This document shows positions 1-64,000 of a DNA stretch of 64,000 nucleotides, in pieces. The notes beneath the pieces are model-generated. The model had not been told where the DNA came from. It saw nothing but the letters and a program-made list of their open reading frames with translations, and did no database searches. The number at the start of each line of letters is the position of its first letter. Positions within the stretch are counted from its first letter, which is position 1. A program made the translations under genes and the position numbers. This DNA comes from Candidatus Latescibacterota bacterium. Its GTDB lineage: Bacteria > Latescibacterota > UBA2968 > GCA-2709665. The stretch is from NCBI GenBank assembly GCA_965222075.1, contig OZ244937.1:3968001-4032000 (forward strand), in the 5' to 3' direction.

Positions 1-385
1 CTGCGACAAAGCGCGCCTGTTCGCTGGCGCCGCGCCCCATCCCGAACAGCACAGAACCGACACAAAAACCCATAAATGAGCCCGATATAATGGACGCCAC
101 GCTCAGCATAGCGCCCAGCATGGCCAGCATGTAACCAAGCGATAAGCCCGGCCGCCGTCCCACGCGGTCCATGAGCCAGCCAACCGGGTAGGCGGCCGCC
201 GACCGCCCCAGCATTGTGAGCATGGGGGGCACACCTGCTGCACTGTCGCTTCCGCTCAGGTGCGCGGCAACAATCGCTATTAAGGTGAACGAGGCGATCA
301 TGGCCGCCCCGAATAAGCTCTGAGAAAGAAACAGCGTCGCTGTAATGCGCTTCTGGACAGACTGCGAAACAGTCACGATTGACAT
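1..385 (-). CDS. MFS transporter, N-terminal part (runs off the window)
   Basis: Manual translation from ATG at 385: MSIVTVSQSVQKRITATLFLSQSLFGAAMIASFTLIAIVAAHLSG...GWLMDRVGRRPGL. Hydrophobic helices and MFS motif A (GxxxDRxGRR). Confidence 0.8.
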   Translation of the reverse strand, partial: MSIVTVSQSVQKRITATLFLSQSLFGAAMIASFTLIAIVAAHLSGSDSAAGVPPMLTMLGRSAAAYPVGWLMDRVGRRPGLSLGYMLAMLGAMLSVASIISGSFMGFCVGSVLFGMGRGASEQARFVA

Positions 386-409
386 AGATTCAATCTGTTG
401 AGCGCCGGC

Positions 410-2023
410 TCAATCGGTACCTCCCAAACGTGTAGAGACCGTCGTAGAGGGTGCCCCCTCATTCGGAGGTCGCCGGTAGTCCACGGCGGTGATCCGGTAA
501 AAATAAGATTCGGATGCCGCACCCCGATCCATATACCGCGTTGTGTCCAGCGGGGCCTCATTCAGGCGGTCGAACGGCCCTTCCGGCCCGGGTGCGCGGT
601 ACACGATGTACCCTTTCAGCCCTGTAAGCGCCGTGCCGTCGGCATCCGTTTCCGGAGGCCGCCACGAAATCCGCAGATCCTGTCCGCTGCAAACGACTTC
701 AGGGTACAGCGGAGCGCCAGGCGCCCACCTGTCGTGCGCCTGCGTCGCAATTCCCAGCATCGCGGCCGTAACGGCAATATAGGCCGACTGGTCCTGAATC
801 GAAACCTCCTTTTCGAAGTACGCGGCCATCGCTTCCCAGATCCGGTAGTTGTACCCGGCCAGGTAGAGAAAGCCCCACCCCCAGCAGCCCCGATCCGCAT
901 CGTGCTTATTGGGGGCGCCGTCTACGTAATACCCGAACTTCGGCTCCTCAAGGCTCCCGTTCCAGACGTTGTGGACGAACGTATTGGCCATCCTCTCAAG
1001 ATCCCTCTCGGTGAAACTCAGGCCGCTTTGCACCCCCTGCAGCGCCGCCTGAATATCGATAAAACCATGCCCCACATCCTCCATCAGGTCGGACCAGTGG
1101 CTGTTGGGACCGTATTTCCAGGTATAAGCGTCCACTTCCGCATCGTACTGCAGCTGATCGTGGAAGAACCGCATCATCTGCTCGCTCTGGGCCGCGTAAA
1201 ACGGCACAAACGCCTCTTTATACGGCCTGTAGTACGGCGATCTGGAAAGGCGACGGAGCGTCACCAGCGCATCCGCGAACGACAGGTACATATTCAGCGG
1301 CTGGTTCTTCCACCCAGACCATTCGTAGACGTGGTACCCCCGGTCCTCGCGATAGCGGCTGTTGTCCTCTTCGGTCCACCCCGGGTCCGGCGCCCAGTTG
1401 GCATACCACTTGGCAATCACGTCCTCTTCCACAATGCGGAGGCAGTCATCCGCTTTGGCCCTGTAGGCCGCGTGCAAAGACGGATCGTACCAGACCAGCT
1501 CCACAAATGCCAGGATCGGGCTGATGATCAACCCATCGTCGCAGAACCATTCGGTATATTCGGGCTTGTACTGGCTGTATCGGTCCTGCCCCCAGCCTCT
1601 GTAGCCGTCCACGTATCGGGGATCGTAGACTTCATAGGGTGGCACGTCCGAGCGGGCTTTTAGAATGCGGTCTATCTGTTTGACCATTTTGTCCAGCCAG
1701 ACCGTTTCTTTGAAGGTCCGGTAGAGGTTCAGGTACATCCTCTGGACATAGCCCGAAGGGCCCCAGGCGAACGTTCCTCCGTCGCGGCCATCCAGATAAT
1801 TGTCTCCGTATGCTTGATCCCACGTTACAAAAGCTGCGTACCAGTCGGTACTTGTGGGTCCCTCAAAGGGGATGGCCGGAGGGTGCTGTGCTGACATGGC
1901 GCTTTCCGGATCGGACAGGGGGTTCACCCGCTCCCTCGCTTCAGGCTGTCCTATCAACAAGAGCAGGCTCACCATACCCATCCGGAACCTGCACGCGCAT
2001 CGCATGGTCTTCACGCTTTGCAT
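410..2023 (-). CDS. Putative secreted protein; Trp/Tyr-rich helical (possibly alpha/alpha-toroid, carbohydrate-active) domain plus C-terminal fibronectin type III domain
   Basis: 537-aa ORF with a hydrophobic N-terminus (MVSLLLLIG). C-terminus ISWRPP...GYIVYRA...YFYRITAVD is typical of FN3. Start codon uncertain. Confidence 0.6.
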   Translation of the reverse strand: MQSVKTMRCACRFRMGMVSLLLLIGQPEARERVNPLSDPESAMSAQHPPAIPFEGPTSTDWYAAFVTWDQAYGDNYLDGRDGGTFAWGPSGYVQRMYLNLYRTFKETVWLDKMVKQIDRILKARSDVPPYEVYDPRYVDGYRGWGQDRYSQYKPEYTEWFCDDGLIISPILAFVELVWYDPSLHAAYRAKADDCLRIVEEDVIAKWYANWAPDPGWTEEDNSRYREDRGYHVYEWSGWKNQPLNMYLSFADALVTLRRLSRSPYYRPYKEAFVPFYAAQSEQMMRFFHDQLQYDAEVDAYTWKYGPNSHWSDLMEDVGHGFIDIQAALQGVQSGLSFTERDLERMANTFVHNVWNGSLEEPKFGYYVDGAPNKHDADRGCWGWGFLYLAGYNYRIWEAMAAYFEKEVSIQDQSAYIAVTAAMLGIATQAHDRWAPGAPLYPEVVCSGQDLRISWRPPETDADGTALTGLKGYIVYRAPGPEGPFDRLNEAPLDTTRYMDRGAASESYFYRITAVDYRRPPNEGAPSTTVSTRLGGTD

Positions 2024-2035
2024 GCGGAATGTTCT

Positions 2036-2902
2036 TCACCCGGCGCAGATCATTCCGGTGTGGCGAAGAAAAGCTTCCACATCTTGCCAGAAGACGTCCC
2101 AGTTGGGGGGCATGGTATTGTGCCCGGCTTCGTAGGTGATCAGCCTGCCCTGTGGGGCGGCCCGGCTCAGAGCCCCTCCGTGCGTGTGGGGAATGAGGCT
2201 GTCACGTTTTCCGTGGACCACGAGAACCGGACCGGCGTAGGAACTGACGACCGAGAGATTGTCGAAGGGGTCCAAAACCAGGAAGCCGGGCACCAGACGC
2301 CGCGCGGCGAGCGCCCGGATGCTGGTAAATGTCGACATCAAAATCAGCGCCGCAGAAGGCCGCCGGGCAGCAAGGGCGCAGACGGCACCCCCACCCAGAG
2401 AACGCCCGCACAGAACGATTCGGGACGGGTCAACGTCCTTTCGAGCAACGAGGGTGTCGTATGCGGCGATGAAGGTGTCGGTAATGGTCTGTTGAGATGG
2501 CGACCCCTCCGAGCGCCCGTATCCGGGATATTCGACGAGCAGCAGGCCCATGCCCAGACGCGTGAACCCCTGAAGCTCACCGGGCCAGATGTCGATTAAC
2601 TCCGTATTGCCGTGGGCAAAAATAACCGCCGGCGCAGGTTCTTCCTTCAACTGGGGAGGGAGGAACCAGGCTTCGACCTTCCCGAAGGGCATGTCCAGCC
2701 AGATCACTTTCAGGCCCGGGACCAGGGGCGCTCCCACCCCTTCCCCGGCCTGTGCGCGGGGAAACACCATTTGCCGCTGCAGCAGGAAAAGCAGACAGCA
2801 GTAGGCGAGGTATAATAAAAATCCTCCCAGGACGATTTGAATCGGAAGAGGCAAGTTCCTGCCCATTGTACAGTAACCTGAAACCCTGTTGGAAATAAGC
2901 AT
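2036..2902 (-). CDS. Alpha/beta hydrolase (ABHD17/BEM46-like) with N-terminal membrane anchor
   Basis: FAHGN, EYPGYG, GRSLGG nucleophile elbow, VVHGKRD and GHN motifs. Start is 2902 or 2866. Confidence 0.85.
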   Translation of the reverse strand: MLISNRVSGYCTMGRNLPLPIQIVLGGFLLYLAYCCLLFLLQRQMVFPRAQAGEGVGAPLVPGLKVIWLDMPFGKVEAWFLPPQLKEEPAPAVIFAHGNTELIDIWPGELQGFTRLGMGLLLVEYPGYGRSEGSPSQQTITDTFIAAYDTLVARKDVDPSRIVLCGRSLGGGAVCALAARRPSAALILMSTFTSIRALAARRLVPGFLVLDPFDNLSVVSSYAGPVLVVHGKRDSLIPHTHGGALSRAAPQGRLITYEAGHNTMPPNWDVFWQDVEAFLRHTGMICAG

Positions 2903-3248
2903 CCTGACTGTGACGACTTCACCTTCCGCTATCCAGTATATAAAAAAAACGCGCCTCTGACAACCATCTCCGCCAGTGATGCAAGCCGGAGGGCCATTTC
3001 TTCTTTTAGAAAAATGACGGCCATGATCAACCCAAAAGCGGGTGAGACCGACCCCAGGGTGGCCATTTTGGCCGGACCGAATGAAAAACAGAAAAACACG
3101 TCCCAGCACCCGCAGCTCACAACCGGCAATATTCTGCTTGACACAGTACGCATCCTGCCCCATCATATCCAACCCGGAGAACGCCCAACGGGCCGCGGAC
3201 GCCCGGTTTCCGGTTGCAATTTTAGCCTGTGTTCGAGAGGATTTGAAA

Positions 3249-6200
3249 ATGACTGGTTCAAAGCGAACCGAAAGTCAAAAGGTCGGACGCGTCGCCGCAC
3301 CCCGCTGGAACAGCGCGGGGGAGCGCGAATGCAGGGAGCGATTGGAAGCGCTCAAAGTGAAATACTATCGAAGCGCGAAACGGGTTGAACACCCCTGCCT
3401 GAGCATCCAGGAGGAGAACCTTGACGTTGCACGGGCCAACATCCAGAAACACGACTGGGCCAGACAACACTACGAGGGCATGCTGGCCCTGGCCGGCCAC
3501 TATACCGACCGTTCTGCGGCCTGGAGCGATACGATGGTGCCCGACCTGACGCCCCTCCATGTGTACGGCACTTTCTGTCCCGTCTGCGAGGCCGACAATA
3601 CGTACAGAATGAAGTGGGATTATCGGGATCCCGAGAAGCTCGTCTGTTTCCACTGCGGCGCTGCCATGACCGATCAGCGCTTTGTAGAAAGCGGCCGGCT
3701 GAGACTCCCCCGCTCCGGGCAGGTGCTTCCCTATTATGTCCGGCCCGGGGAAGTGGACGATCGCCGGTTTTCAACGGGCCGAAACGCTTTTATGTGGGCA
3801 GGACGCAAGGTGCATTCGTCCTACCAGGGCGCCATCCGCCAGAACAAGGCGCACCACATGACAGGGGTCGCCCGCACGCTGGCCGTGGTTTACCGCATGA
3901 CCGGGGAAGATCGCTACGCCCGCACCGCCGCTGCGGTTCTGAAGCGGTTTGCAGAGGTCTATCCCACTTATCTTTTTCACGACTACTGGAATACCTACAT
4001 GGACTGCGATCCCCTCTATGCCTGCGAACTTATGGCCCGGGACGAAAATATCGGCAAATATGAGGTCAACGCCTGTCCGGACCAGGACGCCCGGTCCGCT
4101 ATGGCAAGCGGCAAGCTTATCCAGACCTTCTGGGGCTGCGGGCGGCTGTCTTCCGGCGGCGTGCAGGCCGAAGCCCGTCATCTCGTCAACCTCGCCGAGG
4201 CGCTGGATCTGATCTGGGACGCAACGGATCGAGAGGGCCATCTTTTTCTGACCGAAGGGGAGCGGAAGACCGTAGTTCGGAACCTGATCGTCGAGGGGCT
4301 GTTTGCCTTTACCCACTGGGAGGGGATCAACAACAAGGTCGCGGGCTGCCGGGTGGGCGAAGTGGCCCTGGGCCGGTTTCTGGGGGCGCCGGCGTACGTT
4401 CACCGGGGCGTGGAAGGGTTCAAGCCTTATGTGAGGGGGTTCTTCAAGTTCGACGGCTCTACGGCCGAAGGCTCGGGCTATTACGCGTACGGCACGTCCA
4501 ACGTCCACGATTTGCCGGAAGTGGCTCGCGGCTATAGCGATCCTCTGTCGTACCGCCGGAAAGACCGCTTCGACGATCTGGATCTCTACGATCCCGACGG
4601 ACCCTATCGCACAGTGCTTCGGGCCCGGGCCTATATGACGCTGCCCGACGGCCGGGTGCCCCACACCGCCGATGCCCAGGAAGGCGGGCCGGGATGGCCC
4701 GGACCGACCTGGCTGCACAACATCGGTCTTGTGCGCCTGGGCAAGGAGTTCGCCCCCTTTGTCCGGCTGGACAGCGGAGACGACTTCGCCCTGTTCAACC
4801 GTCCCGCCGACCTCGAACCGATTGATCCTCCCCCGGTGCGGGATCTCTTCTTTCCCGGCTGGCTGCTGGCCATTTTCAATACCGGGTACGAGCATATGTT
4901 CCAGGAGGATCTGGCCGGCACGGCCACTTTCCTGATGAATTTCTACGAGCCCGAAGGACACGACCATCCCGACGCGCTCAATATCGCCATGTTCGCCGAG
5001 GGGGTTGAGGTGCTTTCCGACCTGGGCTATATCGGCGACCATCCCCTGAATGCCAGCATCAAAAGCACCTTGAAGCACAATCTGGTCGTTGTTGACGAGA
5101 AGGAGCAGCTGCCGCGCGGCCGGCGCCCTCCCGGCAGCGTGCGTCTGATTGCCGCTTCGCCCCGGGTTAAATTTATCGAAGCCGATTGCAAAGCTTACGA
5201 TGAAGCTGATGTGTACCGCCGCTCCTGCTTTATGGTTCACCGGGGAAAAGGACCGGCCTATCTCGTGGATGGCTTCCGGGTGAAAGGCGGCAGGGTCCAC
5301 GATTATGCGATCCACGGCGAAGGTAAGATCACCTCCCGGCCCGTGGCTGCAAACAGCAGGCCCATCTCTCTTAAAAGCCGGAAAGGGGTTATCGGCCGCG
5401 ACATTGAAAATCTCCGCGCCGGCGCTCCCAGAGGTCCCTGGTCCACAGCATGGACGGACGAGGGTATGACCATGCGCGTCCGGTTCCTCTCGCCTACCGA
5501 GGAGGTTATCCTCGGAGACGGCCCCGGGCAGCGGGACCACGCGGAGATCGGACTTCGGAAGGATTATCTTTTTGCACGAAACCGCGAACAGGGAAGCGGG
5601 AATGGTTTTGTGACCCTGATCGACCACTACCGCAAAACCCCCGATATCACCGGCGTTCGATCCATCCTCCCGCCCGGCGGCGCAGACGGCCCCACAGCGC
5701 TTCAGATTACCCGCCGGGGCGGTACCGATATTGTGCTTCAGACACCGGATGGGTCGGACCTGACAGCCGAGAGGTTTGCGCTCACCGGCCGGGCGGCGGT
5801 CTACACTCAAGAAAGAGGAGGGCGCTCCGCCCTCTTTCTGGCAGAGGCGGCCCGTTTCGCGTCGCCCGATTTCTCGGTTGTATTGAAGCGTCCGGTTATC
5901 GAAGGTGAGATCGCTTCTTACGACAGTACGGGTTTCCAGGCCGCCGTTGCGATTCCCGATGGCGCTGCTCTTGGGAGCAGCTTTGTTGAGGTTGAAGATC
6001 CGGACCAGGGCTGCTGGACGGCCTATGCGGTCAAATCGGTAAGAGGCCGTTGCATCGCCGTTAATTACTTCCCCTTCAACGGCGGTTCCCGCTTTCGCAT
6101 TCCTTCCGTCTTCTGGATGGAAGAGGACACAAAGCACTGCTTCCGCATCCGAACCACCACCTCTGCGGAGATCAAAATTCGAACATCGCTTAAAAAGGCC

Positions 6201-6323
6201 GTTCTGGAACGGGAGGGAAAGCAGGTTGGTATTCTGGAAGTAGAAAGCGAAGACGGCTGGCTCCGTTTCCGTATCAACCCCCGCGTTCTGCGTTCAAAAG
6301 AGGCAATTCTAAAGCTTAAATAG
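3249..6323 (+). CDS. Heparinase II/III-like protein (polysaccharide lyase fold)
   Basis: Long ORF; ATG 3249 follows a GAGAGG RBS. Motifs DGSTAEGSGYY, GHDHPDALNI, LSDLGY and HNLVVVDE are typical of heparinase II/III-like proteins. Confidence 0.75.
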   Translation: MTGSKRTESQKVGRVAAPRWNSAGERECRERLEALKVKYYRSAKRVEHPCLSIQEENLDVARANIQKHDWARQHYEGMLALAGHYTDRSAAWSDTMVPDLTPLHVYGTFCPVCEADNTYRMKWDYRDPEKLVCFHCGAAMTDQRFVESGRLRLPRSGQVLPYYVRPGEVDDRRFSTGRNAFMWAGRKVHSSYQGAIRQNKAHHMTGVARTLAVVYRMTGEDRYARTAAAVLKRFAEVYPTYLFHDYWNTYMDCDPLYACELMARDENIGKYEVNACPDQDARSAMASGKLIQTFWGCGRLSSGGVQAEARHLVNLAEALDLIWDATDREGHLFLTEGERKTVVRNLIVEGLFAFTHWEGINNKVAGCRVGEVALGRFLGAPAYVHRGVEGFKPYVRGFFKFDGSTAEGSGYYAYGTSNVHDLPEVARGYSDPLSYRRKDRFDDLDLYDPDGPYRTVLRARAYMTLPDGRVPHTADAQEGGPGWPGPTWLHNIGLVRLGKEFAPFVRLDSGDDFALFNRPADLEPIDPPPVRDLFFPGWLLAIFNTGYEHMFQEDLAGTATFLMNFYEPEGHDHPDALNIAMFAEGVEVLSDLGYIGDHPLNASIKSTLKHNLVVVDEKEQLPRGRRPPGSVRLIAASPRVKFIEADCKAYDEADVYRRSCFMVHRGKGPAYLVDGFRVKGGRVHDYAIHGEGKITSRPVAANSRPISLKSRKGVIGRDIENLRAGAPRGPWSTAWTDEGMTMRVRFLSPTEEVILGDGPGQRDHAEIGLRKDYLFARNREQGSGNGFVTLIDHYRKTPDITGVRSILPPGGADGPTALQITRRGGTDIVLQTPDGSDLTAERFALTGRAAVYTQERGGRSALFLAEAARFASPDFSVVLKRPVIEGEIASYDSTGFQAAVAIPDGAALGSSFVEVEDPDQGCWTAYAVKSVRGRCIAVNYFPFNGGSRFRIPSVFWMEEDTKHCFRIRTTTSAEIKIRTSLKKAVLEREGKQVGILEVESEDGWLRFRINPRVLRSKEAILKLK

Positions 6324-6347
6324 GAAGGAGATTCACACTGGAGGTTC

Positions 6348-6833
6348 TTATGCTTTTCCCATATCCCGGTCAATCAAGAACAGCCCGTACGGGTCTTCTC
6401 CCACGAGTTTGAGCTTTTCCACAATCGCTCGAAGCCGTGCTTCTTCCTCCACCTGTTCGTTGACAAACCACTGCAGAAACACATTCGTGGCATGGGCGTG
6501 TTCCACCAGCGCCAGGTCAACCAGATCGTTGATCATCCCACTGGCGTCCTGTTCGTGCCGATACGCCTCTTCCGCCGCAGCCAGGGCGGAATCCCACTCA
6601 GCGGACGGTTGGGCGACGTCCTCTAACACCACGCAGCCGCCGCGCTCGGGAAGGAACTCATAGATCTTCATCGCGTGCATCATCTCGCGCTGTGACTGGG
6701 CCTTCATCCAGCGAGCAAAGCCGTTCAGGCTAAGCGCTCTGAAAAAGGAAGACATCGCCAGATAGTTGTACCACGAGAAGAACTCGTTGTTGAGCTGTTC
6801 GTTTAGGGCTTTCTCTATATTCCTGCTAAACAT
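6348..6833 (-). CDS. ftnA: Non-heme ferritin
   Basis: LNEQLNNEFFSWYNYLAMS, EMMHAMK and FLQWFVNEQVEEE ferroxidase-centre motifs. Confidence 0.9.
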   Translation of the reverse strand: MFSRNIEKALNEQLNNEFFSWYNYLAMSSFFRALSLNGFARWMKAQSQREMMHAMKIYEFLPERGGCVVLEDVAQPSAEWDSALAAAEEAYRHEQDASGMINDLVDLALVEHAHATNVFLQWFVNEQVEEEARLRAIVEKLKLVGEDPYGLFLIDRDMGKA

Positions 6834-7234
6834 AACCCTCTCCTCTCAACGTAGTCCCTGCCAATAACCTTCCGCCACCTCCTGAACCCCAACCTCACAG
6901 AAAACTTCCGAAGAAACCCACACTTTTAGCGGAAGTGGGTTAGGGACAAGCCCACGGATTTATCCCCGGGTGAATGACAAACTGAAAGATATTGAAATGA
7001 TCCAACTTACACAACCATTAAAACGGTGCGGCACGCTTCTGCGATCTGGGCCGCCACCGTCCAGGGCTTTTTCTGGACCGTGATTTTTTCTTAGGGTTCC
7101 ATCCCAAATACGTTGTATATTTCACCGATGCTCACCCGACTACAGAGAAGGCGATGTCACTTTCGCCGCCTTCAACCCTCAACACCGCCGCAGCACAACC
7201 GTCGAAGTCTAACACAAACATGGGGAACAGGTCC

Positions 7235-7693
7235 ATGAAACTGTCTAACGCTCTGGCTCCCGACCGGATCGAACTCAATCTGTCAAGCACAGTAAGGAAC
7301 CGGGTCATCAAAGAGATGATCGCCCTGATGAACCGGTCAATGACTCTCTCCGACCCCGACGCCCTCTTCCGGCGCATCCTCGACCAGGAAGCGATCAAGA
7401 CCAGCGGGGTGGACAGGGGGGTGGCCATTCCACACGCCCGATCGGACGACATCGACGGCGTGGTGGTTGCACTGGGCATTTCTCGTCCCGGCCTCGACTT
7501 CCAGAGCCTCGACGGACAGCCGGTGCATCTGATCTTTCTCATCCTCTCATCGGAAGCCGCCATGCCCGCCTATATGAGCGTGCTCAGCCGCACGGCGCGA
7601 ATCTTCCACAGAGCGGAGATGGCGCAAAAGGTCCTGGACGCCGCCTCCCCCGATGAAATCATCGCCCTCATCCGGGATCAGGAACCCATATAA
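7235..7693 (+). CDS. PTS EIIA-type (Fru/Ntr family) domain protein
   Basis: TSGVDRGVAIPHARS with the phospho-His, and SLDGQPVHLIFLI. Confidence 0.85.
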   Translation: MKLSNALAPDRIELNLSSTVRNRVIKEMIALMNRSMTLSDPDALFRRILDQEAIKTSGVDRGVAIPHARSDDIDGVVVALGISRPGLDFQSLDGQPVHLIFLILSSEAAMPAYMSVLSRTARIFHRAEMAQKVLDAASPDEIIALIRDQEPI

Positions 7694-7695
7694 AC

Positions 7696-8037
7696 ATGCA
7701 CCTTCTTCTGATCGTCCTCTACCGCGCAGACCTCCTGGATGAGGTTCTCTCCGCCCTGGTGGAAATGGAAATCACCGGGGCGGCCGTGCTGGACGGAACG
7801 AGCATGGAGCGGGTGCTCTCGGAAGACGTGCCCATCTTCGCGGGGCTCTGGCAGACAACCGGCGGGGAGGGCCACACCAAAACGATTGTTGCGATCCTTC
7901 CGGACCGGGGTCTCCTCGACCCCCTGGTTTTGCACTTTAAAGAAATAGACATCGACTTTACCAAACCGGAAATCGGCAAACTCTTTCTCATACCGGTCGA
8001 TTTTTACCTGGGGTCGGACGCCGGGGAACGTCTATGA
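7696..8037 (+). CDS. PII-like small regulatory protein
   Basis: 113 aa; LLLIVL...LDEVLSALVEMEITGAAVLDGTSM...GKLFLIPVD matches the PII-like fold pattern. Confidence 0.65.
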   Translation: MHLLLIVLYRADLLDEVLSALVEMEITGAAVLDGTSMERVLSEDVPIFAGLWQTTGGEGHTKTIVAILPDRGLLDPLVLHFKEIDIDFTKPEIGKLFLIPVDFYLGSDAGERL

Positions 8038-9221
8038 AACTGGTTATCGTAGCCGTTCTGGTGACCGCCATCGCCTTTCTCGGATCCCGCCTCAGCTTCG
8101 TTCGCCTCCGGCTCCCGCTGGGGATCGAAAACCTCTTTCTCACCGGCACCGAATACGTCCTGGTCGGCCTTCTGCTCGGCAGCACCGCCCTGAACCTCCT
8201 CGACAGGCCCACCCTCCAGGGGCTCTATCCCTTTATGGGCCTGGGGCTTTCCTGGATCGGAATGCTCTTCGGAATCCAGTGGGAGTTCCGGCGGCTGACC
8301 CACATCCCGAAACAGGTCTTCGGAATTTCCCTCCTCCAGGCAATCGTCACAATGGCTGTCGTCGTCGTTCCCTTCTACCTCCTCTTCCAGAAACTCTTCG
8401 CCTACGAAACAGGAATTGTCCTCATCGGGGCCATCACCCTCGCCGCCGCGGCCTCGGACACCGCTCAGAGCGGCCTGGCCCTGGCCGCCCGGAACGCGCC
8501 TTCGGCCAGCCGTCCCCTCCTGCGGCTGCTCCAAAACGTCTCAAACCTCGACGGCTTAGTCGGCGTCATTACCTTCGGCGTCGTCTCCTGTGTGGCCGTC
8601 CAGAACGGCGAAACACCGGCCTACCTCCGGGTCGGCACATCCCTGGGGCTTGGCCTGACCGTCGGACTCCTCACCGTCGCGCTCACCGCCTACCGCTTAG
8701 AGGGTGAGGAGATGCTCCTGGTGGTCATCGGCGCCGTCGTCTTCGGGGGAGGCCTGGCGCTCTACCTGAACCTCTCGCCCCTGCTGGTCAACCTCATCGC
8801 CGGAATGGTCGTGGCCAACCTGGCAAGTGGCCGCGCCAAGGCAGGCGTCCGGAATGTCCTCCTGCGGGGAGAGCGGTCGATCTACATCCTCTTCCTCATC
8901 CTGGTGGGGGCTGGCTGGGAGGTCGGGTCAATCCGGATCGCGGCCCTCCTTCCCGCCTACCTCATCGCCCGTACCCTCGGCAAGACCCTGGGCGGCTACC
9001 TCTCGGCCCAACTCTTCCTGCCCCAACCCGGCCCCTTGAGGCAGATCGGACTGGGACTCCTCTCGCACGGGGGCATGGCCGTGGCCATCGTGGTCAACCT
9101 CCACCAGATCCACCGATCCGAACTCACCGATGCGGTCATCTCCATTGTGTTGCTTGGAATGCTGGTCAGCGAACTGATCAGCCCCACGCTAGTGAGGCGC
9201 CTCCTGGAGAAAACGCCGTGA
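8034..9221 (+). CDS. Cation:proton antiporter (CPA2-like), subunit/paralogue 1
   Basis: About 12 hydrophobic segments; LSPLLVNLIAGMVVAN, ARTLGKTLG and GLGLLSHGGMAVAI. Overlaps the upstream gene (ATGA). Confidence 0.8.
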   Translation: MKLVIVAVLVTAIAFLGSRLSFVRLRLPLGIENLFLTGTEYVLVGLLLGSTALNLLDRPTLQGLYPFMGLGLSWIGMLFGIQWEFRRLTHIPKQVFGISLLQAIVTMAVVVVPFYLLFQKLFAYETGIVLIGAITLAAAASDTAQSGLALAARNAPSASRPLLRLLQNVSNLDGLVGVITFGVVSCVAVQNGETPAYLRVGTSLGLGLTVGLLTVALTAYRLEGEEMLLVVIGAVVFGGGLALYLNLSPLLVNLIAGMVVANLASGRAKAGVRNVLLRGERSIYILFLILVGAGWEVGSIRIAALLPAYLIARTLGKTLGGYLSAQLFLPQPGPLRQIGLGLLSHGGMAVAIVVNLHQIHRSELTDAVISIVLLGMLVSELISPTLVRRLLEKTP

Positions 9222-10534
9222 GGGAGATCGGTGTATTCCTGGTCCTGGTCCTGCTGATCGCGTGGGCCAGCGGCATCCCCCCGGGAGACGCACCCGGGGC
9301 GCACACCACCCTGGTGGTGGGCCTGCTCCTGCTCTCGGGCCACATCGCCGGCCACCTTCTCTCCTCCCTCAGCCTGCCCAGGATCACCGGCTACCTCTGC
9401 GTGGGCCTCCTGATGGGACCCTACCTCCTCGGCTTCCTCACGGTCGACACCGTCGAAAACCTCGGCTTCCTGAACGAACTGGCCGTCGCCTTCATCGCCC
9501 TGGCCGCAGGGGGAGAATTGAGAGTCGCCGAACTGCGGGACCGGATGCGGGTCATCCTCCTGGTGATCGCATCGCTCACGGTCGTCGTCTTCGCAATCGT
9601 CACCCTCTTCATAACGCTCAGCCGATCGCTGCTCCCGTTCACCGCCCCATTTTCCGGACTTCAGGTGCTCGCCTTAGGAATGCTCTTCGGCGTGCTCGCC
9701 GTGGCCCGGTCCCCCTCCAGCGCCATCGCCATCATCAGCGAAACCAGGGCGCACGGCCCCTTCACCGAGACCGCACTGGGGGTCACGGTGGCCATGGACG
9801 TGTTCGTCATCGTCCTCTTCGCCGCGGCGGTCTCCTTCTGTGAGGTCGTTATGTCGCCAGCAGCCTCCCTCGACCTCGCGTTTGTCGCAACCCTGGGAGC
9901 GGAGATCCTGGTGGGAATCGGCGTGGGACTGATCCTGGGCTGGGGACTCGCCTTCTACATTGACCGCGTCCGGGTCAACCTCCCCCTTCTCCTGCTGGGT
10001 ACCGCGCTGCTGGTCACCAGCATCTCCCCCGGGCTTGCAGAGTACATGAAGGCGGCCCACGACCTGAGCCTCCGGCTGGAACCGCTGCTGATCTGTGTAA
10101 CCGCAGGGTTCACCGTGCAGAACTACTCCCGCCAGGGCACACAGTTCATCGGCGCGGTCAACGCCGTCAGCCTGCCGGTCTACGTGCTCTTCTTCACCTT
10201 AGCCGGCGCCGGACTGAACCTGAACGCCCTGCAGCAGACCTGGACCGTCGCCCTCCTGCTGGCCGCCGTGAGGGCCGCCGCCGTCTTTTTGGGGGCCTAT
10301 ACCGGCGGGCGGCTCGGCGGCGACCCCCCGCGCCTCAACCGCATCGCGGGTATGGCCTACCTGACCCAGGCGGGCGTCAGCCTCGGCCTGGCCTTAGAGG
10401 TCGTCCGGCGCTTTCCCACCTGGGGGGATGCGTTTGTAACCGTGGTGGTGGCCGTCATCGCGATCAACCAGATGGTCGGCCCCATCGCCATGAAACGCGT
10501 CCTCATCCAGGCAGGTGAAGCCCACAAAACCTGA
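9218..10534 (+). CDS. Cation:proton antiporter (CPA2-like), subunit/paralogue 2
   Basis: LPRITGYLCVGLLMGP, FIALAAGGEL, ARSPSSAIAII, VAMDV, FFTLAGA and QAGVSLGL. Coupled to the previous gene (GTGA). Confidence 0.85.
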   Translation: MREIGVFLVLVLLIAWASGIPPGDAPGAHTTLVVGLLLLSGHIAGHLLSSLSLPRITGYLCVGLLMGPYLLGFLTVDTVENLGFLNELAVAFIALAAGGELRVAELRDRMRVILLVIASLTVVVFAIVTLFITLSRSLLPFTAPFSGLQVLALGMLFGVLAVARSPSSAIAIISETRAHGPFTETALGVTVAMDVFVIVLFAAAVSFCEVVMSPAASLDLAFVATLGAEILVGIGVGLILGWGLAFYIDRVRVNLPLLLLGTALLVTSISPGLAEYMKAAHDLSLRLEPLLICVTAGFTVQNYSRQGTQFIGAVNAVSLPVYVLFFTLAGAGLNLNALQQTWTVALLLAAVRAAAVFLGAYTGGRLGGDPPRLNRIAGMAYLTQAGVSLGLALEVVRRFPTWGDAFVTVVVAVIAINQMVGPIAMKRVLIQAGEAHKT

Positions 10535-10679
10535 TGGCCGACTGCTGCGCGTCTAAAACCAGAGCGCCGCCAAATCCCAACGCTGACGGCGCTCTGTTTA
10601 TATCCGGCGTCCAGCCCGACCTCACCCTTTTGAAGAAGGCCCCCTGGAGGTCGCCTTGGTGTACAGCCCTCCCTGGCTC

Positions 10680-10874
10680 CTGGGCAATTCAAGCAGGCCG
10701 GACAGCGTGGGCCGACCGGTCCCGGCTAAGCGCTTCGACCCTTTCGCCAGATCTACGCTTTCAACCACAACTCGGTCCGAAAACCGGCTTTGGGGTCAAA
10801 GCGCCCCGAACAATCAGGTAGCCTGAAATGTCGAAACAGTAATTCTCCTCGTGGCTCATCGCCTCCCGGTCCAT
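10680..10874 (-). pseudogene. Collapsed remnant of a phytanoyl-CoA dioxygenase (PhyH) family gene
   Basis: AAGGAGG RBS, then MDREAMSHEENYCFDISGYLIVRGALT (compare MTEDEKYLFDLNGYLVIENVLT of the gene at 39064), followed by the fragment GTGRPTLSGLLELP. No continuous ORF. Confidence 0.55.
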
Positions 10875-10909
10875 CGCTGACCTCCTTATTATCGGTTATA
10901 TCCCTCACC

Positions 10910-10935
10910 GTAGGGGCGGGGTTTCCCCGCCCGTC
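10910..10935 (+). repeat. GTAG-type REP-like palindrome
   Basis: gtaggggcggggtttccccgccc hairpin; related sequences at about 28842 and 43799. Confidence 0.5.
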
Positions 10936-11289
10936 TGTAATGTGGGTCGATCATGTGTAGATAAAGTAGTGTACAATAATGAACGCCTGTCAACAGAAAA
11001 CAGGACAGTACCCCCTCAAACATGCCCTTGACCTCAGATGAATTTTGGTGCATCATACCCCGCTGTCTCTTCCGGTAAAGCGAACAAAAAGATGATCCGG
11101 GAGATGCTGGAACAGGACGGCCACGAACAGGATCTAATCTTGAGGTCAGGTATGACACCCTGGCCCTCGCCAGATAGCAGGGTGCCTTCCGCACATTCAA
11201 AAAGCCGTAAAAGAGTTTCTGGAAGACGGCTCATAAAGAAAGCCGTCCACTTCCACCCAAACCGCGTCCCTTCAAAAAAAGGAGTCCCC

Positions 11290-12033
11290 ATGTCAGACGC
11301 ACGCGTGTTCATCGGCGACTTGACCCGCAAGGAATTCCGAGAACGCATGCAGGCCGGCGCCATCAAAGCCGCGGTCGTGCCGACTGGCGCCACGGAGCAG
11401 CACAACGAACACCTCGAAATGGTCCACGACACCCTGCACGTCACCCACATGGCCGAACAGGCCGCCAGACGTCTCCATCCCCAGGTCGTCGTGGCCACCC
11501 CCATCGGCATCGGCTACTCGGAACACTGGATGGAACACATTGGCACCCTCACCGTGCGCTCGGAAATCTTCTGTGAATACGTCTTTGACGTCTGCCACTC
11601 CCTCCAGCGGGCCGGCCTCGAAAACATCCTCATCCTCAACGGCCACGGCGGCAACGTCAGCCCCCTCATGCGCCGCATCGATGAGTACCGGGACAGGCTG
11701 GGCGTCAACCTGCGCTTCCAGTCCTACTGGGACGTCTACGATCCTGACCTGGTCGCAGCAGCCCTGGAAAACAAACGCCTGCCCGGCCACGCGGACGAGT
11801 ACGAAACCTCCACCATGCTCGTCCTCGCCCCCGAACGGGTGCACCAAATGGACATCGACAACCCCGCAGCCGCCCAGGGCACCCGGCAGAAGGGCGAAAA
11901 ACTCATCGAGCCCGCCATTGCCGGCGTGGCCGAAATCCTCCGCAAAATGATCGCCGGAGAAGAGGTGGATGCCCCCCCGGCCACCTTCCGGGAAGGCCGG
12001 CGCATCCACATGCTCACCGGCGAACCCCTGTAG
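11290..12033 (+). CDS. Creatininase family protein
   Basis: PTGATEQHNEHL, GYSEHW, LNGHGGN and GHADEYETS motifs; GGAG RBS before ATG 11290. Confidence 0.9.
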   Translation: MSDARVFIGDLTRKEFRERMQAGAIKAAVVPTGATEQHNEHLEMVHDTLHVTHMAEQAARRLHPQVVVATPIGIGYSEHWMEHIGTLTVRSEIFCEYVFDVCHSLQRAGLENILILNGHGGNVSPLMRRIDEYRDRLGVNLRFQSYWDVYDPDLVAAALENKRLPGHADEYETSTMLVLAPERVHQMDIDNPAAAQGTRQKGEKLIEPAIAGVAEILRKMIAGEEVDAPPATFREGRRIHMLTGEPL

Positions 12034-12053
12034 CCCACAACAGGAGAAACCCG

Positions 12054-12890
12054 GTGCCATCCTCTGAAAATTGGACCCCGGCAGGACCGGACCTGAAAAC
12101 CGTCCTTGCCGCGTACAAGGACCCACTCCTTGCTCTCTCCGAGGCCCGCATCCCGGCCATCCTCCTGCGCCGGGTTTACCCCCCGACCCTCTGTGCCGGC
12201 CTCATCCGGAGGTTCATCCACCGGGGCTTCATGCACGATCCGGCAGACACCACCTCTGAAAATACCCGCACGCGCATCGACATCGGCACCAGTCTGGGCA
12301 ACCGGGGCAGCGACAAAGAGACCTTCCTGAAGCACGCCGAGGATACCCACGCCCTCTTTCGTCACCTCTTTGACGGGTTCGACAACCCGGTAGACACCAT
12401 TTACGACGCCCTCTCCGAACTCGCCGTCGGCAAAGCCGTCAAAATCGCCCGCGAGTCTGACGGCCGCCTCTACGGTCCCGCCATCTTCCGCATCCATTAC
12501 ACCAGCCACACCTACAGACCCCACATCGACCACGTCACCCTGCGCGAGAAGCGCTTCAACTACGCCGTCACCCGTTTCGAGCACCAGTTTGCCGGCGTTC
12601 TCTGCTTCCAGAACGCCTCCCACGAGGGCGAAAGCACCCAGGCCATCCTGCATCGGTGCCTCTGGACTCAGGACGTCCAGCCCCACATCGCCGAGGGCAC
12701 CTTCCACGACTACGCGGCCGAAAACAGGATCGCCCGCTGCCGCGTGGACCTGCAACCGGGCGACCTCTACTTCTTCAACACCCGCTGCATCCACGAGGTC
12801 CCACCCCTGCAGGGCCCCGACCCCAGGATCGTCCTGGCCGTATTCATCGGCTACTCCGCAGACGACGGTGAAATCTTCGTCTGGTCCTGA
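12054..12890 (+). CDS. 2OG-Fe(II) oxygenase-like protein
   Basis: HxD motif (PHIDHV) and distal LQPGDLYFFNTRCIHEV...R. Confidence 0.7.
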   Translation: MPSSENWTPAGPDLKTVLAAYKDPLLALSEARIPAILLRRVYPPTLCAGLIRRFIHRGFMHDPADTTSENTRTRIDIGTSLGNRGSDKETFLKHAEDTHALFRHLFDGFDNPVDTIYDALSELAVGKAVKIARESDGRLYGPAIFRIHYTSHTYRPHIDHVTLREKRFNYAVTRFEHQFAGVLCFQNASHEGESTQAILHRCLWTQDVQPHIAEGTFHDYAAENRIARCRVDLQPGDLYFFNTRCIHEVPPLQGPDPRIVLAVFIGYSADDGEIFVWS

Positions 12891-12909
12891 CATCTGAGTC
12901 GCGTGACCC

Positions 12910-14340
12910 ATGTTGGAAAGGAGGAAGCAACCTGTGGGCGATAGGTCCCAAATGCCACCGTATCGCGGTGCTCTGCTGCCCAAAGACCCCACCCTTGAAA
13001 CCCTTCGTGCCATCCTCCCCGACTACGAGGCCATGCTCATCTCCATCATGGCCGCCCTCGCAGACCGTTACGACCGCACCCCCGACTACCCCTTCATCGA
13101 CACCAAACTCGACCTCATCACCGGCAGTGACTTTCCCGCAGACGACCCCGTCCGGGGCCCCAACGCCATTTACGGCTGGATCCAGGGGCGCGGCCTCGAA
13201 GCCTTAGCCGGCCACTGCCGCTGGATGCGCCGTCGCCGGCTCGGCTTGGACCTCCTGCCCCGCCTGGAGCGGATGATGCGCGACATCCTCCCCAAACTCC
13301 GCGAGATACGGTCCCGCAACGCCGGCCACCTCTTCTTCTTCATGACCCCCAACGGCGATCCCTTCCTCTTAGACGCCAGTGGGAACCCGCGAAAAACAAC
13401 CCTCGCGGCCGATGCCTTCTACGGTTTTTCCGACATCTTTTCCGCAAAAGGGATGTACGCCGCAGCCCGCTACCTCGAGGATGACGAAGCCGCCGCCGAG
13501 GCCCTCGACTACATCCGGCAGGTGGACGACGCCATCTGGCAGGGCGCCTTTGTGAACGACCAGCAGACCCTCGATCCCAAAAATCCCGTGCAGGTCAAAC
13601 CGGGCTGCCACTTTCACGGCCCTTACATGATCCAGATCGGGACCGCCGCCCTCCTGGCCGGATACGAAAACCCCGACAGCGTCGAACTCGGCCTGCGCCT
13701 CATCCGTCACGAACTGGAACACCACGTCAACCTCAACGGACGAATCCTCGACTTGATGGAATACGACTTCTGGGAAGCCAACGACGACCGGGGCCTGCCA
13801 TACCGCGAGGACGGAAAGGTCATCTCCGATCCCGGCCACAGCCTCGAATGCGTCGGTCTGATTCTGAAATTCACCTCCATAGTAAAACAGCGCAACCTTG
13901 CCGACCACAAACAGCGGGGTGAAATCGCACGCGTCGAATCCCACATGCCCCGGCTCCTCGAACGCAACTTTGCCAACGGCTACCTTCCCGGCACCGGCGG
14001 CATCTGCAAGGCCTTCGACCTCCTCTCCCGAAAGCCGGTCAACGCCGACATGCCCTGGTGGAACCTCCCCGAAACCATGCGAACGGCCCTTTACTGCTGG
14101 CGCCTCGCGGAAAGCGACGAGGGCCGCCGGATGCCCCTCCACATCCTGCGCGACTGCCACAACGCCTTCATCGGTCACTTCGTCCGCCCCGACCTCCACC
14201 TGATGGCCTACCAGACCCGCTCCGCAAGCGGTGCCCCCATCCCCGTCATCCCCGCCACCGCAGACGCCGACCCCGGCTACCACACAGGCCTCAGCATCAT
14301 CGATGCGCTGGATGTTATCCAGGAGGCGGCATCCGGTTGA
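12910..14340 (+). CDS. N-acylglucosamine 2-epimerase (AGE) family protein
   Basis: WIQGRG, DPGHSLE, PWWNLPE and DPGYHTG motifs resemble AGE/cellobiose epimerase catalytic His motifs. Confidence 0.7.
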   Translation: MLERRKQPVGDRSQMPPYRGALLPKDPTLETLRAILPDYEAMLISIMAALADRYDRTPDYPFIDTKLDLITGSDFPADDPVRGPNAIYGWIQGRGLEALAGHCRWMRRRRLGLDLLPRLERMMRDILPKLREIRSRNAGHLFFFMTPNGDPFLLDASGNPRKTTLAADAFYGFSDIFSAKGMYAAARYLEDDEAAAEALDYIRQVDDAIWQGAFVNDQQTLDPKNPVQVKPGCHFHGPYMIQIGTAALLAGYENPDSVELGLRLIRHELEHHVNLNGRILDLMEYDFWEANDDRGLPYREDGKVISDPGHSLECVGLILKFTSIVKQRNLADHKQRGEIARVESHMPRLLERNFANGYLPGTGGICKAFDLLSRKPVNADMPWWNLPETMRTALYCWRLAESDEGRRMPLHILRDCHNAFIGHFVRPDLHLMAYQTRSASGAPIPVIPATADADPGYHTGLSIIDALDVIQEAASG

Positions 14341-14601
14341 TCACGGAAGGACACGATAACTTTCCTGTTGACATCCGCCCCCACTTTTACGTCATTTCAG
14401 ATTTATGCGATGCCATATACCAAATCCTGTCGTTTCCACAGAGACGCCTCACCGAAACCGTATTCCGCGATCCTCTTTCTCCTCTGAGAACGCCTTCGGG
14501 AAGCGCAGGAACACAGGTTGCACTTCGAGCCAACTTCTGATACCCAGCCCCCAGACCACGGACCAAAGGACAGATAGACTAACTTTTGCACGTTAGGATC
14601 C

Positions 14602-15267
14602 ATGCAACTCCAGCTTAAAGACCTCTCTCTCCACTACAAAGACAAGTCCCCGCTGTTCCAGAACGTGAACCTCACCGTCAACAGCGGGGACTTTATTCTG
14701 ATTCAGGGTCCCTCCGGAAGCGGCAAGTCCAGCCTCCTCCGGCTCCTCAACCGCCTGCAGGACCCCACCTCCGGTGACATTCTCATCGGCGGCAGACCGG
14801 TGACCGGCTACGAGGTCACCCAACTCCGGCGAAAAATCGGCTACGTCCAACAGACCCCCATCGTGGTCGAAACCACCGTGCAGGACAACCTCGTCCTCCC
14901 CTTCCACTTCAAAGTCGCGGACGGACAGGCCCCCCCGTCCGGGAAAGACCTGCGAAAGCGGCTGGACGACTTTCTCCTCCAGGACGTGGACTTAGACGAT
15001 GAGGCGGAGACCCTCTCCGTCGGCCAGAAACAGCGCATTGCCCTCATTCGCACCCTCCTGGCCGACCCCGAAATCCTTCTCTGCGACGAACCCACCTCGG
15101 CCCTCGACGCCAGATCGAAGGAAATCGTGGAAGGCTGGCTGGAATGCCTCAACCTCGAAAGGGAAATCGCCGTCGTCCTGGTCTCCCACACCGACTTCGC
15201 GCCCACACGGGTGACCCCCAGGAGGTGTCTCTTCCAGGAGGGCAGGCTGAAAGAGGTACCGCTGTGA
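14602..15267 (+). CDS. ABC transporter ATP-binding protein (FetA/YbbL-like)
   Basis: Walker A GPSGSGKS, signature LSVGQKQR, LLCDEPTSALD. Confidence 0.9.
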   Translation: MQLQLKDLSLHYKDKSPLFQNVNLTVNSGDFILIQGPSGSGKSSLLRLLNRLQDPTSGDILIGGRPVTGYEVTQLRRKIGYVQQTPIVVETTVQDNLVLPFHFKVADGQAPPSGKDLRKRLDDFLLQDVDLDDEAETLSVGQKQRIALIRTLLADPEILLCDEPTSALDARSKEIVEGWLECLNLEREIAVVLVSHTDFAPTRVTPRRCLFQEGRLKEVPL

Positions 15268-16037
15268 ACATCATCGAAATCTCCCCCTTCCAACTCCTGC
15301 TTTGCCTCATCTTCGTCCTGATCGCGGGCACCGGCTCCGTCGTCTTCAGGTTGAACCTGGAAAAAGACCTCGCCTGGGGCACCGTGCGCACCTTCGCCCA
15401 GCTCTTCATGGTCGGCTATGTCCTCAAATACATCTTCCAGATCAACAACGCCGCCCTCATCCTGGTCCTCTTCATCTGGATGGTCTTCTGGGCCGCGCAC
15501 GCCATCCGGTCGCGGGTGCAGGAGCGGGCCGTCCCCTTCTTCATTCCCACTTTCATTTCGATGGTCGTCAGCTACACCCTCGTTTCCATCCTCGTCACCG
15601 CCGCCATCGTCCAGGTCAAACCCTGGTACACGCCCCAGTACTTCATCCCCCTGGGCGGCATGATCGTCGGCAACTCCATGAACGCCATCACCATCGCCCT
15701 GGAACGCCTCTTCTCCGACCTCCGCAAACAGCGCGGCCAGATCGAACTCGCCTTCTGCCTGGGCGCAACCTACCAGGAAGCCACCGCCGCCATCCTCCGC
15801 GACGTCATCAAAGCCGGCATGATCCCCTCCATCAACGCCCTCATGACCGTCGGCCTCGTCTCCCTCCCCGGCATGATGACCGGCCAGATCCTGGCCGGTT
15901 CGAACCCCCTCACCGCCATCAAATACCAGATCGTCGTTATGCTCATGATCGTCGCCGCGGCCGCCATCGGTTCAATCATCGTCGTCCACGTCGTCCGCAG
16001 GCGCTGCTTCACCCACGCGCACCAGATGGCGATTTAA
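15264..16037 (+). CDS. ABC transporter permease (FetB/YbbM, UPF0014 family)
   Basis: RTFAQLFMVGYVL, IPLGGMIVGNSMN and GLVSLPGMMTGQILAG motifs; GTG start overlaps the upstream stop. Confidence 0.9.
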   Translation: MNIIEISPFQLLLCLIFVLIAGTGSVVFRLNLEKDLAWGTVRTFAQLFMVGYVLKYIFQINNAALILVLFIWMVFWAAHAIRSRVQERAVPFFIPTFISMVVSYTLVSILVTAAIVQVKPWYTPQYFIPLGGMIVGNSMNAITIALERLFSDLRKQRGQIELAFCLGATYQEATAAILRDVIKAGMIPSINALMTVGLVSLPGMMTGQILAGSNPLTAIKYQIVVMLMIVAAAAIGSIIVVHVVRRRCFTHAHQMAI

Positions 16038-16077
16038 ATACACCCCTCCCCAATCCGCAATTGAAGGGGGGTCAGGT

Positions 16078-16956
16078 CTATACCGGCATCGCCCGCTCCG
16101 TGTAGTCCCTCCCAACCTTCGCCGCCGCCTCTCCGGTGCGGCTGGAACAGATCATCACCCCCTCCTCGATCATGCTCACCACATTCTCTGTATACACCCC
16201 GTTCAAAAAGGCCAGCCCGGCGGCTTTGGACGCGGCCATCACCCGGGCGCGGGCGGCCTGCATCTCTTGGGGATAGGGCGCGTCGTGGGCAGTGGGATAG
16301 CCGTGGGACATGCCCATATCCCCGGGGCCCCACTCCGCAAAAGCAATACCGGGAACTTTCGTACTCGCCTCGGCATTTGCCAGCGCCCGCTTATTCTCGA
16401 TCTTCAGACCCAGCATCAACTCGCCCTTCGGGTTCAGAGGCCACACATCCGCCACCTCTAAGTACTTCTGCACGGGCACCCCCCAGACCGCAGCGGCCGA
16501 GCCCTGCCCTCCTGCGCCTCGCCGTCCCTCACTCAGTCCCTCTCCCACACCGGTGGTGTGAAAGGGATACCGGCAGGCCTCCACAAACGCCCGAACCGCT
16601 TCGGGGGTCTCCGCGTGACACAGCAGCACCCCGTGCACCCCTCTGGCCAGGGCCTGCTTGAACATCCACGCGTTCGCCCGCACCACCGCCTCGCTCGATC
16701 CGTCCACCGGCAGGTCCACGATCACCGCCGGCGTGCGGTGTCCGCTCGCGGCCGGCCCTCCGTCCACCAGCCCCCGCATGAACTCCCCCAAAGCGTGCAG
16801 ATCAAACGTCCCGTGCTCCATACTCACGTTGATATAATCGGCCCACGTCCCGGCCATCGCCCTGCCGCCCTCATAGGAGAGATCCGGCGCGCCGGTATAA
16901 TAAATCGGCTGTCCCTGGTCCAGCAACGCAACCGCCTTATTGATCCGCTCTGGCAT
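16078..16956 (-). CDS. HpcH/HpaI aldolase/citrate lyase family protein
   Basis: MEHG, LGLKIEN and EWGPGDMGMSHG. Confidence 0.8.
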   Translation of the reverse strand: MPERINKAVALLDQGQPIYYTGAPDLSYEGGRAMAGTWADYINVSMEHGTFDLHALGEFMRGLVDGGPAASGHRTPAVIVDLPVDGSSEAVVRANAWMFKQALARGVHGVLLCHAETPEAVRAFVEACRYPFHTTGVGEGLSEGRRGAGGQGSAAAVWGVPVQKYLEVADVWPLNPKGELMLGLKIENKRALANAEASTKVPGIAFAEWGPGDMGMSHGYPTAHDAPYPQEMQAARARVMAASKAAGLAFLNGVYTENVVSMIEEGVMICSSRTGEAAAKVGRDYTERAMPV

Positions 16957-17027
16957 AGATGACCTCATATTCAAAAAACAAACCCGGGGGTTGGGTGGCC
17001 AGGCCAATTTTCAATTCCCCTACCCCG

Positions 17028-17813
17028 CTACACCGTCGCTCCCTCTCCCCCGTCGATATTAATCGCCGCGCCGGTGATAAACCCCGCACGTTCGGACACC
17101 AGGAACGCCACCAGATCGCCCACCTCGCTCGCCTCCCCCATCCGGCCGAGCGGGATACGCTTCCCCTGTTCAACGCACCAGTCCTCATAGCTCAACGCAC
17201 TGCCCGACGCCTCCCACGCGCGCACCCCCTGCGCCGTTTTGATATTCGTCAGGCACACCGTATTCACGCGGATCCCGTGCTGCGCCATATCTTTCGACAG
17301 CGCCTTGGTCATCGCGATACCCGCCGCCCGGCTCACCGACGTCGGCACCGAATTCGCCCCCGGCGCTTTCCCGCCCGGATGCGTAATATTGATAATGCTG
17401 CCCCGCTCCCTCGCCTTCATATGCGGAATCGCCAGACGCGAGCCACGAACCGCCGCCCAGAACTTCAGGTCAAAATCCTCCTGCCACATCTCCTCGGTTG
17501 CATCCTCAAAATAGCTCCCTGCCGACCGTCCCGCATTGTTGACCAGGATATCGATCCCCCCAAACGCCTCAACGGCCGCACCGAAGAAACCCTCCAGTTC
17601 TTCCACCACCGTCACGTCCGCAGGCACCGCCAGCACCTCGGCCCCTGTCTCCTGCCGGATCTCCCCGCCTGCCGCCTCCAGCACATCGGGGCGCCGCGCA
17701 CAGATCGCCACCCGGCACCCCTCTTCCGCAAGTTTGTGAGCAACCCCCCTGCCGACCCCTTCGCTCCCGCCGGTAACAAGCGCGACCTGCCCTGTAAGAT
17801 TGAGCTCAAGCAT
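17028..17813 (-). CDS. Short-chain dehydrogenase/reductase
   Basis: TGGSEGVG, ILVNNAG and ITGAAINIDGG. Confidence 0.92.
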   Translation of the reverse strand: MLELNLTGQVALVTGGSEGVGRGVAHKLAEEGCRVAICARRPDVLEAAGGEIRQETGAEVLAVPADVTVVEELEGFFGAAVEAFGGIDILVNNAGRSAGSYFEDATEEMWQEDFDLKFWAAVRGSRLAIPHMKARERGSIINITHPGGKAPGANSVPTSVSRAAGIAMTKALSKDMAQHGIRVNTVCLTNIKTAQGVRAWEASGSALSYEDWCVEQGKRIPLGRMGEASEVGDLVAFLVSERAGFITGAAINIDGGEGATV

Positions 17814-17883
17814 ATTCGTATCCTTTCTCTTTCCAGATCCGGGGCGCAGGATGCTGCGCCCCTGCGCATGCATGACCTTACTA

Positions 17884-19425
17884 TTACTCCCAATCCTCCA
17901 AAATCACCCCCGCCGCATTGTGTCCCGGCGCCCCCGTCACCTCACCTCCCGGATGCGTTCCCGCGCCGCAGAGGTAGAGATTCTGGATCGGCGTTCGGTA
18001 ATGCGCCCACCCAGCCAGCGGCCGCTGCGCGAGGAACTGGCTGGGCACGATATCCAGGTGCCGGATATTCCCGTCCGTCAGCCCCACCCGCCGCTCCAGG
18101 TCCAGCGGCGTAAACAGCGACCAGTCCACGATTACATCCCGGATATTGGGCGCATAAACCGCCAGCGCATCGATCAGATGCTCCCCCACCTCCTCTCGCC
18201 GCTCGTCCCACGTCCCCTTGCGCAGATGCACCGGCGCGTAAAGCACCCAGATCGACATCACGTGATGCCCCTCCGGTGCCATACGCTCATCGTACACCGA
18301 CGGAATCTGCACCTCCATCACCGGAGTCCGCGACGGCCGCCCCTGCTTCGCATCCTCCCAGCTGCTCTCAAAGTACTCAATAGAAGGACAGAGCTTCATC
18401 TCCGCCACGTAACGAGGATCAAAGTCCCCGTCAAAACAGGCCGAAAAATCCGGCAGCCCGTTCAGCGCCGCGTGAAACTTGAGGTATCCCGCCTCCGTCT
18501 TCAGCCGGCCAACGCGGTGGCCGAAATCGGCGTCGAGATCGTCCTCCCCCACAAGCTTGAGAAACGTGCGCTTCGGATCTGCATTCGAAACAACAATCCG
18601 GCTGCGGATCTCCGTCCCATCCGCAAGCAAGACTCCGCACACCTTCCCGTCCTCAATTAAAATACGCGCCACCTCCACACCGGTTCGCAGCGTCGCGCCC
18701 CGCGAGCGTGCGGCCGCCGCCAGCGCCTGTGTGATTCCCCCCATGCCCCCCTTCACAATGCCCACGTTCTCCGGCTTGCTGAACGTATTGCACCTGATGT
18801 ACGCATAGCACCAGGCACTGCCCGGCGCCGCGGGATCTCCCACGTCCTGCGCCTGGATAAACGCCCCACGCACCGCCTCCGACTCGAAAAACTCGGTCAC
18901 AATATCCACCATACTGGCGGTCAACAACCGGTCCAGCAGCGCCTCGTCGCCTGTGCCGCGCACCCGTTCGGCAATTTCACTCACCGTAGGCGGTGGCGTC
19001 AAAAAATAGGGATAAATAATTCCTGCTGCCCGTTCCCAAAACGCCAGCCAGTCCGGATAGTTCTCCGCATCCCGCCGGGAAAACCGGGCAATCTCCTCCT
19101 GCGTCTTCGCCACATCGTCCCAGACCAGCAGCCGCGTCCCGTCCGGATACGGCTGAAACCGCGACGGATCCAAGTGGTAGACCTCAAACCCGTGCTCCCG
19201 AAGCCCCAGCTCTTTGATCACCTTCGTCTGCAGCAGATGGCAGATGTACGAACAGGCCGAAAACCGGTACCCCGGAAACAACTCCTCCGTTGTGCACGCC
19301 CCCCCCAGCACCTCTCGCCGCTCCAGCACCACCACGTCCAGTCCCGCCCCTGCCAGATACCCCGCCGCCACCAGCCCGTTGTGTCCCCCCCCCAGAATAA
19401 CAGCATCATGGTCCGCCCGAGCCAT
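17884..19425 (-). CDS. Phytoene desaturase-like FAD-dependent oxidoreductase
   Basis: GGGHNGLVAAGYLA, GGMGGITQAL and LYLCGAGTHPGGEVTGAPGHNAA. Confidence 0.9.
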   Translation of the reverse strand: MARADHDAVILGGGHNGLVAAGYLAGAGLDVVVLERREVLGGACTTEELFPGYRFSACSYICHLLQTKVIKELGLREHGFEVYHLDPSRFQPYPDGTRLLVWDDVAKTQEEIARFSRRDAENYPDWLAFWERAAGIIYPYFLTPPPTVSEIAERVRGTGDEALLDRLLTASMVDIVTEFFESEAVRGAFIQAQDVGDPAAPGSAWCYAYIRCNTFSKPENVGIVKGGMGGITQALAAAARSRGATLRTGVEVARILIEDGKVCGVLLADGTEIRSRIVVSNADPKRTFLKLVGEDDLDADFGHRVGRLKTEAGYLKFHAALNGLPDFSACFDGDFDPRYVAEMKLCPSIEYFESSWEDAKQGRPSRTPVMEVQIPSVYDERMAPEGHHVMSIWVLYAPVHLRKGTWDERREEVGEHLIDALAVYAPNIRDVIVDWSLFTPLDLERRVGLTDGNIRHLDIVPSQFLAQRPLAGWAHYRTPIQNLYLCGAGTHPGGEVTGAPGHNAAGVILEDWE

Positions 19426-19518
19426 CGCAGTCTCTCCTTCTCACATTTTTAGCTCCATCGGTGGTTGCTTTTTCAAGCCCGTAGACAGCCTATCGCAGCG
19501 ACGCGCAGGTGTGACATA

Positions 19519-20163
19519 TCAACCGCCTCCGGCCCATCGCACCCCCTGCTCGACCAACCGCTGCATCGCAGGCCTCCCAAACGTTCCCGGCCCATGCCCC
19601 AGCGTCGTATAAAACACGCGGCCACCGCCATAGGACTTCACCCAGGCCATCGGGTGCGTCCGGCCGTGCCACTCCGCCGAGGCCAGAATGTGGAGATAAG
19701 GATCGTATGCCGAAATATAGATCTCATCCTCCACTTCAAAATCCTCGATCCCCTGCGTCACCGGATGCTCGGCCTCCTCAATATGCACCGTAAAAGACAG
19801 CCCCGGCGGATGCCAGTTCGCGTGACCCCCAAGAAGGTTCACCGCTCGCCCGCCAATCCACCACCCCGTCCCGTGAATGCCCACCAACCCCTTCCCGCCC
19901 CTGACGAATTGAAACAACCCCTCCTCCTGCTCCGGCATTAGATCCGGCTCCCGCTTCACCGACCCATCCCCCTGGGGGACCGCCCGGGTGAATCCCGTCC
20001 CGAACACGCACACGTCAAATCCGTCCAACTCGGACGACGCCAAAATCGTCTTGTCTTCCGTCAGCGTCCCTGAAAGGTCGCTCTGTGCCGTGAGAAAACC
20101 GCAAATCACCTCCGCGCTCTCCTCAAACCCGTGGTTTCTGCCGGACAGTATCAAAACGTTCAT
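19519..20163 (-). CDS. ThuA-like (class I glutamine amidotransferase-like) domain protein
   Basis: GKGLVGIHG, HPVTQGI..F.VEDEIY and GRVFYTTLGH. Confidence 0.85.
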   Translation of the reverse strand: MNVLILSGRNHGFEESAEVICGFLTAQSDLSGTLTEDKTILASSELDGFDVCVFGTGFTRAVPQGDGSVKREPDLMPEQEEGLFQFVRGGKGLVGIHGTGWWIGGRAVNLLGGHANWHPPGLSFTVHIEEAEHPVTQGIEDFEVEDEIYISAYDPYLHILASAEWHGRTHPMAWVKSYGGGRVFYTTLGHGPGTFGRPAMQRLVEQGVRWAGGG

Positions 20164-20234
20164 CGTAACGCCCCCTTTTCCGTTTTCTTGACCCCTTCCT
20201 GGGTTTTCTCCCCATCCCGGACGATTGGCTCACG

Positions 20235-20268
20235 CCTGCCTGCCGAGCATCCATCCGGCGCAGGCAGG
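20235..20268. mobile_element. Short CCTG...CAGG hairpin element (34 bp), intergenic
   Basis: cctgcctgccgagcatccatccggcgcaggcagg between G and T; same termini as the elements inside the IS4. Confidence 0.75.
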
Positions 20269-20309
20269 TCTCCGGGTGGTCTGTCGTGTGTGGTCTAACA
20301 GCCTCTCAC

Positions 20310-21074
20310 TCAAATCAACCCCCACAACCGCCTCCGCTCCTCGCTCCACCCCTCCCACTCCCCGGCAAAAACGTGCTTCACCGCCTCAAGGTCCCGCTTG
20401 CGCCCCCCCGGTGGAAAATAATTCCAGCCCATTGCCCGCCGGGGCCCCGCAGCCGTCTTCACCCCCGTCGCATGCCAGCAGCTTGGCGTCCACACCAGCG
20501 ACCAGCGGGGGTCCAGCACCACCTCCACCTCGTGCGGATGCCGTGCGAACATCATCCTGGGCGGACGATCGTGCTGTCCGGTCGCCAACTCCAGCTGCCG
20601 CAACTCTTCTTCCACCTCTGCTTCGGGCCTCAGATGGCTCCCCGGTAGAACCCGCAGCGGCGCATTCGTCGGATCGTGCCGGTCCAGCGCCGTCCGTATC
20701 GATACCTGCTTTACCTCAGGGCTCCCGTCTGCGTGCCAGTGCACCTGGCGCTGGGGCCGTCCGTCCTCTGCAATCGTCCCGGAGGCGTCCCCCAGCCCGC
20801 AGGCCCCGATATGCACTTCGTCACAGTCCAGAATACGCCTGGCCGCATCCACCAGATCCGGCTGTTCGATAAGCTGCAAAACCGGTTCACCAACCATAAA
20901 CAGCTGGCAGGCCAGCCGGTTCAACCCTTCAGGCCAGTCCGTCTGCTCCCACTGCGCTTCGATCTCGCGCTGAATCGAGTCGACCTGATGCATCTTTTCC
21001 TCGCCCAGCGGATTGGGAACCAGAAAAAACCCCTGCCGGTGAAAGTGTTCAATCTGTTCGTTCGTTATGTCCAT
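20310..21074 (-). CDS. Phytanoyl-CoA dioxygenase (PhyH) family protein
   Basis: FHRQGFFLV, HWHAD, LRVLPGSH, WHA. Confidence 0.85.
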   Translation of the reverse strand: MDITNEQIEHFHRQGFFLVPNPLGEEKMHQVDSIQREIEAQWEQTDWPEGLNRLACQLFMVGEPVLQLIEQPDLVDAARRILDCDEVHIGACGLGDASGTIAEDGRPQRQVHWHADGSPEVKQVSIRTALDRHDPTNAPLRVLPGSHLRPEAEVEEELRQLELATGQHDRPPRMMFARHPHEVEVVLDPRWSLVWTPSCWHATGVKTAAGPRRAMGWNYFPPGGRKRDLEAVKHVFAGEWEGWSEERRRLWGLI

Positions 21075-21189
21075 TCGTCCCCCAGGGAAAGCATGGCTGA
21101 ATTTTTTTGGAGTTAAACCTAAAGAGACAGTTTCACGTGAGCAGATCTCTCTAACAGCAACTTCTCAGTATTTAATACAGCACGGGCTG

Positions 21190-22329
21190 TCAATCTGTCT
21201 GCACCAGCCGCCCTGCCCTCACGGTAGCCAGCGGCTCCCAGCATCCCCCCGGCCGTTCGACGTCCCGCACATCGCGCAAGCGTCCCTCCTCGTTCCAGTG
21301 CAACACGGCCAGATCGGCACAGGCGCCGGCGGCCAGCGTGCCGGCCTCCCCCTTCAGCCCAAGCAGCTCCGCCGGCCGTGCGGTAGCACGCGCCAGGACT
21401 TCGGTTTCCGGCATGCCGGCGGCGATGAACTTCGATATCGTCCTCGGCAGATCGTGCGGCGGGTCGCTGCCGATATGGCGGTTGTACTGATCGGTGGAAA
21501 CGGTGTGGGGGTAAAACCCCTCGGCGATGGCGGGCTCGGCGTGGGCAAAGCTGAAGGACTGCATGCCGTTACAGCCGTCGAACAGAACCCCCCGCTCTTT
21601 CGCCTCCCAGACTGCTCGCCGGACCTTTCCGTCGGCGATGATGTTGTCTTCGAGGAAAGCGAAGGTGTAGGTGACGAGGTCGCCCGCCCGCAAATGGAGC
21701 AGCTGCTCCTCCAGGGGGAAGTCCCTGTTGAACCGCGGACCGTACAGGATGGGACGCCCGCTACGCTCGGCCGCTTCGATCCCCCGACGCATGATCTCTC
21801 TCGGGTCGTGGGTGACGGCCGGATTGTGCATGGTGTTGAACGCGATGCCCCAGATCTCCTCTCCAGCTGCAGCGATCGTGGCGACGCAGAGACCGACGTC
21901 GGCGTTTTCGAGGTGCTCGAAACAGTGGCCCGCCTGCGATTCGCCGTATTTCGACAGGTGCAGGGCCAGTCGCACCCGGGTGCGGCAGGCGTGGATGACC
22001 TCGTCGTGATAGGCCGGCCAGTTGAGGGCGCCGGCGTCCCCCTGCGACATGCAGGTGGTAACCCCGCGCGGCAGGAAGTGCTCGTCCGGATTGACGCCGT
22101 ACCGCGAACCGCCTCTGGCCGGGTGAGCGTGCATGTCGACCAGACCGGGGAGAAGCAGGGCGTCGGGGTAGTCCAGGCTCTGCGATGCGGTCCCTGAGAC
22201 GTCGGGGCCGGCGGCGGCGATGCGGTCACCGCACACGGCGACGGCGCCCGGGCCATCCAGGCCGGTCTCGGCGCAGAAGATGCGACCGGCCGAAATCAGC
22301 AGATCATACGAGTCGGTTGTCCCGGACAT
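21190..22329 (-). CDS. Amidohydrolase/deacetylase family metallohydrolase (dihydroorotase-like)
   Basis: PGLVDMHAH, GVTT..SQGDAG, VSTD and GACADLAVL. Confidence 0.85.
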   Translation of the reverse strand: MSGTTDSYDLLISAGRIFCAETGLDGPGAVAVCGDRIAAAGPDVSGTASQSLDYPDALLLPGLVDMHAHPARGGSRYGVNPDEHFLPRGVTTCMSQGDAGALNWPAYHDEVIHACRTRVRLALHLSKYGESQAGHCFEHLENADVGLCVATIAAAGEEIWGIAFNTMHNPAVTHDPREIMRRGIEAAERSGRPILYGPRFNRDFPLEEQLLHLRAGDLVTYTFAFLEDNIIADGKVRRAVWEAKERGVLFDGCNGMQSFSFAHAEPAIAEGFYPHTVSTDQYNRHIGSDPPHDLPRTISKFIAAGMPETEVLARATARPAELLGLKGEAGTLAAGACADLAVLHWNEEGRLRDVRDVERPGGCWEPLATVRAGRLVQTD

Positions 22330-22394
22330 GGATCGTTCCTCATTCGTGGCCCCGCCAAGCTCGACGGCACCGACACGGCCGCGACCTCACAATC

Positions 22395-23421
22395 TCAAGA
22401 AGAAAGCTCTACGTTAGATGGCCTACTCTTGCCCTCGCAAAAATACATCGCCTTGAACCGTTCCATTTGTTTGATTTTGTCGATCAGCACGCGTTCCTGC
22501 TGTGAACTCGCCACATTTCGAACCAGGGACCTGGCATCCACCTCGGTCAATCGCAAAACGAGATAGTTGGCGATGGCCGAAAACACCGAGACGTGGAAGT
22601 CCCGCGCCTCTTGCGAGGCGAGCACCAGCGAGATGCCGTATTTCCGGCACTCCTTGGCCATGGTAGGAATGAGTTTGAGGCCAGCACCTCTCCCGCCTCC
22701 CGGCTGCCCTCATCGTCCCGTCCCGCGAACAAAACAGACAGGCTCGCGCACAACGAGTACACATCGGAGCGACGATCCGCTGCCCCGAGTCCTTGGGCAC
22801 GCACTTCGGGAGCAATCGCATTGTCTCCTTCGTCTTCTGCACTGCTGGAGACCGCCACCGTAATATCGTCGGGAATCCGGGCGTGTTGGAAACCAGTCAG
22901 GATCGGTTCGTTGTCGTGCTTGACGAGAACCGTGCCCGGCGTGAGGTTCCGGTGCAGCATGGGTTCGCCATCCTCGCCCGCTTCTGCCACGCTTTCAATG
23001 TGTGGAACCGAACGCCGCGGACAGCCCGGCCCTCAAGCAGCTTGACTTTCGCGGCATCCTGCGTGACCAGGAATACCCCATCCACCCGACCGAGTTCCGA
23101 GATAATCCGGCGCAATGTGGTACCAACCTTGCGTGCCTTGTCCGTTAGGCACTCGGCCTCGCGCTCCACAAGTTCGGCGTTGCGCTTCACCCAAGCCGCG
23201 GTCCAGTGCTTGACCTCAATGACCCGCACCCCGGGCGGGCCGATGGCGACAATGTCGATTTCGTCGGATTGTCGTCGGTGGGTGGCGGAAAACACGAGAT
23301 TTGTCAACAGCAGCCACTCGCCATCGCCCAATTCGGAAATCAAGCCCGACTTAAGCCGCCCAATGGCCTTCTGTTCGCTGTCGTTGGCCACAGGCCCGCA
23401 GTTAATGAGGGTTACCTTCAT
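22395..23421 (-). pseudogene. Collapsed defence-like locus: NERD nuclease N-terminus, Ser/Thr kinase fragment and C-terminus of a HerA/FtsK-type ATPase
   Basis: EIDIVAIGPPGVRVIEVKHW (NERD); HRNLTP...APE...SDVYSL (kinase); ECRKYGISLVLASQ (HerA/FtsK-type motif). The three pieces are joined in different frames. Confidence 0.7.
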
Positions 23422-23455
23422 GCAGAGTTACCTTTCTCCCCTAAGGTTTTGGGAC

Positions 23456-23580
23456 TCATGCGCTCCAAGGCGGGGTGACGATCTCATACTTGGGACCGCT
23501 GACACGGCTGAGTCTTCTGTCCAACGTCAGCAGTGAACAGTTGCACTCCTCAGCCCCAATGCTACGTACCAAGCATCGTA
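23456..23580 (-). pseudogene. C-terminal fragment of a VapC/PIN toxin
   Basis: YDAWYVAL, then (after a frameshift) AEECNCSLLTLDRRLSRVSGPKYEIVTPPWSA*, a typical VapC C-terminus. The 5' part is replaced by IS630 sequence. Confidence 0.65.
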
Positions 23581-23990
23581 ACCCGAGGCGATCGACGCAC
23601 AATGGAAAGTAGCGCCTTTTTTGCCTGTGACGCGTCTGGATACTCAGGGGGAAAAAGCGGGTTTACGTCCCCGCCCAGATCGAATCTGTAACCCTGAGAT
23701 CCCTTCGGCCTGGTAACGATTTACCCACTCACCTGCCTGTGCGTGCGGGGGCACGCACGCAGATTCAGGTATATCGTGTCTTTACGTCGCTTTTTTAATA
23801 ATCCCCTTTGGGCTACCTGCCTGCGCCAAGCGGAGCGCGGCAGGCAGGCCTGACGGCCTGACATCCCAGAAGCAATCTTTAAAATCGCACAGGCACGTTC
23901 ACGCATATACGGCTTGTCCGAATGGTCGCGGGCCTGTTCCACTTCGCTGCTTTGCTCTGCTGTCAACGAAATCCTCAGTATTTTAGGCAT
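23581..23990 (-). mobile_element. IS630-family transposase remnant (N-terminal HTH) disrupted by two hairpin insertions
   Basis: Removing 23816-23848 and 23732-23769 gives MPKILRISLTAEQ...RERACAILKIASGMSGRQVAQRGLLKKRRKDTIYEWVNRYQAEGISGLQIRSGRGRKPAFSP, an IS630-type HTH region ending at a T5C5 run. Confidence 0.8.
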
Positions 23991-24119
23991 CAGATCACCT
24001 CCTTATACTGAGGATACAACATCTGAACGCTTATAGCACGATTATTTTTTTAATCTTCATAAGGCCGGGGCTTTTCTCCCGATTCGTGGCCCCGCCACCG
24101 CGATTTCCAAAGCCCTGCA

Positions 24120-24175
24120 CCACCCGCATTCATTCCCGTCCACAGGACGGGGCATTATGCGAGATATTCGTAAAA
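24120..24175. repeat. IS200/IS605-like end or short MITE remnant
   Basis: cgcattcattcccgtccacaggacggggcattatgcg imperfect hairpin; the family assignment rests on resemblance only. Confidence 0.35.
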
Positions 24176-24250
24176 ATATACGACTGCTTGACTGAGAAAC
24201 CAACCGTTTTCAATACCACAGGAGAAACACCTACCAGGCCTCGCCCGTCT

Positions 24251-24360
24251 GAGAAGCTGTTTTAAAATTCCCGGTGAGTTCCCCAGCGTGAGGGGCGCGC
24301 AGCGCAGGCAAGCGTTTTTGCAGCCGCGCGAAGACCGCTGGGGGTTTTAAGACAGTTGTC
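24251..24360. mobile_element. Putative ~110-bp MITE
   Basis: Imperfect terminal inverted repeats gagaagctgttttaaaa / ttttaagacagttgtc enclosing a GC-rich core. Confidence 0.4.
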
Positions 24361-24369
24361 CTGCGCCCT

Positions 24370-24800
24370 TTGGGGCACCCATTATGATGAAAATAGTTGC
24401 GTTGACAGACTTGTACTGTAACCGTCCATGCCCGCTCACACGTTTCGCCTCTGCGATCCCCCTCCCCACCGGCCAGGTATCGACCACTGCGGGTTGGCGC
24501 CCCTAACTTGCCGACTCCCCCGGTCTGGTGCGGGGGGAAGGGGCTTTTCCGCGCAGATCCCCCCAGCACCATCGCCCAACAACGCCCAAAAGGTCCGCTG
24601 GGCACAAACGCCTGCTTCCACCACAGGGGCAGTTCGCGGAAAAGCAGCCCCCGCGGCGTCTGAGCGGCCTGCCTGCAGCGCGGTGCGCCGCGCAGGCAGG
24701 CGCCCTTCTTTTTCGGCCTTTTTCTTGGGCGAACAAGAAAAAGGCCAGGAGTAAAAGAACAGTTGGACCTGGGTATCTGTTATTTTCCAAGCAGTTTCTA
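24370..24800. repeat. ~430-bp structured non-coding repeat element, copy 1
   Basis: Aligns by eye with 54067-54456 plus 56010-56057; ends in the hairpin ggcctttttcttgggcgaacaagaaaaaggcc followed by ...tattttccaagcagtttct. Confidence 0.85.
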
Positions 24801-24971
24801 AAAGACGTTCTACAGGACTACCCCGGAATAGATGGCCGATGTTCGGGAGGTGGCGCTGCAGATCAGAGAGGACCACGGGATCAAGCTGGCCGGGTGGTAG
24901 TATACGGATATTGGTCTGCTCAACGCTGTGTTTGAAGAAGGGGCGTTTGACCTTGCGCGGGGAAAAACTTC

Positions 24972-25000
24972 TTGACTGTTTCCACAAGATGTAGTATTAT
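24972..25000 (+). promoter_or_regulatory. Sigma70-type promoter of smc
   Basis: TTGACT-17 bp-TATTAT upstream of smc. Confidence 0.55.
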
Positions 25001-25198
25001 ACAAAAGATCCTGTGAAATGTTTGCGCAACCTGTTGCGTTTTAAAGATTTTCCTCTGGGATCCCCTTCCCCTTCTTTTCCCCTCGATTCAGACCGGAGGT
25101 ATCTGTGGGTAAGCGCCTGGCAACCATCCAGGCGTTCCACAGGGCCAAATTTCCACACATTTGTACGTCTCTCCATCATGATTTCAGGAGGATTTCTC

Positions 25199-28100
25199 TT
25201 GCACCTTTCTCGCCTTACGGCCTTCGGTTTCAAGTCGTTTGCCCAGAAGATGGATCTGACGTTTGGGAAGGGGATTTCCTGCGTGGTGGGTCCCAACGGC
25301 TGCGGGAAGTCGAATGTGGTGGATGCGCTTCGCTGGGCGCTGGGCGAACAGCGGGTGCGGTCGCTGCGCAGCCATTACATGGAAGATGTGATCTTTTCCG
25401 GGTCGAGGACGCGCAAGGCCTTAGGGATGGCCGAGGTGTCGGTGACGATCGACAATTCCGAGAACCTGCTCCCGGTGGATTTTTCCGAGGTGACGGTGAC
25501 CCGCCGGCTGTTCCGGTCTGGGGAGAGCGATTATCTGCTGAACAAGATCCCCTGCCGGTTGAAGGACATCCAGGACCTTTTCATGGATACGGGGCTGGGC
25601 GCTTCGCACGCCTATATCATCGAGCAGGGGATGGTGGACGAGATCATCAGCGACAAGACGGAGGAGCGGCGGCGGGTTTTTGAAGAGGCCGCGGGGGTGA
25701 CCCGGTACAAGGTGCGACGCAGGTCGGCCTGGAACAAGCTGCAGTCGCTTCAACAGGATTTGCAGCGGATTTCGGATGTGATCGCGGAGGTGGAGCGGCA
25801 GGTGGCGTTGCTGGCGAGGCAGGAGCGGAAGGCCCGGCTTTTCAAGCAGCTGACAGACCAGCTCCGGGAGATGGAGGTCCAGCTTGCGCGCTACCGGTAT
25901 TTTGAGATGTCGGACCGCGCCCGGCCGATGTTAGAGGAGATGACCTTTCTCAAGGAGGATGTTGAGGTCGGGTCAACAGATATCGTCCGGTTGGAGGCGA
26001 GGCTGGAAGAGGTCCGTGCCGAACTCACGGCGCAGGACCAGGCCGTGGCCACGGCCAACGCGGAGGTGGGCCGGCAGGTGGAGGCGGCTCACCGGAAGGA
26101 CCGGGAGATCGTAGTGGCCCGGGAGGAGGCGCGGGGTATTGAAGGGTTATTGACCCGTGCCGCAAGGCAACAGGAGGTGTTGAAGGAGCGGCAGGAGGTG
26201 GCCCGGCAGGGGCAGGAGGCGGCCCGGCAGGGAGAACAGGAGGGGAGCGAGGCTCTTAAGCGGGCAGAGGCGGCGCTTTTAGAAGAGACCGGGACGCAGG
26301 AGGCCCTGCTGGCGGACTTGGAGGCCCGCCGTGGGGGGGCGGATGAGCAGAAGGCGCGCCTTATTGGGATGCACCAGGAGATCAGCGAGGTGCGCGGGCG
26401 GCTGGAGCGGGCGCGGGCGGAGGTGGAGGGGTTGTCTCACCGGCAGGCGAGGCTGGGGGAGGATGTGGCCCGCGTTCGGGCGCGGCGGCAGGAGGCGGAG
26501 GGGGCGGCCGATGCGGCGGCAGGGCAGATCGCAGACCTGGAGCAGGCGCTGGAGGAGCGGACTTCCCTGAGGCGGGTGCACACCGAGGCGCGGGACCGGC
26601 TGCAGGCGGAGCGGGACGGGCTGGTGGAGGAGCGCAATAGCCTGCGCACCCGGATGGAGGCGGACGGCGCCCGGTTGGCGCTTTTAGAGAAGCTCCGCGA
26701 GGGATTTGAGGGCTATTCCCGGGGGGTACGAACGCTGGCCGTAGACTCTCCCTTTTCGGATCGGATCAAGGGGGTTGTGGCGGATCTGATCGATGTGGAT
26801 CCGATGTACACTTCGGCGATCGAGGCGACGATGGGACGGGCGCTGGAGTGCCTGCTGGTGGACACGACCGCGGATGCGGCGGAGGCGATGGCCTATCTGC
26901 GGTCCAGCGCGCACGGCGCGGCGGCGTTTCTGCCTACAGAGCGGGTGGCGCAGGGCAACGGCATGCCCTGGACGCCTCCGGTGGGGGAGGGGATTGTGGG
27001 CCGGGCGTCGGATCTGCTCCGGGGGCCTGCAAACGGCGCGGCGCGGTCCCTCTTGTGCCGGACGCTGGTGGTGGCGGATGTGGAGGCCGCGCTGCCTTTA
27101 ATGGCGCAGATGCAGACGATCGGGGTGGATATTGCGACGCTGGACGGGGAGGTGCTCGCCGCCGATGGCACGGTCTACGGCGGGGTTGCTGTGGGCGAGG
27201 AGACCGGGTTGATCGGCCGGGCGGGGCAGGTCGAGATGCTCTGGGCCGATCTGGAGGCGGGCCGGGCGGGGCTGGAGGCCTTTGGGGCGGATATCTGTCG
27301 GGTTGGGGAAGCCACAGCCAAAGCAGCGGCGCAGGTTGAAGCCGATGACGGGGCCCTGGCTGACTTGCGCAACCGCCTGGTCGGGCTGCAGCGAGACCAG
27401 CAGAACGCGAGCGCCGAGGCCAAACGGCAGGGGGCCGCCGATGAGGAGTTGCACGGGGAGGCGGCCTGGCTGAAGGAGCGGGAAGCCGAGCTTCGCTGCA
27501 CGGTTGCAGAGGGAGAAGCAGGGCTGGAGGCCCTGGAGGCCCGGCGCAGCCGGCTGGAAGAAGAGGTCCGGCAGGCGGACGAGGCGCTCCGGGAACAGGA
27601 ACGCAAGCGCCGGGCGCAGCAGGATGCGGTTTCTGCGCAGCAGGTGGAGATCGCTACGTTGGGGGAACGCGTTGAGAACCTGCACCAGGAGGCGGCCCGG
27701 CTGGCGCAGGCGCAGACCGACCTGGGCCGGGAGATGGAGCGGCTGGCTTTGGAGTGCGCCGAGAATGAGGCGCGAAAGGCCGACCTGGGAGAGGTGGTGC
27801 AGTCCGCTTCGACGGAGTTGGAGGCCCTCCACAAGGTGCAGACCGAGTTGGAGCGAAAGCGGGATACGCAGGTGGAGCGCCAGCAGGAGCTGATGGTGGG
27901 GGCCCGCGAGCTGGAGGAGAAGGACCGGGAGGTGGGGAGGCGGGTGATTCGGAACCGGGAGCGGCTGCGCGAACTGGAGGTGGAGATGGTGCAGCTGAAG
28001 ACCCGTGCGGAGGAGCTGCAGGAGCGGATCAAGCGCGACCATGAGGTGGATATCAAGGAACTGGGACGGTTTGAGGACCCGGAGTTCAACGCCGATATTA

Positions 28101-28804
28101 CCCAGAAGCGGACCATCGAGATCCAGGACCGGATGCGCCGGATGGGGGCGGTGAACCTTGCGGCGCTGGAGGATTACGATGTCCATCGGGAACGGTTCGA
28201 GTTCTTAGCCAGGCAGCGGGACGACCTGCTGGAGGCAGAGGAGACGCTGAAGCGGACGATTCAGAGGATTGACCGGGAGGCCCGCGGCCGGTTTTTGGAG
28301 ACCTTTTCCAGCATCCGGGAGAATTTCAAGCGGACCTTCGTGGCGTTCTTTGAAGGGGGCGAGGTGGATCTGTTCATGCCGGCAGATGAGGACCCGCTGG
28401 AGGCCCCGATGCACATTATTGCGCGGCCCAAGGGCAAGCGCCTGCAGAACATCAACCTGCTGTCGGGCGGGGAACGGGCGCTGACGGCGATTGCGTTGCT
28501 GTTCGCCATCTACTTGGTCAAGACGAGTCCCTTCTGCATCCTGGACGAGGTGGACGCGCCCTTAGACGATGCGAATGTGGATCGCTTCGTGCGCGTGCTC
28601 CAGGAGTTTGCAGAGCACACGCAGTTCGTGCTGGTGACCCACAACAAGGGGACAATGGAAGTCGCCGATTCCCTGTACGGAATTACGATGGAGGAGCCGG
28701 GGGTGTCCAAGCTGGTGTCGGTGCGGCTCACGGGAGGGGAGGCGGAAGGCAACGGGCGGGCCGAGACCGAGGCGATGGTTGAGGCATCGGCGGACGACGA
28801 CTAA
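25199..28804 (+). CDS. smc: Chromosome segregation protein SMC
   Basis: GFKSFA, VGPNGCGKSN, long coiled coils, a hinge region, LLSGGE and FCILDEVDAPLD; AGGAGG RBS before TTG 25199. Confidence 0.97.
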   Translation: MHLSRLTAFGFKSFAQKMDLTFGKGISCVVGPNGCGKSNVVDALRWALGEQRVRSLRSHYMEDVIFSGSRTRKALGMAEVSVTIDNSENLLPVDFSEVTVTRRLFRSGESDYLLNKIPCRLKDIQDLFMDTGLGASHAYIIEQGMVDEIISDKTEERRRVFEEAAGVTRYKVRRRSAWNKLQSLQQDLQRISDVIAEVERQVALLARQERKARLFKQLTDQLREMEVQLARYRYFEMSDRARPMLEEMTFLKEDVEVGSTDIVRLEARLEEVRAELTAQDQAVATANAEVGRQVEAAHRKDREIVVAREEARGIEGLLTRAARQQEVLKERQEVARQGQEAARQGEQEGSEALKRAEAALLEETGTQEALLADLEARRGGADEQKARLIGMHQEISEVRGRLERARAEVEGLSHRQARLGEDVARVRARRQEAEGAADAAAGQIADLEQALEERTSLRRVHTEARDRLQAERDGLVEERNSLRTRMEADGARLALLEKLREGFEGYSRGVRTLAVDSPFSDRIKGVVADLIDVDPMYTSAIEATMGRALECLLVDTTADAAEAMAYLRSSAHGAAAFLPTERVAQGNGMPWTPPVGEGIVGRASDLLRGPANGAARSLLCRTLVVADVEAALPLMAQMQTIGVDIATLDGEVLAADGTVYGGVAVGEETGLIGRAGQVEMLWADLEAGRAGLEAFGADICRVGEATAKAAAQVEADDGALADLRNRLVGLQRDQQNASAEAKRQGAADEELHGEAAWLKEREAELRCTVAEGEAGLEALEARRSRLEEEVRQADEALREQERKRRAQQDAVSAQQVEIATLGERVENLHQEAARLAQAQTDLGREMERLALECAENEARKADLGEVVQSASTELEALHKVQTELERKRDTQVERQQELMVGARELEEKDREVGRRVIRNRERLRELEVEMVQLKTRAEELQERIKRDHEVDIKELGRFEDPEFNADITQKRTIEIQDRMRRMGAVNLAALEDYDVHRERFEFLARQRDDLLEAEETLKRTIQRIDREARGRFLETFSSIRENFKRTFVAFFEGGEVDLFMPADEDPLEAPMHIIARPKGKRLQNINLLSGGERALTAIALLFAIYLVKTSPFCILDEVDAPLDDANVDRFVRVLQEFAEHTQFVLVTHNKGTMEVADSLYGITMEEPGVSKLVSVRLTGGEAEGNGRAETEAMVEASADDD

Positions 28805-28841
28805 AGGCAGGGAAAAGCAACCACCGATGTGTACAGATGTC

Positions 28842-28910
28842 GTAGGGGCGACCGGCCCGGTCGCCCTTACTATTTTCTGCCTGCTTGCCGACAAGGCAGG
28901 CGCAGGCAGG
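28842..28910. repeat. GTAG-type REP-like palindrome followed by a degenerate or nested CCTG...CAGG hairpin
   Basis: gtaggggcgaccggcccggtcgcccttac, then ctgcctgcttgccgacaaggcaggcgcaggcagg. Confidence 0.6.
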
Positions 28911-28922
28911 TCGAGGGACGTG

Positions 28923-30395
28923 ATGAATATTTACGAGCGAATCGGCGTGCGGTCGTTTATCAACTGCTGCGGTACGCGGACGATTCACGGGGGGACGTTG
29001 ATGGTTCCCGGGGTGAAGCGGGCGATGGAGGCGGCTTCGGAGGCGTTTGTGAATATCGATGAGTTGATGGAAGGAGTCGGGGGGAGGCTGGCGGAGTTGA
29101 CAGGCGCGGAGTGGGGGATGGTGACGTCGGGGGCGGCGGCGGCGCTGTGCCACGCAACAGCAGCCTGCGTGGCGGGGGCCGATCCTGAAAAGATGATGCG
29201 GTTGCCGAGGACGGAGGGGCTGAAGGACCGGGTGATGATGTTGAAGGAGGGACGGTTTACGTACGATCACGCGATCCGGATGCCGGGGGTGGAGATCGTG
29301 GAGGTGGAGACGCAGGAGGAGATTGTGGAGGCGCTGGACGACCGGATGGCGATGGTTGCGCTTTTGGGCACCCAGGAGGCGCAGGCGGAAGGCCGGTTGG
29401 AAACGATTGCGGAGGCGGCCCGGCCGCAGGGGATTCCGATTCTGGTGGATGCGGCGTCGGAGCACCTGATGCGCCCGAATCCCTACCTTTCCCGTGGTGC
29501 GACGATGGTGGCCTACAGCGGGGGGAAATACCTGCGGGGGCCGCAGCCGACCGGGCTGCTTTTGGGCGAGAAGGCGTGGGTGCAGGCGGCGTGGACCAAT
29601 TCGGCGCCCCACCACGCGTTCGGACGGACGATGAAGCTGGGGAAAGAGGAGATTGTGGGGGTGCTGGCTGCAGTGGAGTACTGGGCCAGCGAGCGGGACC
29701 ACGAGGCCGAAGCGCGGCAGTGGGAGGAAGACCTGGAAGTGATCTTGGAGGAGGTGACACAGGTTGCGACGGTGACCACAGAGGTTCAACGATCGGAGAG
29801 GCCGACTGCGCCCGTTCCCCGGATGGAGATCCGATGGGACGGAGAGCGGATCGGGATGACGGGGTTGGAGCTGCGAGAAGCGTTGATGGGCGGAGACCCC
29901 CGGATTATGCTGGACGACCGGGGGGCGACCGATTGCTCGGTGTTCATCCTGCCGTTTTCGCTGCAGCCGGGAGAGGCGGAGGTTGTCGGGGCCAAGATCC
30001 GCGAGGCGCTGGAGGCCGCTCCCCGGAGAGAACACCAGGTTGAGAGACCGCCGGTTCGGGTTGCAGGAGCATGGGATCTGGAGATTCAGTATGTGAGAGG
30101 GACCTCGGAGCACGGGCTGGTGATTGAACAGGAGGGACCCGAGTTGACCGGGTTGCACCGCACGCGCTTCCACGAGAATCCCCTCTCCGGACGGGTTGAG
30201 GGAAAGGAGGTTACGTTTTCCAGCTTGCACCGATTCGAGGGAACCCACCTTTCCTACCGGTTCACCGGAACCGTGGATGGAGATGTGATGGAGGGAACGG
30301 TGGAACTGGGAAGCTACGGGCAGTCAGCGCCCGGGCTGGTGAATCAGAGAGAGTATGGGGAAGGAGGGTGGGAGGCGAGAAGGCGAGGGAAATGA
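28923..30395 (+). CDS. SelA-like PLP-dependent enzyme with an extra C-terminal beta domain
   Basis: INCCGTRTIHGG, VTSGAAAAL, LVDAA and YSGGKYLRGPQ (PLP lysine). Confidence 0.85.
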   Translation: MNIYERIGVRSFINCCGTRTIHGGTLMVPGVKRAMEAASEAFVNIDELMEGVGGRLAELTGAEWGMVTSGAAAALCHATAACVAGADPEKMMRLPRTEGLKDRVMMLKEGRFTYDHAIRMPGVEIVEVETQEEIVEALDDRMAMVALLGTQEAQAEGRLETIAEAARPQGIPILVDAASEHLMRPNPYLSRGATMVAYSGGKYLRGPQPTGLLLGEKAWVQAAWTNSAPHHAFGRTMKLGKEEIVGVLAAVEYWASERDHEAEARQWEEDLEVILEEVTQVATVTTEVQRSERPTAPVPRMEIRWDGERIGMTGLELREALMGGDPRIMLDDRGATDCSVFILPFSLQPGEAEVVGAKIREALEAAPRREHQVERPPVRVAGAWDLEIQYVRGTSEHGLVIEQEGPELTGLHRTRFHENPLSGRVEGKEVTFSSLHRFEGTHLSYRFTGTVDGDVMEGTVELGSYGQSAPGLVNQREYGEGGWEARRRGK

Positions 30396-30415
30396 AAATA
30401 CAACCGACCCCTGGA

Positions 30416-31252
30416 CTATCCATACTCGGCCGGTTTGATCTCGAGCGCTTCGGTCAGATAGCCGGCTCTGACGTTCGGAGAATGCTCGAAGACGAGCAGC
30501 CAGTTTTCCTCCCGCGCCTGTTTCAATATCCGCTCCTTGTTTTCCATCGTGGCCCTGGGAAAGAGGTCGTATCCCATCACATAATGCGTTTTCAGGTGCG
30601 ACGGTGTGGGTACGAGGTCCGCCAGAAAGCACGCGGTCAGATCGCCCGAGCGCAGAATCACGGACTGATGGTGCGCCGTGTGTCCAGGCGTGGATATCAT
30701 TGCTACGCCCGGCGCGATTGTCTCGTTTTCCGACGTGAGAACCACCTGCCCCCGCGCTTCAAGCGGCTCCCAGGTGTGCGGGAGATAACTGGGCCTGCTG
30801 CGGGGGTCCGGCTGTTTGGCACAGGCCAGTTCGCCCTGGTTGATGTAGTAGGCTGCATTTGGAAAGGTGGGGGTTAATTCCCCCTGACTGTTTTTGAAGC
30901 AGTTCCCTCCGCAGTGGTCGAAGTGCAGGTGCGTTAAGATGACTTTGGTGATGTCCTCCGCCTGCGCTCGCACGGCTGATAGGCTTTTCACGAGATCCGT
31001 TTTGGACTTATCCACACCATACAGGAAGGCGAATTTTTCATCGTAGACCGTACCCAGCCCGGTGTCTACCAGGATCGTCTCTGTGGGCGTTCGGATCAGC
31101 AGGCAGTTCAGCCCCAGCAGGATGCGGTTGCGGTCATCTGCCGGGTTGGTCTTCTGCCACAGCACTTTCGGGATCGTACCGAACATGGCCCCGCCGTCTA
31201 AGCGGAAGGTGCCGTCGCTGACCACAAACAGTTCGAATTCGCCAAATTCCAT
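30416..31252 (-). CDS. MBL-fold metallo-hydrolase (YtnP-like)
   Basis: LDGGAMFG, THLHFDHCGG, PGHTAHHQ, ADL and FEH. Confidence 0.92.
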   Translation of the reverse strand: MEFGEFELFVVSDGTFRLDGGAMFGTIPKVLWQKTNPADDRNRILLGLNCLLIRTPTETILVDTGLGTVYDEKFAFLYGVDKSKTDLVKSLSAVRAQAEDITKVILTHLHFDHCGGNCFKNSQGELTPTFPNAAYYINQGELACAKQPDPRSRPSYLPHTWEPLEARGQVVLTSENETIAPGVAMISTPGHTAHHQSVILRSGDLTACFLADLVPTPSHLKTHYVMGYDLFPRATMENKERILKQAREENWLLVFEHSPNVRAGYLTEALEIKPAEYG

Positions 31253-31566
31253 GCCAGGGCCTCATTCGGGATCAGTGCGTCCGCTGCATCGGGCTGTCGT
31301 CTTTTAGCACGCCGCGCCATTTCACGTGGAGCCGCAGGCGCGCCAACGCGCTCCCCCCCTCCCACTGCTTTCGTCTCCCCTTCGGAGCGGTAGCAGGTGG
31401 GATCGTCGGAGGAGGAATGCGCGCCCATTACAAATTTAAGCAAATTCCTTTCCGTTTTAAACCGATTCATACGGGGTGTCAAATCTTTTCTGGACAATTC
31501 TGGCATATTTTGAGATTTTAGGAAGGGCTGTAGTGGGGTGTGCACCCTTTAGCCTCAGGAGATGTG

Positions 31567-32631
31567 ATGTCGGTTTCAAAATTGGAGGACCGTTTTACCC
31601 TGGTCGCCACCGATGTGGACTCTGCATTGAACGCGTTTGCCGAAGACGTGGCTGTGGGGCTGACGGCATGTCCCAAGCGGCTTTCCTCCTGCTATTTCTA
31701 TGACCGTGAGGGGGGGCGCCTGTTTGAGGAGATCTGCAAGCTGCCCGAATATTACCTGACGCGGGCGGAGCGGGAAATCTTAGAGGCGCGTGCAGGGGAG
31801 ATTGCGTCGGGGTTTTCGGACGAGATCACGCTGGTTGAGCTGGGCAGCGGAAGCGCGGTGAAGACGCGGCTGCTGATCGAAGCGTTCTTAGAACGACAGG
31901 GCCGCCTGCGGTTTGTGCCAGTAGATATTTCCCAAAGCACGCTGGAAGAGAGTTCGATCGAGTTGCTGGGAACCTATCCAGAGCTGGAGGTCCTCGGGAT
32001 TGCCGCAGAATACCACGACGGGCTGGCGCGGTTGAAAGAGGAGATCGAGGGGCCCAGGCTGATCCTTTGGCTGGGGTCGAATGTGGGGAATTTTGACCGG
32101 CCGGATGCGGTGCGGTTCCTGGCGCGCGTGGGAGAGACGATGGCGGGGGGGGACCGTTTCCTGGTGGGGACGGACCTGCGCAAGGACCGGGCGGTGCTGG
32201 AGGCGGCGTACGACGATACGCAGGGGGTCACGGCCCGGTTCAACCAGAACCTGCTGGCCCGGATCAACCGGGAGCTGGGTGGGCAGTTTGACCTGGCGCG
32301 CTTCCAGCACCGTGCGGTTTACAAAGAGGCCGAAGGGCGAGTGGAGATCCACCAGGTGAGCACCTGCGCGCAGACAGTTGCGATCGAGGATCTGGATATG
32401 GAGGTGGTGTTTGCCCAGGGCGAGGCGATCCACACGGAGAATTCATACAAGTATTCGATTGCAGAGATCGACGCCTTGGCCAAGGGAGCCGGGCTGGAGG
32501 TGGAACGGCGGTGGTTTGACAGCGAGCGGCGGTTTGGGTTGAATATGTTGAAACGCAACCATGGGAATACAGGTGGACACAGATCGGCTGATCGTTGGTA
32601 CCTGAATGTTCAGCCGCGATTTTATCAATGA
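31567..32631 (+). CDS. egtD: L-histidine N-alpha-methyltransferase
   Basis: YFYDREG..LFEEIC.LPEYYLTRAE, ELGSGSAVKT, AYDD.QGVTARFN and IHTENSYKY. Confidence 0.92.
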   Translation: MSVSKLEDRFTLVATDVDSALNAFAEDVAVGLTACPKRLSSCYFYDREGGRLFEEICKLPEYYLTRAEREILEARAGEIASGFSDEITLVELGSGSAVKTRLLIEAFLERQGRLRFVPVDISQSTLEESSIELLGTYPELEVLGIAAEYHDGLARLKEEIEGPRLILWLGSNVGNFDRPDAVRFLARVGETMAGGDRFLVGTDLRKDRAVLEAAYDDTQGVTARFNQNLLARINRELGGQFDLARFQHRAVYKEAEGRVEIHQVSTCAQTVAIEDLDMEVVFAQGEAIHTENSYKYSIAEIDALAKGAGLEVERRWFDSERRFGLNMLKRNHGNTGGHRSADRWYLNVQPRFYQ

Positions 32632-33305
32632 GACCAGCACTGGCGTTTGACAGGGTTTCCAAGGTCTACGATACGTTTGGCAGCAGCAGCCGGTTTGCGC
32701 TGCGGGAGGTTTCGTTTGCAGTCCCGGAGGGACGGAAGGTGGCGGTTGTGGGGCGCAGCGGGAGCGGGAAGTCGACGCTTTTGCACTTAGCCGCGGGGAT
32801 TGACGTGCCCACAAAGGGGGAGGTCCGGGTTCTGGACCGGGACTTAGGGGAACTGTCGGAAGAGACGCGGACCCTGCTTCGGCGGGACGAGATGGGGCTG
32901 GTCTTCCAGTTTTTCTACCTGATGCCCCACCTGTCGGTGCGGGACAACGTGGCGCTTCCGGCGCTGATTGCGGGAGAGCGCCCGGTCGATTACGGGCCAA
33001 GAGTGCACGGACTGCTGGAGCGAGTGGGGCTGGCCGACCGGGCGGAGGATGCGGTGGAGAAGCTTTCGGGGGGGGAGATGCAGCGGGTGGCGATCTGCCG
33101 GGCGCTGCTGCGCCGGCCGAGGCTGCTGCTGGCGGATGAGCCCACCGGGAATTTGGACGACGAGAACGGGCAGATGGTGATGGACCTGATGCTGGCCTTG
33201 GCGTCGGAAGAGGGGACGACGCTGCTGTATGTGACCCACAGCCGGGAGTTTGCCGCCTTAGCCGACGAGATCTGGGAGCTTCACAGTGGCGTGTTGGAAA
33301 GATAA
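32628..33305 (+). CDS. ABC transporter ATP-binding protein (LolD/AttE-like)
   Basis: GRSGSGKS, LSGGEMQRV and LADEPTGNLD. Confidence 0.92.
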   Translation: MRPALAFDRVSKVYDTFGSSSRFALREVSFAVPEGRKVAVVGRSGSGKSTLLHLAAGIDVPTKGEVRVLDRDLGELSEETRTLLRRDEMGLVFQFFYLMPHLSVRDNVALPALIAGERPVDYGPRVHGLLERVGLADRAEDAVEKLSGGEMQRVAICRALLRRPRLLLADEPTGNLDDENGQMVMDLMLALASEEGTTLLYVTHSREFAALADEIWELHSGVLER

Positions 33306-33334
33306 AAACAACTGAACGCTGATCCGGAGGCGAG

Positions 33335-35859
33335 GTGACCTGGTACTTTTTAAAGGCGCTTTTGATGCACGTTCGGGAGGGGCGGAGCCTCTATTTTTTG
33401 ACGGTGTTCGGAGTGGCGCTGGGGGTAGCGGCGGTGCTGTCGATTCAGATTATCAACCGGAATGCACTGGCCGCGTTTGAAGGGAGCGTAGCGGCGGTGA
33501 GCGGGGAGGCGGATTTCAGCGTGCTGGGGCGGACGCCCACGTTTTCCGAGGCGCTCTACGCCGAGGTCTTAGCCCAGGAGGGGGTGGCCGCAGCCTGGCC
33601 GCTCTACCGGGTGGAGGTGGCGCTTGCGGGTCGGGAGGCGTTTTTTTTGGAGGTGCTGGGGGTCGATTTCTTCGCACCGATGCGGGTGCCCTGGAAGGGG
33701 GCGCCGGGGGAGACGTCGGCGGCGCTTTTTCGGCCTGGGTGGGCGGCGGTGACGCCGGCGATAGCGGGGGCGATGGGGTGGGAGGTGGGGGATTCGGTGG
33801 AGGTGTCGAGCGGGTCGCAGCGGGTGTGGTTGGTGGTGGGGGCGCTGGTGGATTTTCAGGCGCTGAGTCCGCTGGCCAGCTCCAGGCTGGTGGTGATGGA
33901 TATTGCGCAGGCGCAGAGCCTGCTGGGACGGCGGGGGGAGCTTCACCAGATCGATGTGCAGGCGGGGAAGGGAGTGGACCGGGACGCGCTGATGGACCGG
34001 CTGCAGGACCGGCTGGGTGAGGGGGTGCGGGTGATGACGCCAAAGCAGCGGGAGCAGCAGGCCGTGGGACTGTTGGAGGCGTTTCGGCTGAATCTGACGG
34101 CGATGAGCCTGATCAGCCTGTTTGTGGGGATGTTTTTGGTTTACAGCAGTACGCAGGCCTCGCTGGTGCGGCGGCGGGCGGAGTTCGGGCTGCTCCGGTC
34201 GCTGGGGGCCACGCGGGGGCAGGTGCTGGTGTTGATTCTGGGGGAGGTGGTTCTCTTAGGCGTTCTGGGCGTTCTGTTGGGGTTGCCGATGGGGTACTGG
34301 GCGGCGGAGTCGAATGTGGCGATGGTCAGCGCCACGCTGGCGAACCTCTATCTGTTGGAGGAGATTTCGTCGCTGCAGATGCCCCTGTGGCTGTACGGTC
34401 TGGCGGGGTTGATCGGCATTGGCGGGGCGATGGGGGGGGCGCTGTTACCGGCGCTGGATATGAGCCGGCGGGATACCCGGTCGCTGCTTGCGGCTTTTAC
34501 CCTGCACGAGAAGATCGGCACTCTGGCCCCCCGCCTGTTTGCGATTGGGGTCTCTTTTTTGCTCCTTTCCGGGGTCTGGTACTGGATATGGGGGCAGGCG
34601 TGGCGCCTTCGGGGTTCGTGCTGGGCATCGCCCTGCTGATCGGGCTTCCGCTATTGACCCCGTTTGTGATTCAGCAGGCCTGCGGACGGATTCGGATCCG
34701 GGGGTTCGGGCTGGGGTACAGTTTGAAGGGGCTGGGGGTGCGGCTGCAAACGAGTGCTTTTGCGGTGGCTTCGCTGGGGATTGCGGTGAGTATGCTGATC
34801 GGGATTACGCTGATGATCGGGAGCTTCCGGCAGACGCTGGAGGTGTGGGTGGCCACGTCAATTCAGGCCGATATTTATATTTCACCGCAGTCGTGGCGGG
34901 GGAAGGGGAATGAGGCGTTCTTAGAACCGGCGCTGGCAGGGGCGCTGGCCGGCCATCCAGGGGTTGTGGCGGTTGACCGGCTGCGGGGGTTCCTGGCCTA
35001 TACAGGGGAGCAGCGGATCGTCCTGGCCGGGGTGGAGATGGGGCTGCCTGGAGGAGAAGCCCGGTTTCCGCTCCTGGACGGGGACAGGCAGGAAGCTTTC
35101 CGGCAGGTCCACGAGGGAGAGGCGGTGTTGATCGGAGAGACGCTGGCGCGCAAGGCGGGGGTGTGGGCGGGGGATGAGCTGCCGGTGTACGGCCCGGAGG
35201 GGGAGTTGCGGTTTCCGGTTGCAGGGGTGTATTACGATTACAGCACGGAGGGGGGGGCGGCGGTGATGGACCTGCGGACACTGGCGCGGCATTTTGGGCC
35301 CGGGCCGGTCAACAGCGTGGCGCTTTACCTGGCGCCGGGGAGGGACGCGGAGCAGGTGGTGGACGAACTGAAGGCCCGCTTCCCGGGAGCGCCGCTTGAT
35401 ATCCGGAGCAACCGCCGGCTCCGGGAGGAGGTGTTCAAGGTTTTCGACCAGACCTTTGCTGTGACCCGGATCCTGCAGGGGATGAGCCTGCTGATTGCAG
35501 TGTGCGGGATTGCGCTGATGCTGCTGGTGCTGGCCCGGGAGCAGGTGTCGGAGCTGGCGCTGTACCGCGCGGTGGGGGCGCGACGCCGGCAGATTTTCGG
35601 GATTTTTGTGGGCAAGGGGATGGGGATGGGGATGCTGGGCCTGGCGCTGGGCCTGGTGGGGGGCGTGGCCCTGGCAGGGGTGTTGATTTTTGTAATCAAT
35701 CGGGCGTATTTCGGGTGGACGATCCAGGTTTACTGGCCCTGGGGACCAGTCTTGCAGCAGGCGGCTACCATTCTGGGCGCGGCGGTCCTGGCAAGCCTCT
35801 ACCCGGCCCTGCGGGCGAGCCAGACGCCGGCGACCGAGCTGAGCCGGGACGATGTGTGA
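33335..35859 (+). pseudogene. FtsX/MacB-type ABC permease (AttF/G-like), split by a 1-nt frameshift near 34608
   Basis: ORFs 33335-34639 and about 34610-35859 are two halves of one ~840-aa permease; gcg tgg cgc ct|tcg ggg ttc gtg lacks one base. Could be a sequencing error. Confidence 0.8.
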
Positions 35860-35888
35860 CGTGTGGATGTGATCCAGGCGCTGACCGA

Positions 35889-35945
35889 TTATCACACGCG
35901 TCTTAACCGTCCAACACTCGAGGAATAAGCATGTCTGAACTTCCA
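35889..35945 (+). repeat. 57-bp direct repeat of the PhyH-PhyH gene junction at 39825-39881
   Basis: ttatcacacgcgtcttaaccgtccaacactcgaggaataagcatgtctgaacttcca versus ...ctcaatcg...caaggaatgagcatgcctgaacttcca; 5 mismatches. Confidence 0.85.
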
Positions 35946-36560
35946 TCTCTTCCATGCGAGAGATGAAATTCCTCTCCGCTTGCCAATCGCAGAGGTACCC
36001 TGTGTTGTTCTCGGCGTTTCTGATAGATTTCAAAAAGCGCACCTTCAGCTTCATTAAAAGAGGCAATCGCTTGGTTCCACATTTTGGAACGATATGCTCT
36101 TATAGTGCGAATCGCTATATCAGACAAGGCATAATGGGTCCGCGGGCTGTTTGTGGGTAGGGTAAGGTCGTCAGGGTTCCGAACGACAAGGCCTGCCTGC
36201 TCAAATCTTCGGTGCTTGATATTATGCATCCATAGAAGCGGAACAGCGCGGTTTTGTTTAACTGCATCTTCATCTGTAAGAAATGGTCGAGCGTGAAAGG
36301 CTACCACCGGGCCTGTAGACACTTCCAATCCGTGCTGTTGTAGCGTACCGGTCCAGCTATCCACTTTTCTGTAACTCTGCCCGATAGCAGTAACAACTCG
36401 TCAAGATCGCAGTCCAAAACCTTTGTTAGACGTAGGATTAACGATTCAGATGGCAGAATTTTTCCAGCCTCGATTCGTGAAAAGTGGGCCGGATCAACTC
36501 CCACAGCGGATGAGAGTGACCGTAAGCTGATTTTTTTACGCCTTCTGAGGAGACGCATAT
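35946..36560 (-). pseudogene. Collapsed type II R-M locus: XRE HTH controller, methyltransferase fragment and BsuBI/PstI-like endonuclease fragment
   Basis: SLRSLSSAVGVDPAHFSRIEAG (HTH); GLEVSTGPVV...VPLLW (MTase C-terminal part); FEQAGLVVRNPDD...PTNSP.T.Y (BsuBI/PstI-like N-terminal region). Lower GC than the flanks. Confidence 0.65.
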
Positions 36561-36786
36561 ATTCGCCACCGAGACCTACCGAGGGGGCTATCCGCATGCT
36601 GCTTTCGAATGACAGCCATAAGGATGATGACATAATTTGGCAGGTACGTTCTACAACACGGTCACCATAGAAATTTCCAAACTCGGTTTTGAGTATTGGA
36701 AAAACGCAAAAGGTTCCCACGAAAAGAGGAGCGCGAAGTCGCCGCGATTCAGGGCGTCATTTTGAGACTTTCCCAGGAGGAACACC

Positions 36787-37030
36787 ATGACACAAACAAC
36801 CGAAAACGTAATACTCACAATTGAGCACGGCGTGTTTTACAGCAAAGAGGGCTTTGTGAGCGGCACCCCCATTTTCGTGGGGACCCGTGTGCCACTGAAG
36901 AATCTGTTTGATTATCTGGCGGGTGGGCACAATCTGGACGAATTTCTGGACGATTTCCCGGGTGTAAGCCGCGAGCAGGCAATAAGGACGCTTGATATGG
37001 CGAGGGAAGTCCTGGAGAGCATTGCTTATG
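36787..37030 (+). CDS. DUF433 antitoxin
   Basis: VSGTPIFVGTRVPLKNLFDYLAGGHNLDEFLDDFPGVSREQA; the ORF reads on to 37056. Confidence 0.85.
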
Positions 37031-37445
37031 AGACTGCTCAGTGCCAATGCAGCTAAGAAGCCTGTTAGTTGGGCATGACGTTTGGACAGTAAGGTACATG
37101 GGATGGAGCAGCAAGAGCAATGGCGAACTCCTGGCATTCGCCAGCAGGAACGGGACGGCGTCTATCAGAAGTATCTCTTTGCGCCTGAGTCCAACGTAGC
37201 GGTCTCGTTCGATACCGCCTTCTCGTTCCAGGCCGGTATGTACCGGGATCAACAGCGTTATCGCGGCCGCTGGAAACCGCGGAAGCACTTTTCAGGTTCG
37301 GACCACGTTCCCGCCTTTGACGGCGCCGAAGACGGCGCGGACTATTGGTGCCCTTTGGGAGCGGGCGAGCGAGGGTAAGGGTCTGTTCGTTGTCGCGGAG
37401 AAAATGGTTGATGGAAAGGACGTGCGTGGGCAGTTGATTCGACAC
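37028..37445 (+). pseudogene. DUF5615 PIN-like toxin fragment fused to fragments of a restriction-enzyme-like (type III Res-like) C-terminus
   Basis: MRLL.., then PMQLRSLLVGHDVWTVRYMGWSSKSNGELLA (PIN-like), followed by IRQQERDGVYQKYLF...KHF...AFDG and IGALWERASEGKGLF. Confidence 0.55.
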
Positions 37446-37499
37446 CTATCCTGAAAAAACACCCTCAAAGCATGCGCTCATCCAACCGGGGAGTGATCT

Positions 37500-38957
37500 A
37501 TGGGCATCTTGCACGGACATATTATTGACAGTGCGACCGGCGAGCAAATCAGCGCCAAAGTTCACGTACTGACATCCGATGGCCATTTTTCCAATCCACG
37601 CCAGGCCATGCTCAAGCGAGGCCCCGGCACCCCTTTCTTCTTTTGCGACGGAGAATTCGAGGTTCGGGCTGCCCGTGGGCGCACCGACATTCTGGTCGAA
37701 CGCGGCACAGAATACGAACCTGTACGTACGGTGGTCGAAATGCCGGAACATGGCAGCAGAGACGTCGAAATCACCCTCAACCGCTGGTATTACCCCCAGG
37801 AAAACAACTGGTATCCCGGCAATACACACATTCACTACGACGAAAAAGAAACCCGCCCCGACGAGCGCCTGGCCATTGACTGCGGCGTTGAAGGCTACAA
37901 CGTCACTGTCGTCAGTGTTCTGGACAGAAGACAACTCCCTTATGCCAGCAACAAATATCCCATCGGCGTCATGAACGAATTCACCACTGCACATCACGTA
38001 CTCGACATCGGTGAAGAGAATCGCCACTACGGCGAAAACTCACCCTGGGGTTTTGGATACGGCCACGTCATGTTCCTCAACATCCGCAACCTCGTCCAAC
38101 CCGTCAGCCGGGGTCACATCCTCACCGCGCAATTCGACCCCGACTATCCTCCCCTGTGCTTTTGTTGCGACGAAGCACGCGATCAGGGTGGTATTGTAAT
38201 TTGGTGTCACAATGGTCGCGGAATGGAGGCCCCCATTGCAGCGGTGTTGGGCAAATTGGACGCCTTCAATCTTTTCGATCCCTTCTGGATGGACCCCGAG
38301 TACGATCTGTGGTACAAACTGCTCAATTGCGGCATCTCCTTGCCCGCCTCCACCGGCACCGACTGGTTCGTCTGCTCCAACAACCGGGTCTACGTCAACA
38401 CCAGAGACACGTTCTCCTACGAAAACTGGATTGCCGGTATGAAATCGGGCAATACGTTTATCACCAATGGCCCGGCCATTGATCTGAGCGTTAACGATCA
38501 GCCGATGGGTGCTACGGTCCGATTATCCAACGGGGGTTCGCTCGACATAGAATCCAGGTTCACATCCTTTTATCCCATCCACTGCGCTGAAATCGTGATG
38601 AATGGCCGCGTCATTCACAGCGAGAACTATCCCGAAGGCAAACGCGAGGGTGCCACTCGCCATCGGGTCAATGTCGACCGCGATGGCTGGATCGCTGCCC
38701 GACTCTGGGGTAACCAGCGCGACAGCTTCGACCAATCGATCTACGCCCACGGTAGCCCGGTTTATTTTGTCTGTGGCCGACCTCCCGCCGAACGAAACGA
38801 ATCCGCCCGGTACTTCCTCAACGGCATCGAAGACGCGCTCAAATGGATCGACACCTGGGGGCGTTACAACACCGATCAGCAACGCGAAGATGTCAAAGCA
38901 CTCTTTCGCCGTGGGCGAGAAGCTTACGCGGAACTCGTGAATGGAGGATCCCGATGA
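37500..38957 (+). CDS. CehA/McbA-family (PHP-like) metallohydrolase
   Basis: VERGTEY, WYPGNTHIH, WYKLLNCG..LPASTGTD, RVYV and GNTFITNGP. Confidence 0.85.
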   Translation: MGILHGHIIDSATGEQISAKVHVLTSDGHFSNPRQAMLKRGPGTPFFFCDGEFEVRAARGRTDILVERGTEYEPVRTVVEMPEHGSRDVEITLNRWYYPQENNWYPGNTHIHYDEKETRPDERLAIDCGVEGYNVTVVSVLDRRQLPYASNKYPIGVMNEFTTAHHVLDIGEENRHYGENSPWGFGYGHVMFLNIRNLVQPVSRGHILTAQFDPDYPPLCFCCDEARDQGGIVIWCHNGRGMEAPIAAVLGKLDAFNLFDPFWMDPEYDLWYKLLNCGISLPASTGTDWFVCSNNRVYVNTRDTFSYENWIAGMKSGNTFITNGPAIDLSVNDQPMGATVRLSNGGSLDIESRFTSFYPIHCAEIVMNGRVIHSENYPEGKREGATRHRVNVDRDGWIAARLWGNQRDSFDQSIYAHGSPVYFVCGRPPAERNESARYFLNGIEDALKWIDTWGRYNTDQQREDVKALFRRGREAYAELVNGGSR

Positions 38958-39063
38958 CGGAATATGCGATAGATTGGGCTTTGTTGTATACCCTCTTAGT
39001 ACCTTCGTTAATCGCGCGTCGTCCGTACAAATATCAAAAACCTCCATCAAGACGAGTAACACC

Positions 39064-39864
39064 ATGACCGAAGACGAAAAATACCTCTTTGACCTCAACG
39101 GATATCTCGTCATCGAAAATGTTCTGACGGATGACGAACTCGCCCTGACAAACGAAGCGGTTGATCGCCACCTCGACCAGGGGCATATTCGCTCGCGTGA
39201 ACAGCGCCTTGACGGTGATTCGCCTGCCCTTGAAGGCACGCACGGCCGCGGCGAATTGACCGATCTCATCCACTGGAACGAACCCTGGTGCAATCCCTTT
39301 CGAGATATGCTGGCCCACCCTCGCATTGTGCCTTACCTCAACGAAATGCTCGGCCAGGGCTTTCGCATTGACCACCAGATGTTTCTGCTCTGGATGGACA
39401 AAGGCGCCGGAGGCTTTCGCTTCCACGGCTCCTCCGGTCCCGGGTTTGACCCCAACCAGTATTATATTTTCAAAAACGGCAGAATGCACAACGGACTCAC
39501 CGTCGTCTCATTCCAACTCACAGATGTCAACGCAGGTGACGGCGGTCTCTGTGTTATTCCAGGATCTCACAAAAGCAACTATCCCTGTCCGCAGGAAATG
39601 CGTCTCTACCAGAAACATCGGGAACACATTTGCCAGATCACCTGTAAGGCAGGTGATGTCATCATCTTCACCGAAGCCGTCACGCACGGCACCCTGCCCT
39701 GGACATCAGACCATCCACGTCGGTCAACGCTCACCCGCTACACCGCCGGCAACATGGCCTATGTTCGCGCCTATGACATACCCGAATGGGCAAATGAACG
39801 ACAACGTGCGGTTATGGAGCCCCCTTATCACACGCGTCTCAATCGTCCAACACTCAAGGAATGA
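39064..39864 (+). CDS. Phytanoyl-CoA dioxygenase (PhyH) family protein
   Basis: YLFDLNGYLV, FHG, GGLCVIPGSHKSN and KAGDVIIFTEAVTHG. Confidence 0.9.
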   Translation: MTEDEKYLFDLNGYLVIENVLTDDELALTNEAVDRHLDQGHIRSREQRLDGDSPALEGTHGRGELTDLIHWNEPWCNPFRDMLAHPRIVPYLNEMLGQGFRIDHQMFLLWMDKGAGGFRFHGSSGPGFDPNQYYIFKNGRMHNGLTVVSFQLTDVNAGDGGLCVIPGSHKSNYPCPQEMRLYQKHREHICQITCKAGDVIIFTEAVTHGTLPWTSDHPRRSTLTRYTAGNMAYVRAYDIPEWANERQRAVMEPPYHTRLNRPTLKE

Positions 39865-40835
39865 GCATGCCTGAACTTCCACACCCAACTGAAGATCTCG
39901 AACAGGTCAAGACACAGCTCGACACGTATGGTTATGGTCTGCTTGCCCATGCACTGAATGCAGAGCATCTATCAAACATGAAAACCCGCCTGAAAGAACA
40001 GGCCATTGCCGAAAAGCAACGCGGACTCGCATTTGAAGACGGGGGTGCCAAACAGAACTGGGGCGATTTTCGAAACAAAAACGGGCAGGTGCGCGCCCGG
40101 GCATTTACGCAATCTGCAGGAGGCGTCAACCAGCGCGTGTGGATGCTGATCAACAAAGGCAAGGTATTTCGAGACATGCTTTCACACCCAGGTGTTCGCA
40201 ATATCGCAGACCATGCGCTTGGCAACGATTATTTGTTGTCGAGCCATTCGGCCAATATTGCCAAACCCGGCGGCGTAGCCATGCGCCTGCACACGGACCA
40301 GTGGTGGATGCCTATGCCAACGCGGCCGGACCGAACGCATTTGCCCGCGGGTTCGATTACCCGTGAGCAAACAGATGAAACCGATGCCGCATACATATGG
40401 CCGCGTGTGGTCGTCAACGTGGTCTGGATGATCGGCGATTTCACAGCAGAAAATGGCGGCACCCGTGTGGTGCCGAGCAGCCACCTTTGGGGACGACGCC
40501 CGGACAATCCCGATGACAACACAATCGAAACCACAGCCCTCGAAGGGCCGGCGGGCACGGTTGGATTCCTCGACGGACGCATCTGGCACGGTACAGGGGC
40601 CAATGTGAGCGATCAATTGCGCTGGGCCATTCTCACCACATTCTGTGGTCCCCAATTTCGTCCACAGGAGAACTTCACCGTGGGCACAGCCCCCGAAGTA
40701 CTGGCCAAAGCATCGCCCGATCTTCTGTCATTGCTCGGATTCAAAGTGTGGAATGCCTATGGCCGCGTCGAAAGTCCGGCAGTAGAATTTATCCGACCTG
40801 ATGAACAACCATTGGGCGAACTGCGCCCTGAGTAG
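39861..40835 (+). CDS. Phytanoyl-CoA dioxygenase (PhyH) family protein
   Basis: LHTDQ, ENGGTRVVPSSH and DGRIWHGTGAN. Confidence 0.9.
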   Translation: MSMPELPHPTEDLEQVKTQLDTYGYGLLAHALNAEHLSNMKTRLKEQAIAEKQRGLAFEDGGAKQNWGDFRNKNGQVRARAFTQSAGGVNQRVWMLINKGKVFRDMLSHPGVRNIADHALGNDYLLSSHSANIAKPGGVAMRLHTDQWWMPMPTRPDRTHLPAGSITREQTDETDAAYIWPRVVVNVVWMIGDFTAENGGTRVVPSSHLWGRRPDNPDDNTIETTALEGPAGTVGFLDGRIWHGTGANVSDQLRWAILTTFCGPQFRPQENFTVGTAPEVLAKASPDLLSLLGFKVWNAYGRVESPAVEFIRPDEQPLGELRPE

Positions 40836-40839
40836 TACT

Positions 40840-41220
40840 TCGACAGGAGATTCCAAATTGCATTGCCCGTGTATGGCGGGGAACATTAGACGCAATCGGG
40901 GCTGGCTATGAACTGCCGATCCTCTGCACACCCGAAGAACTGCTTGGAGATTGATTGCGATGAGGCAAATAAACGACAAAGAAACCACGGATGAGATTAT
41001 CCAGGAGACAAGAAGGATCAAAGAAGCCCTGGCAGAGTCTATGGATTTCGACCTTGATCGCATTATCGAAGAAATTCGAAAGATAAGAGATGCCCACGCG
41101 GCCAAGTTCCAGTTTGACTTACACGCGATCTGCGAAGACCTTCGCAAGAAAGAGAAGACCTGTGGTCACCCCATCGTATCTCTTCCGCCCAAACGTATTC
41201 TTAAAAAGCCGTCTGGGTAA
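40840..41220 (+). pseudogene. PIN toxin C-terminal fragment followed by a fusion of two small antitoxin-like genes
   Basis: GYELPILCTPEELLGD*, then DEIIQETRRIKEALAESMDFDLDRI fused to IEEIRKIRDAHAAKFQFDLHAICEDLRKKE, two homologous units in tandem. Confidence 0.55.
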
Positions 41221-41424
41221 AGTGCCATAATCAAACTGAAAGGTCCTGGGACCATCCGGCCGAAGACTTCATCAAGACGATAGTGACCACACGGGTAAGA
41301 CGTGCTATCTCTGGGGAGATAGCTTTGAAGACCATTTTCATAACCGATGCCGCCGTCCTGGCAAGTCTCCATCCGGCGCTACGGGCAAGCCGGACGCTGG
41401 CAACGGAGTTGAGCAACTTTGAGA

Positions 41425-42543
41425 ATGAAAACGCAAAAGGTGAAGTGTCTGGTCGTTTTGACGTTGGTTGTGATAGCTGCAATTGCCCATGCTGAGGGTT
41501 GGAGGGCAGCGCGTCCGGATTACGGCTGGTCGTTTCCACAGGATCATTGGGCGCGGGCGGGGTATAAGACGGAGTGGTGGTATTTTACAGGGCATCTGGA
41601 ATCGGAGGAGGGGCGGCGGTTCGGGTATCAGTTCACGTTTTTCAGGGTGGGATTGATGCCGCAGCGGCCGGCGCTGGCGTCGGACTGGACGAGCCACAAT
41701 TTGATTATGGGACATGCGGCCATCAGCGATCTGAGTTCGGGGCGGCACGTCTTCAGCGAGGTGCTCTACCGGGCGGTACCAATGCTGGGCAGGTTCGGAA
41801 CGTATCCGGATTCGCTGATTGCGTGGAGTCGGGCGCCGGCGGGAACGGACGGACGGTGGACGCTGCGGTGGAACGGAGAGGCGTTCGATTTTGCGATGGC
41901 GGACCGGAAGGCGGGGATGGCGTTTTCGTTTTCGACCCGGCCGGTCAAGCCGCTGGTGTTCCAGGGGCCGAACGGGTACAGCCGGAAGGGGACAGGGCCG
42001 ATGTCGGCGAGCCAGTATTACAGTTTCACGCGGCTGCTGACGGAGGGGACGGTGACGGTGGGGGGGGAGACGTTCGGGGTGCGGGGGGAGAGCTGGATGG
42101 ACAAGGAGTTCGGGTCGAACCAGCTTGCGGAACACCAGGCCGGGTGGGACTGGTTCAGCCTGCGGTTGGCAGACGGCCGGGAGGTGATGCTCTACCTGCT
42201 GCGGGATACGTCGGGGAAGGTCGATTTCGCGCGGGGGACGGTGGTGTCGCCTTCGGGAGAGGCGCACTACCTGGCAGCGGCGGACTTTTCGGTGCGGGCG
42301 ACAAAGCGGTGGACGAGCCGGGAGACGGGGGCGACCTATCCGTCGCGGTGGGTCGTGGACCTGCCCGGGGAAGGGCTGCGGATGGAGGTGGCACCGGAGT
42401 TGGCAGATCAGGAGAACCAAAGCCGGGCGGTGGGGTTTTACTGGGAGGGGGCCGTGCGGGTGCTGACGGGTGAAGGGAAGCGGATAGGTCGGGGCTACGT
42501 GGAACTGGTGGGGTACGGGACGAAGAGGAAGCCGGCGATATAA
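41425..42543 (+). CDS. AttH-like lipocalin-domain / carotenoid 1,2-hydratase family secreted protein
   Basis: Signal peptide; FPQDH, EWWYFTGHL, FGYQFTFFR, SWMDKEFGS, GWDWFS and YWEGAV. Confidence 0.9.
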   Translation: MKTQKVKCLVVLTLVVIAAIAHAEGWRAARPDYGWSFPQDHWARAGYKTEWWYFTGHLESEEGRRFGYQFTFFRVGLMPQRPALASDWTSHNLIMGHAAISDLSSGRHVFSEVLYRAVPMLGRFGTYPDSLIAWSRAPAGTDGRWTLRWNGEAFDFAMADRKAGMAFSFSTRPVKPLVFQGPNGYSRKGTGPMSASQYYSFTRLLTEGTVTVGGETFGVRGESWMDKEFGSNQLAEHQAGWDWFSLRLADGREVMLYLLRDTSGKVDFARGTVVSPSGEAHYLAAADFSVRATKRWTSRETGATYPSRWVVDLPGEGLRMEVAPELADQENQSRAVGFYWEGAVRVLTGEGKRIGRGYVELVGYGTKRKPAI

Positions 42544-42655
42544 AGGCAGGGATCAGGGTGGGGGCGCACGGCCGTACGCCTGCCTGCGATCTGCCTGCTG
42601 AAATTGTTCAGGGAGTTATACAGACGGATTCACAACCACCAAGGAGGGATAACGA

Positions 42656-43786
42656 ATGAGCAGCGACAGGGGACGCCGGATTTACGAGGAGATGGGCGTG
42701 AGGCCGATGATCAACGCCGCCGGGAACCAGACGGTGCTGGGGGGCTCGCGGCTTTCGCCTAAGGTCCAAGAAGCGATGGAAGACGCGAACCGGTACTATG
42801 TGGACATGGAGGAGATGCTGAAACGTTCGGGCGAAGTCGTCGCCGATATCCTGGGAGCGGAGGCGGCCCTGGTCACGCCCGGGTGCGCATCGGCGCTCGC
42901 GCTGGGTTCGGCAGCCTGCATGGCGGGCAGCGATCCGGAGAAAATGGAGCGGCTTCCCGATTCGACGGGTATGAAAAACGAGTTTCTGATTCAGAACAAG
43001 CAGCGCTACAAGTACGACCGCTGTGTGACCATTTTCGGGGGCAAGCTGGTGGAGGTTGGCGATGAGAATGGAACGACCGCTGCGCAGCTGGAGGCCGCTA
43101 TAGGCGATAAAACCGCCGGGCTCCTCTATCTCGCACCGGGAGGCGGAGAGGGCGTGGTGCCGCTTGAAGAAGCCCTGCGCATCAGCAAGGGGCGCGAGGT
43201 TCCCGTGATCGTGGATGCGGCGAGCCAGGTCTATCCCTTAGACCGGATGTGCGGATACATGCGCATGGGGGCCGACCTGGTGGGCTTTGGAGCGAAGTAT
43301 TTCGGGGCGTGCAATTCGACCGGGATTGTGTGCGGGCGCAAGAACCTGGTGGATGCGGCGTTCAACCACGGGTTCATCGGGTTCGAGACGGGACGGTGGC
43401 GCACGGTGGGAAGGCCGCTGAAGGTGGATCGGCAGGAAGTGGTCGCCGTTGTGGTCGCCCTGCGCGAGTGGTTTGAGATGGATCACGACGCCCGGTTTGC
43501 CGAACACGAGCGAAAGGCGCAGACAATTCAGGAGGCGCTGGAGGGGATCCCACACATTACCGTAACGCCGATTACGGATGCGCGGGGGCTGGGGAGCGGG
43601 CTGCGGGTAGCGCTCGACGAAGGGGCGCTGGGCAAGACCACCGACCAGGTCTTAGAGGCGCTGCGCTCGGGCAGTCCGGGCATCTGGATGTGGGACAACG
43701 GGAATGCGCTGAGCGTGGCCGTGCCCAACCTGACAGACGAGGATGTACAGGTTGTTGCCCAGCGGCTGCGGGAGGAGTTGGGGTAA
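42656..43786 (+). CDS. SelA-like PLP-dependent enzyme (DgaE-like)
   Basis: INAAGNQTVLGGS, VIVDAAS, FGAKYF and GRPLKVDRQE. Confidence 0.85.
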   Translation: MSSDRGRRIYEEMGVRPMINAAGNQTVLGGSRLSPKVQEAMEDANRYYVDMEEMLKRSGEVVADILGAEAALVTPGCASALALGSAACMAGSDPEKMERLPDSTGMKNEFLIQNKQRYKYDRCVTIFGGKLVEVGDENGTTAAQLEAAIGDKTAGLLYLAPGGGEGVVPLEEALRISKGREVPVIVDAASQVYPLDRMCGYMRMGADLVGFGAKYFGACNSTGIVCGRKNLVDAAFNHGFIGFETGRWRTVGRPLKVDRQEVVAVVVALREWFEMDHDARFAEHERKAQTIQEALEGIPHITVTPITDARGLGSGLRVALDEGALGKTTDQVLEALRSGSPGIWMWDNGNALSVAVPNLTDEDVQVVAQRLREELG

Positions 43787-43917
43787 AAGCAGGGGTCGGT
43801 AGGGGTGGGTCTATGTGTCCGGCCGGTGGGGCTCCAGGAAAGTCCTGGATTCCTCTGGGCGAGAAAATTTGCTGCTCATTTGTGCAGTTTCATATCCTTC
43901 CAACTGTCAGAAAACGC

Positions 43918-43946
43918 TTGACATATAGTGAAACGTTGCTTAAGTT
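43918..43946 (+). promoter_or_regulatory. Sigma70-type promoter upstream of the nurA-herA operon
   Basis: TTGACA-17 bp-TAAGTT in an AT-rich intergenic stretch. Confidence 0.55.
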
Positions 43947-44105
43947 TGGGACGAGTTAATTGAATTCAGTTAACATCAACATTCGGCCAGAGACAGAATC
44001 GATCGGTTCCTTCCATAAACGCTCCCCTTTTTGCCGGTTTTCCCCCTTCCGGCAGTGTTATTGCCACTTCTATCTTCTGTATTACCCTCTGGAGGCACCT
44101 TCCCT

Positions 44106-44660
44106 ATGCTGCAGCAGACCCGGCTCTATGTGTTTGCGGCTCCCAACAACATCCTGAGCGGCCGCGAACGGGGTAAAGAACACCTCGACAGGCTGATGGA
44201 CCACCTTCGCGAGTCCGATCCCGAGGCGGTGACCCCCCTCGATTTCTCCAGGATTGAATTTATCGATATCTCGTGCGCGGACGAATTTCTGACCAAGCTG
44301 CTGATGCGGATCGGCAGCGGGGAACTGGGCAACCGCTACGTCTACATCCAGGGGGCGAACCTTTCGGTTCGAGAGACGCTGGCGGCGGTACTGAGGCTGC
44401 GGGGGCTGGCCGCGCTGTTCAAGGAGGAAGACCGGGTGGAGGTGCTGGGCGAGTTGAAGACGCCCATCCGGGAGGCCCTGGAGGTGCTCTTGGAGAAGAA
44501 GAAGGGGACTTCCTCCGAGCTTGCCGAGGCCCTCCGGAAGAATGTCAATATCGCCTGCAACCGGCTAAACGCGCTGCAGCGGATGGGGCTGGTCTGCCGG
44601 GTGCGCGACATCAGCGTGGCCGGCGGAGGGCGGCAGTATTTTTACGAGTCGATTGTTTAA
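44106..44660 (+). CDS. STAS-like (DUF4325-type) domain plus winged-HTH protein
   Basis: LSGRERG...LDFSRIEFIDISCADEFL (STAS-like); TSSELAEAL...ACNRLNALQRMGLV.R...GGRQYFY (wHTH). Confidence 0.7.
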   Translation: MLQQTRLYVFAAPNNILSGRERGKEHLDRLMDHLRESDPEAVTPLDFSRIEFIDISCADEFLTKLLMRIGSGELGNRYVYIQGANLSVRETLAAVLRLRGLAALFKEEDRVEVLGELKTPIREALEVLLEKKKGTSSELAEALRKNVNIACNRLNALQRMGLVCRVRDISVAGGGRQYFYESIV

Positions 44661-44740
44661 ACAGCTGCGAGTCGTGAGTTGTGAGCAGCGAGTGGCGGGG
44701 TGGCGGTAGGTATTTCCAGAGTTTCGGTAAGGAGCGTTGG

Positions 44741-45949
44741 ATGCTCGATTTCGGCGTGCTGAAGCGGCAGATCGACCGGATGGCGGTTGAGCGGAAGAAC
44801 CTGGAGAACGACTTTTTCCAGCGGATCGATCTGGCCCTGTCGGAGATGGACAGGTGGGAAGGCCCATGGGAGGCGCTGTCGGATAAGATCGCGTCCAGCC
44901 GGACGTCCTGGCTGGTGGCCCGGCCTGCCGGACCCTTTGGGGAGGCCCATCCCGTGCCGGAACGCCCGGCCAGGGTGACGGTGATTGCGTCCGACGGGTC
45001 GCAGATCTTTCCGGACCGGCACGAGGTGTCGAACTGCTACCTGATCAACATCGGGTACGTGGCGATCCACTACGGCACGGGGGAGCGCCCGGTGATGGCG
45101 AGCCGGCCCACGCTGTTTTACAGGGAGGAGGACCTCTACCAGGAGTGGGCAGGGCGGCGCACGACTGTAACACGGGAGGTGGTAGGGGTGAAACGGGGGG
45201 CGATGGAGTTCGAACAGGTGGCCGCGCTTTCGGAAGCGGCGCGGGCCGAGGGACGGACGGTGGTGGGGCTGTCGGACGGGACGCTGATCCTGTGGATGCT
45301 GGAGGGAAAGCCGTACGATTTCAGGCGGCAGACCCTGCAGTCCTATCTCCCGTCGTTCGAGCGGCTGCGAAAGGCGAGGGCGCCGGTGGCCGGGTACATC
45401 AGCGATCCGGGCAGCGCAGATGTGGTCAACGGGCTGCGGGTGGGACTGTGTCCGGAAAAGCCGCCGGACTGCGACCGATGCCCCTGGAAGACGCTTGAGG
45501 CGCAGCAGGCTTTAGAGGGTAGAGCAGAGGTCGGAATCCCTTGCGAGCCGATTGCGGGGGTGACCGACGATATTCTCTATGCCCGCAGGCTGAAGAAAGG
45601 GGAGCGGAGCGGGGTGTTTGGCAGCGCGTCCAAGATTCTGGCGGATTACGGCCCGCACCGAATCTGCTTTTTTTACGTGCATACGGGCGTGGAGATCGCC
45701 CGCATCGAGATTCCCCTGTGGGTGGCTGAAGACCGCGAGCTGCTGGACCTGGTACACGCCACAGTCTGCGACCAGGCGGAGAAGGGGCGCGGCTATCCGG
45801 TGGTGCTGTCCGAGGCGCACGAGCGGGCGGTGGTCCGCGTAGCGGACCGGGATATTTTCTACAGGTTTTTGAAAGATACGTTCGTGCAGAACGATATCAA
45901 GGCGGAGGTGTCGCTGAAGAGTCTGAAGAAAATCGCAGCGTCGGTGTAG
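44741..45949 (+). CDS. nurA: NurA-family 5'-3' nuclease
   Basis: ASDGSQI, LSDGTL, RIEIPLW and GYPVVLSEAHERA. Confidence 0.88.
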   Translation: MLDFGVLKRQIDRMAVERKNLENDFFQRIDLALSEMDRWEGPWEALSDKIASSRTSWLVARPAGPFGEAHPVPERPARVTVIASDGSQIFPDRHEVSNCYLINIGYVAIHYGTGERPVMASRPTLFYREEDLYQEWAGRRTTVTREVVGVKRGAMEFEQVAALSEAARAEGRTVVGLSDGTLILWMLEGKPYDFRRQTLQSYLPSFERLRKARAPVAGYISDPGSADVVNGLRVGLCPEKPPDCDRCPWKTLEAQQALEGRAEVGIPCEPIAGVTDDILYARRLKKGERSGVFGSASKILADYGPHRICFFYVHTGVEIARIEIPLWVAEDRELLDLVHATVCDQAEKGRGYPVVLSEAHERAVVRVADRDIFYRFLKDTFVQNDIKAEVSLKSLKKIAASV

Positions 45950-45975
45950 TTTCACTTTATTTTTCGTGAGGCGTT

Positions 45976-46569
45976 ATGGATAGGGTCGAAACTGTTGTTG
46001 ATAAATACATCGGCGAGGTGATCGAGAGTTCCACGTCGCAGTTTCTGGCGGAGAGCCGGGAGTTGAACAGGGCGCCGCCGTTCGGGTCGTTTGTGAAGAC
46101 GAGGTCCGAGCCGACGATTTACGGGCTGGTGTTCAACGTGTGTACGTACTCGATCGAGCCCAACCGGCGGCCGACGGCTTACGGGAAGACCGAGCACGAG
46201 CTCCGGATGGAGCAGCCCCAGATTTTTGAGCTGTTGAAGACGGAGTTCGAGGCGGTGATTATCGGGTACCAGGACGAGAAAGGGCCACAGCAGGTGCTGC
46301 CGCCGCAGCCGCCGCACATCCACAGCTTTGTGTTTCCCTGCACGGAGGCGGAGATCAAGGCGCTGACGGGCAACGGGGATTTTATGCGGTGCATTCTAAA
46401 CGGCTGCCGGCTGCCGTCCGACGATCTGATCATTGTCTCGGTGCGCAACGCCTGGCGGGCCCGGGCCTTTGATATGCCCTACCTGGTGTCGCTGGGCAAG
46501 GACCTCTGCCGGCTGATCCGGGATGACTACGACCGTCTGAGTTCGATTATGCGGAGGGTGTCGCAATAA
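45976..46569 (+). CDS. HAS-barrel domain protein
   Basis: IGEVIESSTSQFLAES...PPFGSFVK...PPQPPHIHSFV, located between nurA and herA. Confidence 0.75.
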   Translation: MDRVETVVDKYIGEVIESSTSQFLAESRELNRAPPFGSFVKTRSEPTIYGLVFNVCTYSIEPNRRPTAYGKTEHELRMEQPQIFELLKTEFEAVIIGYQDEKGPQQVLPPQPPHIHSFVFPCTEAEIKALTGNGDFMRCILNGCRLPSDDLIIVSVRNAWRARAFDMPYLVSLGKDLCRLIRDDYDRLSSIMRRVSQ

Positions 46570-46684
46570 GACAGTCGCGGGTCACGAGTCTCCCTTCCCT
46601 GACCCCGGGCAGGCACGGGTGGGTGGGGTGGAAACTTGTGACTTTCGACCCGCGGCTCGTGAGTTGAGGAAGGAGTTCCGAAAA

Positions 46685-48352
46685 TTGGACGCTGACGGTT
46701 CCGGAAACGGCAGAGCAGGTCGCCGGAGCGAGATCGGGGTGATTACGAAGGGGTCGCTGACGGAAGGGGTGGAGATGAAGCTCAACCCCGACCGGAGCGT
46801 GGAGGACGTGAAGGCGGGGAAGTTCGTGGTGATCGAGGGGTTCAAGAATGAGTTTTTCTCGATGATTACGGATTTGAGCCTGGATGCGACCAACCCGGAG
46901 ATCCTGCTGTATCCGCCACACGATGGGGACCAACTCCTGCACAGCGTGCTGAACGGGTCGAGTACGTACGTGACGGTCTCCCTGCGGCCGATGCTGATGC
47001 TGGAAAAGGGGGAGCGGGTGGAAGATGACCACCGGCCGGTGAAGACGATTCCGAGCCATTTTTCCAAGGTGGTGGAGGCCGAGGAGGAAGATGTGTCCCG
47101 GGTGTTCGGGAGCGAGGCGAGGGATGCGCGGTATTTTAATATGGGGACGCCCTTGGATATGGAGACGCCGGTCTGCGTCAATCTGAACCGATTCGTGGAG
47201 CGGAGCAACGGGATCTTTGGGAAAACGGGTACGGGGAAGTCGTTTTTGACGCGGCTGGTGCTGTGCGGGCTGATCAAACAAAAAAAAGCGGTGAACCTGA
47301 TTTACGATATGCACAACGAGTACGGGTTCCAGGCCATGCAGGAGAGCGGATCGGGGAAAGGGGGGTTTGTGAAGGGGCTGAAGCAGCTCTTCGGCAACCA
47401 GGTGGCGCTGTTTTCGCTGGACCCGGAGTCGACGCGGAAGCGGGGACAGCAGCCGGACCACGAGGTCTATATTTCCTACAACCAGGTGGCGGTGGAAGAT
47501 GTGATCGCGCTTCAGGACGAGTTGCAGCTGAATCCAACGGCGGCCGAGTCGGCCTATCTGGTCTACGCGATGTACAAGAACCGCTGGCTACGGCAGCTGC
47601 TGTCGGTGGACGGGCCCGATATCGAGCAGTTTGCCGAGGATCTGGGGGCGAATAAGAGCTCGCTGTCGGCGCTGCACCGGAAGTTGAAACGGTTCGAGAG
47701 TTTTCCCTTTATGGTCGAGCGGCTGGACGGGTCCGATGCAGTGGATACGATGATGGACTACATCGACCGGGGCATTCACATCGTGCTGGAATTCGGGCGG
47801 CAGACGAGTATGCTGGCCTATCTGCTGGTGGCCAATATTATCTCCCGCCGGATCCACGAGAATTACGTGCAGAAGAGTGAGAGGTTCTACGCGACGCAGG
47901 ACCCCAAAGACCGGCCCCGGCACCTGGTGATTACGATTGAGGAGGCGCACAAGTTCCTGAACCCGGCTGCGGTCAAGCAGACGATTTTTGGCACAATCGC
48001 CCGGGAGATGCGGAAGTATTACGTGTCGCTGCTGGTGGTGGACCAGCGGCCGTCGGGCATCGACGAGGAGGTGCTGTCGCAGCTGGGGACGAAGATTACG
48101 GCGCTGTTGAACGACGAGAAGGATATCCAGGGGGTGCTGACGGGAGTATCGAACGCGGCAGGCCTGCGCAGCGTGCTGGCAAGCTTAGACTCGAAGCAGC
48201 AGGCGCTGGTGTTCGGGCATGCAGTGCCGATGCCGGTGGTAGTCCGCACGCGGGACTACGACGAGGCATTTTACAAAGCGATGGGAGACGTAGACGACCA
48301 GGAGAAGGCGGCGCAGGGAAAGGCGGCGGCAGCGGAGGTGTTCGGGGACTGA
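46685..48352 (+). CDS. herA: HerA-type ATPase/helicase (HAS barrel plus DUF87)
   Basis: GIFGKTGTGKS, DMHNEY, ITIEEAH, IAREMRKY and VDQRPS; start uncertain. Confidence 0.88.
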   Translation: MDADGSGNGRAGRRSEIGVITKGSLTEGVEMKLNPDRSVEDVKAGKFVVIEGFKNEFFSMITDLSLDATNPEILLYPPHDGDQLLHSVLNGSSTYVTVSLRPMLMLEKGERVEDDHRPVKTIPSHFSKVVEAEEEDVSRVFGSEARDARYFNMGTPLDMETPVCVNLNRFVERSNGIFGKTGTGKSFLTRLVLCGLIKQKKAVNLIYDMHNEYGFQAMQESGSGKGGFVKGLKQLFGNQVALFSLDPESTRKRGQQPDHEVYISYNQVAVEDVIALQDELQLNPTAAESAYLVYAMYKNRWLRQLLSVDGPDIEQFAEDLGANKSSLSALHRKLKRFESFPFMVERLDGSDAVDTMMDYIDRGIHIVLEFGRQTSMLAYLLVANIISRRIHENYVQKSERFYATQDPKDRPRHLVITIEEAHKFLNPAAVKQTIFGTIAREMRKYYVSLLVVDQRPSGIDEEVLSQLGTKITALLNDEKDIQGVLTGVSNAAGLRSVLASLDSKQQALVFGHAVPMPVVVRTRDYDEAFYKAMGDVDDQEKAAQGKAAAAEVFGD

Positions 48353-48516
48353 CCTGATGACAAGCGCTCCAGGTGAGCACTCTCCGGCAACGGAGTAGTC
48401 AGGGGGGCGCTTTTTTGGGGCAAGGTGTGCCTCTGTCCTCCGAATCCAGGTGCGTGGACAGCATTTATTTTACAGAAGGATAATTTAAACAGGAGCCGAA
48501 CAACCCTCTTCTCCCC

Positions 48517-49290
48517 TCATTCAGGTCCGGCCTTGTCCAGCCCGGGAAGAAGCACATATTTGACCCAGCCGAAATTCGGATCGATCTCGAGGGCCTTCTC
48601 AAAAGCCGCTCGCGCCAGGGCACCTTGATCCTGGTCCAGGTGGGCAATTCCCATCCAGGCGTAGGTCTCGCTGTGCCCCCAGACCGGCTGGAGTGGATCG
48701 GTTGGCCTTTCCCGGGCAAAGAGCGTCGCTGCCCGTTTGAATCCTTCCATCGCTTTTTCTTTGTTCCCTCCCCACATCCTGGGGGTGTTAAAATCGCCGA
48801 TGGCTGCGGCCAGCACCACGCGCGGATTGTCGGGGGCGAGCTGTTCGGCCTTCTCAAATGCCCGGCTCGACCTGGGTCCCAGCAGGATACCTTTTATAGG
48901 ACTCAAGCTGATTTGCCGTCCATAGACGCTGGAGAGCAGGGCATAGGCTTCGGCGGCTTCTGCATCGAACCGGGTCACCGTTTTCAGATGCTCGACGGCG
49001 CCTTTGAGGTGTGTGGAGGCCTGGTCTTTGTGGTCCTTTCCCTGATTTAACAGGAAGTTGGCGATCCGGTAGTCGGCCAGGGCCGTGTAGTAGTGGGCCC
49101 ACGCGGCCCGGAGGGTATCGGCGGTGGCACGTTCAAAGGTCGCCCGGGCCGCGAGCATCCGGTCGAGATCTTCCCCCCTCATCCCCGCTTGTAGCATCTG
49201 TTTTCCCCTGATAAGTAAGGTGTCAGCGGATTGTGCCAGAGCAGGAGACACGAGAGCGAGGCTGAGAGCGAGGAGAAGTAGACGTCTCAT
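48517..49290 (-). CDS. Secreted TPR protein
   Basis: Signal peptide MRRLLLLALSLALVSPALA; TPR-like helices. Confidence 0.8.
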   Translation of the reverse strand: MRRLLLLALSLALVSPALAQSADTLLIRGKQMLQAGMRGEDLDRMLAARATFERATADTLRAAWAHYYTALADYRIANFLLNQGKDHKDQASTHLKGAVEHLKTVTRFDAEAAEAYALLSSVYGRQISLSPIKGILLGPRSSRAFEKAEQLAPDNPRVVLAAAIGDFNTPRMWGGNKEKAMEGFKRAATLFARERPTDPLQPVWGHSETYAWMGIAHLDQDQGALARAAFEKALEIDPNFGWVKYVLLPGLDKAGPE

Positions 49291-49335
49291 AGGCGTTCCT
49301 CCGAGTGGATGGACGAGTTTCAGGTGCGGGGTGGC

Positions 49336-51564
49336 TCAACGGTACAGATTGAAGGTAGCACCGAAGTAAACGGATCGGCGGAAGTAGGTCACGCGCGGGC
49401 GGCGTTCGGTATAGTCAATAGCGTAATCGTAGTCAAGCACATTGGCGCGGTTGAGCAGGTTGTTGATGGCCAGGTAGAAGATAGCCTGGTGTCCCTTCCC
49501 GAATGGAAGCAAATAGCTCAGACTCACATCCAGCCGGTGGAAGGGGGGCAGGCGCTCTGAGCCAATGCGGCCTTCGACAGGCAGGTAGTAGCTTCTGCCT
49601 TCTACGGGAACAGCATCCGTGACCGGTGTGATCGGACGCCCGGTGGCGTGTTTCAGAGTAAAACCGCCGCTGAGAGCGTCCGCCAGCCGCATCTTCGCCA
49701 CAAGCGTCAGGTTGTGCGTAATATCGAACGGCGAAGGAGCTTCTTCGTAGCGCACCGCATGCCCCAGGTGGCGGGGCTGCACCCGGCGCGACCGGAGCAG
49801 GCTATAGGCCACCCAGCCGTTGAAACGCGTGCGGAGGAAGCCGCCGTACTTGATGAACAGGTCCACGCCGGATGCCCTGCCTGTGCCGCCATTCGTGAAG
49901 TTTAAATCGGGGTGATCGAGGATCAGGTTGCGGTAGGGTTTGTAATAGGCCTCCAGTCGCATCATAATCTTATCGCGCTCGTGGTTCAACCCCGCGACCC
50001 AGTGTTGTGCGCGTTGGGGCCCCAGGTTGGGATTGCCGCTCGTGGCATCGTATTTAAACGGAGAGGGGAATTGGTGATAAATCCCCCAGCCCAGCCGCAG
50101 GTCCGTGTTTTTGGAGAACGGGTAACGCGTGGACAAACGCGGATCAACGACGAACCGGCCGGCCAGGGTGTGATGATCCGCACGAACTCCGGCATTGACG
50201 GCGATGCGGTGTGCGGGTTTGAAATCGACCTCGAAGTAGGCGCCGGTACGCTTCGCACCGTAGGAGATATTTAGTTCAAAGACCTCCGCTTGTGGATCGA
50301 GAATATCTTCCCGATAGGGTATCGTACCGAGAAATTGGTTGCCGATGTGCTCTATCTCAGCGCCGAAGCGGAGGGTTGCACGCGCGCTGAGGGCGCCTTC
50401 CAGATCCGCGCGAAATTTTGCGGTGAGATCGCCAGGCTTCAAGTCCAGATTGCCCAATTGCCGCCGCGCGGTGTAGCGGTTGAGCGAGGCACTGGTCTGG
50501 ACGAGCCAGTCCCCGAAGATATCGGTCCATTGGAGATTGTGAAGCCAGCTGGTGGTGCGATTCTGGTAGAGGCCTTCAAACGAAGGCTCGTCCACCCGCA
50601 CGCCCAATCGATCGTCCGTGTTAAAGCTGAAGAGCTTAAGACGTCCGGTAGGAGAGTACTGGTAAACCAGGTTGAGGTTGCCATCGTAGGCTCTTGGAAA
50701 GATGGTGAACTCATGGCGCTGGCCGTTGACGCGAAAGAGAAGGTCGGTGAAGCTGAGGTTGCCCGTGAAGCGCAGGCCGAATTTATCGGGGACGATAGGC
50801 GCATCGAAACCCAGAGAGCCGGCAGCCAGGCCGAGGTTGAGCGTATAGCGAGTTTGGCCGGGCAGGTTCTGGCTGTCCATCGCCAGCACGGCCGAGAGGG
50901 CGTTTCCATAACGTGCGGGGAAGCCGCCCGTAGAGAAAACCGTCCCCTTTACCATAAAGGGAGAAATGGTGCCGAATGCGCCTCCGGTGGGCGATTCGTA
51001 CTTGTAAGGATGAGTGACGGTGGCCTGGTCGAGCAGGATGAGGGTCTCGCTCACGTCACCGCCGCGTACGAACAAGCCGGCACCTTCGTCCACCATCGCC
51101 ACACCGGGGAAGGTCTTAATGGCCAGAAAGATATCGGCGGCGGCACCGGGAGTCGTAACGACATCCAGGGGAGAGAGGGTGACGGTCTCGGCCTCGCCGG
51201 TGGAATAGGTACTCGCGATGACGAAGGTCTCGCCCAGTTCAATGAGGGTTCTACGCAGCACTAAACGAACGGCCACGGTATCGCCGGGCGACAGGTGCAG
51301 GCTACGTCGGGCGGGTTCAAAACCAATAAAGGTGGCACGCAGCTCGCGTTTCCCCAGGTGTCGGGTGGCGAACCTGAAGCGGCCGTTGCTCCGCGTTACG
51401 GCGCCGTCGGTGGTGCCGATGATCTGCACGTTGGCAAAAGCCAGTGGCTTTCCCTTGCCGTCTACAACTTTTCCCTGTACGATCGCCAGGCCCTGTGCCT
51501 GGACGGCCAAAGGAAAACAGGCGCAGAAAAGGAGGAGAATCAACACAAACGTATTGTACTCCAT
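49336..51564 (-). CDS. TonB-dependent receptor with N-terminal carboxypeptidase regulatory-like domain
   Basis: Signal peptide, GKVVDGKGKPLAFANV, plug LFVRGG...STGGFPARYGNALSAVL, beta-barrel C-terminus. Confidence 0.9.
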   Translation of the reverse strand: MEYNTFVLILLLFCACFPLAVQAQGLAIVQGKVVDGKGKPLAFANVQIIGTTDGAVTRSNGRFRFATRHLGKRELRATFIGFEPARRSLHLSPGDTVAVRLVLRRTLIELGETFVIASTYSTGEAETVTLSPLDVVTTPGAAADIFLAIKTFPGVAMVDEGAGLFVRGGDVSETLILLDQATVTHPYKYESPTGGAFGTISPFMVKGTVFSTGGFPARYGNALSAVLAMDSQNLPGQTRYTLNLGLAAGSLGFDAPIVPDKFGLRFTGNLSFTDLLFRVNGQRHEFTIFPRAYDGNLNLVYQYSPTGRLKLFSFNTDDRLGVRVDEPSFEGLYQNRTTSWLHNLQWTDIFGDWLVQTSASLNRYTARRQLGNLDLKPGDLTAKFRADLEGALSARATLRFGAEIEHIGNQFLGTIPYREDILDPQAEVFELNISYGAKRTGAYFEVDFKPAHRIAVNAGVRADHHTLAGRFVVDPRLSTRYPFSKNTDLRLGWGIYHQFPSPFKYDATSGNPNLGPQRAQHWVAGLNHERDKIMMRLEAYYKPYRNLILDHPDLNFTNGGTGRASGVDLFIKYGGFLRTRFNGWVAYSLLRSRRVQPRHLGHAVRYEEAPSPFDITHNLTLVAKMRLADALSGGFTLKHATGRPITPVTDAVPVEGRSYYLPVEGRIGSERLPPFHRLDVSLSYLLPFGKGHQAIFYLAINNLLNRANVLDYDYAIDYTERRPRVTYFRRSVYFGATFNLYR

Positions 51565-51577
51565 AGTTATGATGGGA

Positions 51578-53275
51578 TTAACCACCATCCAGCCCCGGCA
51601 GCAGAACGTCTCTCACCCAGCCATTGTCAGGGTTCACTTCGAGCGCTTTGGCAAAAGCTTCCCTTGCTCCGTCGACATCGTCCTCCCCTTGCCGAATGAT
51701 TCCGAGCCAGGCGTAGACTTCGTCGTGGCCCCAGGAGGGCAGACGGGGATCGCCGACCTCCTGTTTTGAGAATAGCTCAGCAACTCGTTCGAGCTTCTCA
51801 ATGGCCCGTTGCCTGTCTCCTCCCCACATTGGGGGGGTATGATAGTCGCTCATACCATCGAGAAAGACGACCCGGGGATTATCACCCTCTATCCGCTTGG
51901 CCTTTTCAAGAACGCTCTTTGCTTGAGGCCCCAGCACCATGCCCAGGTGAGGCTTTAATCCTATTTTGTGTCCATAGACACTGGCCAGAAGGGCGTGAGC
52001 GTCACTGAAGCTGTCTTCCAACTCAATCGCCTTCTTGAGGTGATCGATAGCCTGGTCGATGCATGCCAGACGTGTGGTCTTATCGTTGGACTGAGCATTG
52101 AATAGTGTGGCCAGGCGGTATTCGGACAACCCAAGATAGTACAAAGCAAATGCCTCGTGCTCCCCATTCTGTCTGACACGTTCAAAGAGCTTCTGCGCTT
52201 CATATATCTTATCAATATCCGATTCATTTATCCCCGCCTGGAGCAGATCTTTCCCTTGAATTAAGAGAGAATCAGACCCTTGCTTCTTTTCAAGATGCCC
52301 GTGGCTGTAGCGCATATATCGCCTTCCTGTGGCTAACAGGTACACATCTTCAAGATCGGCGGATCGTACGGCGAACTGTTTTACCCCAAGGTCTCTCACC
52401 CGCTTCACTACCGACTCTTCGAAGCCCTCACCATTGCCATACACGCAGGTCCTCCGGGAGCTTAAATCGACATGCGTCACCCCAGGACAATCCTCCAGGG
52501 CTTCGGGACTGACCTCGGCATTTATCTCTACTTTCAGGTCTAACTGAAACCTCTCGAGAAGCTGTTGCACCGATCCCGAGGCAATAATCCGGCCGCTATT
52601 CATAACGCAGATCACATCGCTTTGCTGTTGCGCTTCCTGCATGTTGTGGGTCGTCATAACAATGGTAAGACCTTGACGGCGGTACTGGTCCAGGATCTCC
52701 CACAGTTCCCGGCGCAAATGCGGGTCCAGGTTGCTCGCCGGCTCATCCAGGATCAAGAGCGCAGGATTGCCCACCAGTGCAATGGCAATGAGAAGTCTTC
52801 GCCTTTCCCCTCCCGACAGGTCTTTGTAGGCCGTTTTCTGCTGTCGCTGCAACTCGAATACATTGAGTAACTCACCGGGATCAACAGGATTTTCGTACAT
52901 GCTCGCATATAGCCGCAAAGCCTCATTGACCCGAATATCAGCATAAAGGGAATCCTCCTGAAACTGGATGCCAATCCGACGCAGCAGATCCTTGCGACGC
53001 AGCAGATTATGGGCGAGTTCGCCAAATAAGAACACATCTCCGAGGTCGGGCTTTTTCAATCCAACGACACAATCTATGATGGACGTCTTACCGGCGCCGT
53101 TGGGACCAACCAGGCAGAAAACCTGCTGTGGGTATACGGCAAAACTGACGTCACTGACGGCGACGAGTTTGCCGTAGGTCTTGCGCAGTGATTTCACTTC
53201 TAAGACGGGCGATATCTGATCTCTACAGCCGTCGTCTGAGCCCAAAGTGCTCCGGGTGGGTGGTGTTGAGGTCAT
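51578..53275 (-). CDS. ABC ATP-binding protein fused to a C-terminal TPR domain
   Basis: GPNGAGKT, LSGGERRR and LILDEP, then DSLLIQGKDLLQAG...WGHDEVYAWLG, paralogous to the TPR protein at 48517. Confidence 0.8.
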   Translation of the reverse strand: MTSTPPTRSTLGSDDGCRDQISPVLEVKSLRKTYGKLVAVSDVSFAVYPQQVFCLVGPNGAGKTSIIDCVVGLKKPDLGDVFLFGELAHNLLRRKDLLRRIGIQFQEDSLYADIRVNEALRLYASMYENPVDPGELLNVFELQRQQKTAYKDLSGGERRRLLIAIALVGNPALLILDEPASNLDPHLRRELWEILDQYRRQGLTIVMTTHNMQEAQQQSDVICVMNSGRIIASGSVQQLLERFQLDLKVEINAEVSPEALEDCPGVTHVDLSSRRTCVYGNGEGFEESVVKRVRDLGVKQFAVRSADLEDVYLLATGRRYMRYSHGHLEKKQGSDSLLIQGKDLLQAGINESDIDKIYEAQKLFERVRQNGEHEAFALYYLGLSEYRLATLFNAQSNDKTTRLACIDQAIDHLKKAIELEDSFSDAHALLASVYGHKIGLKPHLGMVLGPQAKSVLEKAKRIEGDNPRVVFLDGMSDYHTPPMWGGDRQRAIEKLERVAELFSKQEVGDPRLPSWGHDEVYAWLGIIRQGEDDVDGAREAFAKALEVNPDNGWVRDVLLPGLDGG

Positions 53276-53277
53276 TT

Positions 53278-54051
53278 CTATACCTCCCACCTGAATGTTC
53301 TTAAGGAAACCAGGTATGCCAGTACAGTAATTCCCGCAAGAAACAGCAATGAGTTCACATGCTGAGAGACCGGGTCTCCGAGCCAGATACCGGAGAAGGT
53401 CTCTACGACATGGGTCAAAGGAGAAGCGTTGCTCAACTTCTGCAACCATTCCGGAAACAATTGCCGAGGAAAAGTAGCCCCTGATATAAAAAACATGGTG
53501 AGAAACAGAAATTTGCCCAACGCCTGGATGCTTCTTGGGGATTTAGATAGCCCACTTACAAAGAAGCCCAGAGCGAAAAAGCACGCGGTACAGACTACAG
53601 CTACGAACAGAACAGGAGCCCAATGCCCACGAAAATTGATATCAAAGACACATTCTGCTACAACAGCCAGGATCAATGAAGATATCACTAAAACGACAAA
53701 TTGGACCGCAGCGTGGGCACAAAGATAGCTCCCAAGTGAGACGGGGCTTACGACGTAACGCTTTAGAACGCCAATCTGACGGTAGGAAGCCAGAAAGTGG
53801 GTTAGATTGACAAGGCCGGCTTGTCCAACGTATGCTGCCATTAGCGCAGGTGCATAAAAATCCATATAGCGCAGGTCAGAGTGGTCCCACAGAGGAGAGT
53901 CCCCAAAAAGAGAACCGAATAATAGAAAGAGCAGTACAGGGAAAACGAAGGTAAAGAAGGCTGCTACCGGTTGACGAAGGAACAATTTGCTCTCTATAAC
54001 CCACAGCGTAAAGAAGCTGCGAAACCATACGCTTCTACCAGAAGATGCCAT
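53278..54051 (-). CDS. ABC-2 type permease
   Basis: FFTFVFPVLLFLLFG, FFISGATFP and SPLTHVVE; six TM segments. Confidence 0.88.
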   Translation of the reverse strand: MASSGRSVWFRSFFTLWVIESKLFLRQPVAAFFTFVFPVLLFLLFGSLFGDSPLWDHSDLRYMDFYAPALMAAYVGQAGLVNLTHFLASYRQIGVLKRYVVSPVSLGSYLCAHAAVQFVVLVISSLILAVVAECVFDINFRGHWAPVLFVAVVCTACFFALGFFVSGLSKSPRSIQALGKFLFLTMFFISGATFPRQLFPEWLQKLSNASPLTHVVETFSGIWLGDPVSQHVNSLLFLAGITVLAYLVSLRTFRWEV

Positions 54052-54456
54052 CTTAGCCAGAATCCTATTGGGGCACCCATGATGATGAAAATAGTTGCAT
54101 TAACAGACTTGTACTGTAACGTCCGCCGTCCGTACACGCCCTCTCACGCGTTTCGCCTCTGCGATCCCACCACCACCACGCCTGCCTGTCTGCGTGCGAC
54201 GCACAGGCAGGCGGGCTGGCGCCCCTAACTTGCCGACTCCCCCGGGTTGGTGTGGGGTGAAGGGGCTTTTCCGCGCAGATCCCCCCAGCACCTGCGCCCA
54301 AAAACGCCCAAAAGGTCCGCAGGGCACAAACGCCTGCTTACACCACAGGCGCAGTTCGCGGAAAAGCAGCCCCCGCGGCGTTTGAGCGGCCTGCCTGCAG
54401 CGCGGTGCGCCGCGCAGGCAGGCGCCCTTCTTTTTCGGCCTTTTTCTTGGGCGAAC

Positions 54457-56001
54457 CAGTAGTTTCCGGTTAGGATTTTGCAGAGGGGAGACAGCGAGGT
54501 CACAGAAGGCTTGATAAAAGGCGCTCTCCATGAAAGATTAGAGTTGTCAGTAAAAGACTCTACCCTTTCAAAGGAGGTGCCCATGTCGATCCTGTCCTGT
54601 TCCCCACTGTCTCCCATGGTAGAAGAAAAAGGATTTCCTAAAGGATCGCCAACATTTTCTGTCCTGCTTGGGCCTTTGGAAGCTTGCTTACCTTATCTGA
54701 CTCCGTTGGAATCAGGTAGCAACAAGCCGTTGACTTACACGTTTGCGCACCTGTCTGCGTAAGGAACGCACAGGCAGGTCAAATTCGGGGCTTAGTGTAT
54801 TATCATACAGAGACTTGCACGCCTGCCTGCCGCGCCGAACGCGGCGCAGGCAGGTCTGCTCAGGATCTGCTTTTCGCGGCAAGATGTGACCTGTCTGCGT
54901 GCAACGCACAGGCAGGTGGGTTTGTGAACCGATTGCTGGTGCCCCCATCAGGTCTTGGTAAGAGCACTTTTTATGAAGCCAATGCCAGTCGGGGCAGCAC
55001 TCAGATGATCGAGTTGGTGGACCTGTCTGCGTGCAACGCACAGGCAGGTCGACTTTCTAAGAAAGCCGCCAAATGCGTAGGCCGCTCTTACGCTGAGCTT
55101 GGCCATTTGGTGGTCATCGACGGGAGCCTGATTGGTGCGTGTTTGTCCATGACCTGGGCAGACGTATCTTGGAGATGTGCGCAAGGCCAAGATGCACTTA
55201 GGCTTGGATCTTTCCGGCTCGATTCCAAGAAAGATGATCCTGACCGAAGGGAGAGGCGCGGAAAGACCGTTTGTCTCTCATCTTCTAAAAGAAGGTGAAA
55301 CCGGCGTTCTGGATCGGGGCTACCAGGACCATCAGCGGTTTGATGCCTGGATTGCAGAAGGCAAGCACATAGTGGTGCGCTTGAAGAAGAACACCAAATG
55401 GGAAGTCATAGAAGCCCTACCATTTGAAAAAGGCACATCTATCTTCTTTTTTTCCAAAGTCTTACTGGGTGATCCCGTGCACAGGATGACCCATCCAGTC
55501 TACCTAATAGGCTTCGAAAGTCGAGGCAAAACATACTGGATCGCTACCGACAGAGAGGACCTGACCGCAGAGCAAATCGCCTTCATTTTCTCGCTTAGAT
55601 GGCAAGTTGAAACCTTCTTCGCCTGGTGGAAAAAGCACCTCAAGGTCTATCATCTCACCTGCCTGTGCGTTGCACGCTTGCCTGCGCGCAGCGCGCAAGC
55701 AGGCAGACAGGTCTCCAGAAACCCTCACGGTGTCCTGGTGCAATTGCTTTCTGGACTGATCACTTATCTTCTGTTGGTGATCTATTTCCATCAACGCTAT
55801 GGACAACGGCCTTGTGTGAAATATCTGCGACAGTTGAGATGGGATATCCGACATGAAACCCAGCCACCGACCCTTGTGCATATCTACCTGGTGATACAGA
55901 CCTGCCTGCGCCGCAGCGCGGCAGGCAGGCAGATACGCGGTTATCTCCACTGATTTTCCTATGGCTTTTGAACCCAGCAATTTTCTAACCGGAAATTGCT
56001 G
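54457..56001 (+). mobile_element. IS4-family insertion sequence, inactivated
   Basis: TIRs cagtagtttccggttag / ctaaccggaaattgctg; 8-bp TSD GGGCGAAC at 54449-54456 and 56002-56009. Confidence 0.92.
54583..55988 (+). pseudogene. IS4-family DDE transposase interrupted by 7 hairpin insertions and one +1 frameshift
   Basis: Motifs IDGSLI, DRGY and RWQVETFFAWWK. 1406 nt minus 199 nt of hairpins minus 1 nt = 1206 nt, i.e. 401 aa plus stop. Confidence 0.9.
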
Positions 56002-56091
56002 GGGCGAACAAGAAAAAGGCCAAGAGTAAAAGAAAGGTTATTTTCTAAGCAGTTTCTCACACCCACCCTATTTCCGAGCCTCCCTCTGCAT

Positions 56092-56499
56092 TCAGAGCCT
56101 GGCACCCCGGATCACCGTCTGCAGGGCGTCAAGGTGGGTCCGCAAGGCCGTCCTGCCCTTCTCCGTGAGGCTGTACCAGCTCACCGGCTTGCGATTTTCA
56201 AACTGCTTGGACACACCCACGTACCCGGCATCCTCCAGTTTACGCAGGTGCGCTCCCATATTCCCATCCGTCTCCTTGAGAAGCTGCTTCAGGCTGGTAA
56301 ACGACATCGCGTCTGTGTCGGCCAGCAGCACACACACACCGAGCCGGCTGCGGTGTTCCAGCAGCTTGTCCAGCCATGCCAGGCCTTTGGAAGTAACTTC
56401 AGCGGGTTGCGCCATCTTTTCTCTGTCTACACGCTCTCGAATATCGGAGCACGCCAGGCCTTTGGAAGTGACTTCAGCGGGTTGCGGTGGCTTTGTCAT
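56092..56499 (-). CDS. Winged-helix transcriptional regulator (HTH_34/ArsR-MarR-like)
   Basis: LDKLLEHRSRLG...SFTSLKQLLKETDGNMGAHLRKLEDAGYV...YSLTEKGR. Confidence 0.88.
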   Translation of the reverse strand: MTKPPQPAEVTSKGLACSDIRERVDREKMAQPAEVTSKGLAWLDKLLEHRSRLGVCVLLADTDAMSFTSLKQLLKETDGNMGAHLRKLEDAGYVGVSKQFENRKPVSWYSLTEKGRTALRTHLDALQTVIRGARL

Positions 56500-57058
56500 C
56501 CTTCGGTTTCATCCCTATCGTGCTGGCAACAAGACTGGCGGCCGTGGCCAGGCCGACGGTTGTCCAGGGGTAAGGCTCGATGTAGTCGACGGCGGCCGAT
56601 CCGAGAATGAGCAGGATGCCCGGCCAGAGGGTGCGCCGGTCCAGGTGCAGGCCGCCCAGAAAAAGGACCGCGCCACAGATGAGCGCGAAGAACTGGCTGA
56701 TGACCCAGCCGTCGAACCCGTGAGAGACCGCAATAGAAAGCACAGCAACGCCCGCGACGAAGATACTGCCCCAGTGCAAGGCGTGTTTGGCCCCCAGACG
56801 GCGGCTGAGCACCCCGCGTTCCTTTGCCGACCGGGCGCCGAGCCAGAGGCTGAGCAGGAACCCGAGCAGAGGGGCAACACTCCAGAACAGGGCCGAGGCA
56901 TCCACGTAGAAGTCGTTCAGTCCGTATCCGACGCTGATGATCACGGCCCACACGACGGAAATCCCTACCGAACGATACTGGCCCCGTTCCCGCTGTTCCA
57001 CCGCCTGTCGGACGAACAATACGTCCTCTTCGAGCTTCTGCTTCATATTGGCGTCCAT
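56474..57058 (-). CDS. Membrane protein (about 6 TM) encoded with the wHTH regulator
   Basis: Hydrophobic 194-aa ORF overlapping the regulator gene; GAGG RBS. Confidence 0.75.
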   Translation of the reverse strand: MDANMKQKLEEDVLFVRQAVEQRERGQYRSVGISVVWAVIISVGYGLNDFYVDASALFWSVAPLLGFLLSLWLGARSAKERGVLSRRLGAKHALHWGSIFVAGVAVLSIAVSHGFDGWVISQFFALICGAVLFLGGLHLDRRTLWPGILLILGSAAVDYIEPYPWTTVGLATAASLVASTIGMKPKDDKATATR

Positions 57059-57122
57059 CGGAACCTCCTTACAAGAATACCTGCGCCCCGTCGCCCTAAA
57101 TGGTTCAAAATATTTTAGAGTT

Positions 57123-57157
57123 CTCTATAAAATAGAGTTAAAAGACACCATTGTCAA
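57123..57157 (-). promoter_or_regulatory. Sigma70 promoter with overlapping palindromic operator
   Basis: TTGACA-17 bp-TATTTT on the minus strand; ctcta-taaaa-tagag inverted repeat overlaps the -10, plausibly bound by the wHTH protein. Confidence 0.5.
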
Positions 57158-57331
57158 CCCCTTTTTCTATTTTTTTACAGTAAAGTAAAAACCACCAACT
57201 TTCGTCCGTCGTCCGTCGTCTGCTTTCCCATTGCGCCCATATTCCCTTTATATTATATTGACTTTTCCGTATTTATTGGTGTTCATCAATGGTCATCGGT
57301 GGTTGGTTTTTTTTGCGCATTCGGAGAAGCA

Positions 57332-58639
57332 ATGCCAAATGCAGGCGCAATAGGCGTCGGCCTCCTCGGCATGGGCGTCGTGGGCGGCGGTGTCGTCCGC
57401 CTCCTCCAGGAACGCACTGCCCACTTCCGCGAGGTCCGGGGCGTGGACCTGGCCCTCCGCCGCGTCGCCGTGCGAGACCTTTCCAAGCCCCGGTCCGTGG
57501 AACTCCCCAAAGCCCTCCTCACCGACCGTGCCGAAGATGTGGTGGACGACCCAGAGGTCCAGATTGTCATCGAGGTCATCGGCGGCATCGACCCTGCCGG
57601 CAGCCTCTGCCTGCGTGCGCTCAAGATCGGAAAAGACGTCGTCACCGCCAACAAAGCCCTCCTCGCCGAACAGGGTGGAGACCTCTTCAAGGCCGCGGCG
57701 CAACACAGCGCCCACCTTGCTTTTGAGGCCAGCGTCTGCGGCGGCATCCCCATCATCCGCGCCCTCACCGACGGCCTGGTTGCCAACCGCATCCAGTCCA
57801 TCTACGGCATCCTCAACGGAACCACGAACTACATCCTCACCCGCATGACCGATGAGGGGGGCGGCTTTGAGGAGATGCTCGGCCAGGCCCAGGAGAAAGG
57901 CTACGCCGAAGCCGACCCCACCATGGACATTGACGGCACCGACGCCGCACAAAAGCTCGCCATCCTCTGTCGCATCGCGTTCCGGGTCAACCTTTCCCAC
58001 CAACAAATCCTCAAAGAGGGCATCGCCCACACCTCCCCGCTGGACATCGACTTTGCCCGGGAACTCGGCTACACGATCAAATTGCTGGGCATCGCCAAGG
58101 CGGTCGGAGACCGGATCGAGGCCCGGGTGCACCCCGCCCTGGTCCCCTCCGGCGCCCTCTTAGCCAACATCAAAGACGAGTTCAACGCCGTTGAAATCGT
58201 CGGCAACGCCGTTGGCCCGCAGGTCTTTTATGGTCGGGGCGCCGGGCAGTTGCCCACCGCAAGCGCCGTGGTCTCCGACCTCCTCGACCTGGCCGAACAC
58301 CGCCTCACGGGCCGCACCCCCGGCACTTCCCCCTTAGCCGCCCTCCAGGAGGCCGCACCGATCCCTCCCGGTGAAATCGAAACAAGCTTTTACTGCCGGT
58401 TTACCGTCTACGACCGTCCCGGCGTCCTCGCCCGGATCGCCCGCATTTTCTCAGAAGAACGGATCAGCATCGCCACCGTCATCCAGCACGGGCGGTCGGA
58501 AACAGAAGAGGGCACGGTCCCCCTGATCATGACCACCCACGAGGCCCGGGAAGCCGCCATGCGCCGGGCCGTGGCGAAAATTGACCGCCTGCCCATCATC
58601 ACGGAAAAATCCCGGATCATCCGCATCGAAGAACTGTAA
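57332..58639 (+). CDS. hom: Homoserine dehydrogenase with ACT domain
   Basis: GMGVVGGG, VVTANKALLA, FEASVCGGIP, GILNGTTNYIL, GYAEADPT and DRPGVLA. Confidence 0.96.
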   Translation: MPNAGAIGVGLLGMGVVGGGVVRLLQERTAHFREVRGVDLALRRVAVRDLSKPRSVELPKALLTDRAEDVVDDPEVQIVIEVIGGIDPAGSLCLRALKIGKDVVTANKALLAEQGGDLFKAAAQHSAHLAFEASVCGGIPIIRALTDGLVANRIQSIYGILNGTTNYILTRMTDEGGGFEEMLGQAQEKGYAEADPTMDIDGTDAAQKLAILCRIAFRVNLSHQQILKEGIAHTSPLDIDFARELGYTIKLLGIAKAVGDRIEARVHPALVPSGALLANIKDEFNAVEIVGNAVGPQVFYGRGAGQLPTASAVVSDLLDLAEHRLTGRTPGTSPLAALQEAAPIPPGEIETSFYCRFTVYDRPGVLARIARIFSEERISIATVIQHGRSETEEGTVPLIMTTHEAREAAMRRAVAKIDRLPIITEKSRIIRIEEL

Positions 58640-58729
58640 TCCGACAATCCAGGCGGTTGTATGGCAACAGAGGGGACCGGACGGTCCCCCCTGTTGGGGA
58701 TTTTCCCTGGTATGTCAAACAGCCGGCGC

Positions 58730-61216
58730 CTATCCCGGATGCCCCTCTCCGTTTGGACCTGCTTCTGCCGAAACCCCCTCCCCACCAAACTCTCCGTTCT
58801 GGAGTACCACACGCGCCACGCCAATCATCCGGTCGTTTTCCTCTAAGTTGATCAGCTTCACCCCCTGAGTGTTCCGCCCGATCACACTGATATCCCGAAT
58901 CGGCAGCCGGATCAGGATTCCCTGCTGGGAAATAATCATCAACTCGTCCTCGTCCACCACCTCTTTCACCGCAACCACCTCACCGTTCCGTTCGGTCGTC
59001 TTGATGTTGATCACGCCCTTGCCGGCCCGCTGTGTGAGCCGATAGTCCGAAACCTCTGTCCGCTTGCCAAATCCATTGGCGCAAACCGTAAGCAGCGTCC
59101 CCTCCCGCCCCATCACCACCATCCCCACCACCACGTCATCCTCTCCCAGCGTGACCCCTTTCACGCCCTGGGTGCCCCGGCCCGTATCCCTCACATTCCG
59201 CTCCGGGAACCGGACCGCCTGGCCCTGCTTTGTCGCCAGGATCACATCGTGTGATCCATCAGTAACCGCAGCCTCAATAAGCCGGTCGTCCTCTAAGATA
59301 TTCATCGCAATAATCCCACCCCGCCGCGGCCGGCTGTAGGCCGAAAGCGCCGTCTTTTTCACCAGCCCGTTTTGAGTAACCTGAATCAAGAAATGGTCGT
59401 CGTCAAACTCCCGCACCGGCACGATGGCCGCGACATTGTGCGCCTTATCGATGTCGATCAGATTCACCACCGGGCGGCCCCGGGCGGCCCGGCTTCCCTG
59501 CGGTATCTCGTGCACCTTCAGCCAGTGGCAGTGCCCCCGGTCCGTCAGGAAGAGGATATAGCTGTGCGTGGAAGCAATAAACAGGTGCTCGACGAAGTCC
59601 TCCTCTTTGGGTTTTACCCCGGTCACCCCTCGCCCTCCCCGGCGCTGGCGCCGGTAGGCGCTCACCGGGATCCGCTTGATATACCCGGCGTGGGAAATGG
59701 TGATGACCATGTCCTCTTCGGCAATCAGATCCTCGATGTCGAACTCCGACGCCGAAAACACGACCTCACTCCGCCGCTCGTCCGCATACTGTTCCCTGAC
59801 CTCCTCAAGTTCCGATTTGACCATCTCCATGCGCTTGGGCCGGTTCTCCAGGATCGAACCGAGCCGCTCGATCTCCTGGATCAGTTTTGCATATTCGTCC
59901 TCGATCTTCTGCTGCTCCAGGTTGGTCAGCCGCTGCAGCGTCATCGACAGAATCGCCTGCGCCTGGCGCTCCGAAAGCACAAGCCGGTCCATCAGCGCCT
60001 TCCGTGCACCGGCCGGATTCGCCGACCCCCGGATGATGCCCACCACAAGGTCGATATCATCCAGCGCCGCCTTCAATCCTTCTAAGATATGCGCCCGGGC
60101 TTCGGCCACCCCAAGCTCGAACCGCGTGCGCCGCACCACCACCTCGTGGCGGTGATCGATATAGCATTTGAGCATCTCCTTCAAGTTCAGCTTCTTCGGT
60201 TGGCCGCCCACCAGCGCAATCATATTCGCAGCAAAGGTGCTTTCAAGCTGGGTGTGTTTGTAAAGCTGGTTCAGAACCACCTCCGAATTGGCATCCCGCT
60301 TCAACTCCACAACAATCCGCATGCCGTCCCGGCCGGATTCGTCCCGGATGTTTGAGATCCCGTCAACCTTCTTGTCGCGGACCAGATCCGCCATCTTTTC
60401 CAGCAGATTGGTCTTCACGACCATGTAAGGGATCTCTGTAACCACGATATTCTCTCGCCCGTTCTTCAAACCCTCAACAAAGGCCCGCGCCCGGACCCGG
60501 ATGAGCCCCTTGCCGGTGTGGTAGGCCTCTCTCACACCGCTGATGCCGTAGATAATGCCTCCCGTGGGAAAATCGGGCGCCTTGACCGACTCCATCAGCC
60601 CGTCTACATCTAAGTCCGGATTGTCGATCAGGGCCACCAGCCCGTCGGCCACTTCGGCCAGGTTGTGCGGGGGAATCGCCGTGGCCATAGTCACCGCAAT
60701 GCCCACCGCCCCGTTGCAAAGCAGGTTCGGCATCCGCGCAGGCAGCACGGCCGGTTCTTCCAGCCGCTCGTCGTAATTCGGCCTGAAGTCGACCGTCTCC
60801 TTGTCGATATCCGCCAGCATTTCATAGCCGGCTCCGGCCATCCGGGCTTCGGTGTAGCGCATGGCGGCGGGAGGATACCCATCGATCGATCCGAAGTTTC
60901 CCTGCCCGTCCACGAGCGGGTAGCGCATTTTAAAATTCTGGGCCAGATGTACCAGTGTAGGATAGACAATCGCCTCCCCGTGGGGGTGGTAATTCCCCGA
61001 CGTGTGCCCGGCGATGTTGGCGCACTTTCGATGCTGCCGGTTAGGCGCCAGCCCCAGGTCGTTCATCGCCACCAGAATCCGCCTCTGGGACGGCTTCAGC
61101 CCGTCTCGCACATCGGGCAGCGCCCGGTTGACCAGCGTACTCATCGAGTAGTCCAGCATGGACTTCTTGATCTCGTCCCCAATATCGACCGGAACAATCC
61201 GCTGTCGCTGCATCAT
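58730..61216 (-). CDS. gyrA: DNA gyrase subunit A
   Basis: [26 protein letters not shown], GyrA box QRRGGRG and beta-pinwheel repeats. Confidence 0.97.
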
Positions 61217-61336
61217 AGCCTGGTCCTTCTCCCTGTTGTACGTTGGAAGCGAACGGGGTGGATGGGATGGGCCTTTTGCCCCCTGCCCTTTCACCTTACA
61301 AACCGTTATTGCTTTCCCTCACACCACCGCTACCGC

Positions 61337-63334
<1,998 letters not shown>

Positions 63335-63342
63335 TTAGATTG

Positions 63343-63687
63343 TCATGCTTTCCCAAACCGAATCGACCGCACCACCTCCCGGCCGACCGACCGATTGAGC
63401 CGTTCACGGATCCGCTCCCGCTCAAACAAAAGCCGGTGTCGCCAGGCGTCTTGCCTCACCAAAACCCGCAACTCTCCCCGGCGAATCGTATCCGGACGGG
63501 TTACCTGCCCCCCCACCTCCCCGACCACTTCCGCCACAACAACAGGCCACAACAACAGGGCGCGCTGTTCTAAGATCTTGGTCTCGATCCCCAGCTCGTC
63601 AATCACACGCCGCAGCCCATCTCCCAGCGACACCGGAGCCGATGTCCTCCAAACCTCCCACCCGATACTCCGCCCTCGCTTCGCCAC
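63343..63687 (-). CDS. dciA: DUF721/DciA family protein
   Basis: W..VV...V...TRP..IRRGEL.V.V....WRH.L; position between recF and gyrB. Confidence 0.8.
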   Translation of the reverse strand: MAKRGRSIGWEVWRTSAPVSLGDGLRRVIDELGIETKILEQRALLLWPVVVAEVVGEVGGQVTRPDTIRRGELRVLVRQDAWRHRLLFERERIRERLNRSVGREVVRSIRFGKA

Positions 63688-63724
63688 TGCCTGACCTCGC
63701 TTAATACAGTCTGTTATGTTCCCT

Positions 63725-63753
63725 GAGTAAAAGAAAGGTTATTTTCCAAGCAG
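63725..63753. repeat. Isolated right end of the ~430-bp element
   Basis: gagtaaaagaaaggttattttccaagcag, 28/29 identical to 56024-56052. Confidence 0.7.
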
Positions 63754-63764
63754 CCTCAAAAAGC

Positions 63765-64000
63765 CTACAACTCCACCAGACGGAAGCCCTGCGCCCCAAA
63801 AGTCAGATCCGGATCCCGGGCCGAGGTGAGCACCACCTGCCCGAAAGACGTGACCAGGTCCATCAGCGAAAGCGCACGACTTCGGTCCAATTCTGAGAAA
63901 ATATCGTCCATCAACAGCACGGGTCGGCGCTGCGTCCGGGCCTCTAAAAAGGCCCCCTCGGCCAGCTTCCATGCCAACAAGACGCTCTTGAGCTGCCCCT
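63765..64000 (-). CDS. recF: DNA replication/repair protein RecF, C-terminal part
   Basis: GQLKSVLLAWKLAE...PVLLMDDIFSELD...QVVLTS; syntenic with dciA-gyrB-gyrA. Confidence 0.9.
   Translation of the reverse strand, partial: GQLKSVLLAWKLAEGAFLEARTQRRPVLLMDDIFSELDRSRALSLMDLVTSFGQVVLTSARDPDLTFGAQGFRLVEL

Follow-up and report, generated by a model that had tools for sequence, protein, structure and literature searches.

Single bulged hairpins of 24-39 nt behave as REP-like mobile elements in a Latescibacterota genome and persist in frame within working genes

Short hairpins of one sequence family are dispersed through the genome of a Candidatus Latescibacterota bacterium, where whole units, nested composites included, insert at new sites without gain or loss of a base. 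The inserted unit is the single hairpin and not a doublet. Moreover, adaptation to a gene-dense genome shows in lengths that are multiples of three (3n) and in the lack of stop codons in every frame. Clean insertion at hundreds of genomic places, working genes among them, identifies the hairpins as genuine miniature mobile DNA of the REP/RPE type. We give about an even chance to the fuller reading that they are REP-like "nano-transposons", single bulged hairpins of 24-39 nt moved as a folded single strand by an HUH-Y1 enzyme, with a subgroup of RAYTs as the candidate. The hairpins are described below from a 64-kb stretch of contig OZ244937.1 (positions 3,968,001 to 4,032,000), hereafter the window, and from the whole genome.

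Genome-wide we recovered 215 non-redundant copies of 24-39 nt, whilst a reversed control pattern returned none. The conserved ends, CCTG(C/T)CTG...CAG(G/A)CAGG, pair with each other and the hairpins are GC-rich and stable when folded. DNA folding of the commonest variants gave an outer stem of 7-8 bp, a one-sided bulge of 2-3 nt and a variable inner stem-loop. An earlier note on the window had described a stem of 8-9 bp and a bulge that is usually 2 nt. Neighbouring hairpins lie within 200 nt of each other in 28 of 214 pairs, with no preferred spacing.

In the window, the strict pattern CCTGYCTG-N8-25-CAGRCAGG gave 11 matches against 0 in 100 dinucleotide shuffles; 10 are distinct, and the match at 54181-54211 is a longer reading of the copy at 54185-54211. 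Together with direct reading of the remaining copies, this bears out all 13 copies listed in the earlier note, and both of its subtypes occur, as do both orientations. Its degenerate copy near 28877 is a real family member (28877-28911, immediately following an SMC gene), whereas the one near 42579 is a half-site only. All 13 junctions are purine|pyrimidine, as had been stated.

One hairpin of 34 nt is intergenic (20235-20268, junction G|T, identified by pattern match and flank reading), and G001, a genome of the same genus, has this site occupied as well, L188 aligning across it at 95.5%. A T-variant of 38 nt with a degenerate 3′ end was read directly at 23732-23769 (A|T), and pattern matches of 33 nt lie at 23816-23848 (A|C) and 24668-24700 (G|C), the latter inside a copy of a dispersed repeat of ~430 bp. 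Another copy of this repeat (54069-54460) carries two hairpins: a 27-nt T-variant (CCTGTCTG...CAGGCAGG) on the + strand at 54185-54211, a pattern match with an extra CCTG directly before it, and a 33-nt hairpin at 54390-54422, whose G|C junction (1-nt ambiguity) was placed from empty paralogous copies. Seven more lie inside a degraded insertion sequence (IS) on the + strand at 54560-55990, which is single copy in the genome and has a DDE_Tnp_1 transposase by Pfam. By pattern match these include + strand T-variants at 54750-54778 (29 nt, containing TAA), 54890-54916 and 55022-55048 (27 nt each), all with A|T junctions, as well as a 33-nt copy at 54822-54854 (G|T) and a 29-nt copy at 55901-55929 (A|C). 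Direct reading resolved a 54-nt composite on the − strand at 55658-55711, in which an outer 27-nt hairpin holds an inner one of 27 nt (55677-55703; CTTGCCTG...CAAGCAGG) at a G|C of the outer copy. The composite recurs at no fewer than four other genomic places with 96-100% identity. Copies had been assigned to two transposase genes; Pfam confirmed one (DDE_Tnp_1, 55177-55953), and ORFs around 23.7 kb had no transposase match. A fragment of a NERD nuclease adjoins these ORFs. No Y1 or RAYT gene was found across the window, in agreement with the statement that it encodes no candidate mobilising enzyme.

Orthologous and paralogous sites both document clean insertion. Nine strict hairpins in host genes were compared with G001, at 92-95% nucleotide identity: six are exactly absent, one is ambiguous and two have no G001 match. 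The six empty sites have the junctions G|T, A|T, G|C, A|T, G|C and G|T. The hairpin in PurL is missing from all 21 other genomes of the family. Many paralogous ~430-bp repeats lack hairpin 54390-54422, with 24 pairs of left and right matches representing empty copies, and in empty paralogues the junctions, A|A, T|T and G|C, are clean. Moreover, contigs of runs X1 and X2 skip this hairpin, the whole 54-nt composite is missing from contigs of X1 and X4, and one contig of run X13 lacks the inner 27 nt only. The hairpins themselves are present in independent contigs from four studies. At every reconstructed site, orthologous or paralogous, no bases were duplicated or lost. The proposal of minimal, non-autonomous mobile hairpins that insert precisely and without target-site duplication is thereby upheld by both kinds of empty site.

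Insertion has a preferred target. Purine|pyrimidine (R|Y) junctions make up 120 of 158 dereplicated sites against a baseline of 23%, a strong preference and not the absolute rule first put forward, as the clean A|A and T|T sites demonstrate. Across 69 oriented T-variant sites, position −1 was A in 46 and G in 18, position +1 was T in 44 and C in 21, position +2 was never T and position +4 was G in 57. The preferred target is R|YSGG, one-sided, on the strand that gives the element as CCTGTCTG...CAGGCAGG; neither GTAG nor CGTC appears in the flanks. Read on the opposite strand, insertion falls 3′ of C-M-S-R, which resembles the last four bases of the element, CAGG. This signal is degenerate and covers both sides of the insertion point. 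With origin and terminus placed from GC skew, replication-strand bias was weak (41:28 dereplicated, p = 0.15).

No intact hairpin had been seen in host genes, which is true of the window. Genome-wide, however, 84 of 215 copies (39%) lie in CDS as predicted by a codon-usage gene finder, not curated annotation, and Pfam-confirmed housekeeping genes among the carriers contradict any avoidance of host genes. These host genes include PurL, a UvrA-like gene (three hairpins at two sites), a UvrD-like gene (two hairpins), two AcrB, HsdR, FeoB, BamA, two NtrC-like genes and others. After dereplication 72 of 158 sites are in CDS, mostly in unique host genes, and the ORFs that carry hairpins are uninterrupted and retain complete sets of Pfam domains. 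Hairpins of 3n length number 178 of 215 overall, 79 of the 84 in CDS against 96 of 128 intergenic copies (p = 3e-4), and 60 of 83 among dereplicated intergenic copies (p = 6e-13). Moreover, 194 of 215 contain no stop in any of the six frames, which is true of 41% of elements after shuffling. With such lengths and no stops, in-frame copies persist in working genes as 8-13 extra residues, which are mostly added near protein ends or in loops; the 84 copies show an excess in the first (18) and last (14) deciles of the protein and fall 46/23/15 across the codon phases. Copies that break the frame accumulate in intergenic DNA, dead IS and repeats, the only places where they survive.

As the elements encode nothing, their movement has to be supplied in trans, most plausibly by single-strand chemistry of the HUH/Y1 type: the hairpin would fold as a single strand and then be cut and rejoined by an HUH-Y1 enzyme. 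The one-sided bulge and the T.G pair, which turns into C.A on the opposite strand, support a single-strand substrate, whereas the weak replication-strand bias and the two-sided target signal speak against an IS608-like mechanism. The best candidate mobiliser would be a RAYT (HUH-Y1) subgroup gene at 3.242 Mb of the genome, outside the window, whose protein matches TnpA-REP 4er8 (9e-10) and the NCBIfam REP_Tyr_transpos. Searched with a profile of the subgroup (E ≤ 1.5e-73), 10 of the 22 genomes of the family proved to have full-length genes. These 10 hold 15-226 hairpins against 0-21 in the other 12. Part of this correlation comes from genomes with little mobile DNA of any kind, and hairpins are undercounted in fragmented MAGs, where copies lie at the ends of contigs. 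G024 has 94 hairpins and lacks such a gene. On the PurL tree the RAYT label needs at least four changes and, in at least three sister contrasts, more copies are found on the RAYT-bearing side each time. At the orthologous position, G001 lacks the 1.5-kb segment that carries the RAYT in G000. Against the candidate, two RAYT subtypes with different cognate repeats both accompany high copy number.

It would not greatly surprise us, although we do not expect it, if the same mobile hairpins had another mover. This could be a dedicated, unrecognised nuclease or recombinase, or host replication and repair enzymes acting after seeding, for example by phage, with the patchy copy numbers recording a history of invasion. 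G024, a single contig and 97% complete, carries its hairpins without a RAYT of this subgroup (best match 5.9e-6, partial) and without an intact Y1 gene, having only broken IS200 fragments. A search for a mobiliser gene flanked by hairpins, as the earlier note had suggested, found hairpins on both sides at 0 of 12 RAYT loci and one adjoining at 1 of 12; the genes are flanked by their own GTAG-tagged repeats, unrelated in sequence to the hairpins, which have neither a GTAG nor a CGTC tag. Moreover, five MAGs titled as other phyla (four phyla) hold 5-36 copies and a true phage contig with portal, capsid and Mom genes holds three. One of the five MAGs has a RAYT-subgroup match better than 1e-20, three have only distant COG1943-like matches and one has none. 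Against another mover, no alternative enzyme was found: copy number is not tracked by generic Y1_Tnp, TnpB, IS110, RVT_1 or DDE_Tnp_1, and TnpB, IS110 and reverse transcriptase are absent from G000 at the thresholds used. Nor was any long element with hairpin ends and an internal gene found in G000. The conserved ends and specific target argue for a sequence-specific enzyme, and the sister contrasts point to the RAYT subgroup. Single-strand movement by an HUH-Y1 enzyme, with this subgroup as candidate, is the reading that we prefer, and phages with copies could seed new hosts.

The first reading of the window held that the hairpins preferentially enter mobile DNA, as parasites of transposons or as an IS-silencing system of the host. 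Nine of the 13 window copies do sit in IS or repeat DNA, and genome-wide, after dereplication, hairpin density in repeated non-coding DNA reaches 5.5 times what random placement predicts and about twice the value for unique non-coding DNA (25 vs 61 clusters; 43 vs 205 random positions; Fisher p = 0.03). However, raw counts in repeats are inflated by hitch-hiking, one insertion in the ~430-bp repeat, which has dozens of copies in the genome, having been amplified to ~30 copies by the repeat itself. Preferential targeting is not required to account for the pattern: the excess in dead IS and repeats is consistent with hitch-hiking together with relaxed selection, and the rest is accounted for by signs of purifying selection in CDS. 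Moreover, CDS hold nearly half of the dereplicated sites, the target motif is short and generic and IS load bears no relation to hairpin number, with 89 DDE_Tnp_1 matches and two hairpins in G004 against one match and 131 hairpins in G003. We found no support for IS silencing, and a gene-breaking weapon would need the opposite of a 3n, stop-free design. Targeting of mobile DNA is thus largely refuted, and we consider it highly improbable.

Very unlikely too is that each hairpin represents both terminal inverted repeats of a DDE-type IS joined end to end, a nano-MITE moved by the transposase of that IS. The size (~2 × 13-16 nt), the inverted-repeat form and the common occurrence inside IS copies would suit, but target-site duplication is absent from every reconstructed site, the terminal inverted repeats of the window IS are unrelated to the hairpin ends (CCTGCCTG), the host IS belong to different families (DDE_Tnp_1, UPF0236, DUF772), DDE_Tnp_1 load does not track copy number and no full-length parent element with hairpin ends was found, all of which sets the family apart from MITEs. 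Least credible is that the hairpins are immobile, being either an assembly artefact or functional host sites under selection (terminators, protein-binding or RNA-stability sites), for although such roles are described for REPs in other bacteria (PMC12306157, PMC3733652) and a stable, GC-rich fold would suit them, this is refuted as the main explanation by filled and empty sites at otherwise conserved orthologous positions, by location in CDS and by the independent contigs, with convergent intergenic regions not enriched (6 of 83 copies against 16% expected) and no Rfam family match in the window. Individual copies may be co-opted for host functions.

Like REP/RAYT systems, the family consists of imperfect 20-40-nt palindromes whose stem has a bulge or mismatch, in many non-coding copies, and a RAYT gene is present in the genome, with the subgroup tracking copy number within the family apart from G024. 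REP mobility is thought to follow single-strand HUH-Y1 chemistry without target duplication (PMC3479197, PMC3733652), and the E. coli RAYT is described as needing GTAG and as requiring the stem bulge or mismatch for binding (PMC3479197). The present hairpins differ in lacking both tags, in that both ends are conserved and mutually pairing, and in that the RAYT loci are not REPtron-like. Moreover, REPs are said to "seldom overlap" coding regions (PMC12306157), in contrast to the 39% found here, and no enrichment downstream of convergent genes is seen. Small palindromes in frame inside intact genes are common to this family, intragenic REPs and Rickettsia palindromic elements (RPEs). According to PMC3733652, intragenic palindromes (the CGTC REPs RPE-4 and RPE-6, and the GTAG REPs of Opitutus terrae) repeatedly strike uvrA and uvrD, and UvrA-like and UvrD-like genes carry hairpins here. 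The ends differ from those of RPEs, however, and the hairpins are shorter singlets, RPE-1 being 100-150 bp (PMC3184786). A further difference is that exactly empty orthologous sites, nested copies and a target motif are documented for these hairpins, as is a bias towards 3n length and freedom from stops across the family.

REPINs are described as short, non-autonomous, RAYT-linked repeats that evolve within genomes (Bertels and Rainey 2011; PMC3116915). Unlike REPINs, the hairpins insert as singlets and pairs have no preferred spacing. Bertels and Rainey reportedly treat the REPIN as a doublet of two inverted REPs and the doublet as the replicating unit, and singlets are said to be regarded in REPIN work as immobile remnants of doublets. 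IS608, of the IS200/IS605 group, makes no target duplication, has hairpin ends and inserts beside a tetranucleotide resembling its own 3′ end. The family is similar in its lack of duplication and in a short target tetranucleotide, degenerate here, that resembles the hairpin 3′ end, and differs in having one hairpin instead of two different ends, no internal transposase, a weak replication-strand bias and copy numbers that do not follow generic Y1_Tnp and TnpB. The small dispersed repeats (SDRs) of Nostoc, of 21-27 nt, which Elhai et al. (2008, Genome Res 18:1484) reportedly argued to be mobile and described as nested within other repeats and present in ORFs, differ in host phylum and sequence.

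Movement of REP-type repeats has mostly been inferred so far. Here, single hairpins of ~30 nt come with exact filled and empty sites, nesting, a target motif and persistence inside essential genes. This provides a natural data set for tests of single-strand transposition, with substrate and target both defined and a RAYT as candidate enzyme. The repeats also bear on annotation, breaking short-read assemblies at their copies and leaving odd Cys/Arg/Ala/Gln-rich peptides in predicted proteins. Copies in a phage and in MAGs that are titled as members of several phyla suggest that a broader class has been overlooked. We tentatively extend this to a bolder possibility, which we think doubtful but worth stating: a cross-phylum, phage-carried family of single-hairpin transposons (~27-36 nt) with nothing fixed but the fold and the 8-nt ends, translation-proof by virtue of 3n length and six-frame freedom from stops, and moved by a GTAG-independent enzyme, either a RAYT with new specificity or a class not yet linked to transposition. 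If true, no smaller bacterial mobile DNA would have insertion events that are directly documented, and the family would be a natural generator of short peptide insertions in proteins, repair proteins included. In this organism, the hairpins are a steady source of protein insertions of 8-13 residues.

The strict form of the hairpin pattern, CCTGYCTG-N8-25-CAGRCAGG, matched the window 11 times, one match being a longer reading of another, compared with none in 100 shuffles. The remaining hairpins, at 23732-23769 and in the nested pair 55658-55711 with 55677-55703, were read directly from the sequence, and all 13 window hairpins lie at a purine|pyrimidine junction, bearing out the family of short hairpins described in the earlier note. 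DNA folding of the commonest variants gave an outer stem of 7-8 bp, a one-sided bulge of 2-3 nt and an inner stem-loop that varies. The outer stem of the T-variant, the subtype that can be oriented, includes a T.G pair where the opposite strand would have C.A. When one pairing scheme was applied to all 33-mers, 78% of inner-stem cells were paired, against 16-52% for slid partners, with few double changes; since pairing registers differ between subfamilies, we claim no formal covariation. An Rfam search of the window gave no match. The region at 23.7 kb had been read as a transposase gene; what we found beside the hairpins there is a NERD nuclease-domain fragment (22897-23421, minus strand). 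A dispersed repeat of ~430 bp, with dozens of genomic copies, occupies 54069-54460 and 24370-24737 of the window. One of these two copies has a DDE_Tnp_1 IS inserted in it or beside it, and metagenome contigs bypass the IS (joints 54444 to 56002).

The source genome, a single contig of 5.36 Mb and 59% G+C, contains 226 raw and 215 non-redundant strict copies, whilst the backward-read pattern does not occur. The main length classes are 27 nt (50 copies), 30 nt (19), 33 nt (93) and 36 nt (13), and 178/215 copies have a length that is a multiple of three. The strict pattern undercounts and gives a lower bound on copy number, as further forms exist with altered ends, with (YCTG)n arrays or as a short form of 21 nt. 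At 319697-319747, (C/T)CTG tetranucleotide arrays lengthen the 5′ ends of hairpins, a pattern resembling slippage at the ends of the element. Our own codon-usage gene finder called 3645 CDS, which make up 84% of the genome; 84 hairpins are wholly contained in these CDS, 3 cross an end and 128 are outside. The host genes confirmed by Pfam are ordinary ones: a UvrA-like protein of 1922 aa (three hairpins at two sites), a UvrD-like helicase (two hairpins), two NtrC-like regulators (two and four), PurL, two AcrB-family pumps, HsdR, an ABC exporter, FeoB, a xanthine-dehydrogenase subunit, a penicillin amidase, a hydantoinase, BamA and a Ser/Thr kinase. Therefore, the absence of hairpins from host genes, on which the earlier note remarked, is a local accident of the window. 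HIP1 showed no enrichment, so that the genome does not come from a typical cyanobacterium.

Filled and empty sites could be compared in several ways. Inside the source genome, nine hairpins have paralogous flank copies that lack the hairpin, and where these flanks are well conserved they differ from the filled copy by exactly the element. Junctions at such sites read A|A at 3444509, T|T at 931620 and G|C, with a 1-nt ambiguity, at 2492929, 3208606 and 4022390/3405284. Nine strict hairpins in host genes were compared with G001, a genome of the same genus at 92-95% nucleotide identity, and six are exactly absent there: a 60-nt nested composite and a 36-mer, both in the UvrA-like gene, the PurL 33-mer, and those at 1234911, 1244684 and 1989356. 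Among the other three, 1990253 has diverged too far for scoring, and G001 has no match to 1230589 or 1992294. The UvrA-like and PurL insertions are missing in more distant genomes too, that in PurL from 21/21 other genomes of the family, and are therefore gains in the lineage of the source genome. PurL holds two insertions, 13 nt apart, and its hairpin-encoded peptide falls at a gap position in the alignment to human PurL (9n9w). As for the hairpins of G001, the alignment runs through the hairpin at no fewer than 4 of 13 loci, which are thus filled in both genomes, window copy 20235-20268 among them; the remaining loci have one conserved flank or none in the source genome.

The hairpins are also present in Logan contigs of four sequencing runs from four studies, some labelled sponge metagenome or metatranscriptome. 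The whole 54-nt composite at 55658-55711, an outer 27-nt hairpin with an inner one nested in it, is skipped in contigs of runs X1 and X4, its inner 27 nt alone are missing in one X13 contig, and the 33-mer at 54390 is skipped in X1 and X2 contigs; as these are assembled contigs whose joints are marked 'between: not known', they serve as supporting evidence only. The composite was found at no fewer than four further genomic places with 96-100% identity and thus recurs as a unit, so that it is the outer ends that define what moves. A search of the source genome for an autonomous long element with the same ends gave pairs of separate hairpins only. We consider it very likely that these hairpins are mobile elements, which is the core of our explanation.

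Clustering by flank reduced the copies to 158 sites, one cluster, of 30 members, going back to one insertion that the ~430-bp repeat has amplified. Purine|pyrimidine junctions occur at 120/158 sites, over a baseline of 23%. At the 69 T-variant sites, which can be oriented, the signal is one-sided: position -1 is A in 46 and G in 18, position +1 is T in 44 and C in 21, position +2 is never T and position +4 is G in 57. Read on the other strand, the element lies 3′ of C-M-S-R, which is similar to its own last four bases, CAGG. The motif is present at empty orthologous sites (e.g. GTGTA|TCGGTC) and therefore precedes insertion.

The hairpins are built in a way that is compatible with coding. All six frames are free of stops in 194/215 copies; the corresponding share is 41% for shuffled elements and 24% for random 33-mers. 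Lengths that are multiples of three prevail even among dereplicated intergenic copies (60/83, p = 6e-13), and more so in CDS (79/84) than in intergenic copies (96/128; p = 3e-4). Copies in CDS are enriched in the first and last tenths of the protein (18 and 14 of 84) and favour the codon phase that reads LPA...AQAG over the Cys-containing frames (46/23/15). We also compared the density of dereplicated copies with 1500 random positions. For CDS this gave 0.5x where the sequence is unique and 0.9x where it is repeated; for non-coding DNA the values were 2.8x (unique) and 5.5x (repeated). The earlier note had proposed that the hairpins aim at transposons, as parasites or as an IS-silencing mechanism. 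Repeated and unique non-coding DNA are about 2-fold apart (p = 0.03), and such densities can be accounted for by relaxed selection, hitch-hiking and perhaps local hopping, with no need for targeting of transposons. With their stop-free, in-frame design, the hairpins are the reverse of an IS-silencing device. Terminator-like placement was not found, convergent spacers holding 6/83 copies against 16% expected. Orientation is weakly biased with respect to replication (41:28, with origin and terminus placed from GC skew alone), and the bias with respect to transcription is also weak.

Within the phylum, 69/168 genomes have at least one match, and only nine reach 64 or more: eight members of family f1, plus G024 from family f2. 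Copy number ranges from 0 to 222 within a genus, and fragmented MAGs are undercounted, since copies lie at the ends of contigs. Among the relatives in f2 (G022-G040), 15/16 genomes of genus g6 have TnpB (PF07282); it is missing in G024, the sole hairpin-rich genome of that genus, and in nearly all of f1. The matches listed in wider genome and viral scans include many chance palindromes; among those listed, at least 17 (of 120) and 26 (of 79), respectively, have three or fewer mismatches to variants of the source genome. Five MAGs titled Verrucomicrobiota (two), Desulfarculaceae, Planctomycetota and Methylomirabilia carry 5, 11, 28, 36 and 27 copies, with dominant inner stems particular to each. 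Across hosts the ends are conserved, whilst the inner stems differ yet remain self-complementary. Moreover, a viral contig with portal, capsid and Mom genes (L271) has three copies, at 2466-2495, 4137-4163 and 11109-11141, one of them inside an 811-aa capsid-fusion ORF that stays open.

The window has no Y1 or RAYT (TnpA-REP) gene, in line with the earlier note, which saw no candidate mobilising enzyme there. Elsewhere the genome has a broken Y1 fragment and an intact RAYT at 3242104-3242871, with the HUH motif and a candidate catalytic tyrosine. This gene has a profile match to 4er8 of 9e-10. Its NCBIfam REP_Tyr_transpos score, 55.6 bits, falls short of the cut-off of 80; a relative in G021 reaches 104. 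It lies in a 1.5-kb segment (3241466-3242984), absent at the orthologous G001 site, that contains two small toxin-antitoxin-like ORFs, the RAYT gene and two GTAG-type repeats; the RAYT ORF itself contains an in-frame copy of its own repeat. With a profile of this subgroup, full-length genes were found in 10/22 f1 genomes, which have 15-226 hairpins, compared with 0-21 in the other 12 (one-sided Mann-Whitney p = 8e-5, uncorrected for kinship, and kin are not independent). On a PurL tree the RAYT label changes at least four times, and in each sister contrast the RAYT-bearing side is richer in hairpins: 226 in the source genome vs 21 in G001, 131 in G003 vs 3 in G007, and 136 in G019 vs 0-19 in a sister group of seven genomes.

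Several findings count against this link. What flanks the RAYT genes is GTAG-type repeats of their own; CCTG hairpins, which the earlier note suggested looking for beside HUH/RAYT genes, stand on both sides at 0/12 loci and adjacent at 1/12. The E. coli RAYT is reported to require GTAG (PMC3479197), which the hairpin family is missing. High copy number occurs with both of two RAYT subtypes, each with different repeats, G024 has 94 copies and no RAYT of the subgroup, a good RAYT hit was obtained in only 1/5 MAGs from other phyla that carry the hairpins, and genomes poor in all mobile DNA contribute to the correlation. We therefore retain an HUH/RAYT step tentatively, as somewhat more likely wrong than right. 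A complete RAYT-like HUH domain is also embedded, in frame, in ORFs for DUF1156/D12-type DNA methyltransferases, 1203-1441 aa long (L126:14978-18685 in G021; L127:2995-7317 in G003, which has two copies; also in G002 and G020). These ORFs adjoin SNF2/NOV_C helicase and AAA_15 genes, in what looks like a defence island; the methylase orthologue of the source genome has no such insert.

Other candidate movers were rejected. MAG G172, reached via contig L020, has ten copies of a distant RAYT-like ORF of ~340 aa, which may be a separate tyrosine-transposase element, and no CCTGYCTG occurs within 1.5 kb at the two loci examined. The IS200-like TnpA at 2071937 of the source genome has end hairpins of its own, unrelated to the family. 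Copy number did not follow generic Y1_Tnp (PF01797), DDE_Tnp_1 (PF01609), TnpB, IS110 (PF01548) or RVT_1 (PF00078), the last three having no match in the source genome at the thresholds used.

The closest kinds of known element are REPs with their RAYTs and intragenic REP/RPE elements. In work on REPINs the mobile unit is reportedly a doublet, whereas here the singlet moves, and no doublets of fixed spacing were found among the hairpins. Elhai et al. are said to have described 'small dispersed repeats' of 21-27 nt in 2008. In Opitutus terrae and Rickettsia conorii, repair genes, uvrA and uvrD among them, are reported to contain in-frame REPs (Di Nocera et al. 2013, PMC3733652). The same paper describes GTAG-tagged and CGTC-tagged superfamilies of REPs; the hairpin family, in contrast, has neither tag. 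We found no described CCTG-ended family in the literature searched, which excluded subscription journals, and the supplementary intragenic-REP peptide tables of PMC3733652 may include relatives. In summary, the family belongs to a familiar kind, that of small palindromic repeats with in-frame insertion. It is distinct in four ways: its conserved ends are new, its singlet insertion mechanism and target are documented, its coding-compatible design is family-wide, and it occurs across phyla and in a phage.

What the first reader, a model, noticed from the sequence alone, without database searches (positions are those of the whole stretch)
54583..55988. IS4 transposase hit seven times: excising the hairpins restores the reading frame
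Removing inserts of 29, 33, 27, 27, 54 (27+27 nested) and 29 nt gives ...PLTYTFAH|QIRGLVYYHTETCT|SAQDLLFAARCD|GFVNRLL...IELVD|RLSKK...YHLI|SRNP...VIQT|DTRL...PAIF*. With one extra G at about 55164 also removed, the length is 1206 nt, a multiple of 3, ending inside the right TIR. The two 29-mers shift the frame (the first also carries TAA), while the 27- and 33-mers add 9-11 residues in frame. Seven events in 1.5 kb, with TIRs and TSD still recognisable, imply fast and strongly localised insertion.
Basis: seen in the sequence. Interest (0 to 1): 0.85.

Follow-up and report, generated by a model that had tools for sequence, protein, structure and literature searches.

The report
Tiny hairpin elements riddling a transposase gene
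A jumping-gene (IS4-family) transposase in an uncultured, apparently sponge-associated bacterium has been invaded seven times by 27-33-base DNA hairpins from a genome-wide REP-like family, and near-identical copies elsewhere carrying from none to six inserts show how such mini-elements insert.

Summary
Window 54457-56001 is a single-copy IS4-family insertion sequence with 20/25-matching inverted ends and an 8-bp target duplication. Its transposase gene holds six insert blocks, which are seven hairpins because one is nested. Removing them plus one G gives a 401-aa frame that is 400/401 identical, with no gaps, to a natural hairpin-free homolog. DNA of empty copies in two relatives shows clean insertions with no target duplication.

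The hairpins belong to a family of about 243 copies with CCTGYCTG...CAGRCAGG feet. They are mostly extragenic, and those inside genes are almost always in frame. They insert 3' of a C-N-S-R tetranucleotide. Near-identical transposases elsewhere carry 0, 1, 3, 5 or 6 inserts on identical backbones, so insertion is recent and fast.

The localisation is not unique to this element. Other transposase loci in the genome are also enriched in hairpins.

Hairpin abundance across 41 related genomes tracks two RAYT-like (HUH Y1) genes. One of them is in this genome, and its best structural match is the E. coli REP transposase.

My reading: these are REP-like single hairpins moved through single-stranded DNA by a RAYT-like enzyme, and they pile up in dispensable mobile DNA. 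That is a new variant of a known kind.

The parts
54457..56001 (+). IS4-family insertion sequence. It is 1545 bp as found and 1345 bp once the hairpins and the extra G are removed. Backbone GC is 48.9% against 59.3% for the genome. It is the only full-length copy in the genome.
54449..54456 (.). Left copy of the 8-bp target-site duplication GGGCGAAC. It lies in the loop of a palindrome, GGCCTTTTTCTTG...CAAGAAAAAGGCC.
   Evidence: joints that skip 1553 nt
56002..56009 (.). Right copy of the 8-bp target-site duplication GGGCGAAC.
54457..54481 (+). Left terminal inverted repeat. 20 of 25 positions match the right one.
55977..56001 (-). Right terminal inverted repeat. The restored stop codon (55986-55988) lies inside it.
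54583..55988 (+). Transposase gene (DDE_Tnp_1). In this assembly it is broken by the TAA in hairpin 1 and by the extra G. It gives 401 aa once the inserts are removed.
54750..54778 (+). Hairpin site 1, T-type. This is a 29-nt decayed form that contains TAA. In other samples it is a 30-mer encoding LSACGHAQAG. The empty site reads TTTGCGCA^TCAGAT.
54822..54854 (+). Hairpin site 2, S-type 33-mer, in frame (PACRAERGAGR). The empty site reads CTTGCAC(G)^TCTGC. An empty allele is seen in run X4.
54890..54916 (+). Hairpin site 3, T-type 27-mer, in frame (LSACNAQAG). The empty site reads TGTGA^TGGGTT. It is absent from P0001.
55022..55048 (+). Hairpin site 4, a T-type 27-mer identical to the one at site 3. 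The empty site reads GTGGA^TCGACT.
55164..55164 (+). Extra G that shifts the frame. It is absent from both relatives and from all 4 runs laid.
55658..55711 (+). Hairpin site 5. The outer T-type 27-mer is in the opposite orientation (55658-55676 plus 55704-55711). The empty site reads ATCTCA^TCTCCAG. Empty alleles are seen in runs X1 and X4.
55677..55703 (+). Nested inner 27-mer with a CTTGCCTG...CAAGCAGG foot, inserted at GCACG^CAGACAGG of the outer hairpin. It is absent from P0003-P0007 and from one contig of run X12.
55901..55929 (+). Hairpin site 6, S-type 29-mer, which shifts the frame. It replaces the last 18 aa with 16 others. The empty site reads ATACAGA^CAGATAC.
54181..54211 (+). Hairpin just upstream of the IS: a T-type 27-mer with an extra CCTG.
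54390..54422 (+). Upstream S-type 33-mer sitting inside a longer dispersed repeat. Contigs that lack it are seen in runs X1, X2 and X4.

Best explanation
The locus is an IS4-family insertion sequence, foreign by composition, that landed in the loop of a dispersed palindrome. After that, small GC-rich DNA hairpins of one genome-wide family colonised it step by step. Each hairpin is 25-36 nt. It has a conserved 8-bp foot (CCTGYCTG / CAGRCAGG), a bulge or mismatches that make the two strands fold differently, and a variable upper stem and loop. SHOWN: each hairpin is a clean insertion with no target duplication. The unit that inserts is a single hairpin. The family is mostly extragenic, and copies inside genes are in frame. 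Insertion falls 3' of a C-N-S-R tetranucleotide (consensus CCGA^T) on one defined side of the element. The element's own 3' end, CAGG, fits the same C-N-S-R pattern. Hairpins also insert into one another at a fixed place. INFERRED: the hairpins move as folded single-stranded DNA by the cut-and-join chemistry of HUH Y1 enzymes, as in IS200/IS605 and REP/RAYT. The enzyme would be supplied in trans by a single-copy RAYT-like gene (G000:C1:3242104-3242871, 255 aa). That gene or a sister gene is present in 10 related genomes, all of which hold 14 or more hairpins. ALSO INFERRED: hairpins pile up in the IS because nothing in the host selects against them there. The element itself tolerates in-frame additions of 9-11 residues outside its catalytic core. 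Donor hairpins sit right beside it, which would allow local hops.
For: Insertions without target duplication: 6 of 6 IS sites and 1 of 1 host-gene site (an AcrB-family gene, empty site TTTTCCGA^TCACC; the 27 nt are absent from 3 of 3 aligned relatives).
Family census: 243 hairpins in the genome, against 47 and 8 for two control arrangements of the same foot motifs. There are 120 distinct sequences, with a median folding z-score of -3.0.
Location: 153 of 243 lie in noncoding DNA, against 15% of random positions. 27 of 243 lie inside genes, and 26 of those 27 have a length that is a multiple of 3, against 108 of 153 in noncoding DNA (P = 0.001). Host genes include AcrB, HsdR, xanthine-dehydrogenase-type, TPP-enzyme, amidase and hydantoinase genes.
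Target: C at position -4 in 73 of 92 oriented T-type contexts (P = 1e-22) and in 56 of 99 S-type contexts (P = 3e-8). There is no mirror signal on the other side of the element.
Nesting: the same internal position is hit repeatedly.
Recency: identical backbones carry 0 versus 1, or 1 versus 6, hairpins. Empty and filled alleles occur in the same runs.
Enzyme candidate: a profile of the candidate's family matches only PDB 4er8 (E. coli TnpA-REP), at E = 4e-10, and aligns the HUH motif and the tyrosine helix. The AlphaFold model (pLDDT 87) has 4er8 as its top Foldseek hit (E = 3e-7), followed by IS608 and ISDra2 transposases.
Co-occurrence: orthologs of this 'delta' gene or of the related 'gamma' gene occur in 10 of 41 genomes, whose hairpin counts are 14-215. 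The other 31 genomes hold 0-6 hairpins, apart from three with 18, 19 and 79. Mann-Whitney P = 2e-6 overall and 1e-3 within one genus.
Hosts without these genes: IS copies in G001 and G004 are clean.
Other mobile DNA: 23 of 243 hairpins lie within 600 bp of the 20 transposase-domain loci I searched for (32 kb in all), where 1.5 to 6.3 are expected.
Position in the protein: no IS insertion falls in residues 118-318, the catalytic core of the model (P = 0.015).
Against: No biochemistry was done. The link between enzyme and hairpin is only co-occurrence among related genomes, which are not independent. I also defined the 'gamma' and 'delta' types only after seeing the hit lists.
G024 has 79 hairpins and neither gene.
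The candidate scores 47 bits on NCBI's RAYT model, whose cut-off is 80, and is below the Pfam Y1_Tnp cut-off.
The candidate is not flanked by hairpins: there are none within 1.5 kb at 5 of 5 delta loci, and only the G021 gamma locus (fetched twice) of the 4 distinct gamma loci scanned has one.
The hairpins lack the GTAG or CGTC tag of described REPs. They are mostly singlets (173 of 243), whereas the published view is that doublets are the mobile unit.
The split between T-type and S-type hairpins does not follow which of the two genes a genome carries.
Orientation relative to the replichore is only 60:40 (P = 0.057). A lagging-strand single-strand mechanism would usually give a stronger bias.
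Within the IS, the target rule in its oriented form (C at -4) holds at only 3 of 6 sites; the other three have T there.
Sites 4, 5 and 6 are filled in both IS clades. That needs either recurrent hits at the same sites, recombination between copies, or precise loss, and I cannot tell which. P0003 looks recombinant.
Confidence: 0.6

Rival explanations
1. The elements and the single-strand chemistry are as described, but a different enzyme moves them. It could be the genome's ordinary IS200/IS605 TnpA acting in trans, or a protein not yet recognised. On this view the RAYT-like gene only co-occurs by shared ancestry.
For: One intact IS200-type TnpA is present in G000. G024 holds 79 hairpins without the gamma or delta gene. 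The RAYT-like gene is not flanked by hairpins.
Against: Y1_Tnp counts do not follow hairpin counts. G004 has 32 matches and 2 hairpins, G038 has 75 matches and 1 hairpin, and G019 has no match and 133 hairpins. The IS200 element's own end hairpins (CCCCTTCC..GGAAGGGG and CCCCGCCC..GGGCGGGG) are unlike the CCTGCCTG foot.
Confidence: 0.22
2. The series mostly reflects loss. On this view an ancestral IS copy was already fully loaded, and hairpins have since been removed precisely in different lineages, so there was no repeated recent insertion.
For: Insertion without target duplication means precise excision would restore the original sequence, as is known for IS200/IS605. Occupancy patterns are mosaic, and sites 4, 5 and 6 are shared between two IS clades.
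Against: 103 of 112 full-length homologs carry no hairpin peptide, including all those below 87% identity. The copies in G001 and G004 are empty too. So the empty state is ancestral. The nested inner 27-mer and site 3 are present in only some of the loaded copies.
Confidence: 0.08
3. The hairpins are ultra-short MITEs. On this view a DDE transposase recognises the 8-bp feet as terminal inverted repeats and cuts and pastes the elements.
For: The feet are perfect or near-perfect inverted repeats. The genome holds several DDE transposase families.
Against: There is no target-site duplication at 7 of 7 resolved sites, and DDE insertion leaves one. The flank preference is one-sided. ORFs tightly bracketed by hairpins are a sigma factor, a glycosyltransferase, a methylase, a sulfatase-modifying-factor protein, an HTH fragment and one without a Pfam match. 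None is a full transposase. I did not search for a parent IS with these ends using single feet.
Confidence: 0.03
4. The hairpins are not mobile. On this view they arise on the spot through template switching or palindrome-forming repair, or they are assembly artefacts.
For: The loops are hypervariable, lengths differ in small steps, and palindromes are error-prone in assemblies. The TAA-bearing 29-mer and the extra G may be such errors.
Against: The same 27-, 30- and 33-mers recur at unrelated loci and in other genomes. Insertions share no sequence with their flanks. Filled and empty forms are seen in independent assemblies and in 4 runs from 4 studies.
Confidence: 0.02

Closest known systems
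REP sequences and their RAYT transposases (E. coli TnpA-REP, PDB 4er8). Di Nocera et al. 2013, PMC3733652: I saw the abstract and passages.
   Same: Both are 20-40-nt GC-rich imperfect palindromes present in hundreds of copies, mostly extragenic, with some copies inside ORFs. A single-copy Y1 HUH homolog is present, and its best sequence and fold match is 4er8. Multiple subfamilies coexist in one genome.
   Different: There is no GTAG or CGTC tag; the conserved part is the CCTGYCTG/CAGRCAGG foot. The candidate enzyme is below NCBI's RAYT cut-off, carries a helical insert of about 60 residues, and is not flanked by its hairpins. Here insertion is documented base by base from natural empty and filled alleles.
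REPINs (Bertels and Rainey 2011, PMC3116915: I saw passages).
   Same: Both are proposed to be non-autonomous and RAYT-dependent, and population data show forms that lack the element.
   Different: That paper argues the mobile unit is an inverted REP doublet and that singlets are dead remnants; it found no singlet excision. Here 173 of 243 hairpins are singlets, and single hairpins of 27-33 nt are the unit gained at every resolved site.
IS200/IS605 family and its short non-autonomous derivatives. The mechanism is recalled from the IS608 and ISDra2 literature. Those structures appear as Foldseek hits.
   Same: Both insert without target duplication, 3' of a short specific tetranucleotide or pentanucleotide, and depend on imperfect hairpins read on one strand.
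   Different: Those elements have two separate subterminal hairpins and are at least about 100 bp long. Here a single hairpin is the whole element. The replication-strand bias is weak (60:40).
Rickettsia palindromic elements (RPE). Described in a passage of PMC3733652; their size is recalled.
   Same: Both are palindromic repeats inserted in frame into genes that probably stay functional.
   Different: RPEs are about 100-150 bp (recalled) in a reduced intracellular genome. Here the elements are 25-36 nt, mostly extragenic, and stacked seven deep in one transposase gene.
Small dispersed repeats of cyanobacteria (Elhai et al. 2008, Genome Res 18:1484). The paper was not held; what I say about its content is recalled.
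   Same: As I recall, these are very small hairpin repeats (about 20-30 nt) that behave as mobile units and are found nested in other mobile elements.
   Different: The sequence family and the phylum differ. I could not check their target rules or whether an enzyme was proposed.

Membership tests
IS4 family insertion sequence | DDE transposase of the DDE_Tnp_1 / IS4 type | tested here: met
   Pfam PF01609 at E = 1.7e-18 on the 258-aa ORF. NCBIfam NF033592 (IS4 family) gives 162 bits against a cut-off of 115 on the hairpin-free homolog P0009.
IS4 family insertion sequence | Terminal inverted repeats and a direct target-site duplication | tested here: met
   The inverted repeats match at 20 of 25 positions, and there is an 8-bp GGGCGAAC duplication. 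Contigs that join the flanks across 1553 nt confirm the boundaries.
IS4 family insertion sequence | Y-(2)-R-(3)-E-(6)-K signature after the third catalytic residue (the definition is recalled) | tested here: met
   SLRWQVETFFAWWKKH is invariant or nearly so in alignment A1. I read the spacing by eye.
REP / RAYT system | 20-40-nt GC-rich imperfect palindromes in high copy, mainly extragenic | tested here: met
   243 copies of 19-45 nt. 153 of 243 are noncoding, against 15% of random positions.
REP / RAYT system | Conserved GTAG or CGTC tetranucleotide at one end (PMC3733652) | tested here: not met
   The ends are CCTG and CAGG. The flanking C-N-S-R belongs to the target, because it is already present in empty sites.
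REP / RAYT system | A RAYT (Y1 HUH) gene in the genome | tested here: inconclusive
   A homolog is present. The family profile matches 4er8 at E = 4e-10 and the top Foldseek hit is 4er8. H138, H140 and Y220 are invariant in 73 sequences. However, it scores only 47 bits against a cut-off of 80 on NF047646.
REP / RAYT system | The RAYT gene is flanked by its own REPs (REPtron) | tested here: not met
   No hairpin lies within 1.5 kb at 5 of 5 delta loci. Of the 4 distinct gamma loci scanned, only G021 has one, 7 nt after the stop codon.
REP / RAYT system | REPs organised as inverted doublets (REPINs) | tested here: not met
   173 of 243 hairpins have no neighbour within 400 bp, and there is no preferred spacing.
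IS200/IS605-type single-strand transposition (works like, not member of) | No target duplication, and insertion 3' of a short specific sequence | tested here: met
   7 of 7 sites have no duplication. C at -4 in 73 of 92 and 56 of 99 oriented contexts.
IS200/IS605-type single-strand transposition (works like, not member of) | Orientation bias relative to the replication direction | tested here: inconclusive
   60 of 100 T-type copies agree with the replichore as judged by GC skew, P = 0.057.
IS200/IS605-type single-strand transposition (works like, not member of) | Cleavage and strand transfer by a Y1 enzyme on folded single-stranded DNA | not testable with these tools
   This needs biochemistry.
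MITE (mobilised by a DDE transposase) | Target-site duplication on insertion | tested here: not met
   0 of 7 resolved sites show a duplication.
MITE (mobilised by a DDE transposase) | A parent IS with the same terminal repeats | not tested
   I examined only ORFs bracketed by whole hairpins. I did not search with single feet.

The most novel reading that the evidence does not exclude
Single 25-36-nt hairpins, not REP doublets, are the true replicative unit of a domesticated RAYT-like system. The host enzyme loads them preferentially into incoming mobile DNA such as insertion sequences, perhaps because that DNA is exposed as single strands or sits in repeat-rich landing sites. The system would then act as a slow mutagenic brake on transposons, while in-frame copies seed new peptide loops in host proteins. 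Nothing I found excludes preferential targeting of IS elements. Their enrichment exceeds even the noncoding density, and backbones with zero substitutions differ by five hairpins.
Probability: 0.12. Interest if true: 0.85.

Novelty: new variant of a known kind. Interest (0 to 1): 0.6.

Why it matters
How REP-type hairpins spread has been argued mostly from static genome copies. Direct evidence for insertion, target choice and the size of the mobile unit is scarce. This locus offers a natural ladder of near-identical alleles carrying 0, 1, 3, 5, 6 and 7 hairpins, with every empty site known to the base. From it one can read off the main rules: no target duplication, a one-sided C-N-S-R target, single hairpins as the unit, a fixed nesting position, and a bias towards in-frame copies inside genes. 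It also points to a concrete candidate enzyme to test. In addition, it shows that an insertion sequence can itself be a sink for smaller parasites and can still keep an open 447-aa frame.

Tried and rejected
One search covered only for longer proteins (at least 453 aa) and found nothing. The length class was wrong; one search repeated the search with 'near'.

Pfam Y1_Tnp as the mobilising enzyme. The genome has 2 loci. The intact one is an ordinary IS200 TnpA. Its end hairpins are unlike the family, no family hairpin flanks it, and Y1_Tnp counts in 41 genomes do not follow hairpin counts.

ORFs bracketed by two hairpins as candidate enzymes. They are a sigma-70 factor, a family 9 glycosyltransferase, a DNA methylase, a sulfatase-modifying-factor/VWA protein, an HTH fragment and one without a match. 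None is a plausible enzyme.

Matching the T-type or S-type hairpins to the delta or gamma gene. There is no mapping.

Replichore bias. It is only 60:40.

Folding the interiors alone, without the feet. The signal is weak: 61% fold better than the shuffled mean. A strictly symmetric pairing table does not fit the upper stems because of the bulge.

Rfam. No family matched at E up to 0.1 in 53900-56200.

Secondary-structure position of the six sites in the model of P0009. Four lie in loops, one at the start of a helix and one in mid-helix. I did not test this further. Only the avoidance of residues 118-318 is mildly significant.

Three identical T27 copies inside the IS as evidence for local copying. 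By my own count this variant makes up roughly a quarter of T-type 27-mers, so it is a hint only.

Read laying. All four runs are short contigs that break at the hairpins. The length variants reported inside hairpin 6 (one or four letters put in) and the high depths over hairpins may come from other copies of the family, so I draw nothing from them. Stretches without cover say nothing. The X12 contig that keeps the outer hairpin of site 5 and the hairpin of site 6 comes from an RNA library, but DNA carry-over is not excluded, so 'hairpins stay in the transcript' is only a weak hint.

Elhai et al. 2008 could not be read. Supplementary tables of PMC3733652, which list REPs inside ORFs, were not opened; they may hold closer precedents for REPs inside transposase genes.

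My searches for a description of CCTGCCTG-footed hairpins or of REP-like repeats in Latescibacterota were. None surfaced one.
Full report
WHAT IS THERE. Window 54457-56001 is an insertion sequence. Its inverted ends match at 20 of 25 positions, and 8-bp direct repeats (GGGCGAAC) flank it at 54449-54456 and 56002-56009. It sits in the loop of a palindrome, GGCCTTTTTCTTG...CAAGAAAAAGGCC. It is the only full-length copy in the 5.36-Mb genome. The other 63 DNA matches to it in that genome are hairpin-sized or end-sized pieces. Its longest ORF carries a DDE_Tnp_1 domain (E = 1.7e-18). A hairpin-free homolog passes NCBI's IS4-family model at 162 bits against a cut-off of 115. The backbone has 48.9% GC against 59.3% for the genome, so the element looks foreign. 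Titles of related records place the genome among Candidatus Latescibacterota MAGs. One of the runs that hold the sequence is labelled 'sponge metagenome'.

The six insert blocks are at the stated coordinates. I cut them and the G at 55164 out inside a script. That left a 401-aa ORF of 1206 nt including the stop, ending at 55988 inside the right inverted repeat. It is 400/401 identical to the natural protein P0009, with no gap column. Of 120 listed homologs, most are 401 aa long. A DNA alignment with hairpin-free copies in a congener (G001) and a confamilial genome (G004) shows six clean gaps of 29, 33, 27, 27, 54 and 29 nt plus the single G. Nothing is duplicated at any junction. The empty sites read:
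- site 1: GCGCA^TCAGAT
- site 2: GCAC(G)^TCTGC
- site 3: TGTGA^TGGGTT
- site 4: GTGGA^TCGACT
- site 5: ATCTCA^TCTCCAG
- site 6: ACAGA^CAGATAC

CORRECTIONS OF DETAIL. The 29-mer at site 1 that carries TAA is a decayed form. In another assembly of what appears to be the same species (P0001, on a 5.24-Mb contig) the site encodes LSACGHAQAG, which is a 30-nt in-frame hairpin. Contigs of runs X1 (in part) and X2 show the matching base changes. The extra G is absent from every contig that covers it in all four runs laid and from both relatives, so it is private to this assembly or an error. P0001 is therefore an open 447-aa frame with six hairpins, and only the last one, at the extreme C-terminus, shifts the frame.

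A NATURAL LADDER OF ALLELES. Among 112 full-length homologs, only nine carry hairpin-encoded peptides, and all nine are at least 87% identical to the window's protein. Occupancy is as follows:
- none: P0009-11 and P0013-16
- site 5 only: P0005, P0006, P0007
- site 6 only: P0008; P0012 has a variant form
- sites 4, 5 and 6: P0004
- sites 3, 4 plus a nested hairpin, 5 and 6: P0003
- sites 1, 2, 4, 5 plus a nested hairpin, and 6: P0001
- all of these sites except the site-4 nest, i.e. P0001's set plus site 3: the window

A tree built on the 383 backbone columns gives two supported clades (98/91 and 100/99). Within each clade, members with identical backbones differ in occupancy: P0001 versus P0006, and P0008 versus P0014. 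So several insertions happened in less time than one amino-acid substitution took. Sites 4, 5 and 6 are filled in both clades. This needs repeated hits, recombination between copies (P0003 looks recombinant), or precise loss, and I cannot separate these. Contigs of public runs hold empty forms of site 2 (X4) and of site 5 (X1, X4) next to contigs that end at the filled hairpins. One contig from an RNA library holds site 5 without the nested hairpin.

THE HAIRPINS ARE A GENOME-WIDE FAMILY. A loose foot pattern finds 243 copies, against 47 and 8 for two control arrangements of the same motifs. They comprise 120 distinct sequences, and 77% of these fold at z below -2. Two main types share an 8-bp foot:
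- T-type: CCTGCCTGTGCG..CGCAGACAGG. Its two strands fold differently, with G.T pairs on one strand and C.A mismatches on the other.
- S-type: CCTGCCTGC..GCAGGCAGG.

A third type has a CTTGCCTG/CAAGCAGG foot and sits nested in T-type hairpins at the same internal position in about ten places. Lengths peak at 27 (51 copies) and 33 (93 copies). 186 of 243 are multiples of three.

WHERE THE HAIRPINS LIE. I used a codon-usage classifier trained on 537 long ORFs. By this measure, 153 of 243 hairpins lie in noncoding DNA, against 15% of random positions. 27 lie inside genes, against 48% of random positions. 26 of those 27 are multiples of three, against 108 of 153 in noncoding DNA (P = 0.001). The classifier is insensitive, so the true number inside genes is probably higher. 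The host genes are ordinary: AcrB-family, HsdR, a molybdopterin dehydrogenase subunit, a TPP enzyme, an amidase and a hydantoinase. For the AcrB-family gene, the 27 nt are missing from the three relatives I aligned. The congener's empty site is TTTTCCGA^TCACC, again with no duplication.

TARGET RULE. I oriented the hairpins by their own asymmetry. T-type copies then have C at -4 in 73 of 92 distinct contexts, with consensus CCGA^T. S-type copies have C at -4 in 56 of 99, with consensus C[C/A]G[G/A]^. The opposite flank shows no mirror signal (P = 1e-22 and 3e-8). These bases belong to the target, since the empty sites already have them. The element's own 3' end, CAGG, fits the same C-N-S-R pattern, and so do the nesting sites (CACG^ and CGCG^). 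Inside the IS, 5 of 6 junctions fit C-N-S-R^Y on one strand or the other, whereas only 72 of about 1344 possible positions do. In the orientation the rule predicts, only 3 of 6 have C at -4, and the other three have T.

MECHANISM. Four features together are the hallmarks of HUH Y1 single-strand transposition, as in IS200/IS605 and REP/RAYT: no target duplication, a one-sided tetranucleotide target, dependence on an imperfect hairpin, and a similar sequence at the element's own cut site.

The genome's two Pfam Y1_Tnp loci are an ordinary IS200 transposase and a broken copy, and neither is linked to the hairpins. Y1_Tnp counts across 41 genomes do not follow hairpin counts. NCBI's RAYT model, however, picked up a 255-aa ORF at G000:C1:3242104-3242871 (47 bits, below the cut-off of 80). 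Its family is large: 7735 representative clusters at E up to 1e-3. A profile of 73 members matches a single PDB sequence, E. coli TnpA-REP (4er8), at E = 4e-10, and aligns the HUH motif and the C-terminal tyrosine helix. An AlphaFold model (pLDDT 87) has 4er8 as its top Foldseek hit (E = 3e-7), followed by IS608 and ISDra2 transposases. It also has two long extra helices at residues 36-98.

Full-length orthologs of this 'delta' gene (at least 70% identity) occur in G009, G012, G017 (where it has an internal TAG) and G019. Orthologs of a related 'gamma' gene (at least 77% identity) occur in G002, G003, G009, G018, G020 and G021. With G000, that makes ten carriers, holding 14-215 hairpins. The 31 non-carriers hold 0-6, apart from G001 (18), G013 (19) and G024 (79). 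Mann-Whitney P is 2e-6 overall and 1e-3 within one genus.

These genomes are related, and I named the two gene types only after seeing the hit lists, so this is a lead and not proof. Against a textbook REP/RAYT system:
- there is no GTAG or CGTC tag;
- the gene is not flanked by hairpins;
- 173 of 243 hairpins are singlets;
- T-type and S-type hairpins do not sort by gene type;
- the replichore bias is only 60:40.

WHY THE IS? This locus is the densest cluster in the genome, with 8 hairpins in 1745 bp counting two just upstream. A stretch the length of the IS would be expected to hold 0.07 hairpins at the genome-wide rate, or 0.30 at the noncoding rate. It is not unique, though. I located transposase domains with three Pfam DDE models and added the two Y1 loci. 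Of the 243 hairpins, 23 lie within 600 bp of these 20 loci (32 kb in all). Leaving this IS out, 17 hairpins lie there where 1.4 to 5.9 are expected (P = 2e-13 and 1.5e-4), and 10 of 19 merged intervals hold at least one. A second DDE_Tnp_1 gene holds three hairpins, and so does its duplicate. A DDE_3 gene is split exactly by a 34-mer.

The simplest reading is that insertion sequences are the largest stretches of DNA in which the host does not select against insertions. The IS itself seems to filter what it keeps. None of the six sites falls in residues 118-318, the catalytic core of the model (P = 0.015). In P0001 every hairpin upstream of the C-terminal tail is in frame. Donor hairpins directly upstream, and three copies of the same T27 variant within the IS, hint at local hops. 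A true preference for mobile DNA is not excluded.

COMPARISON WITH WHAT IS KNOWN. REPs inside ORFs, and RPEs inserted in frame, have been described (PMC3733652: abstract and passages). REPINs have been proposed as the mobile unit, with singlets taken to be dead (PMC3116915: passages). Very small hairpin repeats nested in other mobile elements were reported in cyanobacteria (Elhai et al. 2008; recalled, paper not held). So the kind is known.

What differs here is the foot sequence, single hairpins as the inserted unit, the explicit one-sided target, the fixed nesting site, a divergent RAYT-like candidate, and above all the ladder of natural alleles in one gene. None of my five literature searches surfaced a description of this family.

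VERDICT. The finding is a new variant of a known kind. Interest 0.6.

Noticed in passing
window 54436-54456 and 56002-56022; G000-wide: The IS sits in the loop of a palindrome, GGCCTTTTTCTTG-GGCGAAC-AAGAAAAAGGCC. This palindrome is part of a dispersed repeat of about 300 bp with roughly 90 BLAST matches in the genome. The G001 copy of the IS lies in the same kind of palindrome. The IS may therefore target this repeat, as some IS elements target REPs.
   Followed up: partly
G000:C1:1604218-1604777 and its duplicate at 4161490-4162049: A second DDE_Tnp_1 transposase gene carries three hairpins (25, 27 and 25 nt), and its Pfam match is split between frames. Both copies share the same three hairpins, so these were inserted before the element duplicated.
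   Followed up: partly
G000:C1:1870250-1870703: A DDE_3 (IS630-like) transposase is split exactly at a 34-nt hairpin (1870461-1870494). Two more hairpins lie at 1869670 and 1872327.
   Followed up: partly
G000:C1:85778-86199 and 4664047-4664494: Pairs of matches to the two ends of the IS lie about 420 bp apart. These may be MITE-like derivatives of the IS. A triple-nested hairpin lies next to one of them, at 4664512.
   Followed up: no
window 55164: The extra G that shifts the frame is absent from all contigs covering it in 4 of 4 runs and from both relatives. It is probably an assembly error or a private variant.
   Followed up: yes
window 20235-20268, 23816-23848, 24668-24700: Three more hairpins of the family (34, 33 and 33 nt) lie elsewhere in the window.
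   Followed up: no
G002:C2:164031-170337; G003:C1:3070596-3072674; G020:C1:1912806-1913372; G021:C1:4547682-4548257: A more distant RAYT-like paralog (47-50% identical to the gamma gene) lies inside open frames of 1200-1441 aa. In G003 two RAYT-like matches sit in the same long frame. These could be fusions or tandem genes. They are unexplained.
   Followed up: no
G000:C1:1139014-1139359: Three identical 27-mers are spaced about 150-165 bp apart with near-identical flanks. This looks like a hairpin carried inside a tandem repeat.
   Followed up: no
L093:1605-2369 (G000:C1:3242104-3242871): The RAYT-like protein has two long helices (residues 36-61 and 68-98) inserted between the first strand and the HUH strand. 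The 165-aa E. coli enzyme has no such insert.
   Followed up: partly
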